Below, piece after piece: positions 1-64,000 of a DNA stretch of 64,000 nucleotides. The stretch's first letter is position 1. Every line of letters starts with the position of its first letter. Location of the stretch: contig JBLDXI010000009.1 in assembly GCA_047495785.1 (NCBI GenBank), forward strand, positions 3,410,001 through 3,474,000. Direction: 5' to 3'. Below the pieces are notes generated by a model. It saw nothing but the letters and a program-made list of their open reading frames with translations, was not told the origin of the DNA and did no database searches. Made by a program: the position numbers and the translations under genes. The stretch comes from Lepidodermella squamata. Lineage: Eukaryota > Animalia > Gastrotricha.

Positions 1-1491
1 GTTCTTCGCGAAAATGGTCGTCGACGCCGTTTCTCACCTTGACGATCTGCTGCCCCTTGACATGATCGCCATGAAGAAAGTCGCTGGCGGCGCTCTTGAA
101 GACTCGATCCTCGTATCTGGTGTCGCTTTCAAGAAGACCTTCAGCTACGCCGGTTTCGAGATGCAGCCGAAGAAGTACAAGGACGCGACCATCGCCCTGT
201 TGAACATTGAGCTGGAGCTCAAGTCTGAGAAGGAAAACGCCGAGGTGCGCCTGAAGTCGGTCGACGAGTACAAGGCCGTTGTCGACGCTGAGTGGCGCAT
301 TTTGTACGAGAAGCTCGAGGCACTGCACAAGGCCGGCGTCACCGTTGTGCTGTCGAAGCTGCCCATCGGCGATGTTGCCACGCAGTGGTTCGCCGACCGT
401 GACATGTTCTGCGCTGGCCGCGTTCCGGAGGACGATCTGCGCCGTGCCATGAAGGCTTGCGGTGGTTCGATCCAGACGTCGGTGTCAAATCTGACCAAGG
501 ACTTGCTCGGCCATTGCGACGTGTTCGAGGAGCGTCAAATCGGCGGTGAGCGTTTCAACATTTTCACCGGCTGCCCGCACGCCAAGACGTGCACGTTGAT
601 TCTGCGCGGCGGTGCCGAGCAGTTCATTGAGGAGGCTGAGCGGTCGCTGCACGATGCCATCATGATTGTGCGCCGCATGCGCAAGAACGACGCCGTTGTT
701 GCTGGCGGTGGCGCTGTTGAGATGGAACTGTCGCGCTTCCTGCGCGACTATGCTCTGTCCATTGCAGGTAAATTATTACGATTTATGAGACCTATCAAGG
801 AAACTTGAATATTGAGAGCGAGTGAGAATTCGGTATTTATTTAAAATTCTCGAGGTTAATTGAATAGTTAACCAGGCGGAGTCCAATTTTGACCGTTGAG
901 ACAACTCAATTAATTCGTCGGTGTAAAAAGATAATTTTTTGGTTTTTTGATTTTCCGATCCAATTTCCGCATTTCGTTTGAATTTCGAAGTTTTGTCTTT
1001 TGGATTCAATTTGATCTCAAAATCGACGTACTTATTTTCTAATTTTTCCAATTTTCCCAATAAATTTGACAACTGCACTTCATAAAAAATTTGAAATCTT
1101 GATGAATACTTTTTTTTAATTTAATTTTTCTAACCATGCCAATTTTTTATATTTAGGTAAAGAGCAGCTGTTGATTCTGGCCTTCGCCCGTGCTTTGGAA
1201 GTCATTCCGCGCCAACTGAGCGACAACGCTGGTTTCGACGCGACCAACATGCTGAACAAGCTGCGCCAGAAGCACTCAGCCGCCGGCGGTATGTGGTTTG
1301 GCGTTGATGTTGCCAGCGAGTCGATCGCCGACAACTTCGAGCGCTGCGTCTGGGAACCGGCCGTTGTCAAGATCAACGCGCTGCAGTCGGCCTCCGAGGC
1401 CGCTTGCCTTATTCTCAGTGTCGACGAGACTGTCAAGGCGCCGAAGGCTCACAACCCGTCCGACCAGGCTCGCGGTCGCATGGGCTTCTAA
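1..1491 (+). CDS. CCT7: T-complex protein 1 subunit eta (CCT7), 3' part; exons <1-767 and 1157-1491
   Basis: Translation [10 protein letters not shown]...[20 protein letters not shown]...[25 protein letters not shown]...[19 protein letters not shown] is the CCT-eta signature. Intron 768-1156 (G|GTAAAT...TTTAG|GT) restores [13 protein letters not shown]. Confidence 0.96.
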
Positions 1492-2052
1492 GAAGCTGCA
1501 AACGTGGCAATAGGTAACAGCACTAGTGATCCATTCAACCATCCCCATGACTGCTGCTGATAATTATGAGACTGTGATTCCCGAAAACAAAGGATCGAAA
1601 AACTTGTAGTCTTTTGCTTATTATGTCTGCAGTGTGTTACAAAAACCTGTGTTTATTGCTGGTATAAAACAAAAATTTACGTTTAAGCAAAAAAAAAATC
1701 ACGCGCACGCGTTGCATGAAGTGAGGAATAAGTACGTGTATGTGGATGCAATCTTATATTGAGAACGTGGAAACGTTTCGAATAAAACGGCGCACCAATG
1801 TTTTGAATTGCGTTTTTTCCAAATTCCAATCCGAGACATTAAGAAAAGCTAAAAAAAACAGAACCGGCCACCAAGCAAATTTCAGGTTTCGGTTTACTTT
1901 GTTCCCGTCGTTTTCATGTTTAGTTACGTGCATCTTACAGTTTGTTCAGTTACTTCAAATCTCTTGGTAGAAATAAATGCAAAAATATTCATGGTTCATG
2001 ATCACGAGTATTCTCAAGCGAACAGTAATTATTTATATTAGTTTTGATTTGT

Positions 2053-3097
2053 TTACATGACCGTCCCCATTCGACTGAACTGCTTCGAGGCATCGGAAAT
2101 GTTTTTGACCTTGTCTTCGGTCGCAGTCGTGTCCTTGCATCGTCGAAGGTACTCCCCATACGTCTCATAAGGGTGTTTACAAACATCGAGCTGTCGAGTC
2201 GTATCGCCAAATGTCCGACCGTGCCGATAATTCGCCTCTGCAAATTAAAATTAAAATGATGAAAAAAATTCGAAAATTAAATTTACGGGGCACATAGACT
2301 CGAGATTTCGGAACAACACCATCCGGGTAGTACGCTTTCCTAATAGAGTCATCGATGAAGCTCTGAGTCGGCCATTTTGTTGGATGTCTCGCATTCAGAT
2401 CACCCGGAAATTCCTCTCCGAATTTAATCTGGTACCTGGTCCAGAAATCATCGAGCGCTTCATCACTGATCACGTGATACCTCGATCCGACGCCGATTTG
2501 CGTTGTGTGAATCCGCGGCACGTGACCCGTGTAGCCCGGAATAGGCGCTTCATCCGCCTTTTTGCGGCTCAAACTGCCCGGATCGACATCCTTGTACTTG
2601 CCATACGGCTGGGCGTTCGGGTTAGCCTGACCATCATGGGCCGTAGATTTTGCTAACTGGTCGGACATAACCATGGATTGGTGCAAATTTTGCATCCGCC
2701 GCCCTGTGTCTTTGTTGCGCTCGATGAAATTATCGACACATTCATTCGCCAAACGCGTGAAAGTTTTCGAATGGCGATGCGTGAGTTCGGGCACGAACCC
2801 GCTGTAGCCGGGAATTATGTCCCGCGTGTACCGGTTCTGCCCGCTCGGTTCCGGTAATTTATTGCGAAATTTGTCCGTGAAATCAACCGGCGGCCGGGCC
2901 TCGATGTGCCGGTGCGGGTAGTCACGTGCCAGGTCTCGCGTTTGATTCGCGAACGTCTTGCCGTAGTTGTACTTGACCTGGGGGCAAAAGCCGAGGTAAC
3001 CCGGCACCTGGGCGCAGTGGAAGTCCTCCGACGGCCGGATCGACGAGCTGAGCGGCGCATCGACGGTAGCCGATCGCGGCAACGAGCCTTCGGCCAT
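2053..3097 (-). CDS. FAM166/CIMIP2-family ciliary microtubule inner protein, ~331 aa; exons 3097-2287 and 2237-2053
   Basis: Repeated PYG-type motifs (VPGYLGFCPQVKYNYGKTF, IPGYSGFVP, IPGYTGHVP). Removing the 49-nt intron 2238-2286 gives YVPQANYRHGRTFGDTTR. A possible 5'UTR intron lies at 3102-3166. Confidence 0.82.
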
Positions 3098-3249
3098 TTT
3101 TCTAGCAAGTTAAATTTACTGACCAGGAATTCGCGTAAAGGCTTCCTCTGCTTTCAATAGCTATACCTACAACCCGTGCTGGGTATTGAATGAAAAAAGA
3201 ACACAGCGCGGTGCGATTCTATATTATTATTGACGGCTGCCTCATGTGC

Positions 3250-3262
3250 GTCGCTTAGCAAC
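3250..3262. promoter_or_regulatory. RFX X-box
   Basis: GTCGCTTAGCAAC matches the imperfect-palindrome X-box consensus and lies ~150 bp upstream of the ciliary gene ATG. Confidence 0.65.
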
Positions 3263-6200
3263 GGCGTGCGGTCCAGGCGCAGGTAGTAGCGAGAAAATCG
3301 TTTGATTACGTCTACTGGGCACATGTTGTAGTAAGTACCTTACTAATAAAGCCGGCCCCGAGACATGCCGCAATGTGAGCAATGAAACTTGAATATTAGG
3401 GACGCTTCTTACGGGTGGAAATGAAATGCAAAGCGCCCGAGGCAAACTGGGACTTTAAATTTGCGACATAGAAATTATAAAAACAAAGATTGACCCATCT
3501 GAGCGAAAATTGATAGCTTTAAGGCTGAAATAGGCATTTTCTTATAACGTGAAGAAAATTCTGCGATATTCAACTTATTAATACGCAGTTTGAAAATCAT
3601 ATTTTATTGCTCATACAAATCAAATGGATATTTTTTAAACCATCAAATAAATTAAATGAATATCAGATGAGCAAAAATGGGAAGAATGGAACAAAAATAA
3701 CAGTAAAAATAGTGAAAAATATCGAAGGCCGCTCGATGGCCGCTTTCGATGAGTCTTTCGATTGAGCGATGCGATTGTCATCAAAGTAGCCAGAATAATA
3801 CGCATCTCGCCAATACGTAGTCGGCGTGTATCGAAAAGTGACTTGTAGATCGAGAAAGCTCAGTTTAGGTCCGACCAGCTCAATGTCCAACCGAATGCTC
3901 GAACCATTTATTCCAATTTGTGAATTCACTAGGACTAGAGATTGATTTTGCAACAGCGGCCAATTGCGGTAGAAAATAAACTGGCTATCGTCACTCGTGA
4001 CAGCAATTTGAGGATTGCACACCTCCGAGTTGGCGCCACATCTCCACACCTGACGACCAACTTTCGATAGGAAACACTCCAGCGTCAATTTTCGTCGATT
4101 TTCAACTTTTTGATAAAAATACGAAAACATTATTGTGTACCTCGGCGGATATACGGCAACAAAATCCGACTCTGTATAGTAGAGATTGCAAGGAGGTGGT
4201 GAGAAAACTTTCAAAATATTCAGCTGGCGCGGCCCGTAAGTGTAGACACCCTGATGTTTCGACAGATCGATTTCGCCCAAATTAATGTTCAAATTCGACG
4301 AAACTAGTCTGAATTCATCGGGCACATTATTGTAGGACGTATATTGAGAAAATTGCCAGGTCCATTCAGGATTTTTCCCGAGCTCGTCAGCAGGCTCCAT
4401 CGTATAGAAATAGCCGTCTTCCTTTTCCACATGGCTCAATATGATAATCGGGAAATTTGTTTTCGGCATTTCTATAGCTTGAATGTTGGATTTTCGAAAA
4501 TGATACGCAAAATATGGGTGGTCATCACAGTTTCGCTTGACGTCTTTTTCAGTACAACCACACTGAGTTGAATTTTCGAAAAATTCACAGTTCAACGTCA
4601 AATTTACAGGTGTTTGCCAAAAATTGAAGCCGATACAATGTTTCGAAATATCACATTCATTTTTGCAAAATTCGACGCTATTCATGACTTGAATCGATTT
4701 GTAAGCGCTGCATCGATTGCAACGGCCAATAAATCTCCTATAACGACCGCCGAATGTGTCGTCCCACCAATTTTTGCAGGACGGAACGTCGCAAAAGTCC
4801 TTCACTAAATGCGAAAAACCAGGTCGTTGAACGAAGCAAAACGGCCGGTTCACTTTGAAATCGGGCAGAACCCGGCAGTAATTTTTTGCCGATATTGGAG
4901 GCCGGTTTCTGGTTGGATATAGTGAATATTCATGATCTCGCCAATTTTCACATGGCAGATTGTAACATGCCGATTGTTTGACATAACCGGCGTATTTTTC
5001 GCTGCTTTCTGGACGGAAACAGTTGATGGCAAGATCGCGACGAAATTTCGACGGAGCCACCTTAACTTCAATACTGAACTGAATTTTCTGCTGAATAACA
5101 AACGCGTCGCCAATAGAAATTTTCAAAATATAGAGCCCGGCTAGTGAACGGCGCAAGTTCTGAAGGTCGTTGAAATCCGCGAAATAAGGTTCGAATTTCA
5201 TGATGACTTCAAACATCCTTTCATGGGCTCTTTTCGCGGTGAACTGAATAGGCAATTTCGAGTCACCCTTCGTTTCAAATGTAACATTGGACTCGCGCCT
5301 TTTCTCGGCATCTGAAGCCTGGGAAATTGCTGTGATAACGGTCGGATAGCAGGCGATTGAACGCTCCAATGAACATGGAACAGCATTTTCAGGAATAAGT
5401 TCAATTTTGAAGTTGATCGACAGAATGGATCCAGGCTCGATTCGAAGCTCGAAATGAAAATCTTTCGCTGAAGACGGTCTGATGTTAACAGGTTGAGCCT
5501 CAGCTGCATATTCCAACCATACGGAAGCATCAAATAGGTGTTCGGCTTCGAATGGAGGCAATTCGAGTTGTTCAATCGCAAAATCAGTCGAGTTTCTTAA
5601 ACTTGAGCTAACAGGAGGTGGGATGAAGTTCAATTGAAAGTTGTAGTCACCCTGGCTGTTAGCTGGGATAACAACGGTTGCTGATAGAATTTTCGAGCTA
5701 TTTCGATAGGTTGCATTTGAAGGAAACGATGCTAGGCCGCCCTTAGAATTTCTCACAGAAATGACTGGATTGCAAACGTTAGATCCGCAAAATTCGATTT
5801 TTCTCGTTCCAACGTAGCACGCCCAGGTGAGGTAAATCAGGCGTAATCCCGGGCTAACGGTGAATTTGATCTCGTAAATTCTTTCCTCCTGTTTCATGAA
5901 TGTGTTGTTGAGAAATATTCGGCATAGCAGCCGCTCGTGTACAGTGACTTGGTGGTACTCGGAAGATCCATTGAATAAGCATCGGTACAGACCGGTATCA
6001 GGTTTGAGTAAAACGTTGGTTTTCCTCTGACGGAGGCCGAATTCTGGTTTCTCGGCGAAATTCAGGTAAGCACCTCGCTGCGCGGCCACGCTCAATCCCC
6101 ATCGACCGTCAGCCAAGACTAACATGAAAATATAAAATTCGAGTCAATTGAATTTTCAAATTTCAGAATTTTAAGATCAGAAGTTATAATTTTTTATAAT

Positions 6201-8043
6201 GTTACCCATTTCTGCCCGATTCGGAAAACAAATTGGCCATAATACTGAAAAGCGGTACAATTTTGTACACTTGCTTCCACGCAAACTAACAAATCGCGCT
6301 TGCGAATGGAAAATGCGATTTTAGTCCGGTTTTTGACGTATTTCGATCAGGGCCGTGCCAACGATCATCCCCGTATTTTTTATTAATTTTTATTCGCAAG
6401 CGTTAGCTGTTTGGAAGGGGTACCCCAAAAGAACAATTTTGGACAGTAAGCAATTAGCAATAAAATTGATAATAAAAAATCCACCTTAATATTGGCGTAA
6501 CTATTTTTGAATCAAAAAATGCATTTCGTTCGTTGCGGATTTATTTCATTCCGAATTTGTTCAAATACGCTATCTCTGCCATGGTTCGGAAACAGAAGAA
6601 AAAGGTTAGGCAATACACTGATGAAGAGATGATCGATGCGATTACCTTGGTCAAATCGGGTGCACATCCTTTACGCGAAGTTTACAAAGAAAGGGTCGAA
6701 AAATGGGGCATCTCATTGGGAACGTTCAACAACCGAGTCCTCCAGCGGCACAGCGGTTCCATTGGCCACCCGACCGTCTTATCTCCCGAAGAAGAAGAAA
6801 ACCTCGCTCGACTCGTTAGGGCCACTCAAGATTGGGCCATTCCGCTAACAAAGGAAGAGATAATGGAAATCGGGTCTAAAATTGCTTCTATCGAGTTGGC
6901 GGATGACTGGTTTACTGCCTTTATCCTTATCCCTTAAATCAGGTCTGAAATTGCTTTTTAGCCATGTTCTTTGTCTTCATCTCAAAGCTACAAAACAAGC
7001 ATTTCAGCCCTTATGAGCTCAATCTGATCAAAGTCGCTCTTCAAGTGATTTCAAGAGCGCGAAAATGTGACGCATCGGCTCAAAACGAGAAGGTATTTGA
7101 TTACTACTGACATTGTGCTTCGATTCTTACCCTTTTGGGGACAAACATGCAAAATTTAGTTTTTCTGTCTTTCATATAAACATTTGTTTGCAAGTTACAG
7201 GCGCCATTCATGTTCACAGGCCCAGCAGAAATTAAGCGGACAAATTTAGGTTTAGTCTCAGCCTAGCCTAAGTTTGCAGCGTTTAGGCTGTTATAGATCT
7301 CCTCAATAATTGAGGGCAAGGTGATCTTGAGGAAAACGTATGCGGAACAAAAGTTGGATGAGAAGAAGGTGGCTGCAATCTTTAGTAAGTTTCAAGTTCC
7401 TAGAAGTTCAACAGAGTAATTTTTCTTTAGAGTTTGCCTCTCATAAAACTGCCCTTACAAAAAAGACACGATCGAAAACCAACGAATTCGAAAGCGCATA
7501 TCAAAACAGTGCTCCGAAAAATACCATGAGCTGAATAAATGAGGCTCTTCGTAGTAAGCGAATGACTCAAACCATTGCTGCTACGACTTACTGCGTAAGC
7601 AATGCACGACATCACGCGGGATTAATCATCCACCGATGCCTGCGGAACCTCGATTCATACAGTCATTCGTACAAGAAAAGTGTTTCTGTATTCTGAGTAA
7701 ATCCGAGATTGCTTTTCTCCCTAACCGGAACCACCCAGGGACCCCGTTCCGGGAGCATATAGGGTAAATTTCAGATAAAATTGATAGAAAATACAATATC
7801 TACCTTAAAAATCTGCGAATTTTGAATTTTTTCTTTTTTCACTTTTTCACTCATTTTGTTTTGCGCGAATTTAAAGGAATTTAAGAAATCCTTAACGGTG
7901 TTGAGGGCAGAAACGAGATTCGGCTGAAATGTCGTTTGGATGATCCGATCGCAGTCGAGGATGGATCAAGATTCTGCTTTGTGACGATATTCAGAAAATT
8001 TACCGCTATGCGACCACCCGGCTAGAACGAACCAGATAAGCCG

Positions 8044-9491
8044 ATGTTTCTGACGCCAATTGCCCATCCGAAACCTGGAGCAGCAGTTTGGTACAGGCGA
8101 CAGGCGCTTGGTGAAATCCCCCTTGGTGAGATTGTGAAAAGAGCGGCGGAGAAAGCTGGAATCAAGGGGAAAAAGCTGACGAATCATTCACTGCGTAAGT
8201 TTTGCGCGGCAGCTTTGAAAGACGTTTTATCAGACCGGGAAGTGATGAAAATTACTGGACACAAGAACTTGGCAAGCCTCAATGCCCACGACCGACTGTC
8301 AACGAAGCGAAAAATTGAAAATTCGGAGATCTTCTCGAAGAAGGCCGGTGGAGAGAAGGCAGGAACATCTGGCCAGCCTGATATCCCGGATCTGGCTTCC
8401 AATGAGAAGAAGTTGAAAATTGTGCACGATGACAACTTAAATCTTCCTCCTGCTGAACCTGCTCAATTAACCCTTTCACGGCGGGAAGGACGATTTCGGA
8501 ATTTCGACTTTGAATATTCACAGAAACTTGAATTCGATGAATTTTTGATCGCCCTTTTCAGGAATATTGCTTTTCGATGTTGGCTACAAGATTTTGAGAC
8601 CAGGGCGCCGTTATCTTGCATGGTCAGGACATACAAGCAATTTGAAAATAGTCAACCTGAGATTGAAATTTCGATTTTTTTCAACTTGAAATCTCATAGG
8701 TTTCTGATCATCTTTTGATCCAACAAAAAATACCACCGTGTCCGCCATAGTCTCATTGACCTCTGTGTAAATTATTTCGAGTTGGAAATTAAAAATGACG
8801 ACGCTATTGAGATTTAATCAAACCGGCCGAAATCGTCCTATCCGCCAGGACTCATACAGGCGGAGTGCGTGGTTTTTGTGCTGCAAAAACTGTCGCGAGC
8901 AAAAACTGGAAAAGCTGAATTCAGATCTGAATGCTGAGCCTCTGAAACTTTTTAAAACTGAATGTTTTCGGCGATTTAAGTTAGGGAGAATCTTAGGGAC
9001 ATTCATGGGAGTAATTTATAATCTAAAATTCCAAAGCTGGAGGCACCTGACACAGAAATTAGGGTGTTCGAAAAATCTGCTGAAATCAGCTGGGCGGATA
9101 GGACGATTTCGGCCAGTTTTTATACAGCATTAACGGTGATAGATAGAGATAAACGGGTTTCAAAATCGCGATCAGGGCCCTCTAAAACCCCTAGAACTGC
9201 CGTCAAATATTTTTTTTCCCGCAGATAAATAATTCCGCCATGAAAGGGTTAACAAGTATCGTTACCTACAGCCAGCTGGTCCCAGGTGATCCTCAGTACC
9301 AATGGCCAGAGATCCAGGTTCCCCCGCAATCAGGCCAAGACCTTGAAAACTTGGGTGGTCTCCTAGTCAGCAGTCAAACCATGCGATTCGGTGTCGGAAT
9401 GCGTAGCCAAAGCACTGCACATTTTCGTATGCCGCTCAGCTTCGCGTCCGGCGGTACCTTCAACAACTGCACTTTCCATATTGGCAATTGA
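8044..9491 (+). mobile_element. Crypton-type tyrosine recombinase remnant, split by a piggyBac MITE
   Basis: FLTP...WYRRQALG...AGIKGKKLTNHSLRK...ITGHKNLASLNAH. Removing 8471-9248 and one TTAA joins it in frame to a C-terminus ending GTFNNCTFHIGN. The expected catalytic Tyr position is His. Confidence 0.8.
8471..9248. mobile_element. piggyBac-type MITE, 778 bp
   Basis: TTAA TSD at 8467-8470 and 9249-9252; TIRs CCCTTTCACGGCGG / CCGCCATGAAAGGG; internal 27-bp inverted repeat at 8820-8846 and 9093-9119. Confidence 0.9.
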
Positions 9492-9746
9492 CGGAAAGTC
9501 TTCTTGTGACCTCAGTCAACTTTTGTTCAAGACATTTTTCATTGTTTGTTGTTAATCTGGTGCAATTAATTAATGAGCTTAAATAAAAGTGCCAAAACTC
9601 ATAAACTTAGCTGCTTTAATTTGCCACGGTTGTTGCGAGATGGTTTGCGAGAATAAAAAGCAATAAACCTGCGAGCATTATAATCCCAAAATTTTAAGCG
9701 CGAGTTAGTTCGAAAATAAAACACCCACCTTAATTTTGATATTTGA

Positions 9747-9781
9747 AGTGTTTCTGTATTGTACAGGAATACAGAAACACT
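9747..9781. repeat. loxP/FRT-like palindrome (14-bp arms, 7-bp spacer)
   Basis: AGTGTTTCTGTATT-GTACAGG-AATACAGAAACACT; the same arm recurs at 7679-7692 on the other side of the recombinase ORF. Confidence 0.75.
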
Positions 9782-11199
9782 ATTTCTGTATCGCTTTTAA
9801 ACGCCAATCATCGGAGAATACCCTATCCGAATTTTGCGGGCTCGGCTACAATTTTTTGTATGTTTGATCACTAAGCGACGCCAATCAAGGGAGGAGCCGA
9901 AAATCCATCTGACGATAATATCTACTTCTATGTCCCATGGTTTCGTTATGACATCGAAGATTCTGACTGGAACTACCTTTTTCCCGCAATCAGCCTACTT
10001 ACTTGTTTTACTTACTTCTTTTTTGGACACAGGCTGAACGCTCAAGTAAACCCGGCGAGAGGGCCGGTTACAGTGTGCTGGCTGCATGTAGCGATGTTTA
10101 TGGTATATCAATTCGGGTCATCCAGGCAGATTTCGTCGATGGCCATGTCTTTGAGCCCGAAGCTCATTCAATTAAGCCCCGGACCTGACGCTAGCGTATG
10201 TCAACAGAAACCATTACTGGGCGCTTAAGAAGAAAGCAGCCGAAAAACCCTCGATTTCGCTGTCCTCAATCGGTCCGATGTCAACTGCGGCTAAGAAGAC
10301 GCGACTCTCATAAATTGAAAGAAATGTCCACGTTTTTGTGTTCTTAATAAATATTCAGTTGATACAATCCGATAAAGACGAGAGAAAAAGTTACTTTTTC
10401 AATAATCATGCAACATTCAATCTTTTGTTATTACCATCTTTGTTACTAATCGGCTTAGAAGGGATGTTTAACGATACGATTTGGATAACACTTGCTAATT
10501 CACTCTAAAAATCCACATCGATAACATTCGATAACATTCTTAATCGCATAATGATTCATGATTCAAACCTCAAAATTTGTACACTGATGCGAAAACCGTT
10601 AAAAAATGCGAAACTAAAATTATACTTCAACGCAACTAACCTGAAAACTTTTCGATTTCAAACTTTTCCCAGCGAACTTGTGGCAAGTAAAAATCGGAGA
10701 CGTATTCAGCGATTTTGCAAGCAATTGTCACATCTCTAACTCCTTCTTCAAATTCATGAACCGTGAACGACTCGCCCGGTGAATCTTTATTTGTCTCAAC
10801 GTCAGGGACAGCTTTTTTGCGATAGTACCATGTCTTCAACTGACTGGAACAGAAGCCCACATCGTAACAGGAACACTTCTTCAAGTAGCACCTGACGACA
10901 CCCGGCTTCGAAAAATCGGCATTAAATCCTGCGCAATCGCTGTTTAAATCGCAAAAATCAGCACACCTTGAGGACAAATTCGCAAGATTATTAATGACAA
11001 TTTAAGAACGCATAATCACAGTAGCTTACACTTGAACGGATGGTACATGTGAAGAGTTGAGATGCTTGATATAATACCTGGCTTTCTTAGTGCCATTCAA
11101 GCACTTCTCACGGACGTGTTCCTGAGCATAGCAATTTGTGAACTCGATCAACGGCCTATCCTCTTCCACTAAATGCGTACAGGCGCAGTGGGCGTATAA

Positions 11200-12147
11200 A
11201 GGTGGATTCACTAATGTGCGACAGGTACGACAAGTGTCGTACTGTCGCATGCGACTGTCGCAGCTCTGTCGCATCAAATCCGCGGACGACAGCCGAGGGA
11301 TAGTCACAGTCGTATGCGCACAAAACAATGACACGCGCGGGCGCTGAGACAGTGTCGCGCGCGGCTGATTTTTATATGAAAGGAAACCAAATTTGCAAAA
11401 AATTTGTCCAACTAAGTTTTTAACCAGAAAAATCGTTATTTTCGACATCAGTTACTCTATTTCCGCGTATTTTCATCGAAATTTGATAATTTTAATTATT
11501 TTCACCTAGCACGGCACCACCTCGCGGATTATTGAGGGCGCTAACAACTTTTTTATTTAAATTTTATTAAGGAAGAAATTCGTAGTCATTTGATAGAGAA
11601 TTGTTTTAGTTTTAATTTGGTATAAAAGCCGCCGTTGTTTTCGAAATTAGCTTTTTGACATTTTAGTGCGCGCGGCCACCGTTTTGTTAAAAATTTTGAT
11701 GTGGTGTTTCGCGCCTTAGAGTAATAGTGCGTTTGTCTATTCCTCCAGGTTTCGCGCAGAAGTCCACTGTTATACTTCGATTGCGCGCTTGAAGTGGACC
11801 GAACTAGGACGTTGTTTTACCTGCTGTCGGACGATTCTAAGCTGTCGTGTCGCACACGCGAAATTCCACCAAAATCGCGCGTGCGATGCGACAGGCCAGG
11901 TCCATGCGACAAAATCCTTTGTTTGAGTGCGCGCGCCCTAGTCGAATCTTGTCGCACGCGCACATTGTTCTCTGACTAGCATTTATGAACACTCGGCGCG
12001 ACTGTCGTACGAAACGCTGATGCGACGGTACGACGCGCGACAACGTCGGATAGTATATGAACAACGATGCGATTTTCGCACCCGACAGTGCGACGGTCGT
12101 ATGCGAAATATTCGTATCCGAAAATTCGCACATTAGTGAATCCACCT
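11200..12147. mobile_element. PIF/Harbinger-type non-autonomous element, 948 bp, inserted in G6 exon 6
   Basis: 22-bp perfect TIR AGGTGGATTCACTAATGTGCGA; 3-bp TAA TSD at 11197-11199 and 12148-12150; many subterminal TGTCGCA/TGCGACA motifs. Confidence 0.92.
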
Positions 12148-15100
12148 TAAAACGTCGTATCGCTTCAACACCGACTCGTGCTCTAGAAAATTCAGTGAAG
12201 TGATCAAAATTCGGAGCGAAAAATCTTCTTTACCATCGTCACACATTGGAACGTGGCAATAGCCCCAGTCAGTTGTCTTCGCCTCGCCAGCTATTGGGCA
12301 GTATAGCTTCGGCGAACCGCCTGAGTTTCTACATTTATTCAACGCAAATGATCCAGATCGATCGAAAACAGAATCTGGAAATGTAGACTCACTGTGAAAT
12401 AAAAAAAAATTTTTAAGACGGATTTTTTAATTTTAGACCGAGTTCAATTTACGAAAAGCCGCCATCTGGAACATAATTGCTAGCGTTCCATGGCAAGCAC
12501 GGCTCGCCGCACACAGTGGTGGCCAAAGATCCGGTATATTCAAAGCCTCGGCTGGTCCTTTGGCAGGTGGTCTCGAAAGCTAGATGAAAGATGAAATATG
12601 AAAATAATGAAATTTTTGCTATTTATCATCAACTTCAGCTTACAATTCGAACGAGGCGGTTTCATGATTATTGTCAGATAGGGTATTTCATCGGGATGGC
12701 GTTGCAGCCTATCTTCAGAGCTGTCGAATTTTACAATGTATCGCTTTGACATGTCGTTAGCCATCTCCAAGGAATTGAATTTGTACACATTCGCTGCGTA
12801 ATTGGTCGAATTTTGGAAAAACGACAGTGTCACGTTGACAGAATTGAGCTCAGTCGAGACAAAAACATGCAACGCGCTCGAAATAGCTGGATTCGTGCCA
12901 TTTTCAGAGTCGAAAATCACCATGTCACCCTCCGATTTTCCAGCTAATTCCACGGTTGTTATCGAAATTTTCGGATTACAAATCGAAATTTCATCATCGC
13001 AAATCGAAATCGGGCCGTGAAGTGTGCAAATAAATGTCACATTGAGTTGAGATGGACCGGCAAAGGTCAGGGTGACATTGGTGCCCACTGCAAAGACGGC
13101 TCTTTCGCCAATCGAGATTTTACATTTGTCCGATGCCACTGCGCGTTCTATAATTAGCCGGTTGTAGCCAGCCGAGTCATTTTCAACATGGAAGTAGTCG
13201 AATTTTGCAAGGAAAAAATCTGATTTTAATTGCATGAGATGATCAGATTGATAAAGGGCCGCCAGGGTGTATTTATTTGTCGGCCTCGGCCATAATTTTG
13301 TTCGGAAACCAATGACAGGTAGAGATTTCAGGGGAAGGTAAACGCTTGACGCGTTTGATTTTAAAGGCATGGCCGACAAAATCTCTCGCTCATTTTCGAA
13401 AAGCTTGAAAATCGGGTATAAAAGAGGTCCTTTTCCTCCAGAAACAACGGCATTTTGGCCGTAGCACCGTAAAGAAAGATCAACGCCGCCGTCAATTTTG
13501 GTTTCGAACGAAAAATACGCCCCATAATTCGACAGTTGATACAGCCTGGAGGTGATGGAATGATTCAAATTCAGGCTATTCATCGATATATCGCAAAAAT
13601 TGGCGGTGTTGAGAAGATTCAAAGAGTGGTATTCGACTTTCTTGGATTTGACATCAACGCATCGATATAAACCTGAATCGGTTGAATTCAGGGCGAAGAA
13701 TCGCAGTTCAAAACGATCGCTCGCTATCACCTCATTTGTATGATCCATAAAAGCTGTCATTTCCACGGATTTATTTTCTAGATAACCGATGTCCCCTATA
13801 AAGATATTGCACTACTCAAGCTTTGAACAGCAAATAATGAGCACTTACACTTTGACCACAATTTCCCATCGATCATTTTTTCCCAATAAATATTTTCAAA
13901 TTCGTCTTTCACAAAAAATCCACAAGTCACAACGAGATTACGTTGATCCAGCGCATAGCGGTGCTCGTAAACAGGGATCCGACCTTTGGAATCACCTGAA
14001 AATTCTGAAATAATTACACTAGGCATTTCGAAGTTCAATCAAACTTGTCTGACTCTGAACTGCAACATCTGCCACAACCGTGTCACGGTAGAGCTGGTTC
14101 AGAGATTCGTTCCGATATCGCAAGATGACTCGATAGATCCCTTCAAGCTTGAAATTGGCTTTGATGAGCGTCTCCATATCAGAAGTTTCACTCAAAATCG
14201 GGAGAGTGAATTTGAAAAATTTCATATCTTCATTTTCAAACTTAGCAGTAACGCCGGCCTTTGCGAGATTGAACACATCTTTCGCAATGATTTTGAAAAC
14301 CTCGGATTCTGAAGAGACTCCGCGACCTTCAAAAATGACCTGTCCATCTTTTATCAGAACGATTTCAGGGTCACAGATTGACTTTTGGTCATCATCGCAA
14401 GGCAAGAAGTCTTCCTTATGAGCACTTGGAATTCGGCAGTTCAAGGTAAGGTTGAATTCAGGCGCTAATTCCGGCAGATTAACCACGATTTTCTTCGCAT
14501 CAATAGGATTGCTATTGATTGCTAACGAGCAACTAACATCAAGAGTTCGATTGAAACGATAGTAAGGCGGGCCTGATTTTTTCGGGCAAATGTCGTCTCG
14601 GTATCGAAGTGATGCACCAACTGGCCGGCAAAAAATGCCGCACTGCTCGTATTTTCGAAATTCAGGACCGAATAGAAAATAAGGCAGACATTCATCGGAT
14701 TCGCAAAACTTATGACCCTCTTCAATCACATTGTCCCAATTTTGGCCAGACCAATTACCAGCAGTTCCATAATATACCTCATAGATAAGTTGTGGGCCAA
14801 TCGTTAGAACTTTCGACCCATCAGAATTTATGTAATAATTCTTCAAGGTATAGTCAGTCGGGCTGTAGTAGTCATTGCTGTGAACATAAACAGGTAAAAC
14901 CGAGCCTGGACAAGCTGTTTTGATTCCAATATCCGGAAAACTTCTGAAGAAATTTCTGAAGCTCATGATACCTTCCGGTAAAGCACTTCGACGAGGTATA
15001 AACTGTAGAATCGATTCATTTAAAGGAATTTTCCACCTTAATCTAACCGTTGCTTTCGTAATTTCCACGAGATTTTCTTCCCAACAGCTCTGATAGTCGA

Positions 15101-15464
15101 TTCCATTTTCGTCAAACATCCAAATTGGCAATTCGACAATCAAAAATCCATCGGCTATGTTGAAAGATATTTCAGGCATTTCGGGGTACACAGATGTTGC
15201 ATTTCGTCGCGTTCTGCCACCTCCAATGTCAAAGCCCAGATTCGGCGGTTTCCCTTCAAAATTTATTGCCGTAAAACTGGGCGGAAGATCGTCAAAACAC
15301 GTTTCTTTCTTGACGCGAATCGACGCAAAATCACCTGATTCTCGGTCCCTTTTAGGGACCAGCATGTCGAAATCGACGATTCCGAAGCCATATTTTGAGT
15401 CATAGCACTTCGAAAGAGCTGGCAACAAAATTCCGATCACGATAGTTACACGAAATCGGCTCAT

Positions 15465-15488
15465 TTAAAGCCTAAAATAAGAAATAAT
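15465..15488 (-). promoter_or_regulatory. 24-bp G5/G6 spacer with overlapping poly(A) signal and splice acceptor
   Basis: Minus strand: CAA TAA ATTATTTCTTATTTTAG|GCTTTAA ATG. AATAAA overlaps the G5 stop; the AG is 7 nt before the G6 ATG, with an in-frame TAA between them. Confidence 0.7.
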
Positions 15489-18400
15489 TTATTGGAGCGA
15501 AAGAAGATCATTCGTAAGCTGAAATAAGGGTCCAGTAAAAACATAAATTAAAATGAAAAAAATCGCAACAGTAGGCACAGGATGAGTTGCAGCTGACGAA
15601 TCTTGACCTTGAGCGAATAAGTCTTTCTTGAGCCCGAGAATAGCCGGTTCTTTTGACAATGTAGTCGGAGTGTATCGGAAGCTGATAATAAAATCTGCGA
15701 AATTGCGATAGTCATCTTTTAGATCGATATCAACGCTCAATATCAGCTGCGATTGGCTTGGTCTTAATTCCCAAATATCCACGCCGACTTCATACAGCTG
15801 CAAAAGGGGCCAGCTTCGGAAAAATAGCTGATTCGAGTCATTACGACTAGTTATAGTTATTTGAGGACTGCAAGCTTCAGAGTTCCCACAAAATCCGATT
15901 TCACGCCCACCCAAAGCTAGGCCACATTGAATTGATATATTTCTGGCGTCGCCGATGTAATCGGAATAGACTGACAACGGGATAGAATAAAGCGGCGGTT
16001 CCACTGCAACAAAATCTGTGGAATTATAGAAGATCGCGCATTTCGGCGGGTTGAACACCTTGAGGATAGTCAACTGAACCGGATTGCCAGGAGGCCCATA
16101 GGAATATACACCCTGATGAATTTTTAAATTAATTTGCGTGAGGTCGAATTTCAAAACGGACAGCGACCCGGTTAGAAGAGTTTGTGTCACCCAATTAGGC
16201 AATTTTTCGGAGTTTTGAATGCTGAAATACAAGGAAGACGAGAAGCGCCAGGCCCAATCGAAGCAACAATTCGAATGCTTCGAAAATCTATCATCTGGTT
16301 TGATTTCGTAAACAAAACCGTTTTCAGCCTCGACATGACTCAAAGTTACAATAAGAGGGAAATCAGTCAATTCTTTGGACGAGATTTGCATTTTCTTGAA
16401 ATGATAAGCGAAATAGGGATTATTATTGCATTGCCGCTGAATTTCCTTTTCTGAGCAAATGCATTCGGCAAAATTTTCAAACAATGCACAAGTCAAAGCT
16501 GAATCTTCAGGATTCGCCCGAAAATTGAACCCAGTACAATTTTCCCATGACTCGCATTGCTCAAAACAAGTTTCTACCGTTACACCTTTAAAGACTTTGG
16601 AAGGACTGCATCGATTGCAAAGGCCAATAAATCGTTTATAACGACCGCCAAACGTATCATCCCACCAATTATCGCAAGATGGAACATCGCAAACGTCTTT
16701 CACCAAGCTGGGGCTATTAGCAGTTTTGACCAGGCAAAACGGACTATCCAGGAAGTAACCGGGCCAAATTCGGCACGAACCTGGGTTCAATGAGGTCGAA
16801 TAATTTTTTCGGGCAATATCAAGCTCTTCATCAGCCCATATCTCGCAAGGCAAATTGAGGCAAGACGATCGCTTCACATTCCCAGTATATTCAGGGATCT
16901 TCCCAGGGTGATAGCAATCAATCGATAAATCTCGCCGATATCGCGATGGGGCAACTTTGACTTCAACACTGAACTGAATGCGCTGTTGTTTGGCAAAAGG
17001 ATCTCCTATCGAGATTTTGAACACGTATAACCCAGCCAAAGACCGGCGGAGATTTTGCAAATCGCTGAAATCTGAGAAATACGGCGAGAATTTCATCACT
17101 ACTACAAAATTGCGTTTATTAACGCGCCGCGCCAAAAATTGAATAGGCGATTGAGATTCGCCAAGATGGCCGAATTTCAAGGTGATTTCGCGCCTCCTCG
17201 CGGCATCATAAGCTTGAGCGATGACTTTAATATCAACCGGATAACAAGGAATTGAACCGTAGTAATAGCAAGCACTTGAATTGTCTGGGATCAGGAAGAA
17301 ACGATAATCGATTGAAAGCAGCGAACCAGGCTCGATTCTTAGTTCAAAATGGAAATCTTTCGAACCATACTGGCTCAGCATTACAGGTAGGGAAACGCGA
17401 GAATATTGCAACCAAACCGATGCGTTGAACAAGTTTTCGACTTCAGCCGGCGGCAATTCGTTTGTATTCCATTGGCCAATCAGTATCTTAGATTCAGTTC
17501 GTAAACTCGAAGCAACAGGTGCCGGTAGAAAATTCAATCGAGCAATATATTCACCGGAGCTGTTCGGCCGAACTAGCATTTTGGCCACCAAAAGCTTTCT
17601 GTCGATTTCGTACGAAGTTCGAACGTCAAACGGAGCAGATTCGCCATTCAATCGTTTTACGATGACTTTAGGATTGCAGACTTCGTTTTTGCATAGATCA
17701 ACACGCCTAGTTCCAATGTAACAAGCCCAGTTAAGTTCGAACGCTTTCAGGCCATGGCTGATATCAAATTTCAGGTCGAAAATTCCGTCATCTTTTTTGA
17801 CGAAGGTGTTATTAAGCAGGATCCTGCAACTGAGGCGTTCGTGAATATGAACCTGGTGATATTCGGCACTCCCATTGGCCAAACAGCGGTAAAGCCCGGA
17901 ATCTGATTTCAGCAGTAAGTCAGGTTTGCGTTCGTAGTAAATCGAAGGGCGCTGAATTTTCGCAAAATTCAGGTGGGCGCCTCGTTGGAAGGACAACCCG
18001 AATTCCCAGCGATCTTTATGGAGCACTGAAATATAATTAAGATTATTCAGATTTTTCCGATTATAATTGGCAAACCTGAGAATTTGCCAAGAAATGGATC
18101 ACATTTTTCCCACCGAACTTGATTGAAAAATTCCCTGCCAATATATTCAGCAATATTGCAGCCGATAAATATATCACGGGCGCCTTCTTCGTATTCATGG
18201 ACCGAGTAGGATTCGCCGAAAATGGGCCTTTCTTCCTCGGGTTCTGTTTGGCTTTTCTTTCGGTAATACCGATTCGGATCATGACTGACGCATTTAGGAA
18301 ACGAATGGCAGGTGCAAGCTTTGAACGTACATTTGATACCACTCTTCTCAGAAACATCGACCACAAAACCAGTGCAAATTTTCAAGGCATCGCAATAATC

Positions 18401-21400
18401 TGCATATCTATATGGCATTTTACATAAAAAAAATCGAATTCGCTACTATTTTTGATTACTCACGAGTTGATCGAAGTGTAATTAGTGCTGACCGCAAGAG
18501 CCGTATGGACCATGAGTGACTTCTTCTTGCCTTTCAAACACTGCTCACGCCTCGACTCTATGGCGTAGCAGTTGGTGAATTCACTCAAAGGTCGGTCTGC
18601 GTAATATTCAATGCGGCAGTCACATGGCGCAAAAAATCTGTCGTAGCGCCGTAGAACCGATTCTTCCACTGGCATTTAATAAAAAAATGCACAAAGGATT
18701 TGAGAGGGATAAACAACTCACTATCGTCACACATGGGTACGTGGCAATAGCCCCAGTCGCCCTTCCTCCAAACTGGGCTTGGGCCAAGTGGGCAATGAAG
18801 GGAGGTGGATTTGCTTGGATTTCTACACATATTCTTAGCAGCTTTTCCTTGGCGATCAAACGCAGCTTCAGGAAACACGGGCTCACTAAATAAAACAAAT
18901 GATTAGGCCGAAATTTAGTTAAAACAATTCATGAATTACGAAAATCCATCGAAGAAAAATGAGTTGCTTCTGTTCCACATTCCACATGTTTCATTGCAAA
19001 TAGTCTTCGCCAAAGGTCCCACGTACTCGGTACCCTGGTACGTTCTTCGACAGGTCGTTTCATAAGCTGAGAAACGAAATAGATAAAAATGGGTAATTTA
19101 GGCTAAATGGGGTTACAATTGACCCGCGGCGGCTTTACAACGAGGTCAAAATGCGGAATTCCGACCGATGAATGCAGCAAATTGTCACCAGTGTGGTTAA
19201 ATCGCAACATGAAACGCTTCGAAACTTCCCCTGACTTCGAGTTTTCAAGGTTTTCCAAATAAAATCTTGGAAAATTTTGGAAAAATCTCAGCGTTACATT
19301 CACAATTTTTCCTTCGACTTTCACCCCAGCTCGAGTGACAAAACGGTCGTCTGGAAGCTCGAGAAAACCAGCTCCTGACTGAAATATCTCAACTTCCGAA
19401 TCTTCGCCGGTGCCTCGGCTAAAAATTGAGGCGATAGGATCACACAGATGATTCTGTTCCCCACACGTTTTGATAGGATTAACGCGATTCAGGCTACACA
19501 TAAATGTCACATTCATCGGGTTGGGCCCAGCCATAGTAGCCGTAACATTATTGCCAATTTGAAAGGTAGCAATATCGTTAATTAAGATTCTGCAGGTGTC
19601 GTAAGAGTAAGGCTTCTCTTGAACAATTTCCATATTCCCTTTTTCGTCATATTTAACTATGATTGAGTCAAATTTGGTCGAGAAAAAGTTGTCTGGTAAA
19701 GGCTGGAGAGGATTAGACCAATATAGCGCAGCAACTGTGTATTGGCTATTTTCAGGAATCGGGGCTTTTATTAAGGTTGTTTTAAAGCCGATCACCGGGA
19801 CATTCGCCAACGGCCAATAAATAGCAGACGTTTGGTAATTCGATGCGATAGATGCAAAAAGTTCAAGATCGTTTTCGAAAAGTTTGAAAACTGGGTGGCT
19901 GATTGGTCCATTTTTGGTCAGAATCGCCATATTGCGACCGTAGCAACGCAAAGCCACGGTAACATCGCTTTGAACAGAAGTTTCGAACTTGACATAAGCG
20001 CCATACGAGGCGAGTTGAAACACTTTTGAATTCGTCGAATTCTCGTGATCACTGATAGAGAAATCGCAAAAATCGGACGCATTTTCGATATGAACGGCGT
20101 GATATTCCCAGCGTTTAGCAGGGCCATTGATGCACCGATAAAGCCCAGAGTCTGTTTCGTTTGCAGAACGTAACCGAATTAAAAATTGATCGCCAGCAAG
20201 AATATCAGCAGCGTGATCCATGAAAGCTTTCATTTCAAGGGATCTTTTGTCATCGTCAATATAGCCGATTTCCCCTATTGCAACATTCCAGAAAATTTCA
20301 TCGTGTTTTTCAAGTTAAAATCTTACACTTCGACAAAAATTTGCCGTCAAACAGCTTTTCCCAATAAACTTCAGCGTATTGACTCTTGTCGAAAAAGCCA
20401 CAATTCAGAGTCACGTGACCATGATCGGTACCAAATCTGTGCTCGTAGAAAACGATCCGTTTTTCATCATTACCTAAAAATTTTCAACATTAAAATACGC
20501 TTTCACATAGAGAACGGAGTGGTCAGAGTGTGCACTCTCAGCAAAGAGTGAAGTCTAATTAAAATAAAATACTACTCCTCAACAATTTTCAAAAACGTAA
20601 TTTTTTTAATTAATCGCTTTGTTCCTACATGTCGCTGTTGGCAAGGCGTACAGACAGTGCTACAGTCTCGAACACCCGCCGAGCTCTGTCACCGGCTGCA
20701 ACCCGATTCCAATCCAATCTCCGCCTAATCCGCCCAGCTCTATTGATGAATTGCAATTGATCTTGATCAACCAGACAGAAAGAAGAAAAGCTAGCAAGAA
20801 AGTTAAGCCGGCTAGATCAGTTAAAAGTTACAAGCAATTCGGGGCCGATCTTGAAACAGCTTGCGCGTTTTTGTCCTCTGCCGTTATTACGAGAAACTTT
20901 TGGAATAATAAGACAAAAATTACGAATTTCGGAGTGAAAAGGCGATTGAATCCAAGTTAGTGCTGGTTTCGTTGGTTACAACCTGCAGGGCTATCTGCGG
21001 CATAATAATAATACCACTTCTCGAGAATTGCGGCTTCAATTTCGTTCGTACCTACTACTTTCGCGACAATGTAACCGAGCTGTTGTTTGGACTTCTTCGA
21101 AGTTGCGGAGGTTGTGCGACTAATCTGACCCAGCCGGGATTGAGAACGCCATTATCAATCGAATAAACAAGACCCTATCGAGCGGCAAGCAACCAGAAGC
21201 CGAAAGGCGCCTCTGCTCAATGGCAAATGAAGCTCAATCTTGCTCGAAAATGTCGCTTTTACTATAGAAAATGGCTAACGAAACTTCAGTCGATTGCTGG
21301 CAACCGCTCGCTTCTCACTTGAATTTTTCTCAGTCTCTCGCCTTATTTTAAATATTAAATATGATAAATTTAATTGTTTATTCGGAAAACGGTTGTTTGC

Positions 21401-22387
21401 TATTCCTCAATGTCGTACGCGGCACCGCCAGTAGTCGTGTACAAGTGGGCCAACAGTGATACGCTACCGTTGGAATGGACACAAGGAGGCGATGATAGCT
21501 ACGCTTACACCTCTTCGCTAACTGGTTGGGTGAATTCAGAAGTGTTTTTCAACCAATGTCGAGACATCTGGTTTCCTTGGGCTAAGTCGACATCGGACCC
21601 CAATTACCCTGCAAGTTCTCTTTTGAGTTAAACTGTTTTGTTTGTAAATAATAATCATTTAAGGTATACATTCTTTGGGACATTCTTTGGCCACGGCCCG
21701 CATCTATCTTACGAGGGATGCAAACTGGCTATTGACGAAGGGGTTGAGCTGATCAGGTTTCCACCAGGGATGACCGATTCGCTTCAAATGATGGATCTAT
21801 CGTGCTTTGGTCCAGCTAAAGAAGGTTGGAGTGAAGTTATGCGCCGAAATCGATTCAAAGGCTTGACTGATTTGCGAAACTTTCCTAGTTTCCTCAAGCA
21901 GTTGATCACAACTCCCTTGAAAAGTGGGCTGGCCCCATTTTGTGCCAGGTAACATCATCGCAGGATTTCGACCTGGCGGTCTGGAGCTTGTCAACGGAAA
22001 GAAACGAGAAAGAAAGCGAACGTCACTCCCAAATTTCAAAAATATATCGATGCGGCGTATGTCATTGAAGATGTGCAATCTGACGGGAACTGCTTGTTCC
22101 GCGCCCTTAGTCTCCTGCTTCTGGGAACTCAAACTCAACATTCCGTTGTTCGAGCAGCGGCAGTTTTGAAGTACATCAAGGAGAGCGAAGATGTGTTCTT
22201 ACCGTTCAACGACGAAGAAGGCGACATTTTCGTGGAGGGTTTCGTCACCGAAGTGGAGCTACTGGCCAAAGCGGGTGAATGGGCCGGCAACAGCGCCCTC
22301 GTTGCTTGTTGTGAGGCCTATGATGTGAAAATCAGGGTATTGCAACCAGACACCTACCAGCCTGGGCATATCTTCGAGCCATCTGAT

Positions 22388-25079
22388 AATATATGAGATT
22401 CTTATTCGGCACCATTCGGCACCATTCGGCACCATTCGGCACCCTTCGGCACCCTTCGGCACCCGTCGGCACCCTTCGGCACCATCTGCCTTAATTAGCG
22501 CTTAAACACCGCGGCAAGACAGCAGTGCGCGCATATTATTACGCAAGAACATTACTTATCCAATGCGTATCGCTTGCATTTACATACATGCACAAATATA
22601 TAAGTACAAGCAACATTTTTGCGCTGTTTAGCGCTTTTTTCCAATCTAAGCACGCGTATTTTGTTACGAACAAAGGCGCGCAGTAATCGCCGGTTACGAC
22701 ATAGGTAGCCAGTTACGGCATAATTAGCAGGTTACGGCAACTCGCTATTCTCAAAGCAGGGAATAATAGCCGTTATGTATAGCGCATTATTTGAATTTTG
22801 CCAATATTCCTTCCGTTTTGAAATATACACGCGGTTTTTACCTGCTGTGAAACAGTGCGATATTCAACCCATTCCATCCTAATTTCATGATTATCGTTCA
22901 TTTTATCAAAAGCCTGTCCATAATTTTTTTCCGCGCTGACGTTACCATCTCGGGTCCCTAGATGCTGCATATACTCCTAGCGTATAACAAATTTATCTTT
23001 CCATTCATTATTGAGCAGTGTTTTCATGAGACGTAAAATGAGACGTCGCGGCTCGGCACAAGAAGAGGGATTTTTTATAATTTTTGCGATCTTGAGCTTT
23101 CATCACAATCATCTTTGAGGGATTGCGGGCTTCGAAGCCGCAGCGCCTATCTGAAGTACGTCTCATGATTTTTGTCTGGCCCATGCTATCACCTATCACT
23201 ATCTTTTTGAATGGTTTCACAATCGCTGCACATTTTTTCTCATTTTATGATGCGCTAACCGTTATCGTTTCAGTAGCAATTTTTTTTCCTCCGAGCCTTG
23301 CCCAAGTCTCGTCATTATACATCTTCTTACTTAAATTTGATCGTAAAACTGTAGGTATTGCTCTACATCGATAGCAGACTTACCATATCAAAGCAAGCTG
23401 ATTTTCATGATTCAGGAAATCAAAGGAAAGCTTTTTGTTGAATCTGTTGAATGTTCAAATCGGCTTCAAATCATAAAAAATGGAGAGAGAATTGAGATTG
23501 GGTCGTGTTGAAAGTTTGTTTGTATTAATTTGAGTCGACTTTTGCCAACGTTTGGTTTTGGCCAGGTCGAAACCCCCCTCCGATGTCATTCCGATGTGGG
23601 TCCTATAATTCCAATAGTATTGACTCTAGCATCTCCGAGAAGCTCATGTTCCGATCGGCGAGGCACTGATAGCCTAGGGGATCACCGGTAGCTTGACATT
23701 CCTTGCTTGCAGAAACAAAAAATCCAAGATTTTGGCAGCTAATACAACTGATGATGGTATATTTTTGGCTCAAGTTTTGAAAAATCAACTTAACGTATTA
23801 GAAAGATTGGGTCAATTGAGACAAAGATCGAGGTTGGGTAGTTTATAGCCGCCAACCGTCTACGTGGTTGCAGCCAACCGTCTAGTTGGGTGCAGCAAGA
23901 AATCCTCACTGCAATAATACTCGTTCGAGCTCCCTCTAAGATTCTGAAAAGTGCTATCTTTGGTATCTTCACTTTGTGCGATTGAAGTTGTTGTAGGAAA
24001 AGTTATTTTTGCGTTAGTTATAATGTTGCTCCTACTAAAACTATGTGTCACTACAACTCTTGGTTGGTTCTAGGTTGGAACGCGGTGCGGAATGAGAGTG
24101 GCGGATTGATTTCGCCTCTGATATCTAGAAGAATTGAATGTCCGCTAAAGCACACTTGATTAATTATTAAAGAATCCGTTTCGTCCCATTGGAAGCTGAA
24201 TGAGCCACTTCTATACCCGAGCCATAGTTGAAATTTTATGCGAAAAACGGTATTCGGGCTGCCAGTGCAATATTTCAAAAGGGAGGAAGTAATTAGCTGG
24301 CAGATTCAAAGCTCTAAAATTTGGGATCGTTTAGGTCGGCGATAGTAAGGGTGCCATCCCAATATACGTTACTCATAAGGAAGAATGGACCCATTTGTGG
24401 CAGAATTCATTAAAAGATACCGCTTCTCCCGCCAAAATCGTGAGGACGCGAAGCCTAAATCCTTTCCTGTAAGAAAGGCAATGAAGTTAGATATCAGTTC
24501 AATTGCTATGCCAAGCGCTTTTATGTGAAAGATTCCTGATTCACCACAAGCCACATCCTTGACCAGACCGGCAGGAGAATTTGCTCAGGTTTTTCAAGCA
24601 AAAACGCGAGATTCTAACGACATTTCGTAAAATCATGTTTATCAGAAGCTAGCCCCGCAAAAGAAATTATTATTCAAAAAAGTAATGCCGAGCCTTTAGC
24701 AGCTTCGAGCTACATCAGCATTCGCTGCTTTGTGATAGCGCTTGTATTACAAAAATGTGCGGTTGAAATAAAATAACGGTTCCAACCATGGCTCTAAGCA
24801 CGGCTTTCCTGATTGATTTTAATAAAATAAAATAAAATGCAAATAGTACGCTGATGACATGACCTCTTGCCATTTTGCCTATCTTTTTCAGTCAAATACT
24901 AACGTTGCAGAAGTGTATAAATAAAAAACGGTACTAAATAAACAACAGTCTAACTTCTTCCCCACCTTTTAAAGATATTTTTAGCACTACATACCGTTGT
25001 TTCGTCGAATAACGCAGTAAATTTGAAGATTCTACTTTCCGTGCCAAAAAATAAAAAAATCTGCCTACGAATTATCTAA
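22388..25079. mobile_element. Unclassified 2.7-kb insertion splitting the OTU domain
   Basis: Flanked by the direct repeat CTGAT (22383-22387, 25080-25084); removal restores FEPSDHSINPTELTLAY in frame. Confidence 0.6.
22404..22485. repeat. Tandem repeat of the 10-mer ACC(A/C)TTCGGC, ~8 copies
   Basis: Directly visible; no spacers. Confidence 0.9.
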
Positions 25080-27529
25080 CTGATCATTCGATCAACCCTA
25101 CTGAGCTGACTCTGGCCTACGTGAACCGGAATCATTACTGGGCGCTGAAAAGAAAAGCACCCGAACGGCCTCGATCGGTCCGATTTCAGCCAAAGCCACT
25201 CAAATTGCCGCAGAAGTCGCTTGTAAGAAAAAGCGAGTCGCAAAAGATTAAGCCAAAGTTCTTGCTATGCCTCATAACCAGCTATTTGGTGTTTTGACCA
25301 TTCCTATTATTTTCGAGTTTCAACAATAAATTCTCCACCATGTGTATGAAAACCTATCGTTAAAAGTCCTTCTTTGAGAAATATTGTGTTATCAGATAGG
25401 TATCATCAGTTGCCGAAACTAAGTTGACAGCGAAAAGTGTGGGTGATTGAAGTTTAAGATAATCACAAGGTTAGATTTTCTATCAAAAACGTGAAAAAGC
25501 CCTCCTAAATGGGTGTCCAGAATTGTAGCCTTGTCCAAAATTGTACCGCCTACCCTGCCTACTTTGCTCGCATGCCACGCAATAACCGCTCTATAGAAGC
25601 TCGCGAGCGTCTGGGAATTTCATCTTCTAGTCGAGATCTTCAAGCTGTCGCTTTTTACACACGTAGCTGCTATAGTAAAGGCGGGGCGACGTCTCAAAAT
25701 TGGCAATTTTCGCTGTTTTTTCCGGATTTTGTATAAAATCAACCATGATGGTTGCAGTCTCAACAAAACATTTGGTGGTAGCAATCAGTGCTGAGTATTT
25801 TTAGAAAAATTCCCAGGTCTGAATTCCTTTTAGTTCTTGAGATGAAGCGTTGTGCGTGAATTGTTCAAAATTGTACCTGTATAAAATCGTACCATTTTAC
25901 GGTACTGTGTAAAATTCGAAAAAATCCTGCCCAATGGAAAATCTCAGTTTTTGGCGATTTCTTTTAAAGCTTCAAATTTTTACCAACGAGTGCACACTCC
26001 GATCACTCCGTTCTCTATGCATTTTCAGTACTGATTTCAGGTCACCTAGTCTTGGTACATTCAATGCAAGGTCTGCTAGGACCACGTCAGGGTATGTTTT
26101 TCGGAGCGAGTCGTTTCGATATTGAAACATGAAGACGTAAGTGCCAACGAGATTGAAACTGTTGTTCAAATAAGCCCCAACATCAACTGCGTCGCTCAGG
26201 ATGGGTATTTTTATTTCAAAAAACCGCAAATCTCCATCGAATAAGCCAGTTCCCCATCTCGCCTTTGCCCCAGCTCTGGCTAGCTTTAGTCGGTCTTTCA
26301 AAATATATTGAAATTCAACCGAAATTCCGCCAGCTTCAAAAATGACTCGATCGTCTTTGGAAATCAGAAAAACGGGGTCACAGAAAGCTGTTTCATTCTC
26401 AGGACATCATATAATATTCTCCAGCTGAGCAGTTGGAATTCGACATTTCAAATTAATATTGAATTCAGGGGCAAAATTTGGCAGGTTAACCGCGATTTTC
26501 TTGGCGCCGGGTATCACATTGCCATTTATTTCAACCGAACAGTCGATATCTAGCGTTTTGTTGTAGCGATATGGTGGCAGAACAGATTTTTTCGGGCATA
26601 TATCGTCCCGATATCGAAGTGATGCATCAACTGGCCGACAAAACACACCGCATTGTTCATATTTTCGAAATTCAGGTCCGAATAGAAAATAAGGCAGGCA
26701 TTCATCGGATTCGCAGAACTTGCGACCCTCTTCAATCACATTGTCCCAATTTAGGCCAGACCAATTGCCATAGGAATGAGATAATTCGTAAATAAGTTTA
26801 TGGCTGATCAAACCGCCTTTCGAACCATCTCGGTTCAGGTAATAGTTTTTCATCGTGTAATCTTCTTCGTATCGATGCAAGAAACCACGAGCCCGAGTTG
26901 GGTAAATACTGACAGGACACGCCGTTTTTATGCTGAAATTCAACCCAGGCGTGTTTGGAAAATGATTGCCAATAGCCAATAAAACATCCGGTAAACCGCG
27001 ACGCTTCGGCCCGAAAGATAGCATCGAGCTGTTGAAAGTTGTTTTCCAACGTAATTTCACGGTGTTTTTCGTTATTTCCGCATCAGTGCAACTCTGATAA
27101 TCGACTCCATTTTCGTAAAATAGCCATATCGGAATTTCGGCATTCAAAAACCCTTCAGCTAGGTTGAAGGCGATATCAGGCATTTCTGGATAGACCGAAG
27201 TGGCATTCTTTCGAGTCCTTTCTCCGCCAACATCGAAGCTAAACCTTATCGGACGGTCATCCGGTTGAAAAGCTGTGAATATCGGCTGGTCTAATCCTTG
27301 ATCGATGAAGCAATCTTCCGATTTGACGCGAAGCGAAGCGAAACCGCCGGGTTCTCGGTCACTCAGCCTTACCAACATGTCGACATCAAATATCCCAAAC
27401 CCATTTTTTGAATCATAGCCATAGGAGAAAGCCGCCAGAATTGAGCAAAAAATAAATTCAGCATAAAAAGACATCACAAACTCTAAAATTTAAACAATTT
27501 AAAACTCCACTCTCATTTCATTAAAAAAA

Positions 27530-30500
27530 TCACAAAATATTACACAAGAGAATGAAACAATAGAAAATGATAGAAAATGATAGATTATGAATATCAGAAG
27601 CCACCGAGTCCATTTGCTGGACGGTTTTATCATCAGAACGAAGGTTTAGCGAAACCGCGTCAGATTCGTAGGTAGTAGGAATGTAACGAAAAATAATAAA
27701 TAAATTGGCAAATTTCAGCAATTCATGCTTCAATTCGATGGAGACCTCAAGAACCGTATCAGAGTTTAAAGCGGTATGATTTACATCGAGATACGCTGGG
27801 CTGTGGGACAACGGCCAACTCCTGAAAAGCAACCGGCTTCGAGCGACATTCATCACAGATATCAGAGGATTGCAAATTTGCAAATTCGCACAATACCCGA
27901 TATTGCGCCCGACTTTGGACAAAAAACACTGAATCGTCAGCGATCGAACATCTTCAATTTTTTCTGGGTAATCGGCGAAAAATATCGAATAATGAGGCGG
28001 GTCAACATCGATTATTTCTTCGGAGTTGAGAATGATTTTACAAGGCGGCGGGGTGAAAATTTTGACAATGTGGATCTCGTTCTCCTTTCTCGTCGGTCCA
28101 AGAAGAATGAGGCGTGGGTCAGTTTCGTCCTTCAGTTCACCCAATTGGAGCTTGAAAGGCGCAATACGCCCCGAGGGTAGAAATGAGACGTTGAGCAGCT
28201 TATCCATTCCAGTCTTCGGAAATCTAACTCGCCAGGTCCAATGCGGGCAGCAGAATGGGCCAAGGGAGATGGAATCAGCAGGCTCAATATCGTAAATGAA
28301 GCCGTTCTCTTTTTCAATATGATTCAGCGTTATAATGAAAAAATTCGAGCCATATTTCTCAGTGGGCGGCAAATTTGGCGATAATTTCCGAAAATGATAG
28401 GCAAAATACGGGGAATTACCGCAATTTTTGACAATATCTTTCTCAGAGCAAGCGCAATTTTTCTGATTTTCAAAAAACTCGCAATTTGAAGACAGATCAG
28501 CAGCTTTTTGCCAGTAATTGAACCCGAAGCAATTCAAGTTTTTGTCACATTCTTCCTTACAAAATTCGATGAAAGTCGAGTTGATAAGTAGGGTCGTTGT
28601 GCTCTTGTAAGATTTGCATCGATTACACAATCCGATAAAACGTGTATATCGACCACCCAGGCTTTCATCCAGCCAGTTATCGCAAGATGGTATATCACAG
28701 AAATCTTTGACTGGATTTGCAAAACCAGGCGGCTTCACGAGGCAAAACGGGGCGTTTACTCTGAATCCAGGCAAAGCTCTGCAGAAATAAGCATTCTTTT
28801 TATCGGGAAGAGGTTTGCCTTGAAATGAATTCGGATGACTCAGCCAGTATTGACACGGTAAGTTGTAACAGGCGGACTTTTTCGCGTATCCGATGTAATT
28901 TTGACTTCTATCAGGATGGTAACAATTTATCGAAATATCACGGCGGTATTTCGACGGAGCCACTTTGACTTCAACACCGAAATTTAGCTCTTGAACAATT
29001 GTGAAAGTGTCACCGATCACCACTCTGAACTTGTATAGTCCAGCTATTGATCGGCGTAAATTTTGCAGATCTTCGAAAAATTCGAAATAAGGCACGAATT
29101 TCATTGAGACATTGAATGAGTTGTCATTATTCATCTCAGCCGAAAATTTGATTGGAGATCTTGTGTCGCCTCGGCTTTCGAAATCAAGCTTGAACTCGCG
29201 TCTTTTAATGAAATCATGCACTTGAGAAATTACACTGATATCAACTGGATAGCAAAGTGTAGAAATTTTCGATGAGCAAAGAACCGCGTTAACTGGAATT
29301 AATTTGAAATAAACATCGATAGAAAGAACTGATCCAGGCTCGATTCGCAATTCAAAATGAAAATTATCAGAAGCCAGTGGTTTCGATTGAAGTGGTGGCA
29401 CTTTCTCGGCATATTTTATCCAAAGTGACGCATCAAATAGATGGCTTGATTCAGCCAAGGGCAAATCTTTCTCCAGATTTACGAATACATCAGTCGAAGT
29501 TCGCAGGCTAGAAAAAACTGGCATCGGTATGAAATGCATTTGGAAATCGAATTCAAGCGAGGTGTTAGCCGGCAGAAAGATGAAAGCTGATAAAACCTTG
29601 GTATCTTGGCGAAAATAAGTTCGAAATTTGATAGGAACCGCTTCGCCATTTTTACCCCTCACAACGAACATGGGATTGCAAACTTGAAATTCTCCGCACA
29701 TTTCAACTTTTCTAGTTCCAACATAGCACGCCCATGTGATCACAATAAATTTTTCATGAGGGTTAACGCGGAATTTGAGCTCGAAAACACCCTCATCTCG
29801 CATAACAAAGGTATTGTTGAAAAAAAGACGACATCTCAGTCGTTCATGGACTGTAACTTGGTGATATTCGTTGCTGCCGTTGAACAGGCACCGATAAATG
29901 CCGGAATCAGATGACTGTAACAATTCAGCTTCTCGCTTGAAGATATTGACGGGACGCTGCGTTTTAGCAAAGTTGAGGTAGGAGCCTCGTTGGAAAGACA
30001 TGCCGACGTCCGAGCGATATCTTGCGATAGCTAAAATAGTGAATACATCAAAAATATAAGAACCGCTTTAAAAAAGATGGTATAAATTCATTAAATAATC
30101 AAGCTGAACGGATCCCTGAAGTACCTCGCTATCAACAATAAGAAATCGATCTACTTTCATAAAGATGAAGCTCGGGCAGAATGAACTCGAGCGAATCTTC
30201 CGCCGGGCGTGTGAAGAAGCTGGAATGATCAAATACTTGACAAATCATTCTGCTCGGAAGTTCGAGGCTGAGACCCTCAAAATGATGCGCTCTGACGATC
30301 GAAAGGTTCAGCTGCACCTAGGGCAGTCGGTTCAAATTGCTCTGCAAGCTTATGATCGCCTACGACTGGAAGAACAACGCGCGATGTCGAAGGCGATCAC
30401 CGACCGGCTCAACAGATGCGCCGAAGTCGCATTTTCCCACGTTCGAAGAGAGCTCGAACCGCCGTCGCCAGTCGCACCTGTAGCTGCCTCGGAAGACAAT

Positions 30501-33500
30501 CGTGTCGTACAAGCTGCTGAAGTGACAATCAATACGGCTCCTGAATTGGCTCCAGAAGTGGCTGTCGGAATGGCTCCTGAAATGGCCGTCAGTGCTCCAC
30601 CACAACCTGGTCACCTGAATGCGAAAACAGCCGGTGCTGAAGTCGCTGCCTCAACAAGAGCTGCTTTCCCCGCTTTCCCTGCCCTCTTCAATTGCTCGAA
30701 TATATCTAGCAATCACCATCAACTACAACAAGTAGGCTGCTCATGAGAGAGTCTGAGGAAGCCCTTTTCGCGCAATGAATAGGAGTCTCAAAAAAATAGG
30801 ATTGGTCAAATTACAATACACAAATATTTATGAAGGACCCCCGAAAGTTGGGAGACCGGCGAAAGCAGCGGTCGTGATAAGGGTTGAAACTAAGGAAGTA
30901 GCTGATTGGGAACTGACGCAAATAGCAGCGCGAGATCGCAACGAATGGCAAATGCTAACTTTAACAATAGCGAATTTCGAATTTCATGCGAAAAGCAGGC
31001 TCTTCACGAATGTGACCGATGGCGGCACCCCATGATCGCTGATCGTCACCCTCCCCTAAACCTTTGCGGTAAAACGGTTCCTCTTGCTGTGCGAATATTA
31101 CCATCACAAGCCAACAATGGACCAGCGGAGGAGGAAAAATAAAACTTTTCATTGTTTCATTGAAATCCAAAACATCTTTAAAACTAAGAAAGTTTTGGAG
31201 CTAAGGAACCTTAACTGCCTCTCATCAAGATCTGCGATGCCTGTCAAGACTACGTCATTCCAGAACGTTCCAGGTTAAAAGCCTTCCGTGTTCCAGAACC
31301 TTCTATATTGTTGTAGATCTTTTAAGCTTATTTATAGATTCAGTTTGTTTTATTAAATGTTCCTGTTCAGTAATAGATTCAATACTTAGTGAACTTGCGA
31401 AGGGCCCGCGGGAGCTTGTACGAGCTGAAGAGTCTTCAGTGCTACTACCAGCCAATTTCTCGGAACTTAAAAGATCAATCGCGCAGAAAATCTCTTGTTT
31501 CGACTCACACGCTCTCAGCGTCGAGTCCAGAAAAATAATTCAAGAGACAGGCCATAAATCAATCAACTCCCTAAATAGCTACAACAAACTGAGCTTCAAG
31601 AAGCAGCGACTGCCCTTCAACCAGAACGTGCTGAGAAAGCCGCGGAACACTGAGGAACCATCAGTGTCACAAAAATTCGGAAAGCGGCCTAGGCCATGGA
31701 AGGCGAACGCGACACCTGAGTTTCAAAAGTTCCTTGATGCTTCCCATACTATCGCTGATTTCAAATTCGGAATTTTAAACTCACGGTCTCACCTGGAAAC
31801 AATTCGATTCGCTCTTTACACCATATATATTGGAGGCTAGAAACCCTTTCAACTAAGGAGCCTATGCAAATTCGCCGCTGTGATGAGAACCATGCAAGAG
31901 GTCACCGAAAACCGCATATGCTTCGAGTTGGTTAAATCCAACCTTTTCCGCACCCGCAAAGCTCTGAAATAGACGTTGCGCAAGGGAAATTAGTCGAAAG
32001 CGACGAAATATGAGGAGAACTCGGAATAGGGAACGTATTACTCCACGGCTAAATTTCAATCAATCGGCTAAATGAGCCGGGTATTCAAATTCTTACATGT
32101 ACAACATTTTATCGGATTACAGTATGTGAGACCTGAATAATGAGAAATAAAAAACGCTCACCTAGAAATGAGTTCTGCGAGCCGTCGAATTTTTCCCATC
32201 TTACTTGGGGAAGAAATTCACGAGCGAGATATTCCGCATTCTTACAGCCGATAGTTATATCGCGAGCACCTTCTTCAAATTCATGCACGGTGTAAGACCC
32301 AACAAGCGCAACGTCAACCTCCTTCACTGGATCCCGATGGCTTTTCTTTCGATAGTATCGTTCCGGTTCACGGCTGCTGCATGTCGGGAACGAATAGCAA
32401 TCGCATGCTTTGAAACTGCACTTCACACCGGTTTTTGCAGAAACATCGACCACAAAGCCCAGGCATTCGTCCGAGGCATCGCAATAATCAGCGCACCTAT
32501 ATTAAATTACAGCTAGGTAAATTTATGTGGCTTTGAGATTTCATAAGCTTACGAATTCACCGAGGTGAAGCCATGACCGATTGAGAGAGCCAAATATGCG
32601 ATTTTAATCTTTTTCATGGCCTTCAAACACTGCTCACGCCTCGATTCTATGGCGTAGCAGTTGGTAAATTCACTGAGAGGTCTCTCTATCGTAACAACGT
32701 GGCGACAGTCGCATGGCGAAAAGAATCGATCATAGCGCCGTAAAACCGATTCTTCGACTGATTTTTCAGAAATTATCTAAAAATGGATTTGAGAAGAAAA
32801 CAAAACTTACTATCGTCGCACATAGGTACGTGGCAATAGCCCCAGTCGCCATTTCCCCAGTCGGGCTCATCGCCAAGCGGGCAGTGAAGCGTAACCGATT
32901 TGCTTGGATTTCGACACAGGTTTTTAGCCGCTTTTCCAGCACGATCAAACACTGCTTCAGGAAACGATTCATCACTAAGCGAACAAAACGCTTATCGGTA
33001 GTAGTATACAAACATATCAAGTTATTACGAAAATCCCTCGACGTAAATTGAATTGCTGCTGTTCCATGAACCACATGTCTCATTGCAAATTGTTGTCGCC
33101 ATTGGTCCGACATATTCAGTTCCGGGATAAGTTCTTCGGCAAGTTGTTTCGAAAGCTAAAAGGTTAACAAATGGCATAATTTAATTTTGTATCCATTTTT
33201 CATAATTTTTCATTCCAAGGTTTTCTGAAAAATAATCACTACGCCATTAACGCCTGGCTCGATCTACGATTCAAGTAAATGGTGACCTCGGAGGACTCGG
33301 AGAAGAAGTCGCCCCTCTTCACAGTGATCTTGGATTTTTTTATGACCTCGATATTTTTTATAGTTTGGTTTTAGCTTTAATCAGAGCAAACTGGCTGATG
33401 ACACGTAAAGCTACAGCCGATTGAAAGCGGCAACTGTCTACTCCGGAAAGTCGCAGAGCAAATCTTTGTTCAAAAAGATAAAGCTTTATCGAGCATACGA

Positions 33501-36457
33501 AGAAGCATGCATGGATAAAAAATTAAAACTACAACCATTCAAAATGAAATTGACAATTAAACATGTCCCCAATCAAAGTCATTACTTGTTTGAATATCAA
33601 AATTGGAAGATGAACTTACAATTTTTGCGTGGCATCTTTATACGCACATCGAGGTATGGAATTCCATCGGATGAATGTCCAAAATATTCGCCAGTATGAT
33701 AAAATCTGACCGTAAACCGCTTCGATAATATTTCAGCAAAATCGTCCGACTCAAATTTTCGGAGTATTGCCTCGTACATGGAAGAATTAGGGAAAAATGA
33801 GATGAAAACCTTGACATTGTGCCGCTCGACAGCAGCTGAAACGTTGAGAGCATACGCAATATCATGGTCCTCTGGGGTAATAAATCCCTCAATTGAAGTG
33901 AATATAACCAATCTTTCAGCCGAGGTCATAGCGAGAACTGAAACAATTGGGTCGCAAATCGACCCATTTCCAGGGCAAATCGCAATAGGAAGACGACGAT
34001 TCAAGGTGCAGACATAAGTCACATTGAGCTGATTAGGCCCGGAAAATTCCAGACTAACATTTTCGCCGGATCCAAAAGCGGCATTTTCGCCAATGACAAT
34101 TTTACAAGTGTCTTCAACCATCGCGCTTTCTACGGCTACTTCGTAATTATCGAAACCATCGTCGATTAGAGAGAAAGAATCGAATTCTGTAGCTATGAAA
34201 TCCGAATCTTGCGGCCAATAATATGCGATAAGAGTGTATTCAACAGTTGCGTTCAACTCTGGTTTCAATCGAGTTGAAAATCCAACGACAGGCAACAAAT
34301 TTCTCGGAATATATCTGCCGGATGAATCCGGATTCGGGCAGCTAGAAAGAACTTCCTGCCTCCCTTTGAATAATTTAAAAATAGGATGGCATAATTGATG
34401 ATTTTCGGAAAGAATAGCCGCATTTTTGCCGTAACATCGCATTGCAACTACAATGTTTCCAAGGTAAAATGGCGGAATGATAATCCGGGCGCCGTAGCTC
34501 GTGAGTTGATAGAAATCGTAGGCCGATTGTCCGCGGTCGATTGAAAAGTCGCAGAATCTAGCACCGTTTTCGAATTTCACAGCATGATACTCAGACCGTT
34601 TAGACACTGAATTGAAGCATCGATATAACCCAGAGTTATCAGCGCCGTAAGACTTCAATCGGAGGACGTAATTCTCACCGGTAAACGAGTCCGAGACATG
34701 GTCTATAAAAGATTCCATCTCCGCTGACCTAATAGCTGCGTCAATATAGCTGATTTCCCCTAAAAGATTAACAAAGTAGGTAAATAAAAGTTTCAATAGA
34801 AACTTCAAAAAATACATTTCGAGAGAAAGTTTCCGCCTATCAATTTCTCCCAGTAGAAATTTTCGGGCCGACCCAAGTCGAAAATTCCGCATTTTAGCTC
34901 AACGGATTTTTGGCCGATTCCAAACCGATGCTCATAGAATGAAGTTCGGCCCTTGGAATCTGCTGTTTTCATAAAATCAATACATATATATGCTAATAGT
35001 GACTATTTACAATGCGTACCTGGTTCTTTTCCCACAACGATGTTCGACACGATAGAATAACGGTAGATTTTTCGAAGAGATTCGTTGCGATACCGGAATC
35101 CGACATGATAGAGGCCGTTTAGCTCAAATTGCTTGGCTATGTGCGCTGTGAACTTTGAATTTTCACTGAAAACAGGCAAGTAGACATCGAAAAATCGCAG
35201 TTCACTCGCATTTCTAGCAGTAACATTAGCCCCGGAATCAATTAGCTCCGGCTCATCGTAGACAATTGTTGAAAAATTATTTCTATCAGAAGAAATTCCG
35301 TAGGCTAGAAAAATGGCCAGATCTTCCTTCCATAGAACAAAACTTGGGTCGCAAATCGATTTCGAATCTTCAGAACAAAACACAATTTTTGACATTGCAG
35401 CAAGTGGAACATGACATCGTGCGAAGATTTCGAACTTTTCCGCAAAGCTAGACAAATGTAACCAGAGCTTTTTCGCATCTGGAATAGGATAGCCATTGAT
35501 TGAGATAGAGCAATCGATTTCAAGCGTAACGTTGTAGCGATAATAGGGCAAGGGAATTAACGATTTTTTAGGGCAAATATCCTCTCGATATCGAAGGGAT
35601 TTATCCACCGGGCGACAAAAAATACCGCATTGTTCGTATATTCTGAATTCCCGGCCGGCTAAAAAGTACGGCAAACACAGATCGGACTCGCAGAATTTAT
35701 GCCCTTCCTTGATAACTTGATCCCAAGTCACACCGGACCAGTTTCCAACTTCGCTTGACGATATCTCGTATATCAGTTTATGGCCACTAGAAACCTTCGA
35801 ACCATCAGAATTCGAGATACGATAATTTTTGATAGTGTAGTCATCCTTATAACGATAGGTGATGTCATGAACTCGAGAAGCATTTATGGAGACCGGGCAA
35901 GCAGCTTTTATGCTGAAATTGAGCTGGGCCGAGTTGTGGAAATGAGAACCGAGATTCAGCAAGCTGCTCGGTAGAAAATCTCGCCTAGGATCTATAGTGA
36001 AAACTCGCCTGTCAAATGACGTTTTCCATGAAAGCTTCACGCTAGTTTTCGTCAGTTCAATTCGATCAGCTTCGACGCAACTTTTATAATCGACCCCATT
36101 TTCATAAAATAGCCATATCGGAACTTCAATGCTGAAAAATCCACCAGCCAAATTGAAAGCGATATCAGGCATTTCAGGGTAAATAGAAGTTGCATTTTTC
36201 CTGGTCCTTTCTCCGCCGATATCAAAACTCAAACTTGGAGGTTTGCCATCAGACGAGAAGACTGTGATTAGAGGATTATTTGCGACATTGTTGAAGCACT
36301 CTTCCTCTTTGATGCGAATTGAAGCGAATCCGTCGACATCACGGTCACTTAGCGGAACCAACATGTCGAAATCAATGATCCCAAATCCTTCCTTCTTGTC
36401 GTAGGAAATCACGGGAAATGACAGACATAGGCAACATGTCAATTTAAACAAAAACAT
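27530..36457 (-). CDS. Array gene G4: intact Ig/kringle/PAN GPI-anchored protein, ~2018 aa
   Basis: Exons 36457-35020, 34962-34816, 34759-33620, 33155-33029, 32974-32811, 32757-32553, 32496-32162, 30030-27530 (6057 nt). Signal peptide, Ig motif DSGIYRC, kringle CRNP...WGYCHVPMC, PAN CADYCD..CLGF, hydrophobic C-terminal tail. Confidence 0.88.
30120..30746 (+). mobile_element. Crypton-type tyrosine recombinase remnant in G4 intron 7
   Basis: YLAI...KLGQNEL...AGMIKYLTNHSARK...LQAYDRL...LFNCSNI. Confidence 0.7.
30830..30965 (+). mobile_element. 3' end fragment of an RTE-like LINE
   Basis: GRPAK...W...AARDRNEWQMLT resembles the GRP...W...A.DR..W C-terminal motif of RTE-clade ORFs. Confidence 0.4.
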
Positions 36458-38527
36458 GGCTTTTGCAGCCACCTATTAAACGCACAAAAACCGAGACCAA
36501 TTCATTTTTATATAGCAATTTAAACAAGATAAATAACCAAAATCGAGACAAACTACAAAATAGCGACGCAGATGAAGCAGACAGCCCATGTCGCCGAAAA
36601 AGAAACCAGCGTGTTACCACCGTTATCGACCTCAACGTGCTGAGGACGTTTTCGAGGTGTGGTCAAGTTCCAAGCTGTCACCGGTAGGTATCGGAAATAT
36701 ACCCAAATATCGGTGAAGGAATAATCATCATTTATCAGCTCAACAGTCAACTGAATCGCCGAGTCGGAATTATGCGCAGTGAGATTTGCCACTAGTGGAG
36801 ACGGGGCAAAAAACTTGGGCCAGTTTCGAAAATATGTAACGTTACGATATGCATTGGAAATAACTACTTGAGGGTTACATATCTGCGAATCAGCGCAGTA
36901 GCCAATTGATCGACCAACGTAAGACAAAAAACAGTGGATTACCATCCTGCGGAGGTCTTTGAGTTTTTCCGCAAATTCTGACAAGTAAACAGAGTAACGA
37001 GGTGGGTCGATATAGAGCATGGCTCCAGAATCTAAGAGAATAGCGCATTGCGGCGGGGAAACCAGCTTAATAATATTGATTTGCATCTCGCTGTTTCGAG
37101 GTCCGAGATAAACAATCCGCGATGAAGCCTTGCAGGGCCCTGCAAAAATTTCGTTCACTTTTGTCTGGCAATGTTTTATTCACAAAAAACTGTGGATGGT
37201 CCCGCCAGTTCTCGCAGGGTAAATTGTAACAGGCTGACGACTTTACAAAACCACTATAAGTTCGACTTCTGGCTGGAAAGTAGCAATCCAAAGACAGATC
37301 GCGGCGGTATTGAGAAGGAGCAACTTTCACCTCAACGCTCAGTTGAACTTGCTGAGTCCTGTAGTAAACATCTCCGATGATAACGTTGAACTTGTATAAC
37401 CCAGCCAATGACCGGCGCAAATTTTGCAGGTCTTGAAAGAACTGAAAATATGGATTGAACTTCATCGAAACATTGAACGTGCTGTCGTCAAGTCGCTCGG
37501 CCAAAAATGAAATAGGCGATTGCACATTGCCCTGACTTTGAAAATCAAGCTTGAACGTCTCCTTCTTATCCGCGTCATTGGCTTGGGAAATTACTTCGAT
37601 GTTGACTGGATAGCAAAAGCTGTGTTTTGCTGAATAGCAAATGCTTGAATGTTCTGGAACAAGTTTGAAATGAAAAATAATCGACAATATTGACCCAGGT
37701 TCTATCCGCAGTTCGAAATAAAAATCTTCAGCGCCAACAGGTTTTAGGCTGAGCTGATCCACCTTGTCGCTATAAAGAATGTAAGCGGAATAATTGAATA
37801 AATGCGTCGCTTCAGCCGGAGGTAAATTTCTGTCCAATTTTATCGAAAAATCTGTCCAATTTTTCAAGCTAGAAGCAACTCGAGGTGGGACAAAATGCAT
37901 TTGAAAAATGTAAGTGCCCGCGGTGTTGGCTGTAAGTGAAATGGCAGCAGACAAAATTCCATTCGTAGGCTTGAAGGACGTCCGCACTTCAAGCGGAACT
38001 GGTTCAAAGGTCCTAGAATCTTTGAGCAGAAATACAGGGTTGCAAACTCGAGATCCGCACATTTCAATGTTTCGGCTAGATGCATTGCATGCCCAAATGA
38101 GTTCGACCATACTGGAAGTTTGACCCCAATAGAAACGAACCTCGTGCATGATTCTCGACTTTCTCGTGATGAAAGTGCCGTTGAAAAGTACGTGGCATTC
38201 AAAGCGTTCGCGAACTGTAACCTGATGATATTCGGCACTTCCATTGAAAAGGCAACGGTACAGCCCCGAGTGTTTCACTTGCAATATATCAGGATACGGT
38301 TTGACCTGACCCACAGGCCAATCGTCAGCGAAGTTTAGATAAGCCCCTCGTTGGTATGCAATGCCGCTCTTCCATTGACGGGTCGGGAGAACTAAAAAAA
38401 GCAAAAAACAGGGTGAATATATGTTTACCACTAAAATGAGTGTTCCAGGTTCCAGCGCTGCGTCCTGCCTCTTTATTTCTGCGATTTCGGCTTTTTTCTT
38501 TGGTCATCCTGCGTAAAACTGCGATTA

Positions 38528-38651
38528 CCGTAAATGTTGGAATACAAGCCCGGGCTTCTAGATTTTCAATGTCCAAAAAAGGGAGAAAAACTGGGCCTCT
38601 ATTCGAGTAAGGCTGCTATTCGCGAATGGGCCAGTATTTGGAAATTTAGGG
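38528..38651. mobile_element. Small Tc1/mariner-superfamily MITE
   Basis: TA-flanked imperfect TIRs CCGTAAATGTTGGAATACAAGCCC / GGGCCAGTATTTGGAAATTTAGGG. Confidence 0.45.
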
Positions 38652-41600
38652 TATTTATTTCAGATTTCAGTTACCTGGCACCCAAAGTTTAAGGTGGAAA
38701 TTTCGGTGTTCAGATTCTCAAAGGTGCTGCATGTATCGAAAAATCACGGATATCGGCACTGGCAGCCGGATAGCAGCCGGATAGCACATCACGGATAGCA
38801 CAAAATAGTCGAGATCAAATTAGCACAATCGACCTTTATCAAATTACTTATTACCTAGCTTAAATCAGGCCAGTTTCAAACGTCAAACGTCATTTGTTCA
38901 TAACCAATACTGAACTAAAAAAAATTCCGCCATAATTTCAGACACTCTCTTCAAAACTCACAAATTTCTTCAAATTTCTGCATGGAGGAATCTAGCGTTT
39001 GCCAATGAACTTGCGATAGATATTTCTCGGCGTGATAACCGAAAATCTTGCAGCGAATCGTGATACCTCTGGCGACTTCTTCATATTCGTGAATAGTGAA
39101 AGAACCCGCAAAATAGTTAGGTTTTTCTATTGCACGCTCCCTCTCAGGTATCAACTTCTTGCGGTAATACCGATAAGGAGATTGGCTGTCGCACGTCAAG
39201 TCCCAGTCGCATTGGCAGCCTTTGAAAACACATGTGAAATTAGCTTTGTCCGAAACATCAACCGTAAAGCCCATGCATTCGCTCGAGCTGTCGCAATATT
39301 GCGCGCATCTGAGAAAATATGTATCAAATGTTATCCATTACTTTGATACGACCGATTGATTTATCAAGTAATCGAACTTACAAATTGATAGGAGAAATTT
39401 CAGAAGATGCCTCGATTATGTGCTTTGATTCCATCGACTTCAAACGCGTGTCCATGTGGCATGCTTCAAGGATGGTAAAATAATGACCACAAAAATCGGA
39501 ACTGCAATCGCAGTCGGAGTAAAAGCGCTCGTATCGCTTTAATACAGATTCTTCCGCTTGACAAAATACATAAATAATATATATTTCGGTCAGAAGATTG
39601 AAAAACAAACCATCGTCACACATAGGTACGTGGCAATAACCCCAGTGACCATTCTCGAAGTCGAGTTTATTGCCCAGTGGACAGTATAAAGAATACTGAG
39701 CATTGTCAGGATGCCGACAGTAATTGTTCGCCATCGAACCATGCGAGCCAAAAATGGCTTCTGGCAAAAAGATTTCACTGAAAAAGTTGAAACCCCCAGA
39801 AATTGAATTAATGTGTTGTGAAAACAGCCTTACCCGAATTTGAGTCCACTGCTATTCCATCGACTACAAGGTTCTCCACAAACAGTTTCTGCCAACGTTC
39901 CAACGTACTCAGTTCCTGTATGAGTCCTCCTACAAGCAGTCTCAAAACCTGAAAATAAAAAGGCTTGATTTTTTAACTTGATTCCAAAAAATTTCACATG
40001 AACGAAAATTCGAAATCATGTGACTTGTCTGATAAAAACTTTAGTAAATAGTAAACTATTAGAACAGCTCACTATTTTGCCGAGGTAGGTTCATCGCAAC
40101 GTCTAAATACGGACTGCTTAGAGATGATCTTTGAACGACTTCGCTAATTTGTTCAAATTGGACCCAGTATTGCCCCGTAACTCTCTTGGCAGCTTTTTCA
40201 GATTCAAATAGCCAAATTATCTTATCGTAAATTGATGAATTCCAGAAAAAATACAGCTCAACGCGAACATCGTTGACATGAAAGCTCATTGAAATATTCA
40301 ACGCCAATGCCAGGATATGATTCGATGAAATCATCGAGCCATTCACAGAGTTGAACAACTCGACGCTTTTGTTGCTTTGATTACTAGTTTGCATCACGTG
40401 AACCGATATATCACATAAATCAGTATCATTTCCAGAACAAAAGACGATCGGCTTGCGGCGGTAAAGCGTACAAACAAATGTGGCTTTTATTGGAGTTGCC
40501 CCAGCAAACTCAAGGGTAACATTGCGGCCAGCCTCGAAAGACGCATTCACACCGATCAATATTGAACATGAATCATCGAAAATTGCAGCCTCCACCGCTG
40601 GCAACTTGCTGGCATTATCGACTTCATTCATCTTGAAGGTATCAAATTTTGACGGGTTGTAAAGTTGATTAGAAAGATCAGGCCAGTAAGATGCAAGAAG
40701 CACATATTCAACTGACTTGGTAATGTCAGGTTTCACTGTGATTTTGAAGCCAACTGCAGGTAAAGAAATTCTCGGGTGATACCAAGATGGTACAGTCGAA
40801 TCCAATTTACAGGTTGACAAAACTTCTTCATCATCTTTCAACAATTTCACGACAGGATAACAGAGCTGAGAATTATAGTGCAAAATAGCCGCATTTTTGC
40901 CGTAACAACGCAAGAAAAGCGTAATATTGCCAGTTAGAGATGGAGGGACGGTAACTCGAACGCCATAGTTGGACAGCTCGAATGTTGATGAAGTAACGAA
41001 TCGCGCCAAGTCGCCTCCGTGCATCGAAAAATCGCAGAATTTGGTTGTAGCTTCGAATGTAACAGCGTGATATTCAGCTTGATTAGTGGCTGAATTTATG
41101 CATCGATACAAGCCAGAATCTTCAACCTGAAATGATGTCATTCGCAGCTTGTACGAATTGCCGGCTAGAAAATCATTGGCATGAAGAAGAAAATTGATCA
41201 TTTCCGGAGATCGATTAGCTTTGCCAATATAGCCGATTTCCCCTGAAAATCAGCAAAATGAATTAAGGAGCCAAGAATTATTTATATGCAAATAATAGAG
41301 AACGAATTGATCAGAGCAACACTTGCAAATGCGTAATTGCGACGAATAAATTTCAATTATTTTTCGAAAAGTGCATCTTAAAAATGAAAATTGTTATATT
41401 TTTGAACCGAGAAAATCCCCATTGTGTACGTTGGCGTTTCTTTGACAATTTCATTCAGCAATAAACAAACTTTGCCCTCTTGGATGTCGATGCCGATTGG
41501 TAGAAAAGTGAGCGACTTCTTCCTCTTTATAATCGTGAAAATATTAGCCCTTGGTTGTTAATGGGTTTTGTTCTGAAAAATTTCAAATCATTTGACCTGA

Positions 41601-41830
41601 CTTTTGCGGGTCAGGCGAAGTCAAGCAGAGCCATTTGATTGTGCATGACAACCCCACGGGGACTACTATCGCATAAAAATTGCCGAATTCTTTGATGCCG
41701 CAACTTATTAATGCCGGCCGGTTCACTGATCAACAGCGTTTACTGTCAGAAAGAAATTTAAAAGTTTCTGGCCTTCCCAAGAAAAAAGACAGTCTAGTTT
41801 TATCTGCGGAAGCATAACCTCCTTCAAGCA

Positions 41831-42115
41831 GGGGCACACATTAGTTCAGTGGATAGCTGTCTGCTGTGCACTGAGAGTCAAGGTTGATGGGCGCGAGTTC
41901 GATCCCAACCCGGGTCGACCGTGATTTATCAATGACGCTCTACCCCGACAGTGGCCGGCCACTCCATCTTGTTACAAAAGTGAAAAGTTGTAGACTATAA
42001 GAGTGTCAGCGAGGCTGCACTAATAGCTACCTAGCTGTCCGTCTCAAGAGACCCCGCAAACGACCCCTAAGAGCGCTCTTTCGGGACCATCCATTCAGTC
42101 TCAAGCAAGGAATTT
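41831..42115 (+). mobile_element. tRNA-derived SINE in G3 intron 2
   Basis: GGGGC start, A box TAGTTCAGTGG and B box GAGTTCGATCC followed by a non-tRNA body; 3' end approximate. Confidence 0.6.
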
Positions 42116-44313
42116 TCGATTATCCTTCAAGTATCTCGTATGTTCAAGTTTAGGCCTAAACATATTTCGCCTTGTGAGTTTACGAGTTCCCCGTCAACTG
42201 TCAAATTCTAGTCAAATTTTAGACCAAGGAAACGCATCTAATTCTAAAGCAACTGAATTCGCCCAAAGCAACTGAATTCGCAGGTGGAAAATCGAAGAAA
42301 AATTGAATGAGTCAAGGGTCTTTTACCGGTAAATTCAGGGCGGAATTCTCCAGTATCATTTCGAATTCCGCGAGGCATCTTTCGTTAGAATACAGAGTAT
42401 TTAGCAAGTGTATCTCTCTTGATAGCTTCGAAGCAAATGCCGACCAAGGCCTGCATTTATTATTATTTTGCTACAACTGGATTTTACCTGAAGAAATATG
42501 AAAAAATGTCGCGCTTTGGAAAGGATATAATTTCACAATTGCTAGGTAAACAATGCACGCTAATCTTACTGATCATGGGGCAAGAAAATATGGTTTTTCC
42601 CAATTCCCTCGGTTGATTCGGCCTATTCTTAGGTATGTGAACTCACACTTCGATAGAAATTGTTCTCCAATTTGCTTTTCCCAGAAGAAATCTTGATGAT
42701 TGGCGCTATTTCTGAGTAATCCGCAATCCAACTCAAAAATCGTTCGCTCTATCGCGACTCGGTGCTCACGAAAAGAAGTCCAAACATCTATATCACCTTT
42801 TCGTATAGCAAGAACTAATGGAAGGTGATCACCCTGCAATTAAAAAATTAACCTGGTTCGACACCCATACTGATATTTGCAACGTAAGTCCTGCCGTAAA
42901 GTGAACTATCGGGTTCTTTGTAGTATTGGAAAGCGATGCGATAAAAACCTTCCAAACTGATCTTGCGGTTGAAAAAATATGCAATAGCAGTCTGCTCATT
43001 GAAAAACGAGTATTCTATTTTAAGATATCCCAAGTCCAATTCATCGATTCCTGCGCCCCATCGAATTTTCGCACTGATGCCGCGACCATTTGGTGGATAT
43101 ACGTTGAGCCCGGGTGACACGTAATCAATCGTGCGGTCAGCACAACCGTCCTTCCAAATGAAAACGGAAGGATCGCATATAGCATTGGAATTATTAGAGC
43201 AACGCTTAAAATCGTCGAGTTGATCGAGAGGAATTCGGCAATTGGCACCGATATTCAACTGAGTCGAGTACTTCGACAGCTGAACTGCAACTTGTTTAAC
43301 TTTCGGTAGCAAAAAGCCGTTGATTGATACTGAACAGTCAATGTCGATAGTGTTATTTTCGCTTTTGATCCGCTTTGGCTCGGAGAATGAATGCTTAGGG
43401 CAAATGTCAAGAAAGCGAAGGGACGCGTTAACCGGTCGACATAAAATTACGCATTGCTCAACTTTCCGAAATTGAGGCCCGTATAAAAAATAAGGCAAGC
43501 ATTCTTCAGACTCGCAAAATTTGTGCCCCTCCTCGATGACCTGCTGCCAAGTCATGCCAGTCCAATTTCTTGGGGAAAGCGAAACTTCTTGGATCAACAA
43601 ATTATCAATCAATTGCTTCGAGCCCTTATTCTTCCTATAATAGTTTTTGACTGTATAGTCAATTTTATACTGATAGGAAGCGTCTCGGACACGCTTCGAC
43701 GTAATTGAACCCGGGCAAGCAGCCTTGACGCTGAAATTAAATCCCAGATTATCCAGAAAATGAGACTGCAGATTTAGCAGGCTGTTTGGAAATAAATGCT
43801 GGCGCGGTGCAAACGATAAGACTGATTGGTTGTATGGTGTTTTCCAATTCAGCCTCACTCTAGTGGATCCCACAAGTGCGCCATCACAACTCGTATAGTC
43901 AATGCCAACCTCGTTAAACAACCAAACTGGTATTTCAACAGTCAATACTCCGGCATTGAAATTGAAGGAGATATCAGGCATCGAAGGATACACTGAATTA
44001 GCATTCATTCGAATTCTTCGGCCACCTAGATGGAAACTCAACCATGGAGGAGTTTCAGTCGTGGTGAAAGCCGTGAGAGTAGGCTCGCCAAGGTCTTCCT
44101 TCTGGAAGCAATTTTCTTCCTGAATACGGAGTGAGGAAAAACCGCCGGGCTCCTGATCATTCAGCGGCACCAGCATTTTGAAATCAATGATGCCGAAACC
44201 ATTGACATTACCAATTATTGGAGGCGCCGAAACAAAGCAAATTATTGCAAATTTCACAATATAATTCATCTAAATTACAACATAATGATTACGCCTGATT
44301 GTCAAATTTTAAA

Positions 44314-47300
44314 TTATGAAAAAAATTGGCAACCGGAATATAAAGCAAAACAAAACAAAACTTTTGAGTTATGCTTGAAGATTATAGAATTCGAAGAGGA
44401 TGGTAAAACCTGGGGCTGCGGATCATTTTTTACATTTTCAATAAAATACGCATCTCGCCATGCAGTCGTAGGAATGTAACGGAAAGAAATTGTAAGGTCA
44501 GACAATTTCACGCTTTCATCTTTCAGCTCGATGGCGATTTCCAGATCTCTCCAATTAGTCCAAGATAAATGTATAGATAGACCGTAAGATCCATTTTGAA
44601 AGAGAGGCCAGCTTTGATAAAGCATATTCTCAGGCCCTCCGCGATAAATATTAACAACTGGATTGCAAATTTCCATCGAAGCGCAAAAGCCGACTCGACG
44701 ACCCACATCGGCGACAAAACATTGAATCGATAACGAGGTCACCTGCGCGAGCTGTTCGCGATATTTAGCCAGAAAGATTGTGTATTGTGGAGGATCGTCG
44801 AAGAAGTGACCCATCGATATCGAACCAATTTTACACCTTGGAGGGGAGAAAACTTTCAAGATATTATATTGCATCGGCTTTCCAGGCGGTCCGAACGTGT
44901 AAACACCCTCGTGTTCCAGCCGGTCAATTTTTCCAAGTTCGATCCTCAGAGCTGGAAGGCCGCCACTGGAAATTGAAGTGAAATCACTATGAATTGGGTG
45001 CATTTGATGATCAGCAAAAGAAAGCGCAAACTGCCATACCCAGCTTGAGCAACAATTCGGATGTTTAGTCCAAGAATCTTCTGGTGCTATGGTGTAAGTG
45101 TAACCATCTTCCTTTTCAACATGGCTCATTATCACAATCGGGAAGCTATTTTCAGCTTTTATTGGGGCGATATTTGACCATAATTTCCGGTAATAATAGG
45201 CGAATAGCGGGCCATTTTCACATTTCCGGTCGATAGTCGCCTCGGAGCAAGCGCACTCGGTTGCATTTTCAAAAAATCCGCAATTGAACGATAAATCGTC
45301 CGCATTCTGCCAATAATTGAATCCGATACACAGTTCTGAGCTGTCGCAATCTTCTCGGCAAATTCCAACATTTTGGACTTTCACGACGTTGACTGGGTTA
45401 CATCTATTGCATGGGCCGATGAACTTCTTGTAACGCCCTCCAAATGAGTCGTCGACCCAATTATCGCAAGATGGAACATCGCAAAAATCTTTGATCAAAT
45501 TATTCGATTTAGGTTGCTTGACATAACAAAACGGCATGCTCAAATTAAAGCCGGGTATAATTCGGCAGAAATTTTTTGACGAAATCAGAGGTAAAGATCG
45601 GTTGGAAAATAAACTAGGGTCAAGGTTACGCCAGACTTCACAAGGCAAGTTGTAACACGCCGATTTCTTCACATTTCCAACATAAGCCTGAACATTGTTT
45701 GCGTAAAAGCAATCGGCTGAAATATCTCGCCGATAACGCGAAGGCGCAACCTTAACATCGACGCTTAATGTGATATGCTGTTGTTTCGCGAAAGGATCAC
45801 CGACAGTCACGCTGAAAACGTACAGCCCCGCCATAGATTGGCGTAGATTCTGCAAATCCGTGAAAAATTGCATGTAGTTCATAAATTTCATTTCAACAGT
45901 AAACACGTTCTCCTCGAATCTTTCAGCCTTGAATTTGATCGGGGTTTGCAAAACGATTTCCCGATCGAATGACAGCTTAAACTTGAGCATTTCATTGAGA
46001 TTATGCGCCTTGGAGGCGATGTTAATGTAAACCGGGTAACACGGGATCAGTTCAGGATTTTCGTTTGTAGGACAGAAGAAAGTGTTTTCCGGTATGGCAA
46101 CAAAAGCGAAAATAACGGAAATAATTGAGCCAGGTTCGATACGAAGTTCAAAGTGAAAATTTTCCGTCCCAGGTTCTCTAACTTCAAACCATTTCGAATC
46201 GTCCCAGTATTGAACCCTAACAGAAGCATTAAACAAATGATCGGCTTCAGATGGTGGAAGTTCAGAGGCCATAATAGACAGCGAGGTGGAAGTCCGTAAA
46301 CTCGAAGTAACAGGAAAAGGGATGAATTGAAGCTGGAATTTGTAGTTTCCAGGGCTATTGGCTGGGAGTTCAACGATTGCATACAGTAGTCTCCTGGTCT
46401 CGTTGAAATAAGACCTCATTACAAAGGCAGCAGGTTCGCCACTTTCTGATCTTATTGAAATCAAAGGATTGCAAACGCCCGAGTCGCATGGTTCCACTTT
46501 TCTAAATCCAACATCGGTAACCCATGCGAGTTCGATCATTTTCGAATTAGCACCCACGGCTAATTGGATCTCGAAGATTCCGAAGTCTTGTTTCAAAAAC
46601 GTATTGTTGAGCAATATTCGGCTTTCAAGTCGTCTGTTAACAGTGATTTGGTGATATTCAGAGCTACCATTGAACACGCAACGGTAAAGTCCAGAGTCAG
46701 ATTCCAGTAAGTAGCTCAGATTAGGACGTATCGGCTTCCCCGTAAAATCCAGATACAGCCCCCTACCAGTAGTCTGATTTACCGTCCATCGATAGTTCGA
46801 TAGAGCTGAAATAAACGCAAAATATTAAACCTGATCAGCTTGCTATTTGATTTCTCACACCTAAAAATTTTCCACCTCCGGAACCTAACATCTCCGAACG
46901 AGCCTGGCGCCTGTATTCTCGACTGGCGTACTCAGCAATTTGACAGCCGATAAAAATATCCATAGAATTTTCTTCGAATTCGTGAACTGTGAAGGTTTCG
47001 GTATCAACAATCGGATCGGCACCAAGTTCTGAATAGTCTCGCTTGCGATAATAGTGCAAAGCTGAAGTACTGCTACAACCTGGATCTTTGCAATTGCAGT
47101 TCTTGAAAGTGCATTTCAAGTTGCGGCGACGGGAGAAATCTACAACAAATCCTGAACAGTCCAATCTATAATCGCAATATTCAGCGCATCTAAAAAATAC
47201 GTTAATAGGCAAGATGACATTAACGAAAATGGGAATTGTAACCAACGTTTTCACAGACGGGAAATCAGAGTCAACGTAATAGTTCCGAAAGCGCCTGTTC

Positions 47301-50300
47301 GCCAAGAAACACTTGTCTCGAAATTCTGAAATCGAGCAGTCTTCATATTTGATGTCACTCCCACAATCACACGGCGCAAAAAATCGGTCATATCGTTTTA
47401 AAACTGAGTCGTTCTCTGAAAAAAAGCGTGGAAATGGTTATATTCGATCAGAATAAAAGAATGTCAGAGAGGTAGGAAAAAAGAAGGAGGTTATCTTACA
47501 CAATTTGGCGTAAAATAACTTATGCACGAATTTTTATTATTATATTTCCTAAGATTGGCAAATGGCTTCAAATTTACCTTCGCCGCAAACTGGGACGTTA
47601 CAATAGCCGTAGTTGGGCACTCCAACGCGAGGACAGTACAGCAGATGAGGCGAGTCTCCGGGATTTCGACACATGTTTCCAGCTGCAGACCCCTGTCGAT
47701 CAAATACAGCTTCGGGTATCGCAAGATCACTAAAAAAATGGAAAAATATGTTTAATAATTATTTTCTCGAAGAATTGGGGAATAATTACGAAATGCCGCC
47801 GCTCGGTATGTAGCTACTACTATTCCAATTGCTACACGGTTCCCCGCACACCGTTTGGGAGATAGAGCCGACATATTCGTGGCCAGGGTAAGTTCTTCGG
47901 CAAGTCGTCTCAAATGCTAAAATGAAAAAGCAAAATAATAATATTACGCAAAACTTAAGGACGATCACTTATTAGGACTAAGTAGGATAGTTTATATTTA
48001 AGATATTTTTTCTAAATTATATAGTGATCCTTCACGTTTTCCAGATTTTCGGCTTATATAGTTTGAAATTATTTCAAATATTTAACCAAGTTTTCGAGGC
48101 TTAATCAGGTTTCAGGCAACAGCCTGGGTAGGTATTCATGCCACTATTTTCTTCATTAGATTCACAGTATGTGCATTATCGAGGAAAACGGCTTCACCTT
48201 AACCTCAGCACCTGAGAACTGAGCAATCAGAAGAGCTTTAAGCGCGAAATGTTCAAGTTGGGAATCCTCGGTCGATCGAATCCTCGCGTTCCAAAGATTA
48301 CTATCACGTACAGGATCGGCATTTTTGCCGCAAGTCGGAGGCAAGCTGGGATCTTTTGAGGACCACCGTGTTCAGAATAAGCAAACAACTGATGACAAGC
48401 CGTATTACCTCGTAATAGTTCCACCATCGAAAACCACCCGTACCACCATTCTTAATCTTTAACTGAAGACGACGTAATTCGTAAGTTGCTTGAAGTACGC
48501 CGAGTCGCGTTCCAACGGAAAGGGCAACAATCCAGATGCTAAAGATGCCTCGGCTCGATGAAGAAGCAAGATGATCGACTAAGGTGGGAAAGATAATGTC
48601 AAAATGCTTTCCCCAAGGTGCAAGCTGTGGATAAATATTATAATTATAGAAGTCCAGTTAAACGCTTTTTGAATTTTTTTCAACAAAGATTTAATCATGT
48701 TTTTCATCATTTTCATTTTCATTTTCATGTATGCTATTTCACGTGGGCATACATCTCCCTCTGTAAACCGAACGCCGAGGCCGGGCGTTGGTCGGCCCGA
48801 CTACGACTATCCTGGGCCACGACACACATTGATCCCTACGCCCTCTTCTAGAGCATACATCCCGTACCTCTAGCCCCAGAGAGCCCCGAGCAATTGTTTC
48901 AAATTGCACTCGAGTAGCAATTTTTTTATACTCACCAGTGGATTGCTAAACCACCGTCGGGCGACGTCAGTGGGCGTTGAACCCACGACCTCATGCACAT
49001 AGGCTAGCTTCCTTATCCACTAGGCTAGTGCTCCCCATGTTTGGCAGTAATTAATATTTTCAAACCCTTTCCAGTCGTTTTGTTTTAAAAGAAAACCAGT
49101 ATGCTTTTCTTCGTTCAATTTCGGATCCTCAAGTCGAACCTATCGTGGTTCCGGGGGTTTCTTCACTAGCACATCAAAAGAAACTGTTGCAGCTCATGCC
49201 ATCAAATGTGATTACGCTCGCAGTGAAAACTCAAAAACTTGAGCGGTGTTTTTTAATCATTCGGCACGACTCATCAACCACAGCGAATATCAAATCAGCC
49301 CATGTTACTTTTGCTCTGTTGACTCCACTTTTTATGTTACGACTTTCGGTGGCCCAAAAGAGTAACAATGACATTTTTCATTTGAAATTTTCAGCTGAAG
49401 ATTTACAAGGGGCAGGAGTACGTTCACTTTCTCGCGCCGGCTTCCAAGACTAACCACGCTACACCTGGAAACCCGAACCCCGAAAGGCCGGAATTCGACA
49501 TTCGGCTCGTAAGGCAATGCATTCTGCCCGAATAACTTCTCGCTCCTACAATGGCGGGTGTGACGAAAAGCTTATACGGCAAATGACTGGACACAAGAGC
49601 GCTGCCCTCCATCAGTATCTCCATCCAGATCTGGAAAAGGCGCCTGATAAAAATGAGCTATTTTCGCTCCAGTAGCCCTAAAATAGCAGTTAAAATGGAT
49701 TATCTATATTCGAAATATAGACGATTCATGTCAAAAATATAGACATATAAATGTATGTATCTAAATCTATATTTGAAATATGAAAAATATGAATCGCCCA
49801 CTCAAAGCGAAAAATATGAACACAATGATATTTGCCGGGTTTTCGAAATTCTGGTCTTTTTCTCTTCGATTGTTAGTAATGAAAATGACTGCTAAGATAA
49901 CAGTCGAAACATCGTGCAAAACAATAAAAACGCTACAAATTACAAACAAGCTTATTTTTCTCTTCATTTCGCAAATTTTTACGATTCAAATATCGCAGGT
50001 CTACGCTATCACGAAATAGGTAGGCCCCATACGGTAGCACTTGGCCTTGGCCTTTCCACAGTAGCCCGAGCGTAGGCTTAGCTAAGGCCTATCGTAGGCC
50101 TATGACCCCAACGTAGCCCTAAACCTGCCCGACTCGCGTATTTTTTCGATATGAACTGAGAAGTTATTTTCGACCTCTGGACTATAACTTACCATTCATA
50201 CGAGGTGACTTCATGTGAATATCCAAATGAGGCACTTCGTCAGCTAGATGCATCACATACTCGCCAGTGTGATTGAACGAAACGACGTAGCGCCTTGAAA

Positions 50301-53067
50301 ACGGATTGGCAGCGTCAATCGACCGGAATTTTCGCACATATTCAGCGTAATGAGGTTGCAATTGAAAAAACGCCAACGTCATATTGACCATGTTCATTTC
50401 AATCGTGGGCTTCACACTCATGCTAACAATAAAACCAACATCTTTGGCTGAGGTTGAGTAGAATTCTTCATCCAAGTCGGTGTCCGAGCCGGAATAAATA
50501 TTATACGAATAAAGCTTGATTTTAGGATCGCAGAGTGTCTCATTATCTTCGCATAATGTCATCAGAGCGTGACGATTTAGGTTACAAACAAAGGTGGCAT
50601 TGATTTGAGTTGGGCCTTCAAATCTCAAGGTAACATTTTGACCCTCGTCGAAAGCACCATATTGACCAATCACGATCCTGCATTTGTCATAAACTGGAGC
50701 TATATCGACTGAGACATCGTAATATCCATCTTCATCTTGAAAAATCGTAAACACATCGAACTTGTTTGAGAAAAAATTAGCAGGTAGTTGCTGCAAAGGT
50801 GAAGCCAATCTAGCCAGGGTATAACGCTTAGCTTCAGAGACCGCATTAACTGTTAAAGTTAATTTAACCCCAGCAGTAGTGCTAGTATCCAGCGAATAAT
50901 AGGGGGTTGTTTGAAACAAGAGAGATTTGCAGGAAGTATAAACCTCAGCTTGATTTTCGAACAATTTAAAATTCGGTCGACATAGCGCAGGTTTATCAGC
51001 AGGAATCGCTAGGCTTTGATTGTAGCACCGCATTGAAAGGGTGATTTCATCGTCATAAGGCGGCTGAATGATGATAGTAGCGCCGTAGGAACTCAGTTGA
51101 AAAATTCGATCGCCGATAGATTCCGTCAGAGGCCCGCCATAAATCGTGAGATCGCAGATTTTTTCAGATATTTCAAATTTAATCGAATGATATTCAACAC
51201 ATTTTATGGCATCCTGGATATTGATGCAGCGATAGAGGCCAGAATCCATCGATGTAAAATTTTCCAAGCGTAAGATGAAGCGATCGCCTTTTAACGTTTC
51301 AGTCGCATGGTCGAGAAATGACTTCATTTCAGGTGAACGATCGGCTTCATTGATTGAATCGATGTCCCCTTTGAATATAAAAATTAAGGATTTTTTATCC
51401 TAATTTGATAAAATCACTTACATTTTGAATAAAATTTATCGCCAATCCGCTTTTCCCAATAGACATCCCGGTATTGATCGGCATCGAAAAATTCGCAATT
51501 CAGATCTACAAATCGATCTTCCATCATAAAACGCCGTTCAACAAACGATACTCGTTCATTTACAGCCGCGTCTAGAAATAGACTTTAAGAGGAATTCGGA
51601 AAACACAAAAGGAACGGTACCTGAGTTGTCATTCACGGCGATTTCACCTAAAAGATTACTGCGGCTCAGACCAAACAACTTCTCTTTAACGAACTGAAGA
51701 ACCACTTTGTAGACGCCATCCAATTTGAAATCACTCGAAACATGAGCAGAAATATCAGAATTTCGACCAAAAATTGGAAAACTAAGCGCGAAAAACTGAT
51801 AATCATCACTCGATTGGACAGATGCCCACTTGGCTTTAGCGCCAGTATCAGCAAGTTTCAGCTCATCCTCGATAATATTCATAAATGTTGAAGATCTGGC
51901 CGAGATTCCGTAAGCTTCAAATATACGCCGTTCATCTTTCAGCAGCAAAATCTTCGGATCACAAAATGCCCTGGAATTATTAGGGCACAAAATCATTTCG
52001 CGGATTTGGCCGTAAGGAACTCGGCATTGCATGGTCAGATCGAACTGCTCGACAAGAACCGGAAATTTAACCGATATATTCTTGGCCCCAGGTATCTCAA
52101 ATCCGTTGATATAAATCGTGCAGTCGATATCGAAAGATCTCTTGAAGTCGTAATCCGGATGACTTCGAACTGGGCAGAAAATCTCCAAATGGCGTAGGGT
52201 TGCATTTTCCGGCCGGCAAAATATGCCGCATTGTTCATATTTCCGAAATTGAGGTCCGTAAAAGAAATACGGCAAACATTGGTCAGATTCACAAAACGTA
52301 TGGCCATCAGCAACCATAGCCTGCCACGATTTCCCAGCCCATTGCCAGGCGTTGTCAGAAAAAGGCTCATAAACGAGCTTGAACTCGACCAGACCACCTT
52401 TTGAACCATCTGGATTCAAATAGTAGTTCTTCAAAGTATAATCGGTGTTTAAAAAATAATCTTGACTATGAATTGGGAAGCTGTCAATTGAACCAGGGCA
52501 AGCGGCTGAAATGCTGTAATTGAAACGGCCCCATTCTCGAAAGAAAGCCGTGATATTCAGTGGTCTCATTTGCAAGAATTCACGCATTAGGGCCAGTCTT
52601 AAATGCGGCCCTTTGAACGTTGAATTCCATCGTAATTTCACGCTAGTTTTCGATATATCCACGGCATTTGAGCAGCTTCGAAAGTCGATTCCTAATTGAG
52701 CAAACATCCAAATGGGGAATATCACTTCGAAAGTTTGATTAGCCATGTTGAAACTGATATCAGGAGTTTCGGGAAATACTGAGGTAGAATTCACCCGAGT
52801 TCTTGAACCTCCGATGTCGAAGCTAATAAACCACGGCCTTCCACTTGACGGATTGAATGCTGTGAAACTCGGCTCATGCATCGCCCAGCGTTGGATGAAG
52901 CAAGACTCCTGCTTAACACGAATAGAGGCGAAACCGCCAGGTTCCCGATCTTTAGCCGGAACTAACATGTCGAAATCCACAATTCCAAAACCATCATCGG
53001 GATCATAGCTCAGCACCATGAGCATCAATGAAGCGTGAAAGATACATTTTAGCAAAAGATTCCTCAT
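44314..53067 (-). CDS. Array gene G2: intact Ig/kringle/PAN GPI-anchored protein, ~2013 aa
   Basis: Exons 53067-51621, 51571-51422, 51368-50193, 47916-47790, 47729-47578, 47415-47247, 47189-46861, 46805-44314 (6042 nt). Same motifs and intron phases (1,1,1,2,1,2,1) as the paralogs. Confidence 0.88.
48970..49035 (-). mobile_element. tRNA-derived SINE head in G2 intron 3
   Basis: Minus strand GGGAGCAC-TAGCCTAGTGG...GGTTCAACGCCC (A and B boxes); no complete cloverleaf. Confidence 0.55.
49499..49675 (+). mobile_element. Crypton-type tyrosine recombinase C-terminal remnant in G2 intron 3
   Basis: HSARK...YNGGCDEKLIRQMTGHKSAALHQY contains the H-x-x-R, GH and Y motifs. Confidence 0.65.
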
Positions 53068-53121
53068 TTTTACGCAAAAGCACCTAAAATTGAGGCAAAC
53101 AGTATCGAGGTTTCAAGTCAA

Positions 53122-56100
53122 TTAAATATCAAATAAAATAATCAGCAGCGAAATTCCGCCAATAAACACAACAACGAGATTAGAGCCACATTTAAGCAAA
53201 GAAATAGCCGAGGAGAACTTGGAATATGCGATTGATTTGTCGATTTCTTCTTGTATTGAGTTCAAATTATGAGTTATGGGTGTGTAGACGAAATGAATCG
53301 CGAATTTCGAAAGCGATGCATCAGGTGAATTCCGCTCAATTTTCATGTGAAGATGCGAAAAATTCGACTGAAGATTGAGGAATGAGACAGAAAGAGGAGC
53401 AGGCATTGGGGTCATTTCATTAGACGGCCAGCTTCGATAGACGACGATCCCTGAACCAACATTTACTATCGTTATTTTAGGATTGCAGACGCTGAGCTGA
53501 GAGCTACAAAGACCTATTCGCCGCCCAGCCTGCTCTGTCGAGCAAATAATTTCCAAACTAGCTGGATCTTTCTTGAATCCGAAATCGGAAAAGCTGATGA
53601 CGTAACCGGGATCTGCGACAGAAAAATCTTGCTCGCCGAAATAAACGAAGCACATAGGAGGCTTGACAACCTTAAGCACATTTATTTGAGCCGGTTGCTC
53701 AGGCGGACCCAAAACGTAGACACCCTGGTGGTATTCGGCGGAAATTTGTCTCAAATCAAATACAAGGCTGGGTAATAAGAGTTTGCCACCACTACCAGGT
53801 TTAACGGTGACATGACTCGGCAATGTAGAACTGAACGGCTTTGTTAGAGCAGATAAGAAATGCCAAAACCAGGCCTGGCAACAGTTCGCTAAGCTTCCAA
53901 TAAGCTGATCAGGGTGCGTGTAAACAGGATTCAACTCGTAGGATTGATCATCATCAACCTCAACGTAATTAACCAGAACAACCGGTAATCTCTGACTTTT
54001 CTCGTCGATTTTCCAAGCTTGAGGCAGCTTTTTGAAGAAGAATTCGTGGAATAAACCATAATCACACTTGGTCACAACTTCGCTTTCCGAGCAAATGCAA
54101 TCGGCCCGCGAGAAAATCGCGCAATTTAACAGATAGTCATTTCGGCTCTGCCAGAAATTGAAGCTGTCAAACTGCTCGAAACGATCAGTTTCAGAGGCAC
54201 ATTCCGTGAAACTCAAATTCTTGTAAGTGATATAGGGATAGCATTTTAAACACGAACCAAAAAACCTTCGATATCGGCCTGAAAAGGTGCTATCATAAAA
54301 ATTTGAGCAAGACGGTATGTCACACAAGTCTGCTAGCAATTCAATCGAGTTAGGCCGATTTACATAGCAGAAAGGTCCAGATGATAGGATTCCGGGCTTC
54401 GAGCGGCAGTAATTTTTGTCCTTCGAAGAGTCGGAATAATTGGCCCAATTTACACAGGGAAGGTTCAAGCAGCCCGATTTTGCTTCGATTCCTCGATATT
54501 CCGAGCTTTTTGAAGGTTCATTGCAATCGTTGTAGAGGCCTTTTCGATAACGGGACGGTGCAACCTTGACTTCAATACTGACATTTAGAACTTGTTGAAA
54601 AATCACAGGGTCGCCGATTTTTATTTCGATGACATAGAGCCCAGCAACAAAACGACGGCAATTGTCCAAGTTAAGGTACGGCATGTGGGATGTGAATTCA
54701 ACCACAGCCCAGATTTCCTTCTCATCAACAGTCAAGGTCGAAAATTCGATTGGCTGGCGGGGATTGACAGGCAAATTCGAGGGCACTGGAACAAATAGTT
54801 CTTGATTTTTATGCATTGAAGTATGCCATACAATGCTGATTAAGGCTTGATAGCAAGGCTTTGCCTCGAAATTGTTTTTCGAAGTACAAAGAATCGCGAA
54901 TTCCGGAATAAGCTGAATTTTTACCAAGACTTTAATGTTTGCACCGGGTTCGATTCGAATTTCCAGGTGTTGATTTAGTCGCGAGGACGAGCTCAACTCA
55001 ATTCGTGACCCGTCGAAAGGTTCCAAAACAATAGAAGCATTGAAGAGATGATCGAGACCAAGTGGGGCTAGATTAATAGCCCCGATTTCAAATAGCATAG
55101 GCGGCCTGAGCATGACACTTGGAACAGAGTGAGGGAATAATCGAAATCCTAATTCATATGTCTTGCCCAGGGAATTTTCAGGTATTATGCCAGTTACGGT
55201 TGCAGTATTTTCGTCGATCAAGGTAACAGTAGCATTGAGTCGTTCAATCAATTTGCTCCCATAGGCAGGAACATGAGTGAAAATTTCGACTGGATTGCAG
55301 AGTTTCGCGTCGCAGAACTCGAATTTCCTCCCTTGAAAATTGCACACCACAGAGGCAGTGATAGATTTTGAATAATTGGCCACTTTCAAATACAAAACCG
55401 AGTTATCCTCCAAATTTCTGAGAAAATTCCCGTTGAGGAGAGCCCGGCAGATCGGCCTTCTGTTAACCGAAATTAGATGGTACTCGAAACTGCCATTGAA
55501 GAAGCATCCATAGAGGCCGGAATCTCCAGTTCGTAACACATTTGGCCGGCCAAAATTGAGGTGGACCCCTGTTTTTGTTGTAGCGCTGAAGTCGTACCGA
55601 TCCCTCAGCAGAGCTATTTAAAAATCAAAAAATAAGGCGAATAAGCACATTTAACTCAAAGCCGTTTACGCTGGAAAGCTCCGATTTCAGGGTGAAAATA
55701 TTCCCACGTGATTTTACGCCCATGCCACTCGGCTGCTAACTCGGCACTTTTGCAACTTATCGTGAAATCTTTCACTCCTTCATCATAAGAATGAGTTGTG
55801 AACGTAGCAGGATCGATATTTTTCTGCCTATGTAGATACGGGAAGATTTGCGGCGATTCGGCTGGCTCGATTGTTTCTTTCTTCCGAAAGTACATTTCTG
55901 TCGATCGACTGTTACAAGTGACATCAGAGCAAATGCACGCCTTCAAAACGCATTTCAGCTTCCTCTTCGAAATATCAACAACAAAACCTTGGCAATCAGG
56001 CGTTATATCGCAAATGGCAATGCATCTTCAGCGAAAAAACAATGAACTAATTGATAATCAAAAACCCGCCCAACTTACTCGGCAATGGAGAAAACAAACA

Positions 56101-59100
56101 TTTCCCGAATTGAATTGAGCATGACTGGCAATACTTTTGAAGGGTACGGCTTACAGCTGTGTTTCATGCCAGTGCAAGTCCAGAAATATTGCCATTCGGT
56201 CATATTAACGCCTCTAATAACAGTCTGCCTAGCCCATGTTCCGTTAAAGTGTTGGCAATCGCAAGATCCGTAGAACCGCTCGTAATTAGTGTTCAGCAAA
56301 GCATCATTTTCTAAGGAAAAATTAGAATAGTAGCCGAAAATCATGAAAAAAATAGTTCAAACCATCGTCGCAAAGTGGAACATGACAATAGCCCCAATTC
56401 CAACCAGTATTGCCGCCGGCCAACGGGCAGTACAGGGCATTCGGCTCTCCAACAGGATTTCGACAATAATTATTCATTTTTGAGCCTTTCGGATCAACGC
56501 GAGCAGAAGGTACCATGGACTCCCTAAAATAAAATAAGAAATAGTTACAAAATGCAACATTTTTTACTTACGAGAGACCGCTTCGAGGTATCAAGAAAGA
56601 ATTTGTCCATTTTTGACAAGGCTCGTCACACACGGTCCTATCCATGGACCCAACATATTCATGGCCAGAAGAAGTTCGCCGACAAGTTGATTCGAAAGCT
56701 AAAAAAATGATAAAAATAAAAAAATGCGGAATATTGAAAGATCTTTCAATTTATTAATGCAATTTTTTCAAAAGCACGTTTTACAGTGCAGATGGAATTT
56801 AGGACAAATTTACGCCCGGGGGATTATCAAACAGAAACAGAGGGTAGAAAACTGAGCAATTCATAAAATTTCTTGAGTTACATTTTTTTATTTCAAGATG
56901 CTTACCGTGATATTGGGGCATAGCCGCTTCGACAAATAAGTAAGGAATCCTATCAGAAATCGACGGCGGCCTATCGAGAAGATCAAACCGCACTGTAAAT
57001 CGCTTCGAAAGCCAGTCGGCAAATATGTGATCCATAAACCACTCAGTATAGCCAAAATACTTAGTTTGATTTTGGAAGAAGGCAAGCGTCACGTTAACAG
57101 TGCTTCGACGCGGGTCAACAGAATGGAAAATTGAAACAGCTTCCCAACGCCATTCAAGCTCTTCAACCGTCCAACCGTTCACTGAATCGTAGATTTTAGG
57201 ACTTTCCGAACCCGATGCAAAGACTTCAACAATAACATTGCATTCTTTTGTTTTCTCATGAACGCAAATCCGGATGGCATTTTCTCGGGGTAAAATGCAT
57301 ACGAAAGTGGCATTAATTTGAAAAGTCGGAGATAGAAACAGCGAAACGTTCATGCCGACAGGATACTCTGCAACATTATTAATAAATAATCGACAGGAGT
57401 CGTTAAGCGAACCGAAGTCGCGGATAGCTGCAAATTTTTTGAAACGAAAAGCGTCGTATGAATTCAGAAAGAAATCTCCGGCTTCTTTGAATCTATTTCC
57501 GAAGTACGCGATGATTGAATAGTAGACGCCGAGCTCAGGTTTGAACGAAATTCTGAAGGCGATAGAACTCTCGGTTAAAGCAATGCGATGCAACCAGTCA
57601 AACATGTAATTATTTGTTGAAAATTTCAATTCATCCTCCTCGAAAACATGGAATATCGGGATGCATACAGCGCTTTCCTCCCCACAAATTGTGATCATAA
57701 GGCCGTGGCAAACCAATGATAAGGTCACATTGGTTTCGTCAAGTGAATAGAAACCAAACCGAGCGCCATTTGACGCTACGCTTGAAACCATAAACTTCCT
57801 CTGGTAATAGGGTGATACGTAAATGTCACAGGAGGTGGACAGATCGATGAATTCAAGAACGTGATATTCCCATTCCTTCGCAATAGAGTTGCCACATCGA
57901 TAAATACCCGAATCAGAAGAGTTCATCCAGTTGAATAGCAAGGCTGTTTGATTGCTGTAAAGTAGTTCCCGCGCATGCTCGACGAAAATTTCCCAGCCAG
58001 GTGGTCGCTTTTCCGGATCGGCGAAAATAATTGCACCTAAAAAATGAATTAAAAATGAAAAATCGAAATTTGAGAATTGCTTGAAATTCGATTCTAGCTA
58101 TCAATTGTCTGTCTGTTGCATAGCATAGCATAGCATTTTCTTTATTTTATCTTTTCCGACGATGGAAACAACCGAAAACTCAGCGGCGAAACGTTTGATG
58201 AGCGGACCCTTGAACACATTGAACATATTGAAACAATGTTGTTTATGAGCCAATGTTAGAAAAATGAATTAAGTTGGAACTAAATCCTAAAAATGCATAG
58301 CCTAATAATTCAGTTACCTGTCGAATAGAATCGATCGCCAAACGCTTTCTCCCAAACTGAGCCGTACGCGTGAGAAAGGGTGCAATTCAGCATGTAACTC
58401 TGCGTAGAAAGCTGGTGCTTCCAGTGATACACAGCAGTTGGATGATAACGATCATCTGCCAAAGTATTTCGATTTTAATTAATAAAAATGCTAATTTCGT
58501 CTGACAAACCTGGATATTTAAAACTACGCAACTCAACGCTAGCAATGAAAACATCGGTGTACTTCTTTCTCAAAGTCGAGTTTTCGAAATAGAAGCTGAT
58601 ATCGTATCGATCATCAACTTTCCAGCTGGGCATCGTATCGTTATAAGTAATCATCGGGAAAATTATCTCAAAGGTCCTGAAATCTTGCTCCGAATTCAAA
58701 TATTCACTGCCCCATTTCGCTTTGTGGCCCGATTTTTTCATATCAAGAGTATCAGTAGTGATGGTCAGCAAAGGCTGAAAACTAACTGATGACATCCCGT
58801 AGCCATAAAAAACTGATTTTTCCAAGCTCGTTATCCAAATTCCAGGATCGCAGAAAGAATTATTGGCGTTTTCACATGGTAAAAAATCTGATAGCTGCGC
58901 TCGATGGATGCGGCATTTCAGCGATATTGTCACTTCTTGAGCGAAACGTGGTGGAAAAATGACGATCTTATTTTTCGGCTCATTCGTATCGCGGATAGGA
59001 TATCCGTTGTAAAGCACAGTGCAGTCAACTTCCAAGGTATCATTCGGCCGCCAATAGCCAGGTTTTGTATGCTTTGGACAAATATCATTTCGATGCCGGC

Positions 59101-59944
59101 TTGTGAGATCAACTGGCCGGCACCAAATCAAACACTGTTCATTCGCCCGAGCATCGCGTCCCACAAAGAAATAGGGGAGACACTCGGTCGATTCGCAGAA
59201 TTTATGGCCCTCCTCAACAATTTCGTCCCAAGTTCTCCCGGACCAGTTTCCAGACTGCATCAAATCAGGTTCATACAGCAACTTATGATTCGCCAAACTT
59301 TTCGAACCATCTCGGTTCAAATAATAATTTTTGATCGTATAATCCGCTTTCGAAAAAAATTCCTGGCCATAAATTCTCATAGGCTGAACACTGGCAGGGC
59401 AGGCCTTGTTGAGATCAAACTCGAAACCTTGATTACCACGGAAGAAATAGTGGAGTTTGGCGAAATTTACAGGTATATTATCTCGTTTAGGAACGAAATA
59501 TAACTTAGAATCGTTCACGTTGATTTTCCAACCCAGTTTCACAGTAAACTTCGTAAATTCCACGCGATCAGCATTTTCGCACTTATTATGATCGATTCCG
59601 ACCAATGCAAACAACCATTTAGGAATCTCAGCCTCCACATAGCCATCAAACACGTTGAAAAGTATTTCAGGAATTTCAGGATGAACAGTGCCATTAAATC
59701 GGGTCGATGAAACGCCAATATCAAAACTGAGCCAGGGAAATTTTCCAGCTTCAGCAACTGCTGTAAAAGCCGCATCGTGAAAATAGACGCAATTTTCCTG
59801 TTTGACTCGAATCGAAGCAAAACCACCCGGCTCACGTTCACTAGGAGGGACTAGCATGTCAAAATCAACAATACCGAACCCTATACGCGGATCATAGCAC
59901 CGACTCTTCGCAACTAAAATTAGAAGCAAGTAAATTATAACCAT
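53122..59944 (-). CDS. Array gene G1: intact Ig/kringle/PAN GPI-anchored protein, ~2023 aa
   Basis: Exons 59944-58510, 58455-58318, 58036-56906, 56698-56572, 56523-56363, 56310-56079, 56025-55670, 55613-53122 (6072 nt). Signal peptide MVIIYLLLILVAKSRC; kringle NYCRNPVGE...WGYCHVPLC. Confidence 0.88.
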
Positions 59945-60047
59945 ATCCTATGATAAAAAAATCCGATTTAATCAATAATTTTAATCAATCAAATCAATCA
60001 AATAAAAAACTTTTAAGCAGTCGATTTTTGAGCAAGCAAAAATTGGA

Positions 60048-61648
60048 TCACAGGAAATAAATAACTGATAGAATAAGAGCAATTGCGTAGAGTGACATGT
60101 AATCGAAGAAGATTTGGCCAGCTTCGGCGGTTTTTGGTCCTTCTTCGACCCTTGAAGGATTCGAGGGCTCGCTCTCATCCGTGTAAGTTGTATCGCCGAA
60201 ACGGGTGCTGGTCGAAGGCGCGAAGTAGAAAACAACTGAAGTCGCAAAGGCATCGCGCGTTGTTTTGAAAGAAATTTCAATAGTTGCCTTATCCTTGTCG
60301 ATTGCCCAAATTGTTTCTTTGCCGATAATTCCTGTAACTGGAGGGTATTCTTTCTCATTGAAACCAAACCGCTTCACCGGCTCGCCGTTGTTGTAGATTT
60401 TGACGTAAGGGGTGCATTGTTGAGGCTCGCTACCCTGGGCGCAATACCCAACGCGGAAGACGCTGCCAAACTCGCAGTTCAGCGTGGTTTTGATTGGGCT
60501 TTCATTGGGTGAGAAATGCTTGCGCAGGAAGTGGTCAAGCCGAATAGCGTAGCCGCTTGATACAATCGATAGCTGGCCAGGAAACCTTTCACCTCCGCCT
60601 TCAGTAGTCAGGGTACATTTCGGGGGAGCTAAAACATGAAAATAATTAAGATGCGAAAGTTCCCAAGTCATACAGGGGCATATTTACTTGAATCTTCTGA
60701 TTTTTATCCCAGGCAACTACTCTATGACTAATTAGTTCTCAGCTTTTTCGTAAATAGCTTGGAAAAAGCGGCACAATTTTTTCATTTATTTCTATACAGC
60801 GCAATGAAATCTGGATCCAAAATGTACTGATCCCTTCTTACCCTTCCTTTGAAAAAATATTTGAGGTTAGGACTTACCAGTTACTCGAACGATATGTGTT
60901 TGTGTTAGCGTGTCGTTATTCGCATAACGGCACGTCGCCTCGAGATCGCTCGTGATCGGCTCCGCAATTTTTAGAAATGAAAACCCACCGACGAGATCGA
61001 TCGTAAATTTGAAGTCCTGCGGAAACTGATCCCAGGTAAGCATTTGATCGCCTTTCATTGGCAAATCGCAGCGTAATGCCAAGTTGGCAGTATTCATATC
61101 AACGTAGTGGTACTGAACTTCGGTTAAGGCTCCGCCCTCGATAGCCTGCTTCAAAAATTCTGTCGATCGGCTCGAATCATCCAAGCGTTCGTAGTAGTGA
61201 TGAAGAGTAACCTGACCTGGACCTTGAAAATAAATGAACAACAACTGTTGATTCCCTCCAACCATGGTTTTGAACAAATTCAAAGGTCAAATTTCAAAAT
61301 CAACAACCGAAGGGATCTTTTTTGACTTGGACATGGAAAAATTGTCATTACCATTAACAGAGCAATCGATATAATCCGAGTCTTCAAAAGTCTGGAAAGC
61401 GTTCTGGCAACGGCAAGATACAAACTCGCATCGCTTTTCCGTTTCATCGAAATTGAAGCCCAGACAAGAAGGCGCCGCATTTTTCAATTCATCACATTTC
61501 GAACGGCAATGCTGTGGAATAGAGATGTTCAAATCTCTCGGTGGCACGTACCATTCTTCCCTGGAACCATGCGGAACCTTGCCAGCAGTTGATCCGCATA
61601 TGCAATGGCCATCACGACGAATGTAATTTCCAACCATAAGCCGCTCGT
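60048..61648 (-). CDS. G0: 3' exons of a divergent relative (PAN, Ig-like, terminal domain, GPI-type tail); 5' exons not found in the window
   Basis: Exons ~61648-61310 (GHCIC...CRSKCDE...CLGFNFD...C, PAN), ~61222-60878 (LRCD...LTW...ATC, Ig-like) and 60628-60048 (APPKC...VGYC...CTP, hydrophobic tail). The junction between the first two exons is uncertain. Confidence 0.7.
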
Positions 61649-63081
61649 CTAAAATTGCATGAGTAGTCTTCAAATATAAAAAAATAATGGGCGAGGTTTA
61701 AAACTAAACGGGGTGCACTCTAGACATTAATTAATTACAAATACCGACCCAAGAACAGAAAAATCGAGCTTGATTGCTCCAAAGTTCGGAAGAATAAGCA
61801 ACTATGCCCGTCGAGTTTTTCCCGTGACCCGGCGATGAAAGCGCTATTTAGAACAATTTAGAGCAAAAGCTTTCGACTTTTCATATAAATTTCCGCAGAA
61901 TAAGGGTTGTTTGGATCTGGGATTCGTCCTTGCTTCAATTCAAGTTCACTTTTTCCTTGTAACTAATTCTTCCAAAGATTATCGTAAGGAAAATTTCAAG
62001 ATCTATCTTTTTCAAACTCGTACACGCGTGTTTACAGGTGAAATTAAGAGGCGGCGAAGACTCAGCAGCAGCGTCAGGCGAATCATCAGCAGGCGCCACA
62101 GCCACAAACTCAGCCAGAGGCGTTGCAAAAGGCACTTCGGCCGAAAAAGACCTGGAGGCCCTAGCCCCTGGCCAAAGGTCGATAAAATAAAGCTGAAAGA
62201 CGTGCTACGATAATAAGGATACAAGTTATGCATGCTTAAATTGCTATTCAGTCATTTGTTTGCAGATTTCATGCTATACAAAATTCAAACTACAAAATGG
62301 CTTCGAAATTCTGAGAGAAAAATGATGTACTTCCTCAAGTAATACCGCTCGAAGTACAGCGGGTAGTTGCAAATGCAATTTGTTCCAACCAACCCTGCAT
62401 TTGTAGTTCATAATTTTTTAGGAAAGGCCTTCCCTTCGCGCTCAAACATATCTGATGTGGACCAGCATGATTTGTCAGCATATGCATAAAAGTTTATGCT
62501 ACTATCTCTCGCAATACAATAAAAGGCAACACCTGCGCATTCCTGTCGTATACATACAACCGGATCTTCGCGGCCTTGGAGATGTGTATATCGGTGATAG
62601 AAATAAGCCATTTGCGAACAAAGCGCACTTTATCTGAAGATTTTCCCCAAATCTCAGCCCCGGAAATAGTCTAAATAGGCTTCAAATTTATCCGTAACTA
62701 CCCCGTCAGCTCCACATTTCTAGTCATTATATCATTTCGGTGTAAATAACTTCGTCGCTTTGATGTTAACTTTGTAAACCTGTAAATTCGGCAAATGCGA
62801 TTTTGGTCGGGCTTTCGACGTAATTCGAGTAAAAAGTGAAGTCGCGTTCACAAGCTGCACGAGGGTTCAAGTGGCATCCTATCCCCATGCAATCTCGGTC
62901 GAGTTCCGGAAGTCGCATCGAATAAGCTTGCTTCTACCGATCTCGCCGAGAACTGGAAATCAGCTATTGCTAATCCGATGCTAGCTGCCTGTTCCGAGAT
63001 TTTAGATTGTCCTTATTCTTAAGGGAGAGACCATAAGAGCAGTACAAACCAGCAAACCTGTGCCACAGATAGCAGGAGAGA

Positions 63082-63170
63082 AAAGTCCAGCTCCATCTTG
63101 GCCAAGTAGTTCAAATTGCTCTTTAAGCGTATGATCGATTGCGAATTGAGGAGCAAAGGGAAATGAAGAG
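63082..63170 (+). mobile_element. Crypton remnant of the same family as 30120-30746
   Basis: KVQLHLGQVVQIAL*AYDRLRIEEQREM versus KVQLHLGQSVQIALQAYDRLRLEEQRAM. Confidence 0.7.
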
Positions 63171-64000
63171 CAATAACGATTTTTCTCAAAAATTGCTCTA
63201 TGAAGGCTCATTCGTTTCTCCCTCGTGAGCTAGAAGCAATTTCATCAGCCACGAATCCGTTGAAATTGCTGTCGCCGAGCAAGAAACTACCACCACATAT
63301 AACCGTGCCTGATGCCTACTCGTTCCTAATTTTATGCTAGAATTTTTGACTCGCCTCTGGCGCTTATTTACTCTTTAAATTCATAATAAATGACTGGTAA
63401 ATACTCAAAGAAATACTGCTAGAAAAAGCTGGAAATAGCTAGCTGGAATTACCCCAGGCACATTTTACTGGACAGAGCTGGAAAACACGTGAACTGGAAA
63501 GAGGTGGCACATTTTGCCGATAACGCCTCACGGGTCCACCTGTGATCAACCTGGTATCGGCTGATTTCCAAGATTGAATCGGCGATATCTATAGGAAAAG
63601 CTGCCGAGATTGTTGTGATATTTTAAACCGCCTCACTTGCCGGACAGTTGGCCTAGCGCCGACGAATTTCTAACTGCGCACAGGATTCTATTTTAGCTTT
63701 TCTGAATGAAATCACCGTTTGCTCGATGGAAGTTGGAATCGAAATTCACGCTTTAATAACCGACTCGCTGAACATCCCAGTCCAACGTTGTGTGATAAAC
63801 GCGATAGGAAATATTCCCTCCCACTACAACAAGCTACTAAGTAGCCTACAGGTTGAGATATTCTGCGATTTCATTGCAAACTAAAGCACCAATATTTGAC
63901 CGTTTATCGCAAATCTGCAGTTGAAATTCGTCTCCAATTGTCGTTTTTATAATAGGGTTTCAAATCACAGCGGTCTTCGAAACTGGCAGGAAACTGGCGA

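Follow-up and report, generated by a model that had tools for sequence, protein, structure and literature searches.

Plasminogen, HGF and MSP are secreted proteins that combine PAN/apple and kringle domains and in which one kringle is encoded by two exons; in kringles, an acidic pair within the NPD-x-D motif binds lysine. Ig and kringle domains occur together in the cell-surface proteins ROR1/ROR2 and MuSK (Ig-Frizzled-kringle ectodomains), and the GPI-anchored contactins and IgLONs (OPCML) are strings of Ig-like domains ending in a C-terminal hydrophobic signal with no cytoplasmic tail. The gene family present in the window (the whole stretch of 64,000 nucleotides of Lepidodermella squamata DNA that was analyzed) resembles each of these systems in part.

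As in plasminogen, HGF and MSP, predicted PAN and kringle domains are joined in a secreted protein with one kringle split over two exons, and the kringles of plasminogen, HGF and prothrombin, together with the HGF N domain, were the best solved matches of our profiles. In contrast to these proteins, the kringle precedes the PAN module and the pair is repeated with three Ig-like domains in between, the acidic pair of the NPD-x-D motif is not conserved (alignment A1), and the protein ends in a hydrophobic tail following a beta-sandwich, without any serine-protease-like domain (no peptidase S1 match on any exon). The ROR kringles were also among the best profile matches and, as in ROR1/ROR2 and MuSK, Ig and kringle domains are carried by a protein whose surface location is, in our case, predicted, but the Frizzled cysteine-rich domain, the transmembrane helix and kinase, and the cytoplasmic part are all missing. 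The string of Ig-like domains, the C-terminal hydrophobic segment and the lack of a cytoplasmic tail recall contactins and IgLONs, whereas the inserted kringle and PAN modules, an N-terminal domain of 290 residues without relatives, the lack of fibronectin type III repeats and a length about twice as great set the family apart; sequence similarity to these proteins was confined to the Ig F-strand motif. An almost unstudied phylum appears to have reshuffled old modules (kringle, PAN, Ig) into a large extracellular family, in an order unseen in well-known families, with an internally duplicated five-domain unit and a conserved N-terminal domain devoid of detectable relatives. The locus gives no direct answer to a long-standing question.

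The explanation that we favor, and that we consider fairly probable when taken as a whole, is that of a lineage-restricted family of secreted glycoproteins of about 2,000 residues, encoded by six paralogs of old origin, of which four are intact and two have been disabled recently, and by a divergent seventh one upstream, the proteins being tail-tethered and the genes co-transcribed and trans-spliced. The domain order would be signal peptide, N-terminal domain, beta-sandwich, a unit made of Ig, two Ig-like beta-sandwiches, kringle and PAN that occurs twice, then Ig, beta-sandwich and hydrophobic tail.

Self-comparison of the minus-strand open frames revealed eight exon classes, each in six copies with the order kept, corresponding to six paralogs arranged head-to-tail on the minus strand (3663-59944), four of them intact and two broken. 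The gene models were derived from the genomic sequence alone by homology-guided choice of splice sites and joining of the open frames; the contigs of DNA run X1 span the introns and contain no exon-exon joints. The introns are of the GT-AG type, with phases 1,1,1,2,1,2,1, and occupy homologous positions in 41 cases out of 42, the exception being intron 5 of gene 1, whose acceptor has moved to 11210. The six paralogs with eight exons and identical phases described in the first-pass annotation were thus recovered, and the family is real, except that two of its six copies (genes 2 and 4) are broken. The gene models are the following:

3663..15464, minus strand: gene 1, intact, homology-guided splice sites and open joined frame of 1988 residues; exons 14045-15464, 13849-13995, 12644-13795, 12453-12579, 12234-12391, 11030-11210, 10641-10966 and 3663-6118 (stop included)
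15489..27477, minus strand: gene 2, 2033 codons with one in-frame TGA in exon 1, ATG at 27474; exons 26046-27477, 20327-20473, 19117-20274, 18940-19066, 18722-18885, 18464-18668, 18076-18407 and 15489-18025
27530..36457, minus strand: gene 3, intact, 2017 residues, joined frame open across 6054 bases; exons 35020-36457, 34816-34959, 33620-34759, 33029-33155, 32811-32974, 32553-32757, 32162-32496 and 27530-30030
36553..44269, minus strand: gene 4, broken, exons 1-7 open and exon 8 damaged; exons 42853-44269, 42647-42796, 40073-41242, 39834-39948, 39611-39777, 39382-39556, 38962-39308 and 36553-38391 (exon 8)
44314..53067, minus strand: gene 5, intact, open joined frame of 2013 residues; exons 51621-53067, 51422-51571, 50193-51368, 47790-47916, 47578-47729, 47247-47415, 46861-47189 and 44314-46805
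53122..59944, minus strand: gene 6, intact, open joined frame of 2016 residues, the most divergent of the six (33-36% identity to the rest); exons 58510-59944, 58318-58455, 56906-58036, 56572-56698, 56363-56523, 56100-56310, 55670-56025 and 53122-55613

Intron 7 of gene 1 is 4522 bases long and holds transposon fragments.

Domain and fold searches were performed exon by exon. The Pfam Kringle model (PF00051) matched no single exon in the six genes, even with the threshold relaxed to E 10. Family profiles compared with solved structures nevertheless recovered the two kringles per protein that had been proposed at first reading (E 2e-8 to 7e-11). The exon 4 and exon 5 profiles, covering the N-terminal and C-terminal halves of kringle 1, matched plasminogen in the PDB at 5.7e-10 and 7.4e-11, respectively, and the exon 8 profile matched the kringles of apolipoprotein(a), plasminogen, prothrombin and ROR2 (E 2.3e-8 to 1e-5). 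Every match of the kringle profiles to PDB sequences was a kringle. The corresponding features are:

32811..33155, minus strand: kringle 1 of gene 3, exon 4 (33029-33155) and exon 5 (32811-32974) with a 54-base phase-2 intron between them
4776..5060, minus strand: kringle 2 of gene 1, from the exon 8 profile
16674-16958, 28682-28966, 45466-45750 and 54307-54591, minus strand: equivalents of kringle 2

In alignment A1, kringle 2 exhibits the invariant cysteines C387, C392, C417, C430, C445 and C450 together with the W395 and CR418 motifs. The kringles of the family are very divergent. The same alignment contains an additional conserved cysteine ahead of the second one.

The PAN/apple-like modules were defined with a profile of ten segments:

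4491..4778, minus strand: PAN/apple-like module 2 (PAN2) of gene 1
16392-16676, 28385-28684, 45184-45468 and 54028-54309, minus strand: equivalents of PAN2

The first match of this profile was the HGF N domain (E 0.0065), followed by the kallikrein apple domain, MIC4 and AMA1, and Pfam PAN_1 (PF00024) matched half of the ten segments (best E 7.6e-5, passing of the cut-off not being established). The exon 7 profile had no Ig or PAN match in the PDB, and the AF2 model of the PAN part of exon 8 had a pLDDT below 50. Together, these sequence comparisons weakly point to a PAN identity of the modules.

For the Ig-like domains, the evidence came mainly from predicted structures. The AF2 model of exon 8 reached a pLDDT of 80-90 at residues 60-355 and roughly 60-88 at residues 560-765. 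Foldseek searches with this model returned tandem-Ig matches, and the Ig domains of contactin, DSCAM and OPCML were among the fold matches obtained with Foldseek and VIA. With VIA, residues 556-643 of exon 8 matched the I-set Ig domains of DSCAM, IL-1R, FGFR2 and obscurin (Z 7.5-8.2, rmsd 2.2-2.9 over 70-83 residues) and residues 198-360 matched V-like Ig domains (Z about 7-8), values of 7-8 being middling according to the tool's own note. On these models, the domain after PAN2 is an Ig fold, and the domains marked "X" in the first-pass annotation are Ig-like beta-sandwiches. Ig1 and Ig2 display the Cys, Trp and D-x-G-x-Y-x-C motifs, with weak matches limited to the F-strand motif (E 0.02-0.1), and the start of Ig2 could be aligned with that of Ig3. 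A profile built on four uninterrupted Ig regions of relatives retrieved no Ig from the PDB. The conserved, cysteine-bearing N-terminal domain (exon 1) was modeled with a pLDDT of 48. ESM Atlas searches gave nothing usable when the N-terminal domain and the pair of beta-sandwiches were compared by features, and a meaningless TM of about 0.2 when the exon 8 model was compared by shape.

Profile comparison further uncovered an internal duplication: exon 3 aligned with the start of exon 8 (hhalign probability 96%, E 1.4e-9), exon 5 with kringle 2, and exon 7 with PAN2 and Ig3. This repeat is visible by profiles only, since a blastp self-comparison of the joined gene 3 protein detected no internal repeat at E 0.01. 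The domain order proposed in the first-pass annotation thus stood for the kringles, the Ig after PAN2 and the internal duplication, and more weakly for PAN, even though Pfam on single exons, at its own thresholds, reported no kringle, PAN or Ig in the six genes. Pfam on the exons also reported no peptidase S1, Frizzled, kinase, astacin, CUB, EGF, C-type lectin, ZP or collagen.

Upstream of gene 6, the segment 60048-61673, counted at first within the span of the six paralogs, turned out to belong to a seventh, divergent gene, of which only the 3' end falls within the window:

60048..61673, minus strand: last three exons (3' end) of the seventh member, from sequence and open frames
L004 1772-3607, about 6049-6432 and 7868-9196: 5' exons of the seventh gene, past the window end

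Its last three exons encode a PAN-like domain, an Ig-like domain, and a beta-sandwich with hydrophobic tail, the last exon matching the terminal domain profile with an hhalign E of 1.7e-4 and a probability of 50%. The N-terminal domain profile matched L004 at 2.9e-9, and Pfam Kringle matched the L004 exon of this gene at 3.6e-4, with 21.2 bits for a cut-off of 34.3. Two other contigs carried relatives, at two loci in all. In a search of 1.84 billion representative proteins, one metagenome scaffold carried a divergent relative with the same modules from another organism, and nothing else matched beyond the kringle. A word-indexed protein search with exon 8 and with the profile of exon 1 gave no match, a result whose meaning is limited by a length filter, and the module order was described in no paper that we found. 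The domain combination thus remains as unfamiliar as it had first seemed, no full-length counterpart having been found in these proteins or in the literature.

The paralogs share 33-49% identity. Their differences at silent sites (0.72-0.81) are saturated and those at replacement sites amount to 0.31-0.47. These differences indicate that the copies are old and under purifying selection. Because silent sites are saturated, every duplication must be ancient: no copy was born recently and nothing points to rapid diversification, and dN/dS values per domain would not be meaningful. The birth-and-death evolution suggested in the first-pass annotation is thus seen in the disruption of two of the six copies and not in any recent birth, and replacement change well below silent change speaks against a fast-diversifying family. 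The family could still be imagined as a repertoire of recognition proteins that diversify rapidly, for allorecognition, immunity, gamete recognition or a variant coat, and whose paralogs are kept for their differences, as a tandem family with two disabled members might suggest. The distribution of identities would also suit such a repertoire, the beta-sandwich domains being the most divergent (27-37%) and the N-terminal domain and kringle 1 the most conserved (52-55%). We nevertheless consider it very unlikely: all copies are ancient, none is young, no signs of exchange between copies were seen, and another organism possesses a divergent relative built from the same modules. That old copies are held under purifying selection likewise speaks against a coat or recognition system that changes fast.

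Hydropathy profiles placed the hydrophobic segments of each protein at its two ends only, in the signal peptide and in the tail at the very C-terminus. This agrees with the secreted, tail-anchored design initially proposed, as does the lack of any internal membrane segment, protease or kinase (no Pfam match) with the claim that cytoplasmic and protease domains are absent. Each protein contains 25-29 NxS/T sites and 67-75 cysteines, and at most about 7 residues follow the hydrophobic tail, leaving no cytoplasmic part. The tail is hydrophobic in genes 1, 2, 3 and 6 and weak in gene 5, the least hydrophobic of the set. Small residues occur about 10 positions ahead of the hydrophobic stretch, a pattern compatible with a GPI signal without proving it. 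If the tail served for GPI attachment, or at any rate tethered the protein to the membrane, each protein would be a long rod that binds without signalling, standing on the outer surface of the cell or in the apical matrix. Ligands would then be bound by the PAN and kringle modules, and the distal tip would be formed by the conserved N-terminal domain.

Alternatively, the proteins could be structural components from which the cuticle or the apical extracellular matrix is built, with no GPI anchor, the tail being a transient tether that is cut off so that the ectodomain assembles outside, by analogy with the ZP and PAN matrix proteins of nematodes. PAN domains are present in the nematode apical-matrix proteins LET-653 and NOAH-1/2, L. 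squamata has cuticular scales, and the PAN modules, heavy predicted glycosylation, many disulfides, great length and absence of a cytoplasmic part would all suit matrix proteins. We regard this alternative as rather unlikely, considering that Pfam detected no ZP, collagen or other polymerising module and that the small residues ahead of the tail suit a GPI site equally well.

The tail-tethered proteins that we favor would be produced from genes separated by very short junctions:

15465..15488, minus strand: junction from the gene 2 stop to the gene 1 ATG, 24 bases, stop within AATAAA and TTTTAG acceptor 7 bases ahead of the ATG
27475-27529 (55 bases), 36458-36552 (95), 44270-44313 (44), 53068-53121 (54) and 59945-60047 (103), minus strand: other junctions

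All genes lie on the same strand, the intergenic gaps measure 24-103 bases, and each of the six ATGs has a pyrimidine-AG acceptor 0-16 bases upstream, which is the spacing and acceptor pattern of a spliced-leader operon. Canonical AATAAA was absent from most junctions. In its sequence, the array looks like a trans-spliced operon, in which the genes would be transcribed together and then separated by spliced-leader trans-splicing and polyadenylation. The same acceptors and junctions, which leave little space for promoters, could be explained by cis-splicing, a single upstream promoter and leader exon being alternatively spliced to one gene at a time (a choice-of-gene locus). This seems highly improbable to us: most introns of this genome measure 48-74 bases, and splicing in cis across distances of up to 50 kb would be out of the ordinary. 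One giant read-through gene was rejected, since a signal peptide, a tail, a stop codon and an acceptor recur in every unit.

More tentatively, and with considerable doubt, the trans-spliced array could be extended to a single operon of about 57-70 kb containing only 6-7 giant paralogs, whose products would be co-expressed, GPI-anchored kringle-PAN-Ig rods with an N-terminal domain representing a new binding fold peculiar to gastrotrichs. If true, such an operon would be far longer than typical animal operons, and trans-spliced co-transcription would make the locus a convenient test case for very-long-gene operons in Spiralia.

Finally, the two broken copies differ in their damage. The sole TGA of gene 2 (26407-26409) falls at a variable position directly ahead of a conserved cysteine. 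It may mean that the gene became a pseudogene recently, or else be an allelic variant or a sequencing error; a selenocysteine reading was rejected, the position being variable and not that of a conserved cysteine. In gene 4, about 210 residues of exon 8 (equivalent to exon 8 residues 416-627) are missing, which removes the second half of kringle 2 together with PAN2 and the beginning of Ig3, and a frame shift is present near 37120. The X1 DNA contigs covering 36598-38000 in this gene showed no insertion or deletion relative to the assembly.

The tandem family of Ig/kringle/PAN proteins proposed in the first-pass annotation is confirmed by our analysis. On sequence grounds, its most fitting description is that of a lineage-restricted mosaic in which known extracellular modules are combined with one domain without detectable relatives, with old tandem paralogs maintained in an operon-like array. 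An all-versus-all comparison of the minus-strand open frames gave eight coding-block classes of six copies each in constant order, in agreement with the six paralogs and common exon set initially claimed. The array and its neighbours are as follows.

14-1491, plus strand: CCT/TCP-1 chaperonin subunit (Pfam, E 4e-69), ordinary flanking gene
2177-3097, minus strand: ciliary microtubule inner protein 2B-like gene (E 1e-18), ordinary flanking gene
3663-59944, minus strand: genes 1-6, tandem paralogs
60048-61673: 3' end of a seventh, divergent gene

In gene 3, GT-AG sites defined eight exons, which join into a frame open over 6054 bases, and the other five copies were modelled by seeking GT/AG sites at positions homologous to those of gene 3. 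A same-phase GT or AG was present exactly at the homologous position in 41 of the 42 introns (phases 1,1,1,2,1,2,1); the claim of identical intron phases thus held with the sole exception of the intron 5 acceptor of gene 1, which is shifted. Introns are 48-74 bases long in 29 of 42 cases, and the long introns of the array carry transposon fragments. Splicing the models, a check suggested at first pass, produced open joined frames in genes 1, 3, 5, and 6 (1988, 2017, 2013, and 2016 residues, respectively). Gene 2 is open apart from one TGA (26407-26409), located at a variable position adjoining a conserved cysteine. Gene 4 lacks an equivalent of exon 8 residues 416-627 and changes frame near 37120; contigs from the DNA sequencing run X1 were concordant with the assembly in this region. 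Database and folding queries were single exons, the joined proteins being handled in local scripts alone.

The genes are tightly packed, with 24-103 bases between the stop of each gene and the next ATG and a pyrimidine-rich acceptor 0-16 bases ahead of each ATG. In the case of gene 1, TTTTAG lies 7 bases upstream of the ATG and AATAAA overlaps the stop of gene 2. Judged by their motifs, these junctions have the anatomy of spliced-leader operons; our literature search turned up no publication on gastrotrich spliced leaders.

The paralogs share 33-49% identity, gene 6 being the most distant, followed by gene 5, and genes 1-3 being mutually closest. Differences between paralogs reach 0.72-0.81 at silent sites, which are saturated, versus 0.31-0.47 at replacement sites, a divergence at which per-domain selection is beyond measurement. 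The duplications are thus ancient and all copies, including the two broken ones, have been under purifying selection, which argues against a young, fast-diversifying repertoire. Since this selection has also acted on genes 2 and 4, both must have been disabled recently.

Pfam reported no domain on any single exon, and the domain matches come from profiles built on the paralogs. For kringle 2, the exon 8 profile matched only kringles among solved structures (apolipoprotein(a), plasminogen, prothrombin, ROR1/2, and tPA; E 2.3e-8 to 1e-4). The exon 4 and exon 5 profiles matched the N-terminal (E 5.7e-10) and C-terminal (E 7.4e-11) halves of plasminogen kringles, respectively. Kringle 1 therefore exists only if both exons are joined, which provides indirect support for the predicted splicing. 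The top match of a profile of ten PAN-like segments was the HGF N domain (E 0.0065), with kallikrein apple domains, MIC4, and AMA1 next, and Pfam PAN_1 matched five of these segments (E 7.6e-5 at best), making their PAN identity probable.

An AlphaFold2 model of exon 8, built from an alignment of seven sequences, showed confident beta-sandwiches over residues 60-355 and 560-765, and Foldseek matched this model to tandem Ig proteins, among them titin Z1Z2, CSF-1R, and scFv (E ~1e-5). With VIA-align, residues 556-643 matched I-set Ig domains (Z ~8) and residues 198-360 V-type domains (Z 7-8). These matches indicate, at middling Z, that the modelled domains initially labelled "X" are Ig-like sandwiches and that the "Ig-like" domain following the second PAN (PAN2) has an Ig fold. 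The kringle-PAN part of the exon 8 model was of low confidence, and the N domain, the first 290 residues, folded poorly. The first two Ig domains cross exon borders; they were assigned from the Cys / Trp / D-x-G-x-Y-x-C pattern, from weak matches, and from the way exon 7 aligns to PAN2 and the start of the third Ig domain (Ig3). A profile of the contiguous Ig regions of relatives matched no Ig. The N domain is the best-conserved part of the protein (52% mean pairwise identity, 70% around a four-cysteine motif) and had no match in PDB, Pfam, the ESM Atlas, or a word-indexed protein search.

Exon 3 aligned with exon 8 over the first 305 columns of the latter (probability 96%, E 1.4e-9), exon 5 with kringle 2, and exon 7 with PAN2 and Ig3. 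These three comparisons support an internal duplication and thus a two-unit reading of the predicted protein: signal peptide, N domain, sandwich, twice the unit Ig, sandwich, sandwich, kringle, PAN, then Ig, sandwich, and tail. The architecture proposed at first pass was largely right, its PAN modules having weaker support than its kringles.

Hydrophobic stretches are confined to the N-terminal signal and to 15-20 residues at the extreme C terminus, with small residues about 10 positions upstream of the latter and at most about 7 residues after it; the tail of gene 5 is weak. With 25-29 N-glycosylation motifs and 67-75 cysteines each, the predicted proteins look like GPI-anchored ectodomains. 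We infer the anchoring, expression, and function of the family from sequence.

The window holds the PAN-like, Ig-like, sandwich, and tail regions of the seventh gene, which starts about 9 kb past the window end, has a signal peptide and an N domain of its own, and apparently lacks the first Ig-sandwich-sandwich unit. More distant relatives occur elsewhere in the genome, and further relatives lie on a metagenome scaffold.

L001 680-9889 and L002 (contig C15): distant family members
L003 4763-9961 (contig C42): distant family member(s)
L006 (ENA ERZ23486787 scaffold_777) 1716-12241: tandem relatives, with PAN-Ig-sandwich-kringle-PAN, an N-domain gene, and a tail-bearing gene

The C15 and C42 members encode PAN-Ig-sandwich-sandwich-kringle-PAN-Ig-sandwich-tail, the second unit included, in a single exon of 970-1005 residues, and their N-terminal exons are different. 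Those of C15 are also in tandem, a signal-peptide exon beginning 117 bases after the end of the preceding gene. Searching 1.84 billion representative proteins with the exon 8 profile retrieved 151 proteins (E up to 0.001), matched by the kringle alone in all but a few. The metagenome protein P0001 (E 4.2e-22) also matched in the sandwich domains; it is encoded with P0025 on the 46-kb scaffold_777 among several tandem relatives, adjoining a V-ATPase subunit a gene. The V-ATPase fragment being 72% identical to the L. squamata copy, the scaffold comes from a different animal. We found no paper on the kringle-PAN-Ig domain order of these proteins.

Open frames in the long introns of gene 1 (8044-8718, plus strand) and gene 3 (30165-30746, plus strand) match the C-terminal catalytic part of tyrosine recombinases (Pfam Phage_integrase, E 9.8e-7 and 1.8e-3, respectively) and are probably relics of a Crypton- or DIRS-like element. 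Closely similar open frames in long introns of gene 2 (21638-21952, plus strand) and the seventh gene (6610-7107, plus strand, of the adjoining stretch L004) had no Pfam match, share a motif near MMDLSCFGPAK, and appear to be members of a single transposon family. X1 contigs differed from the assembly by dense substitution clusters at 32498-32545, 32967-33115, and 35657-35735 and by two small indels, with 2 bases deleted at 32498 and 1 base inserted at 33009. Both sequence forms were present at about half depth in two places of the gene 3 region, suggesting that two haplotypes or strains are represented at this gene.
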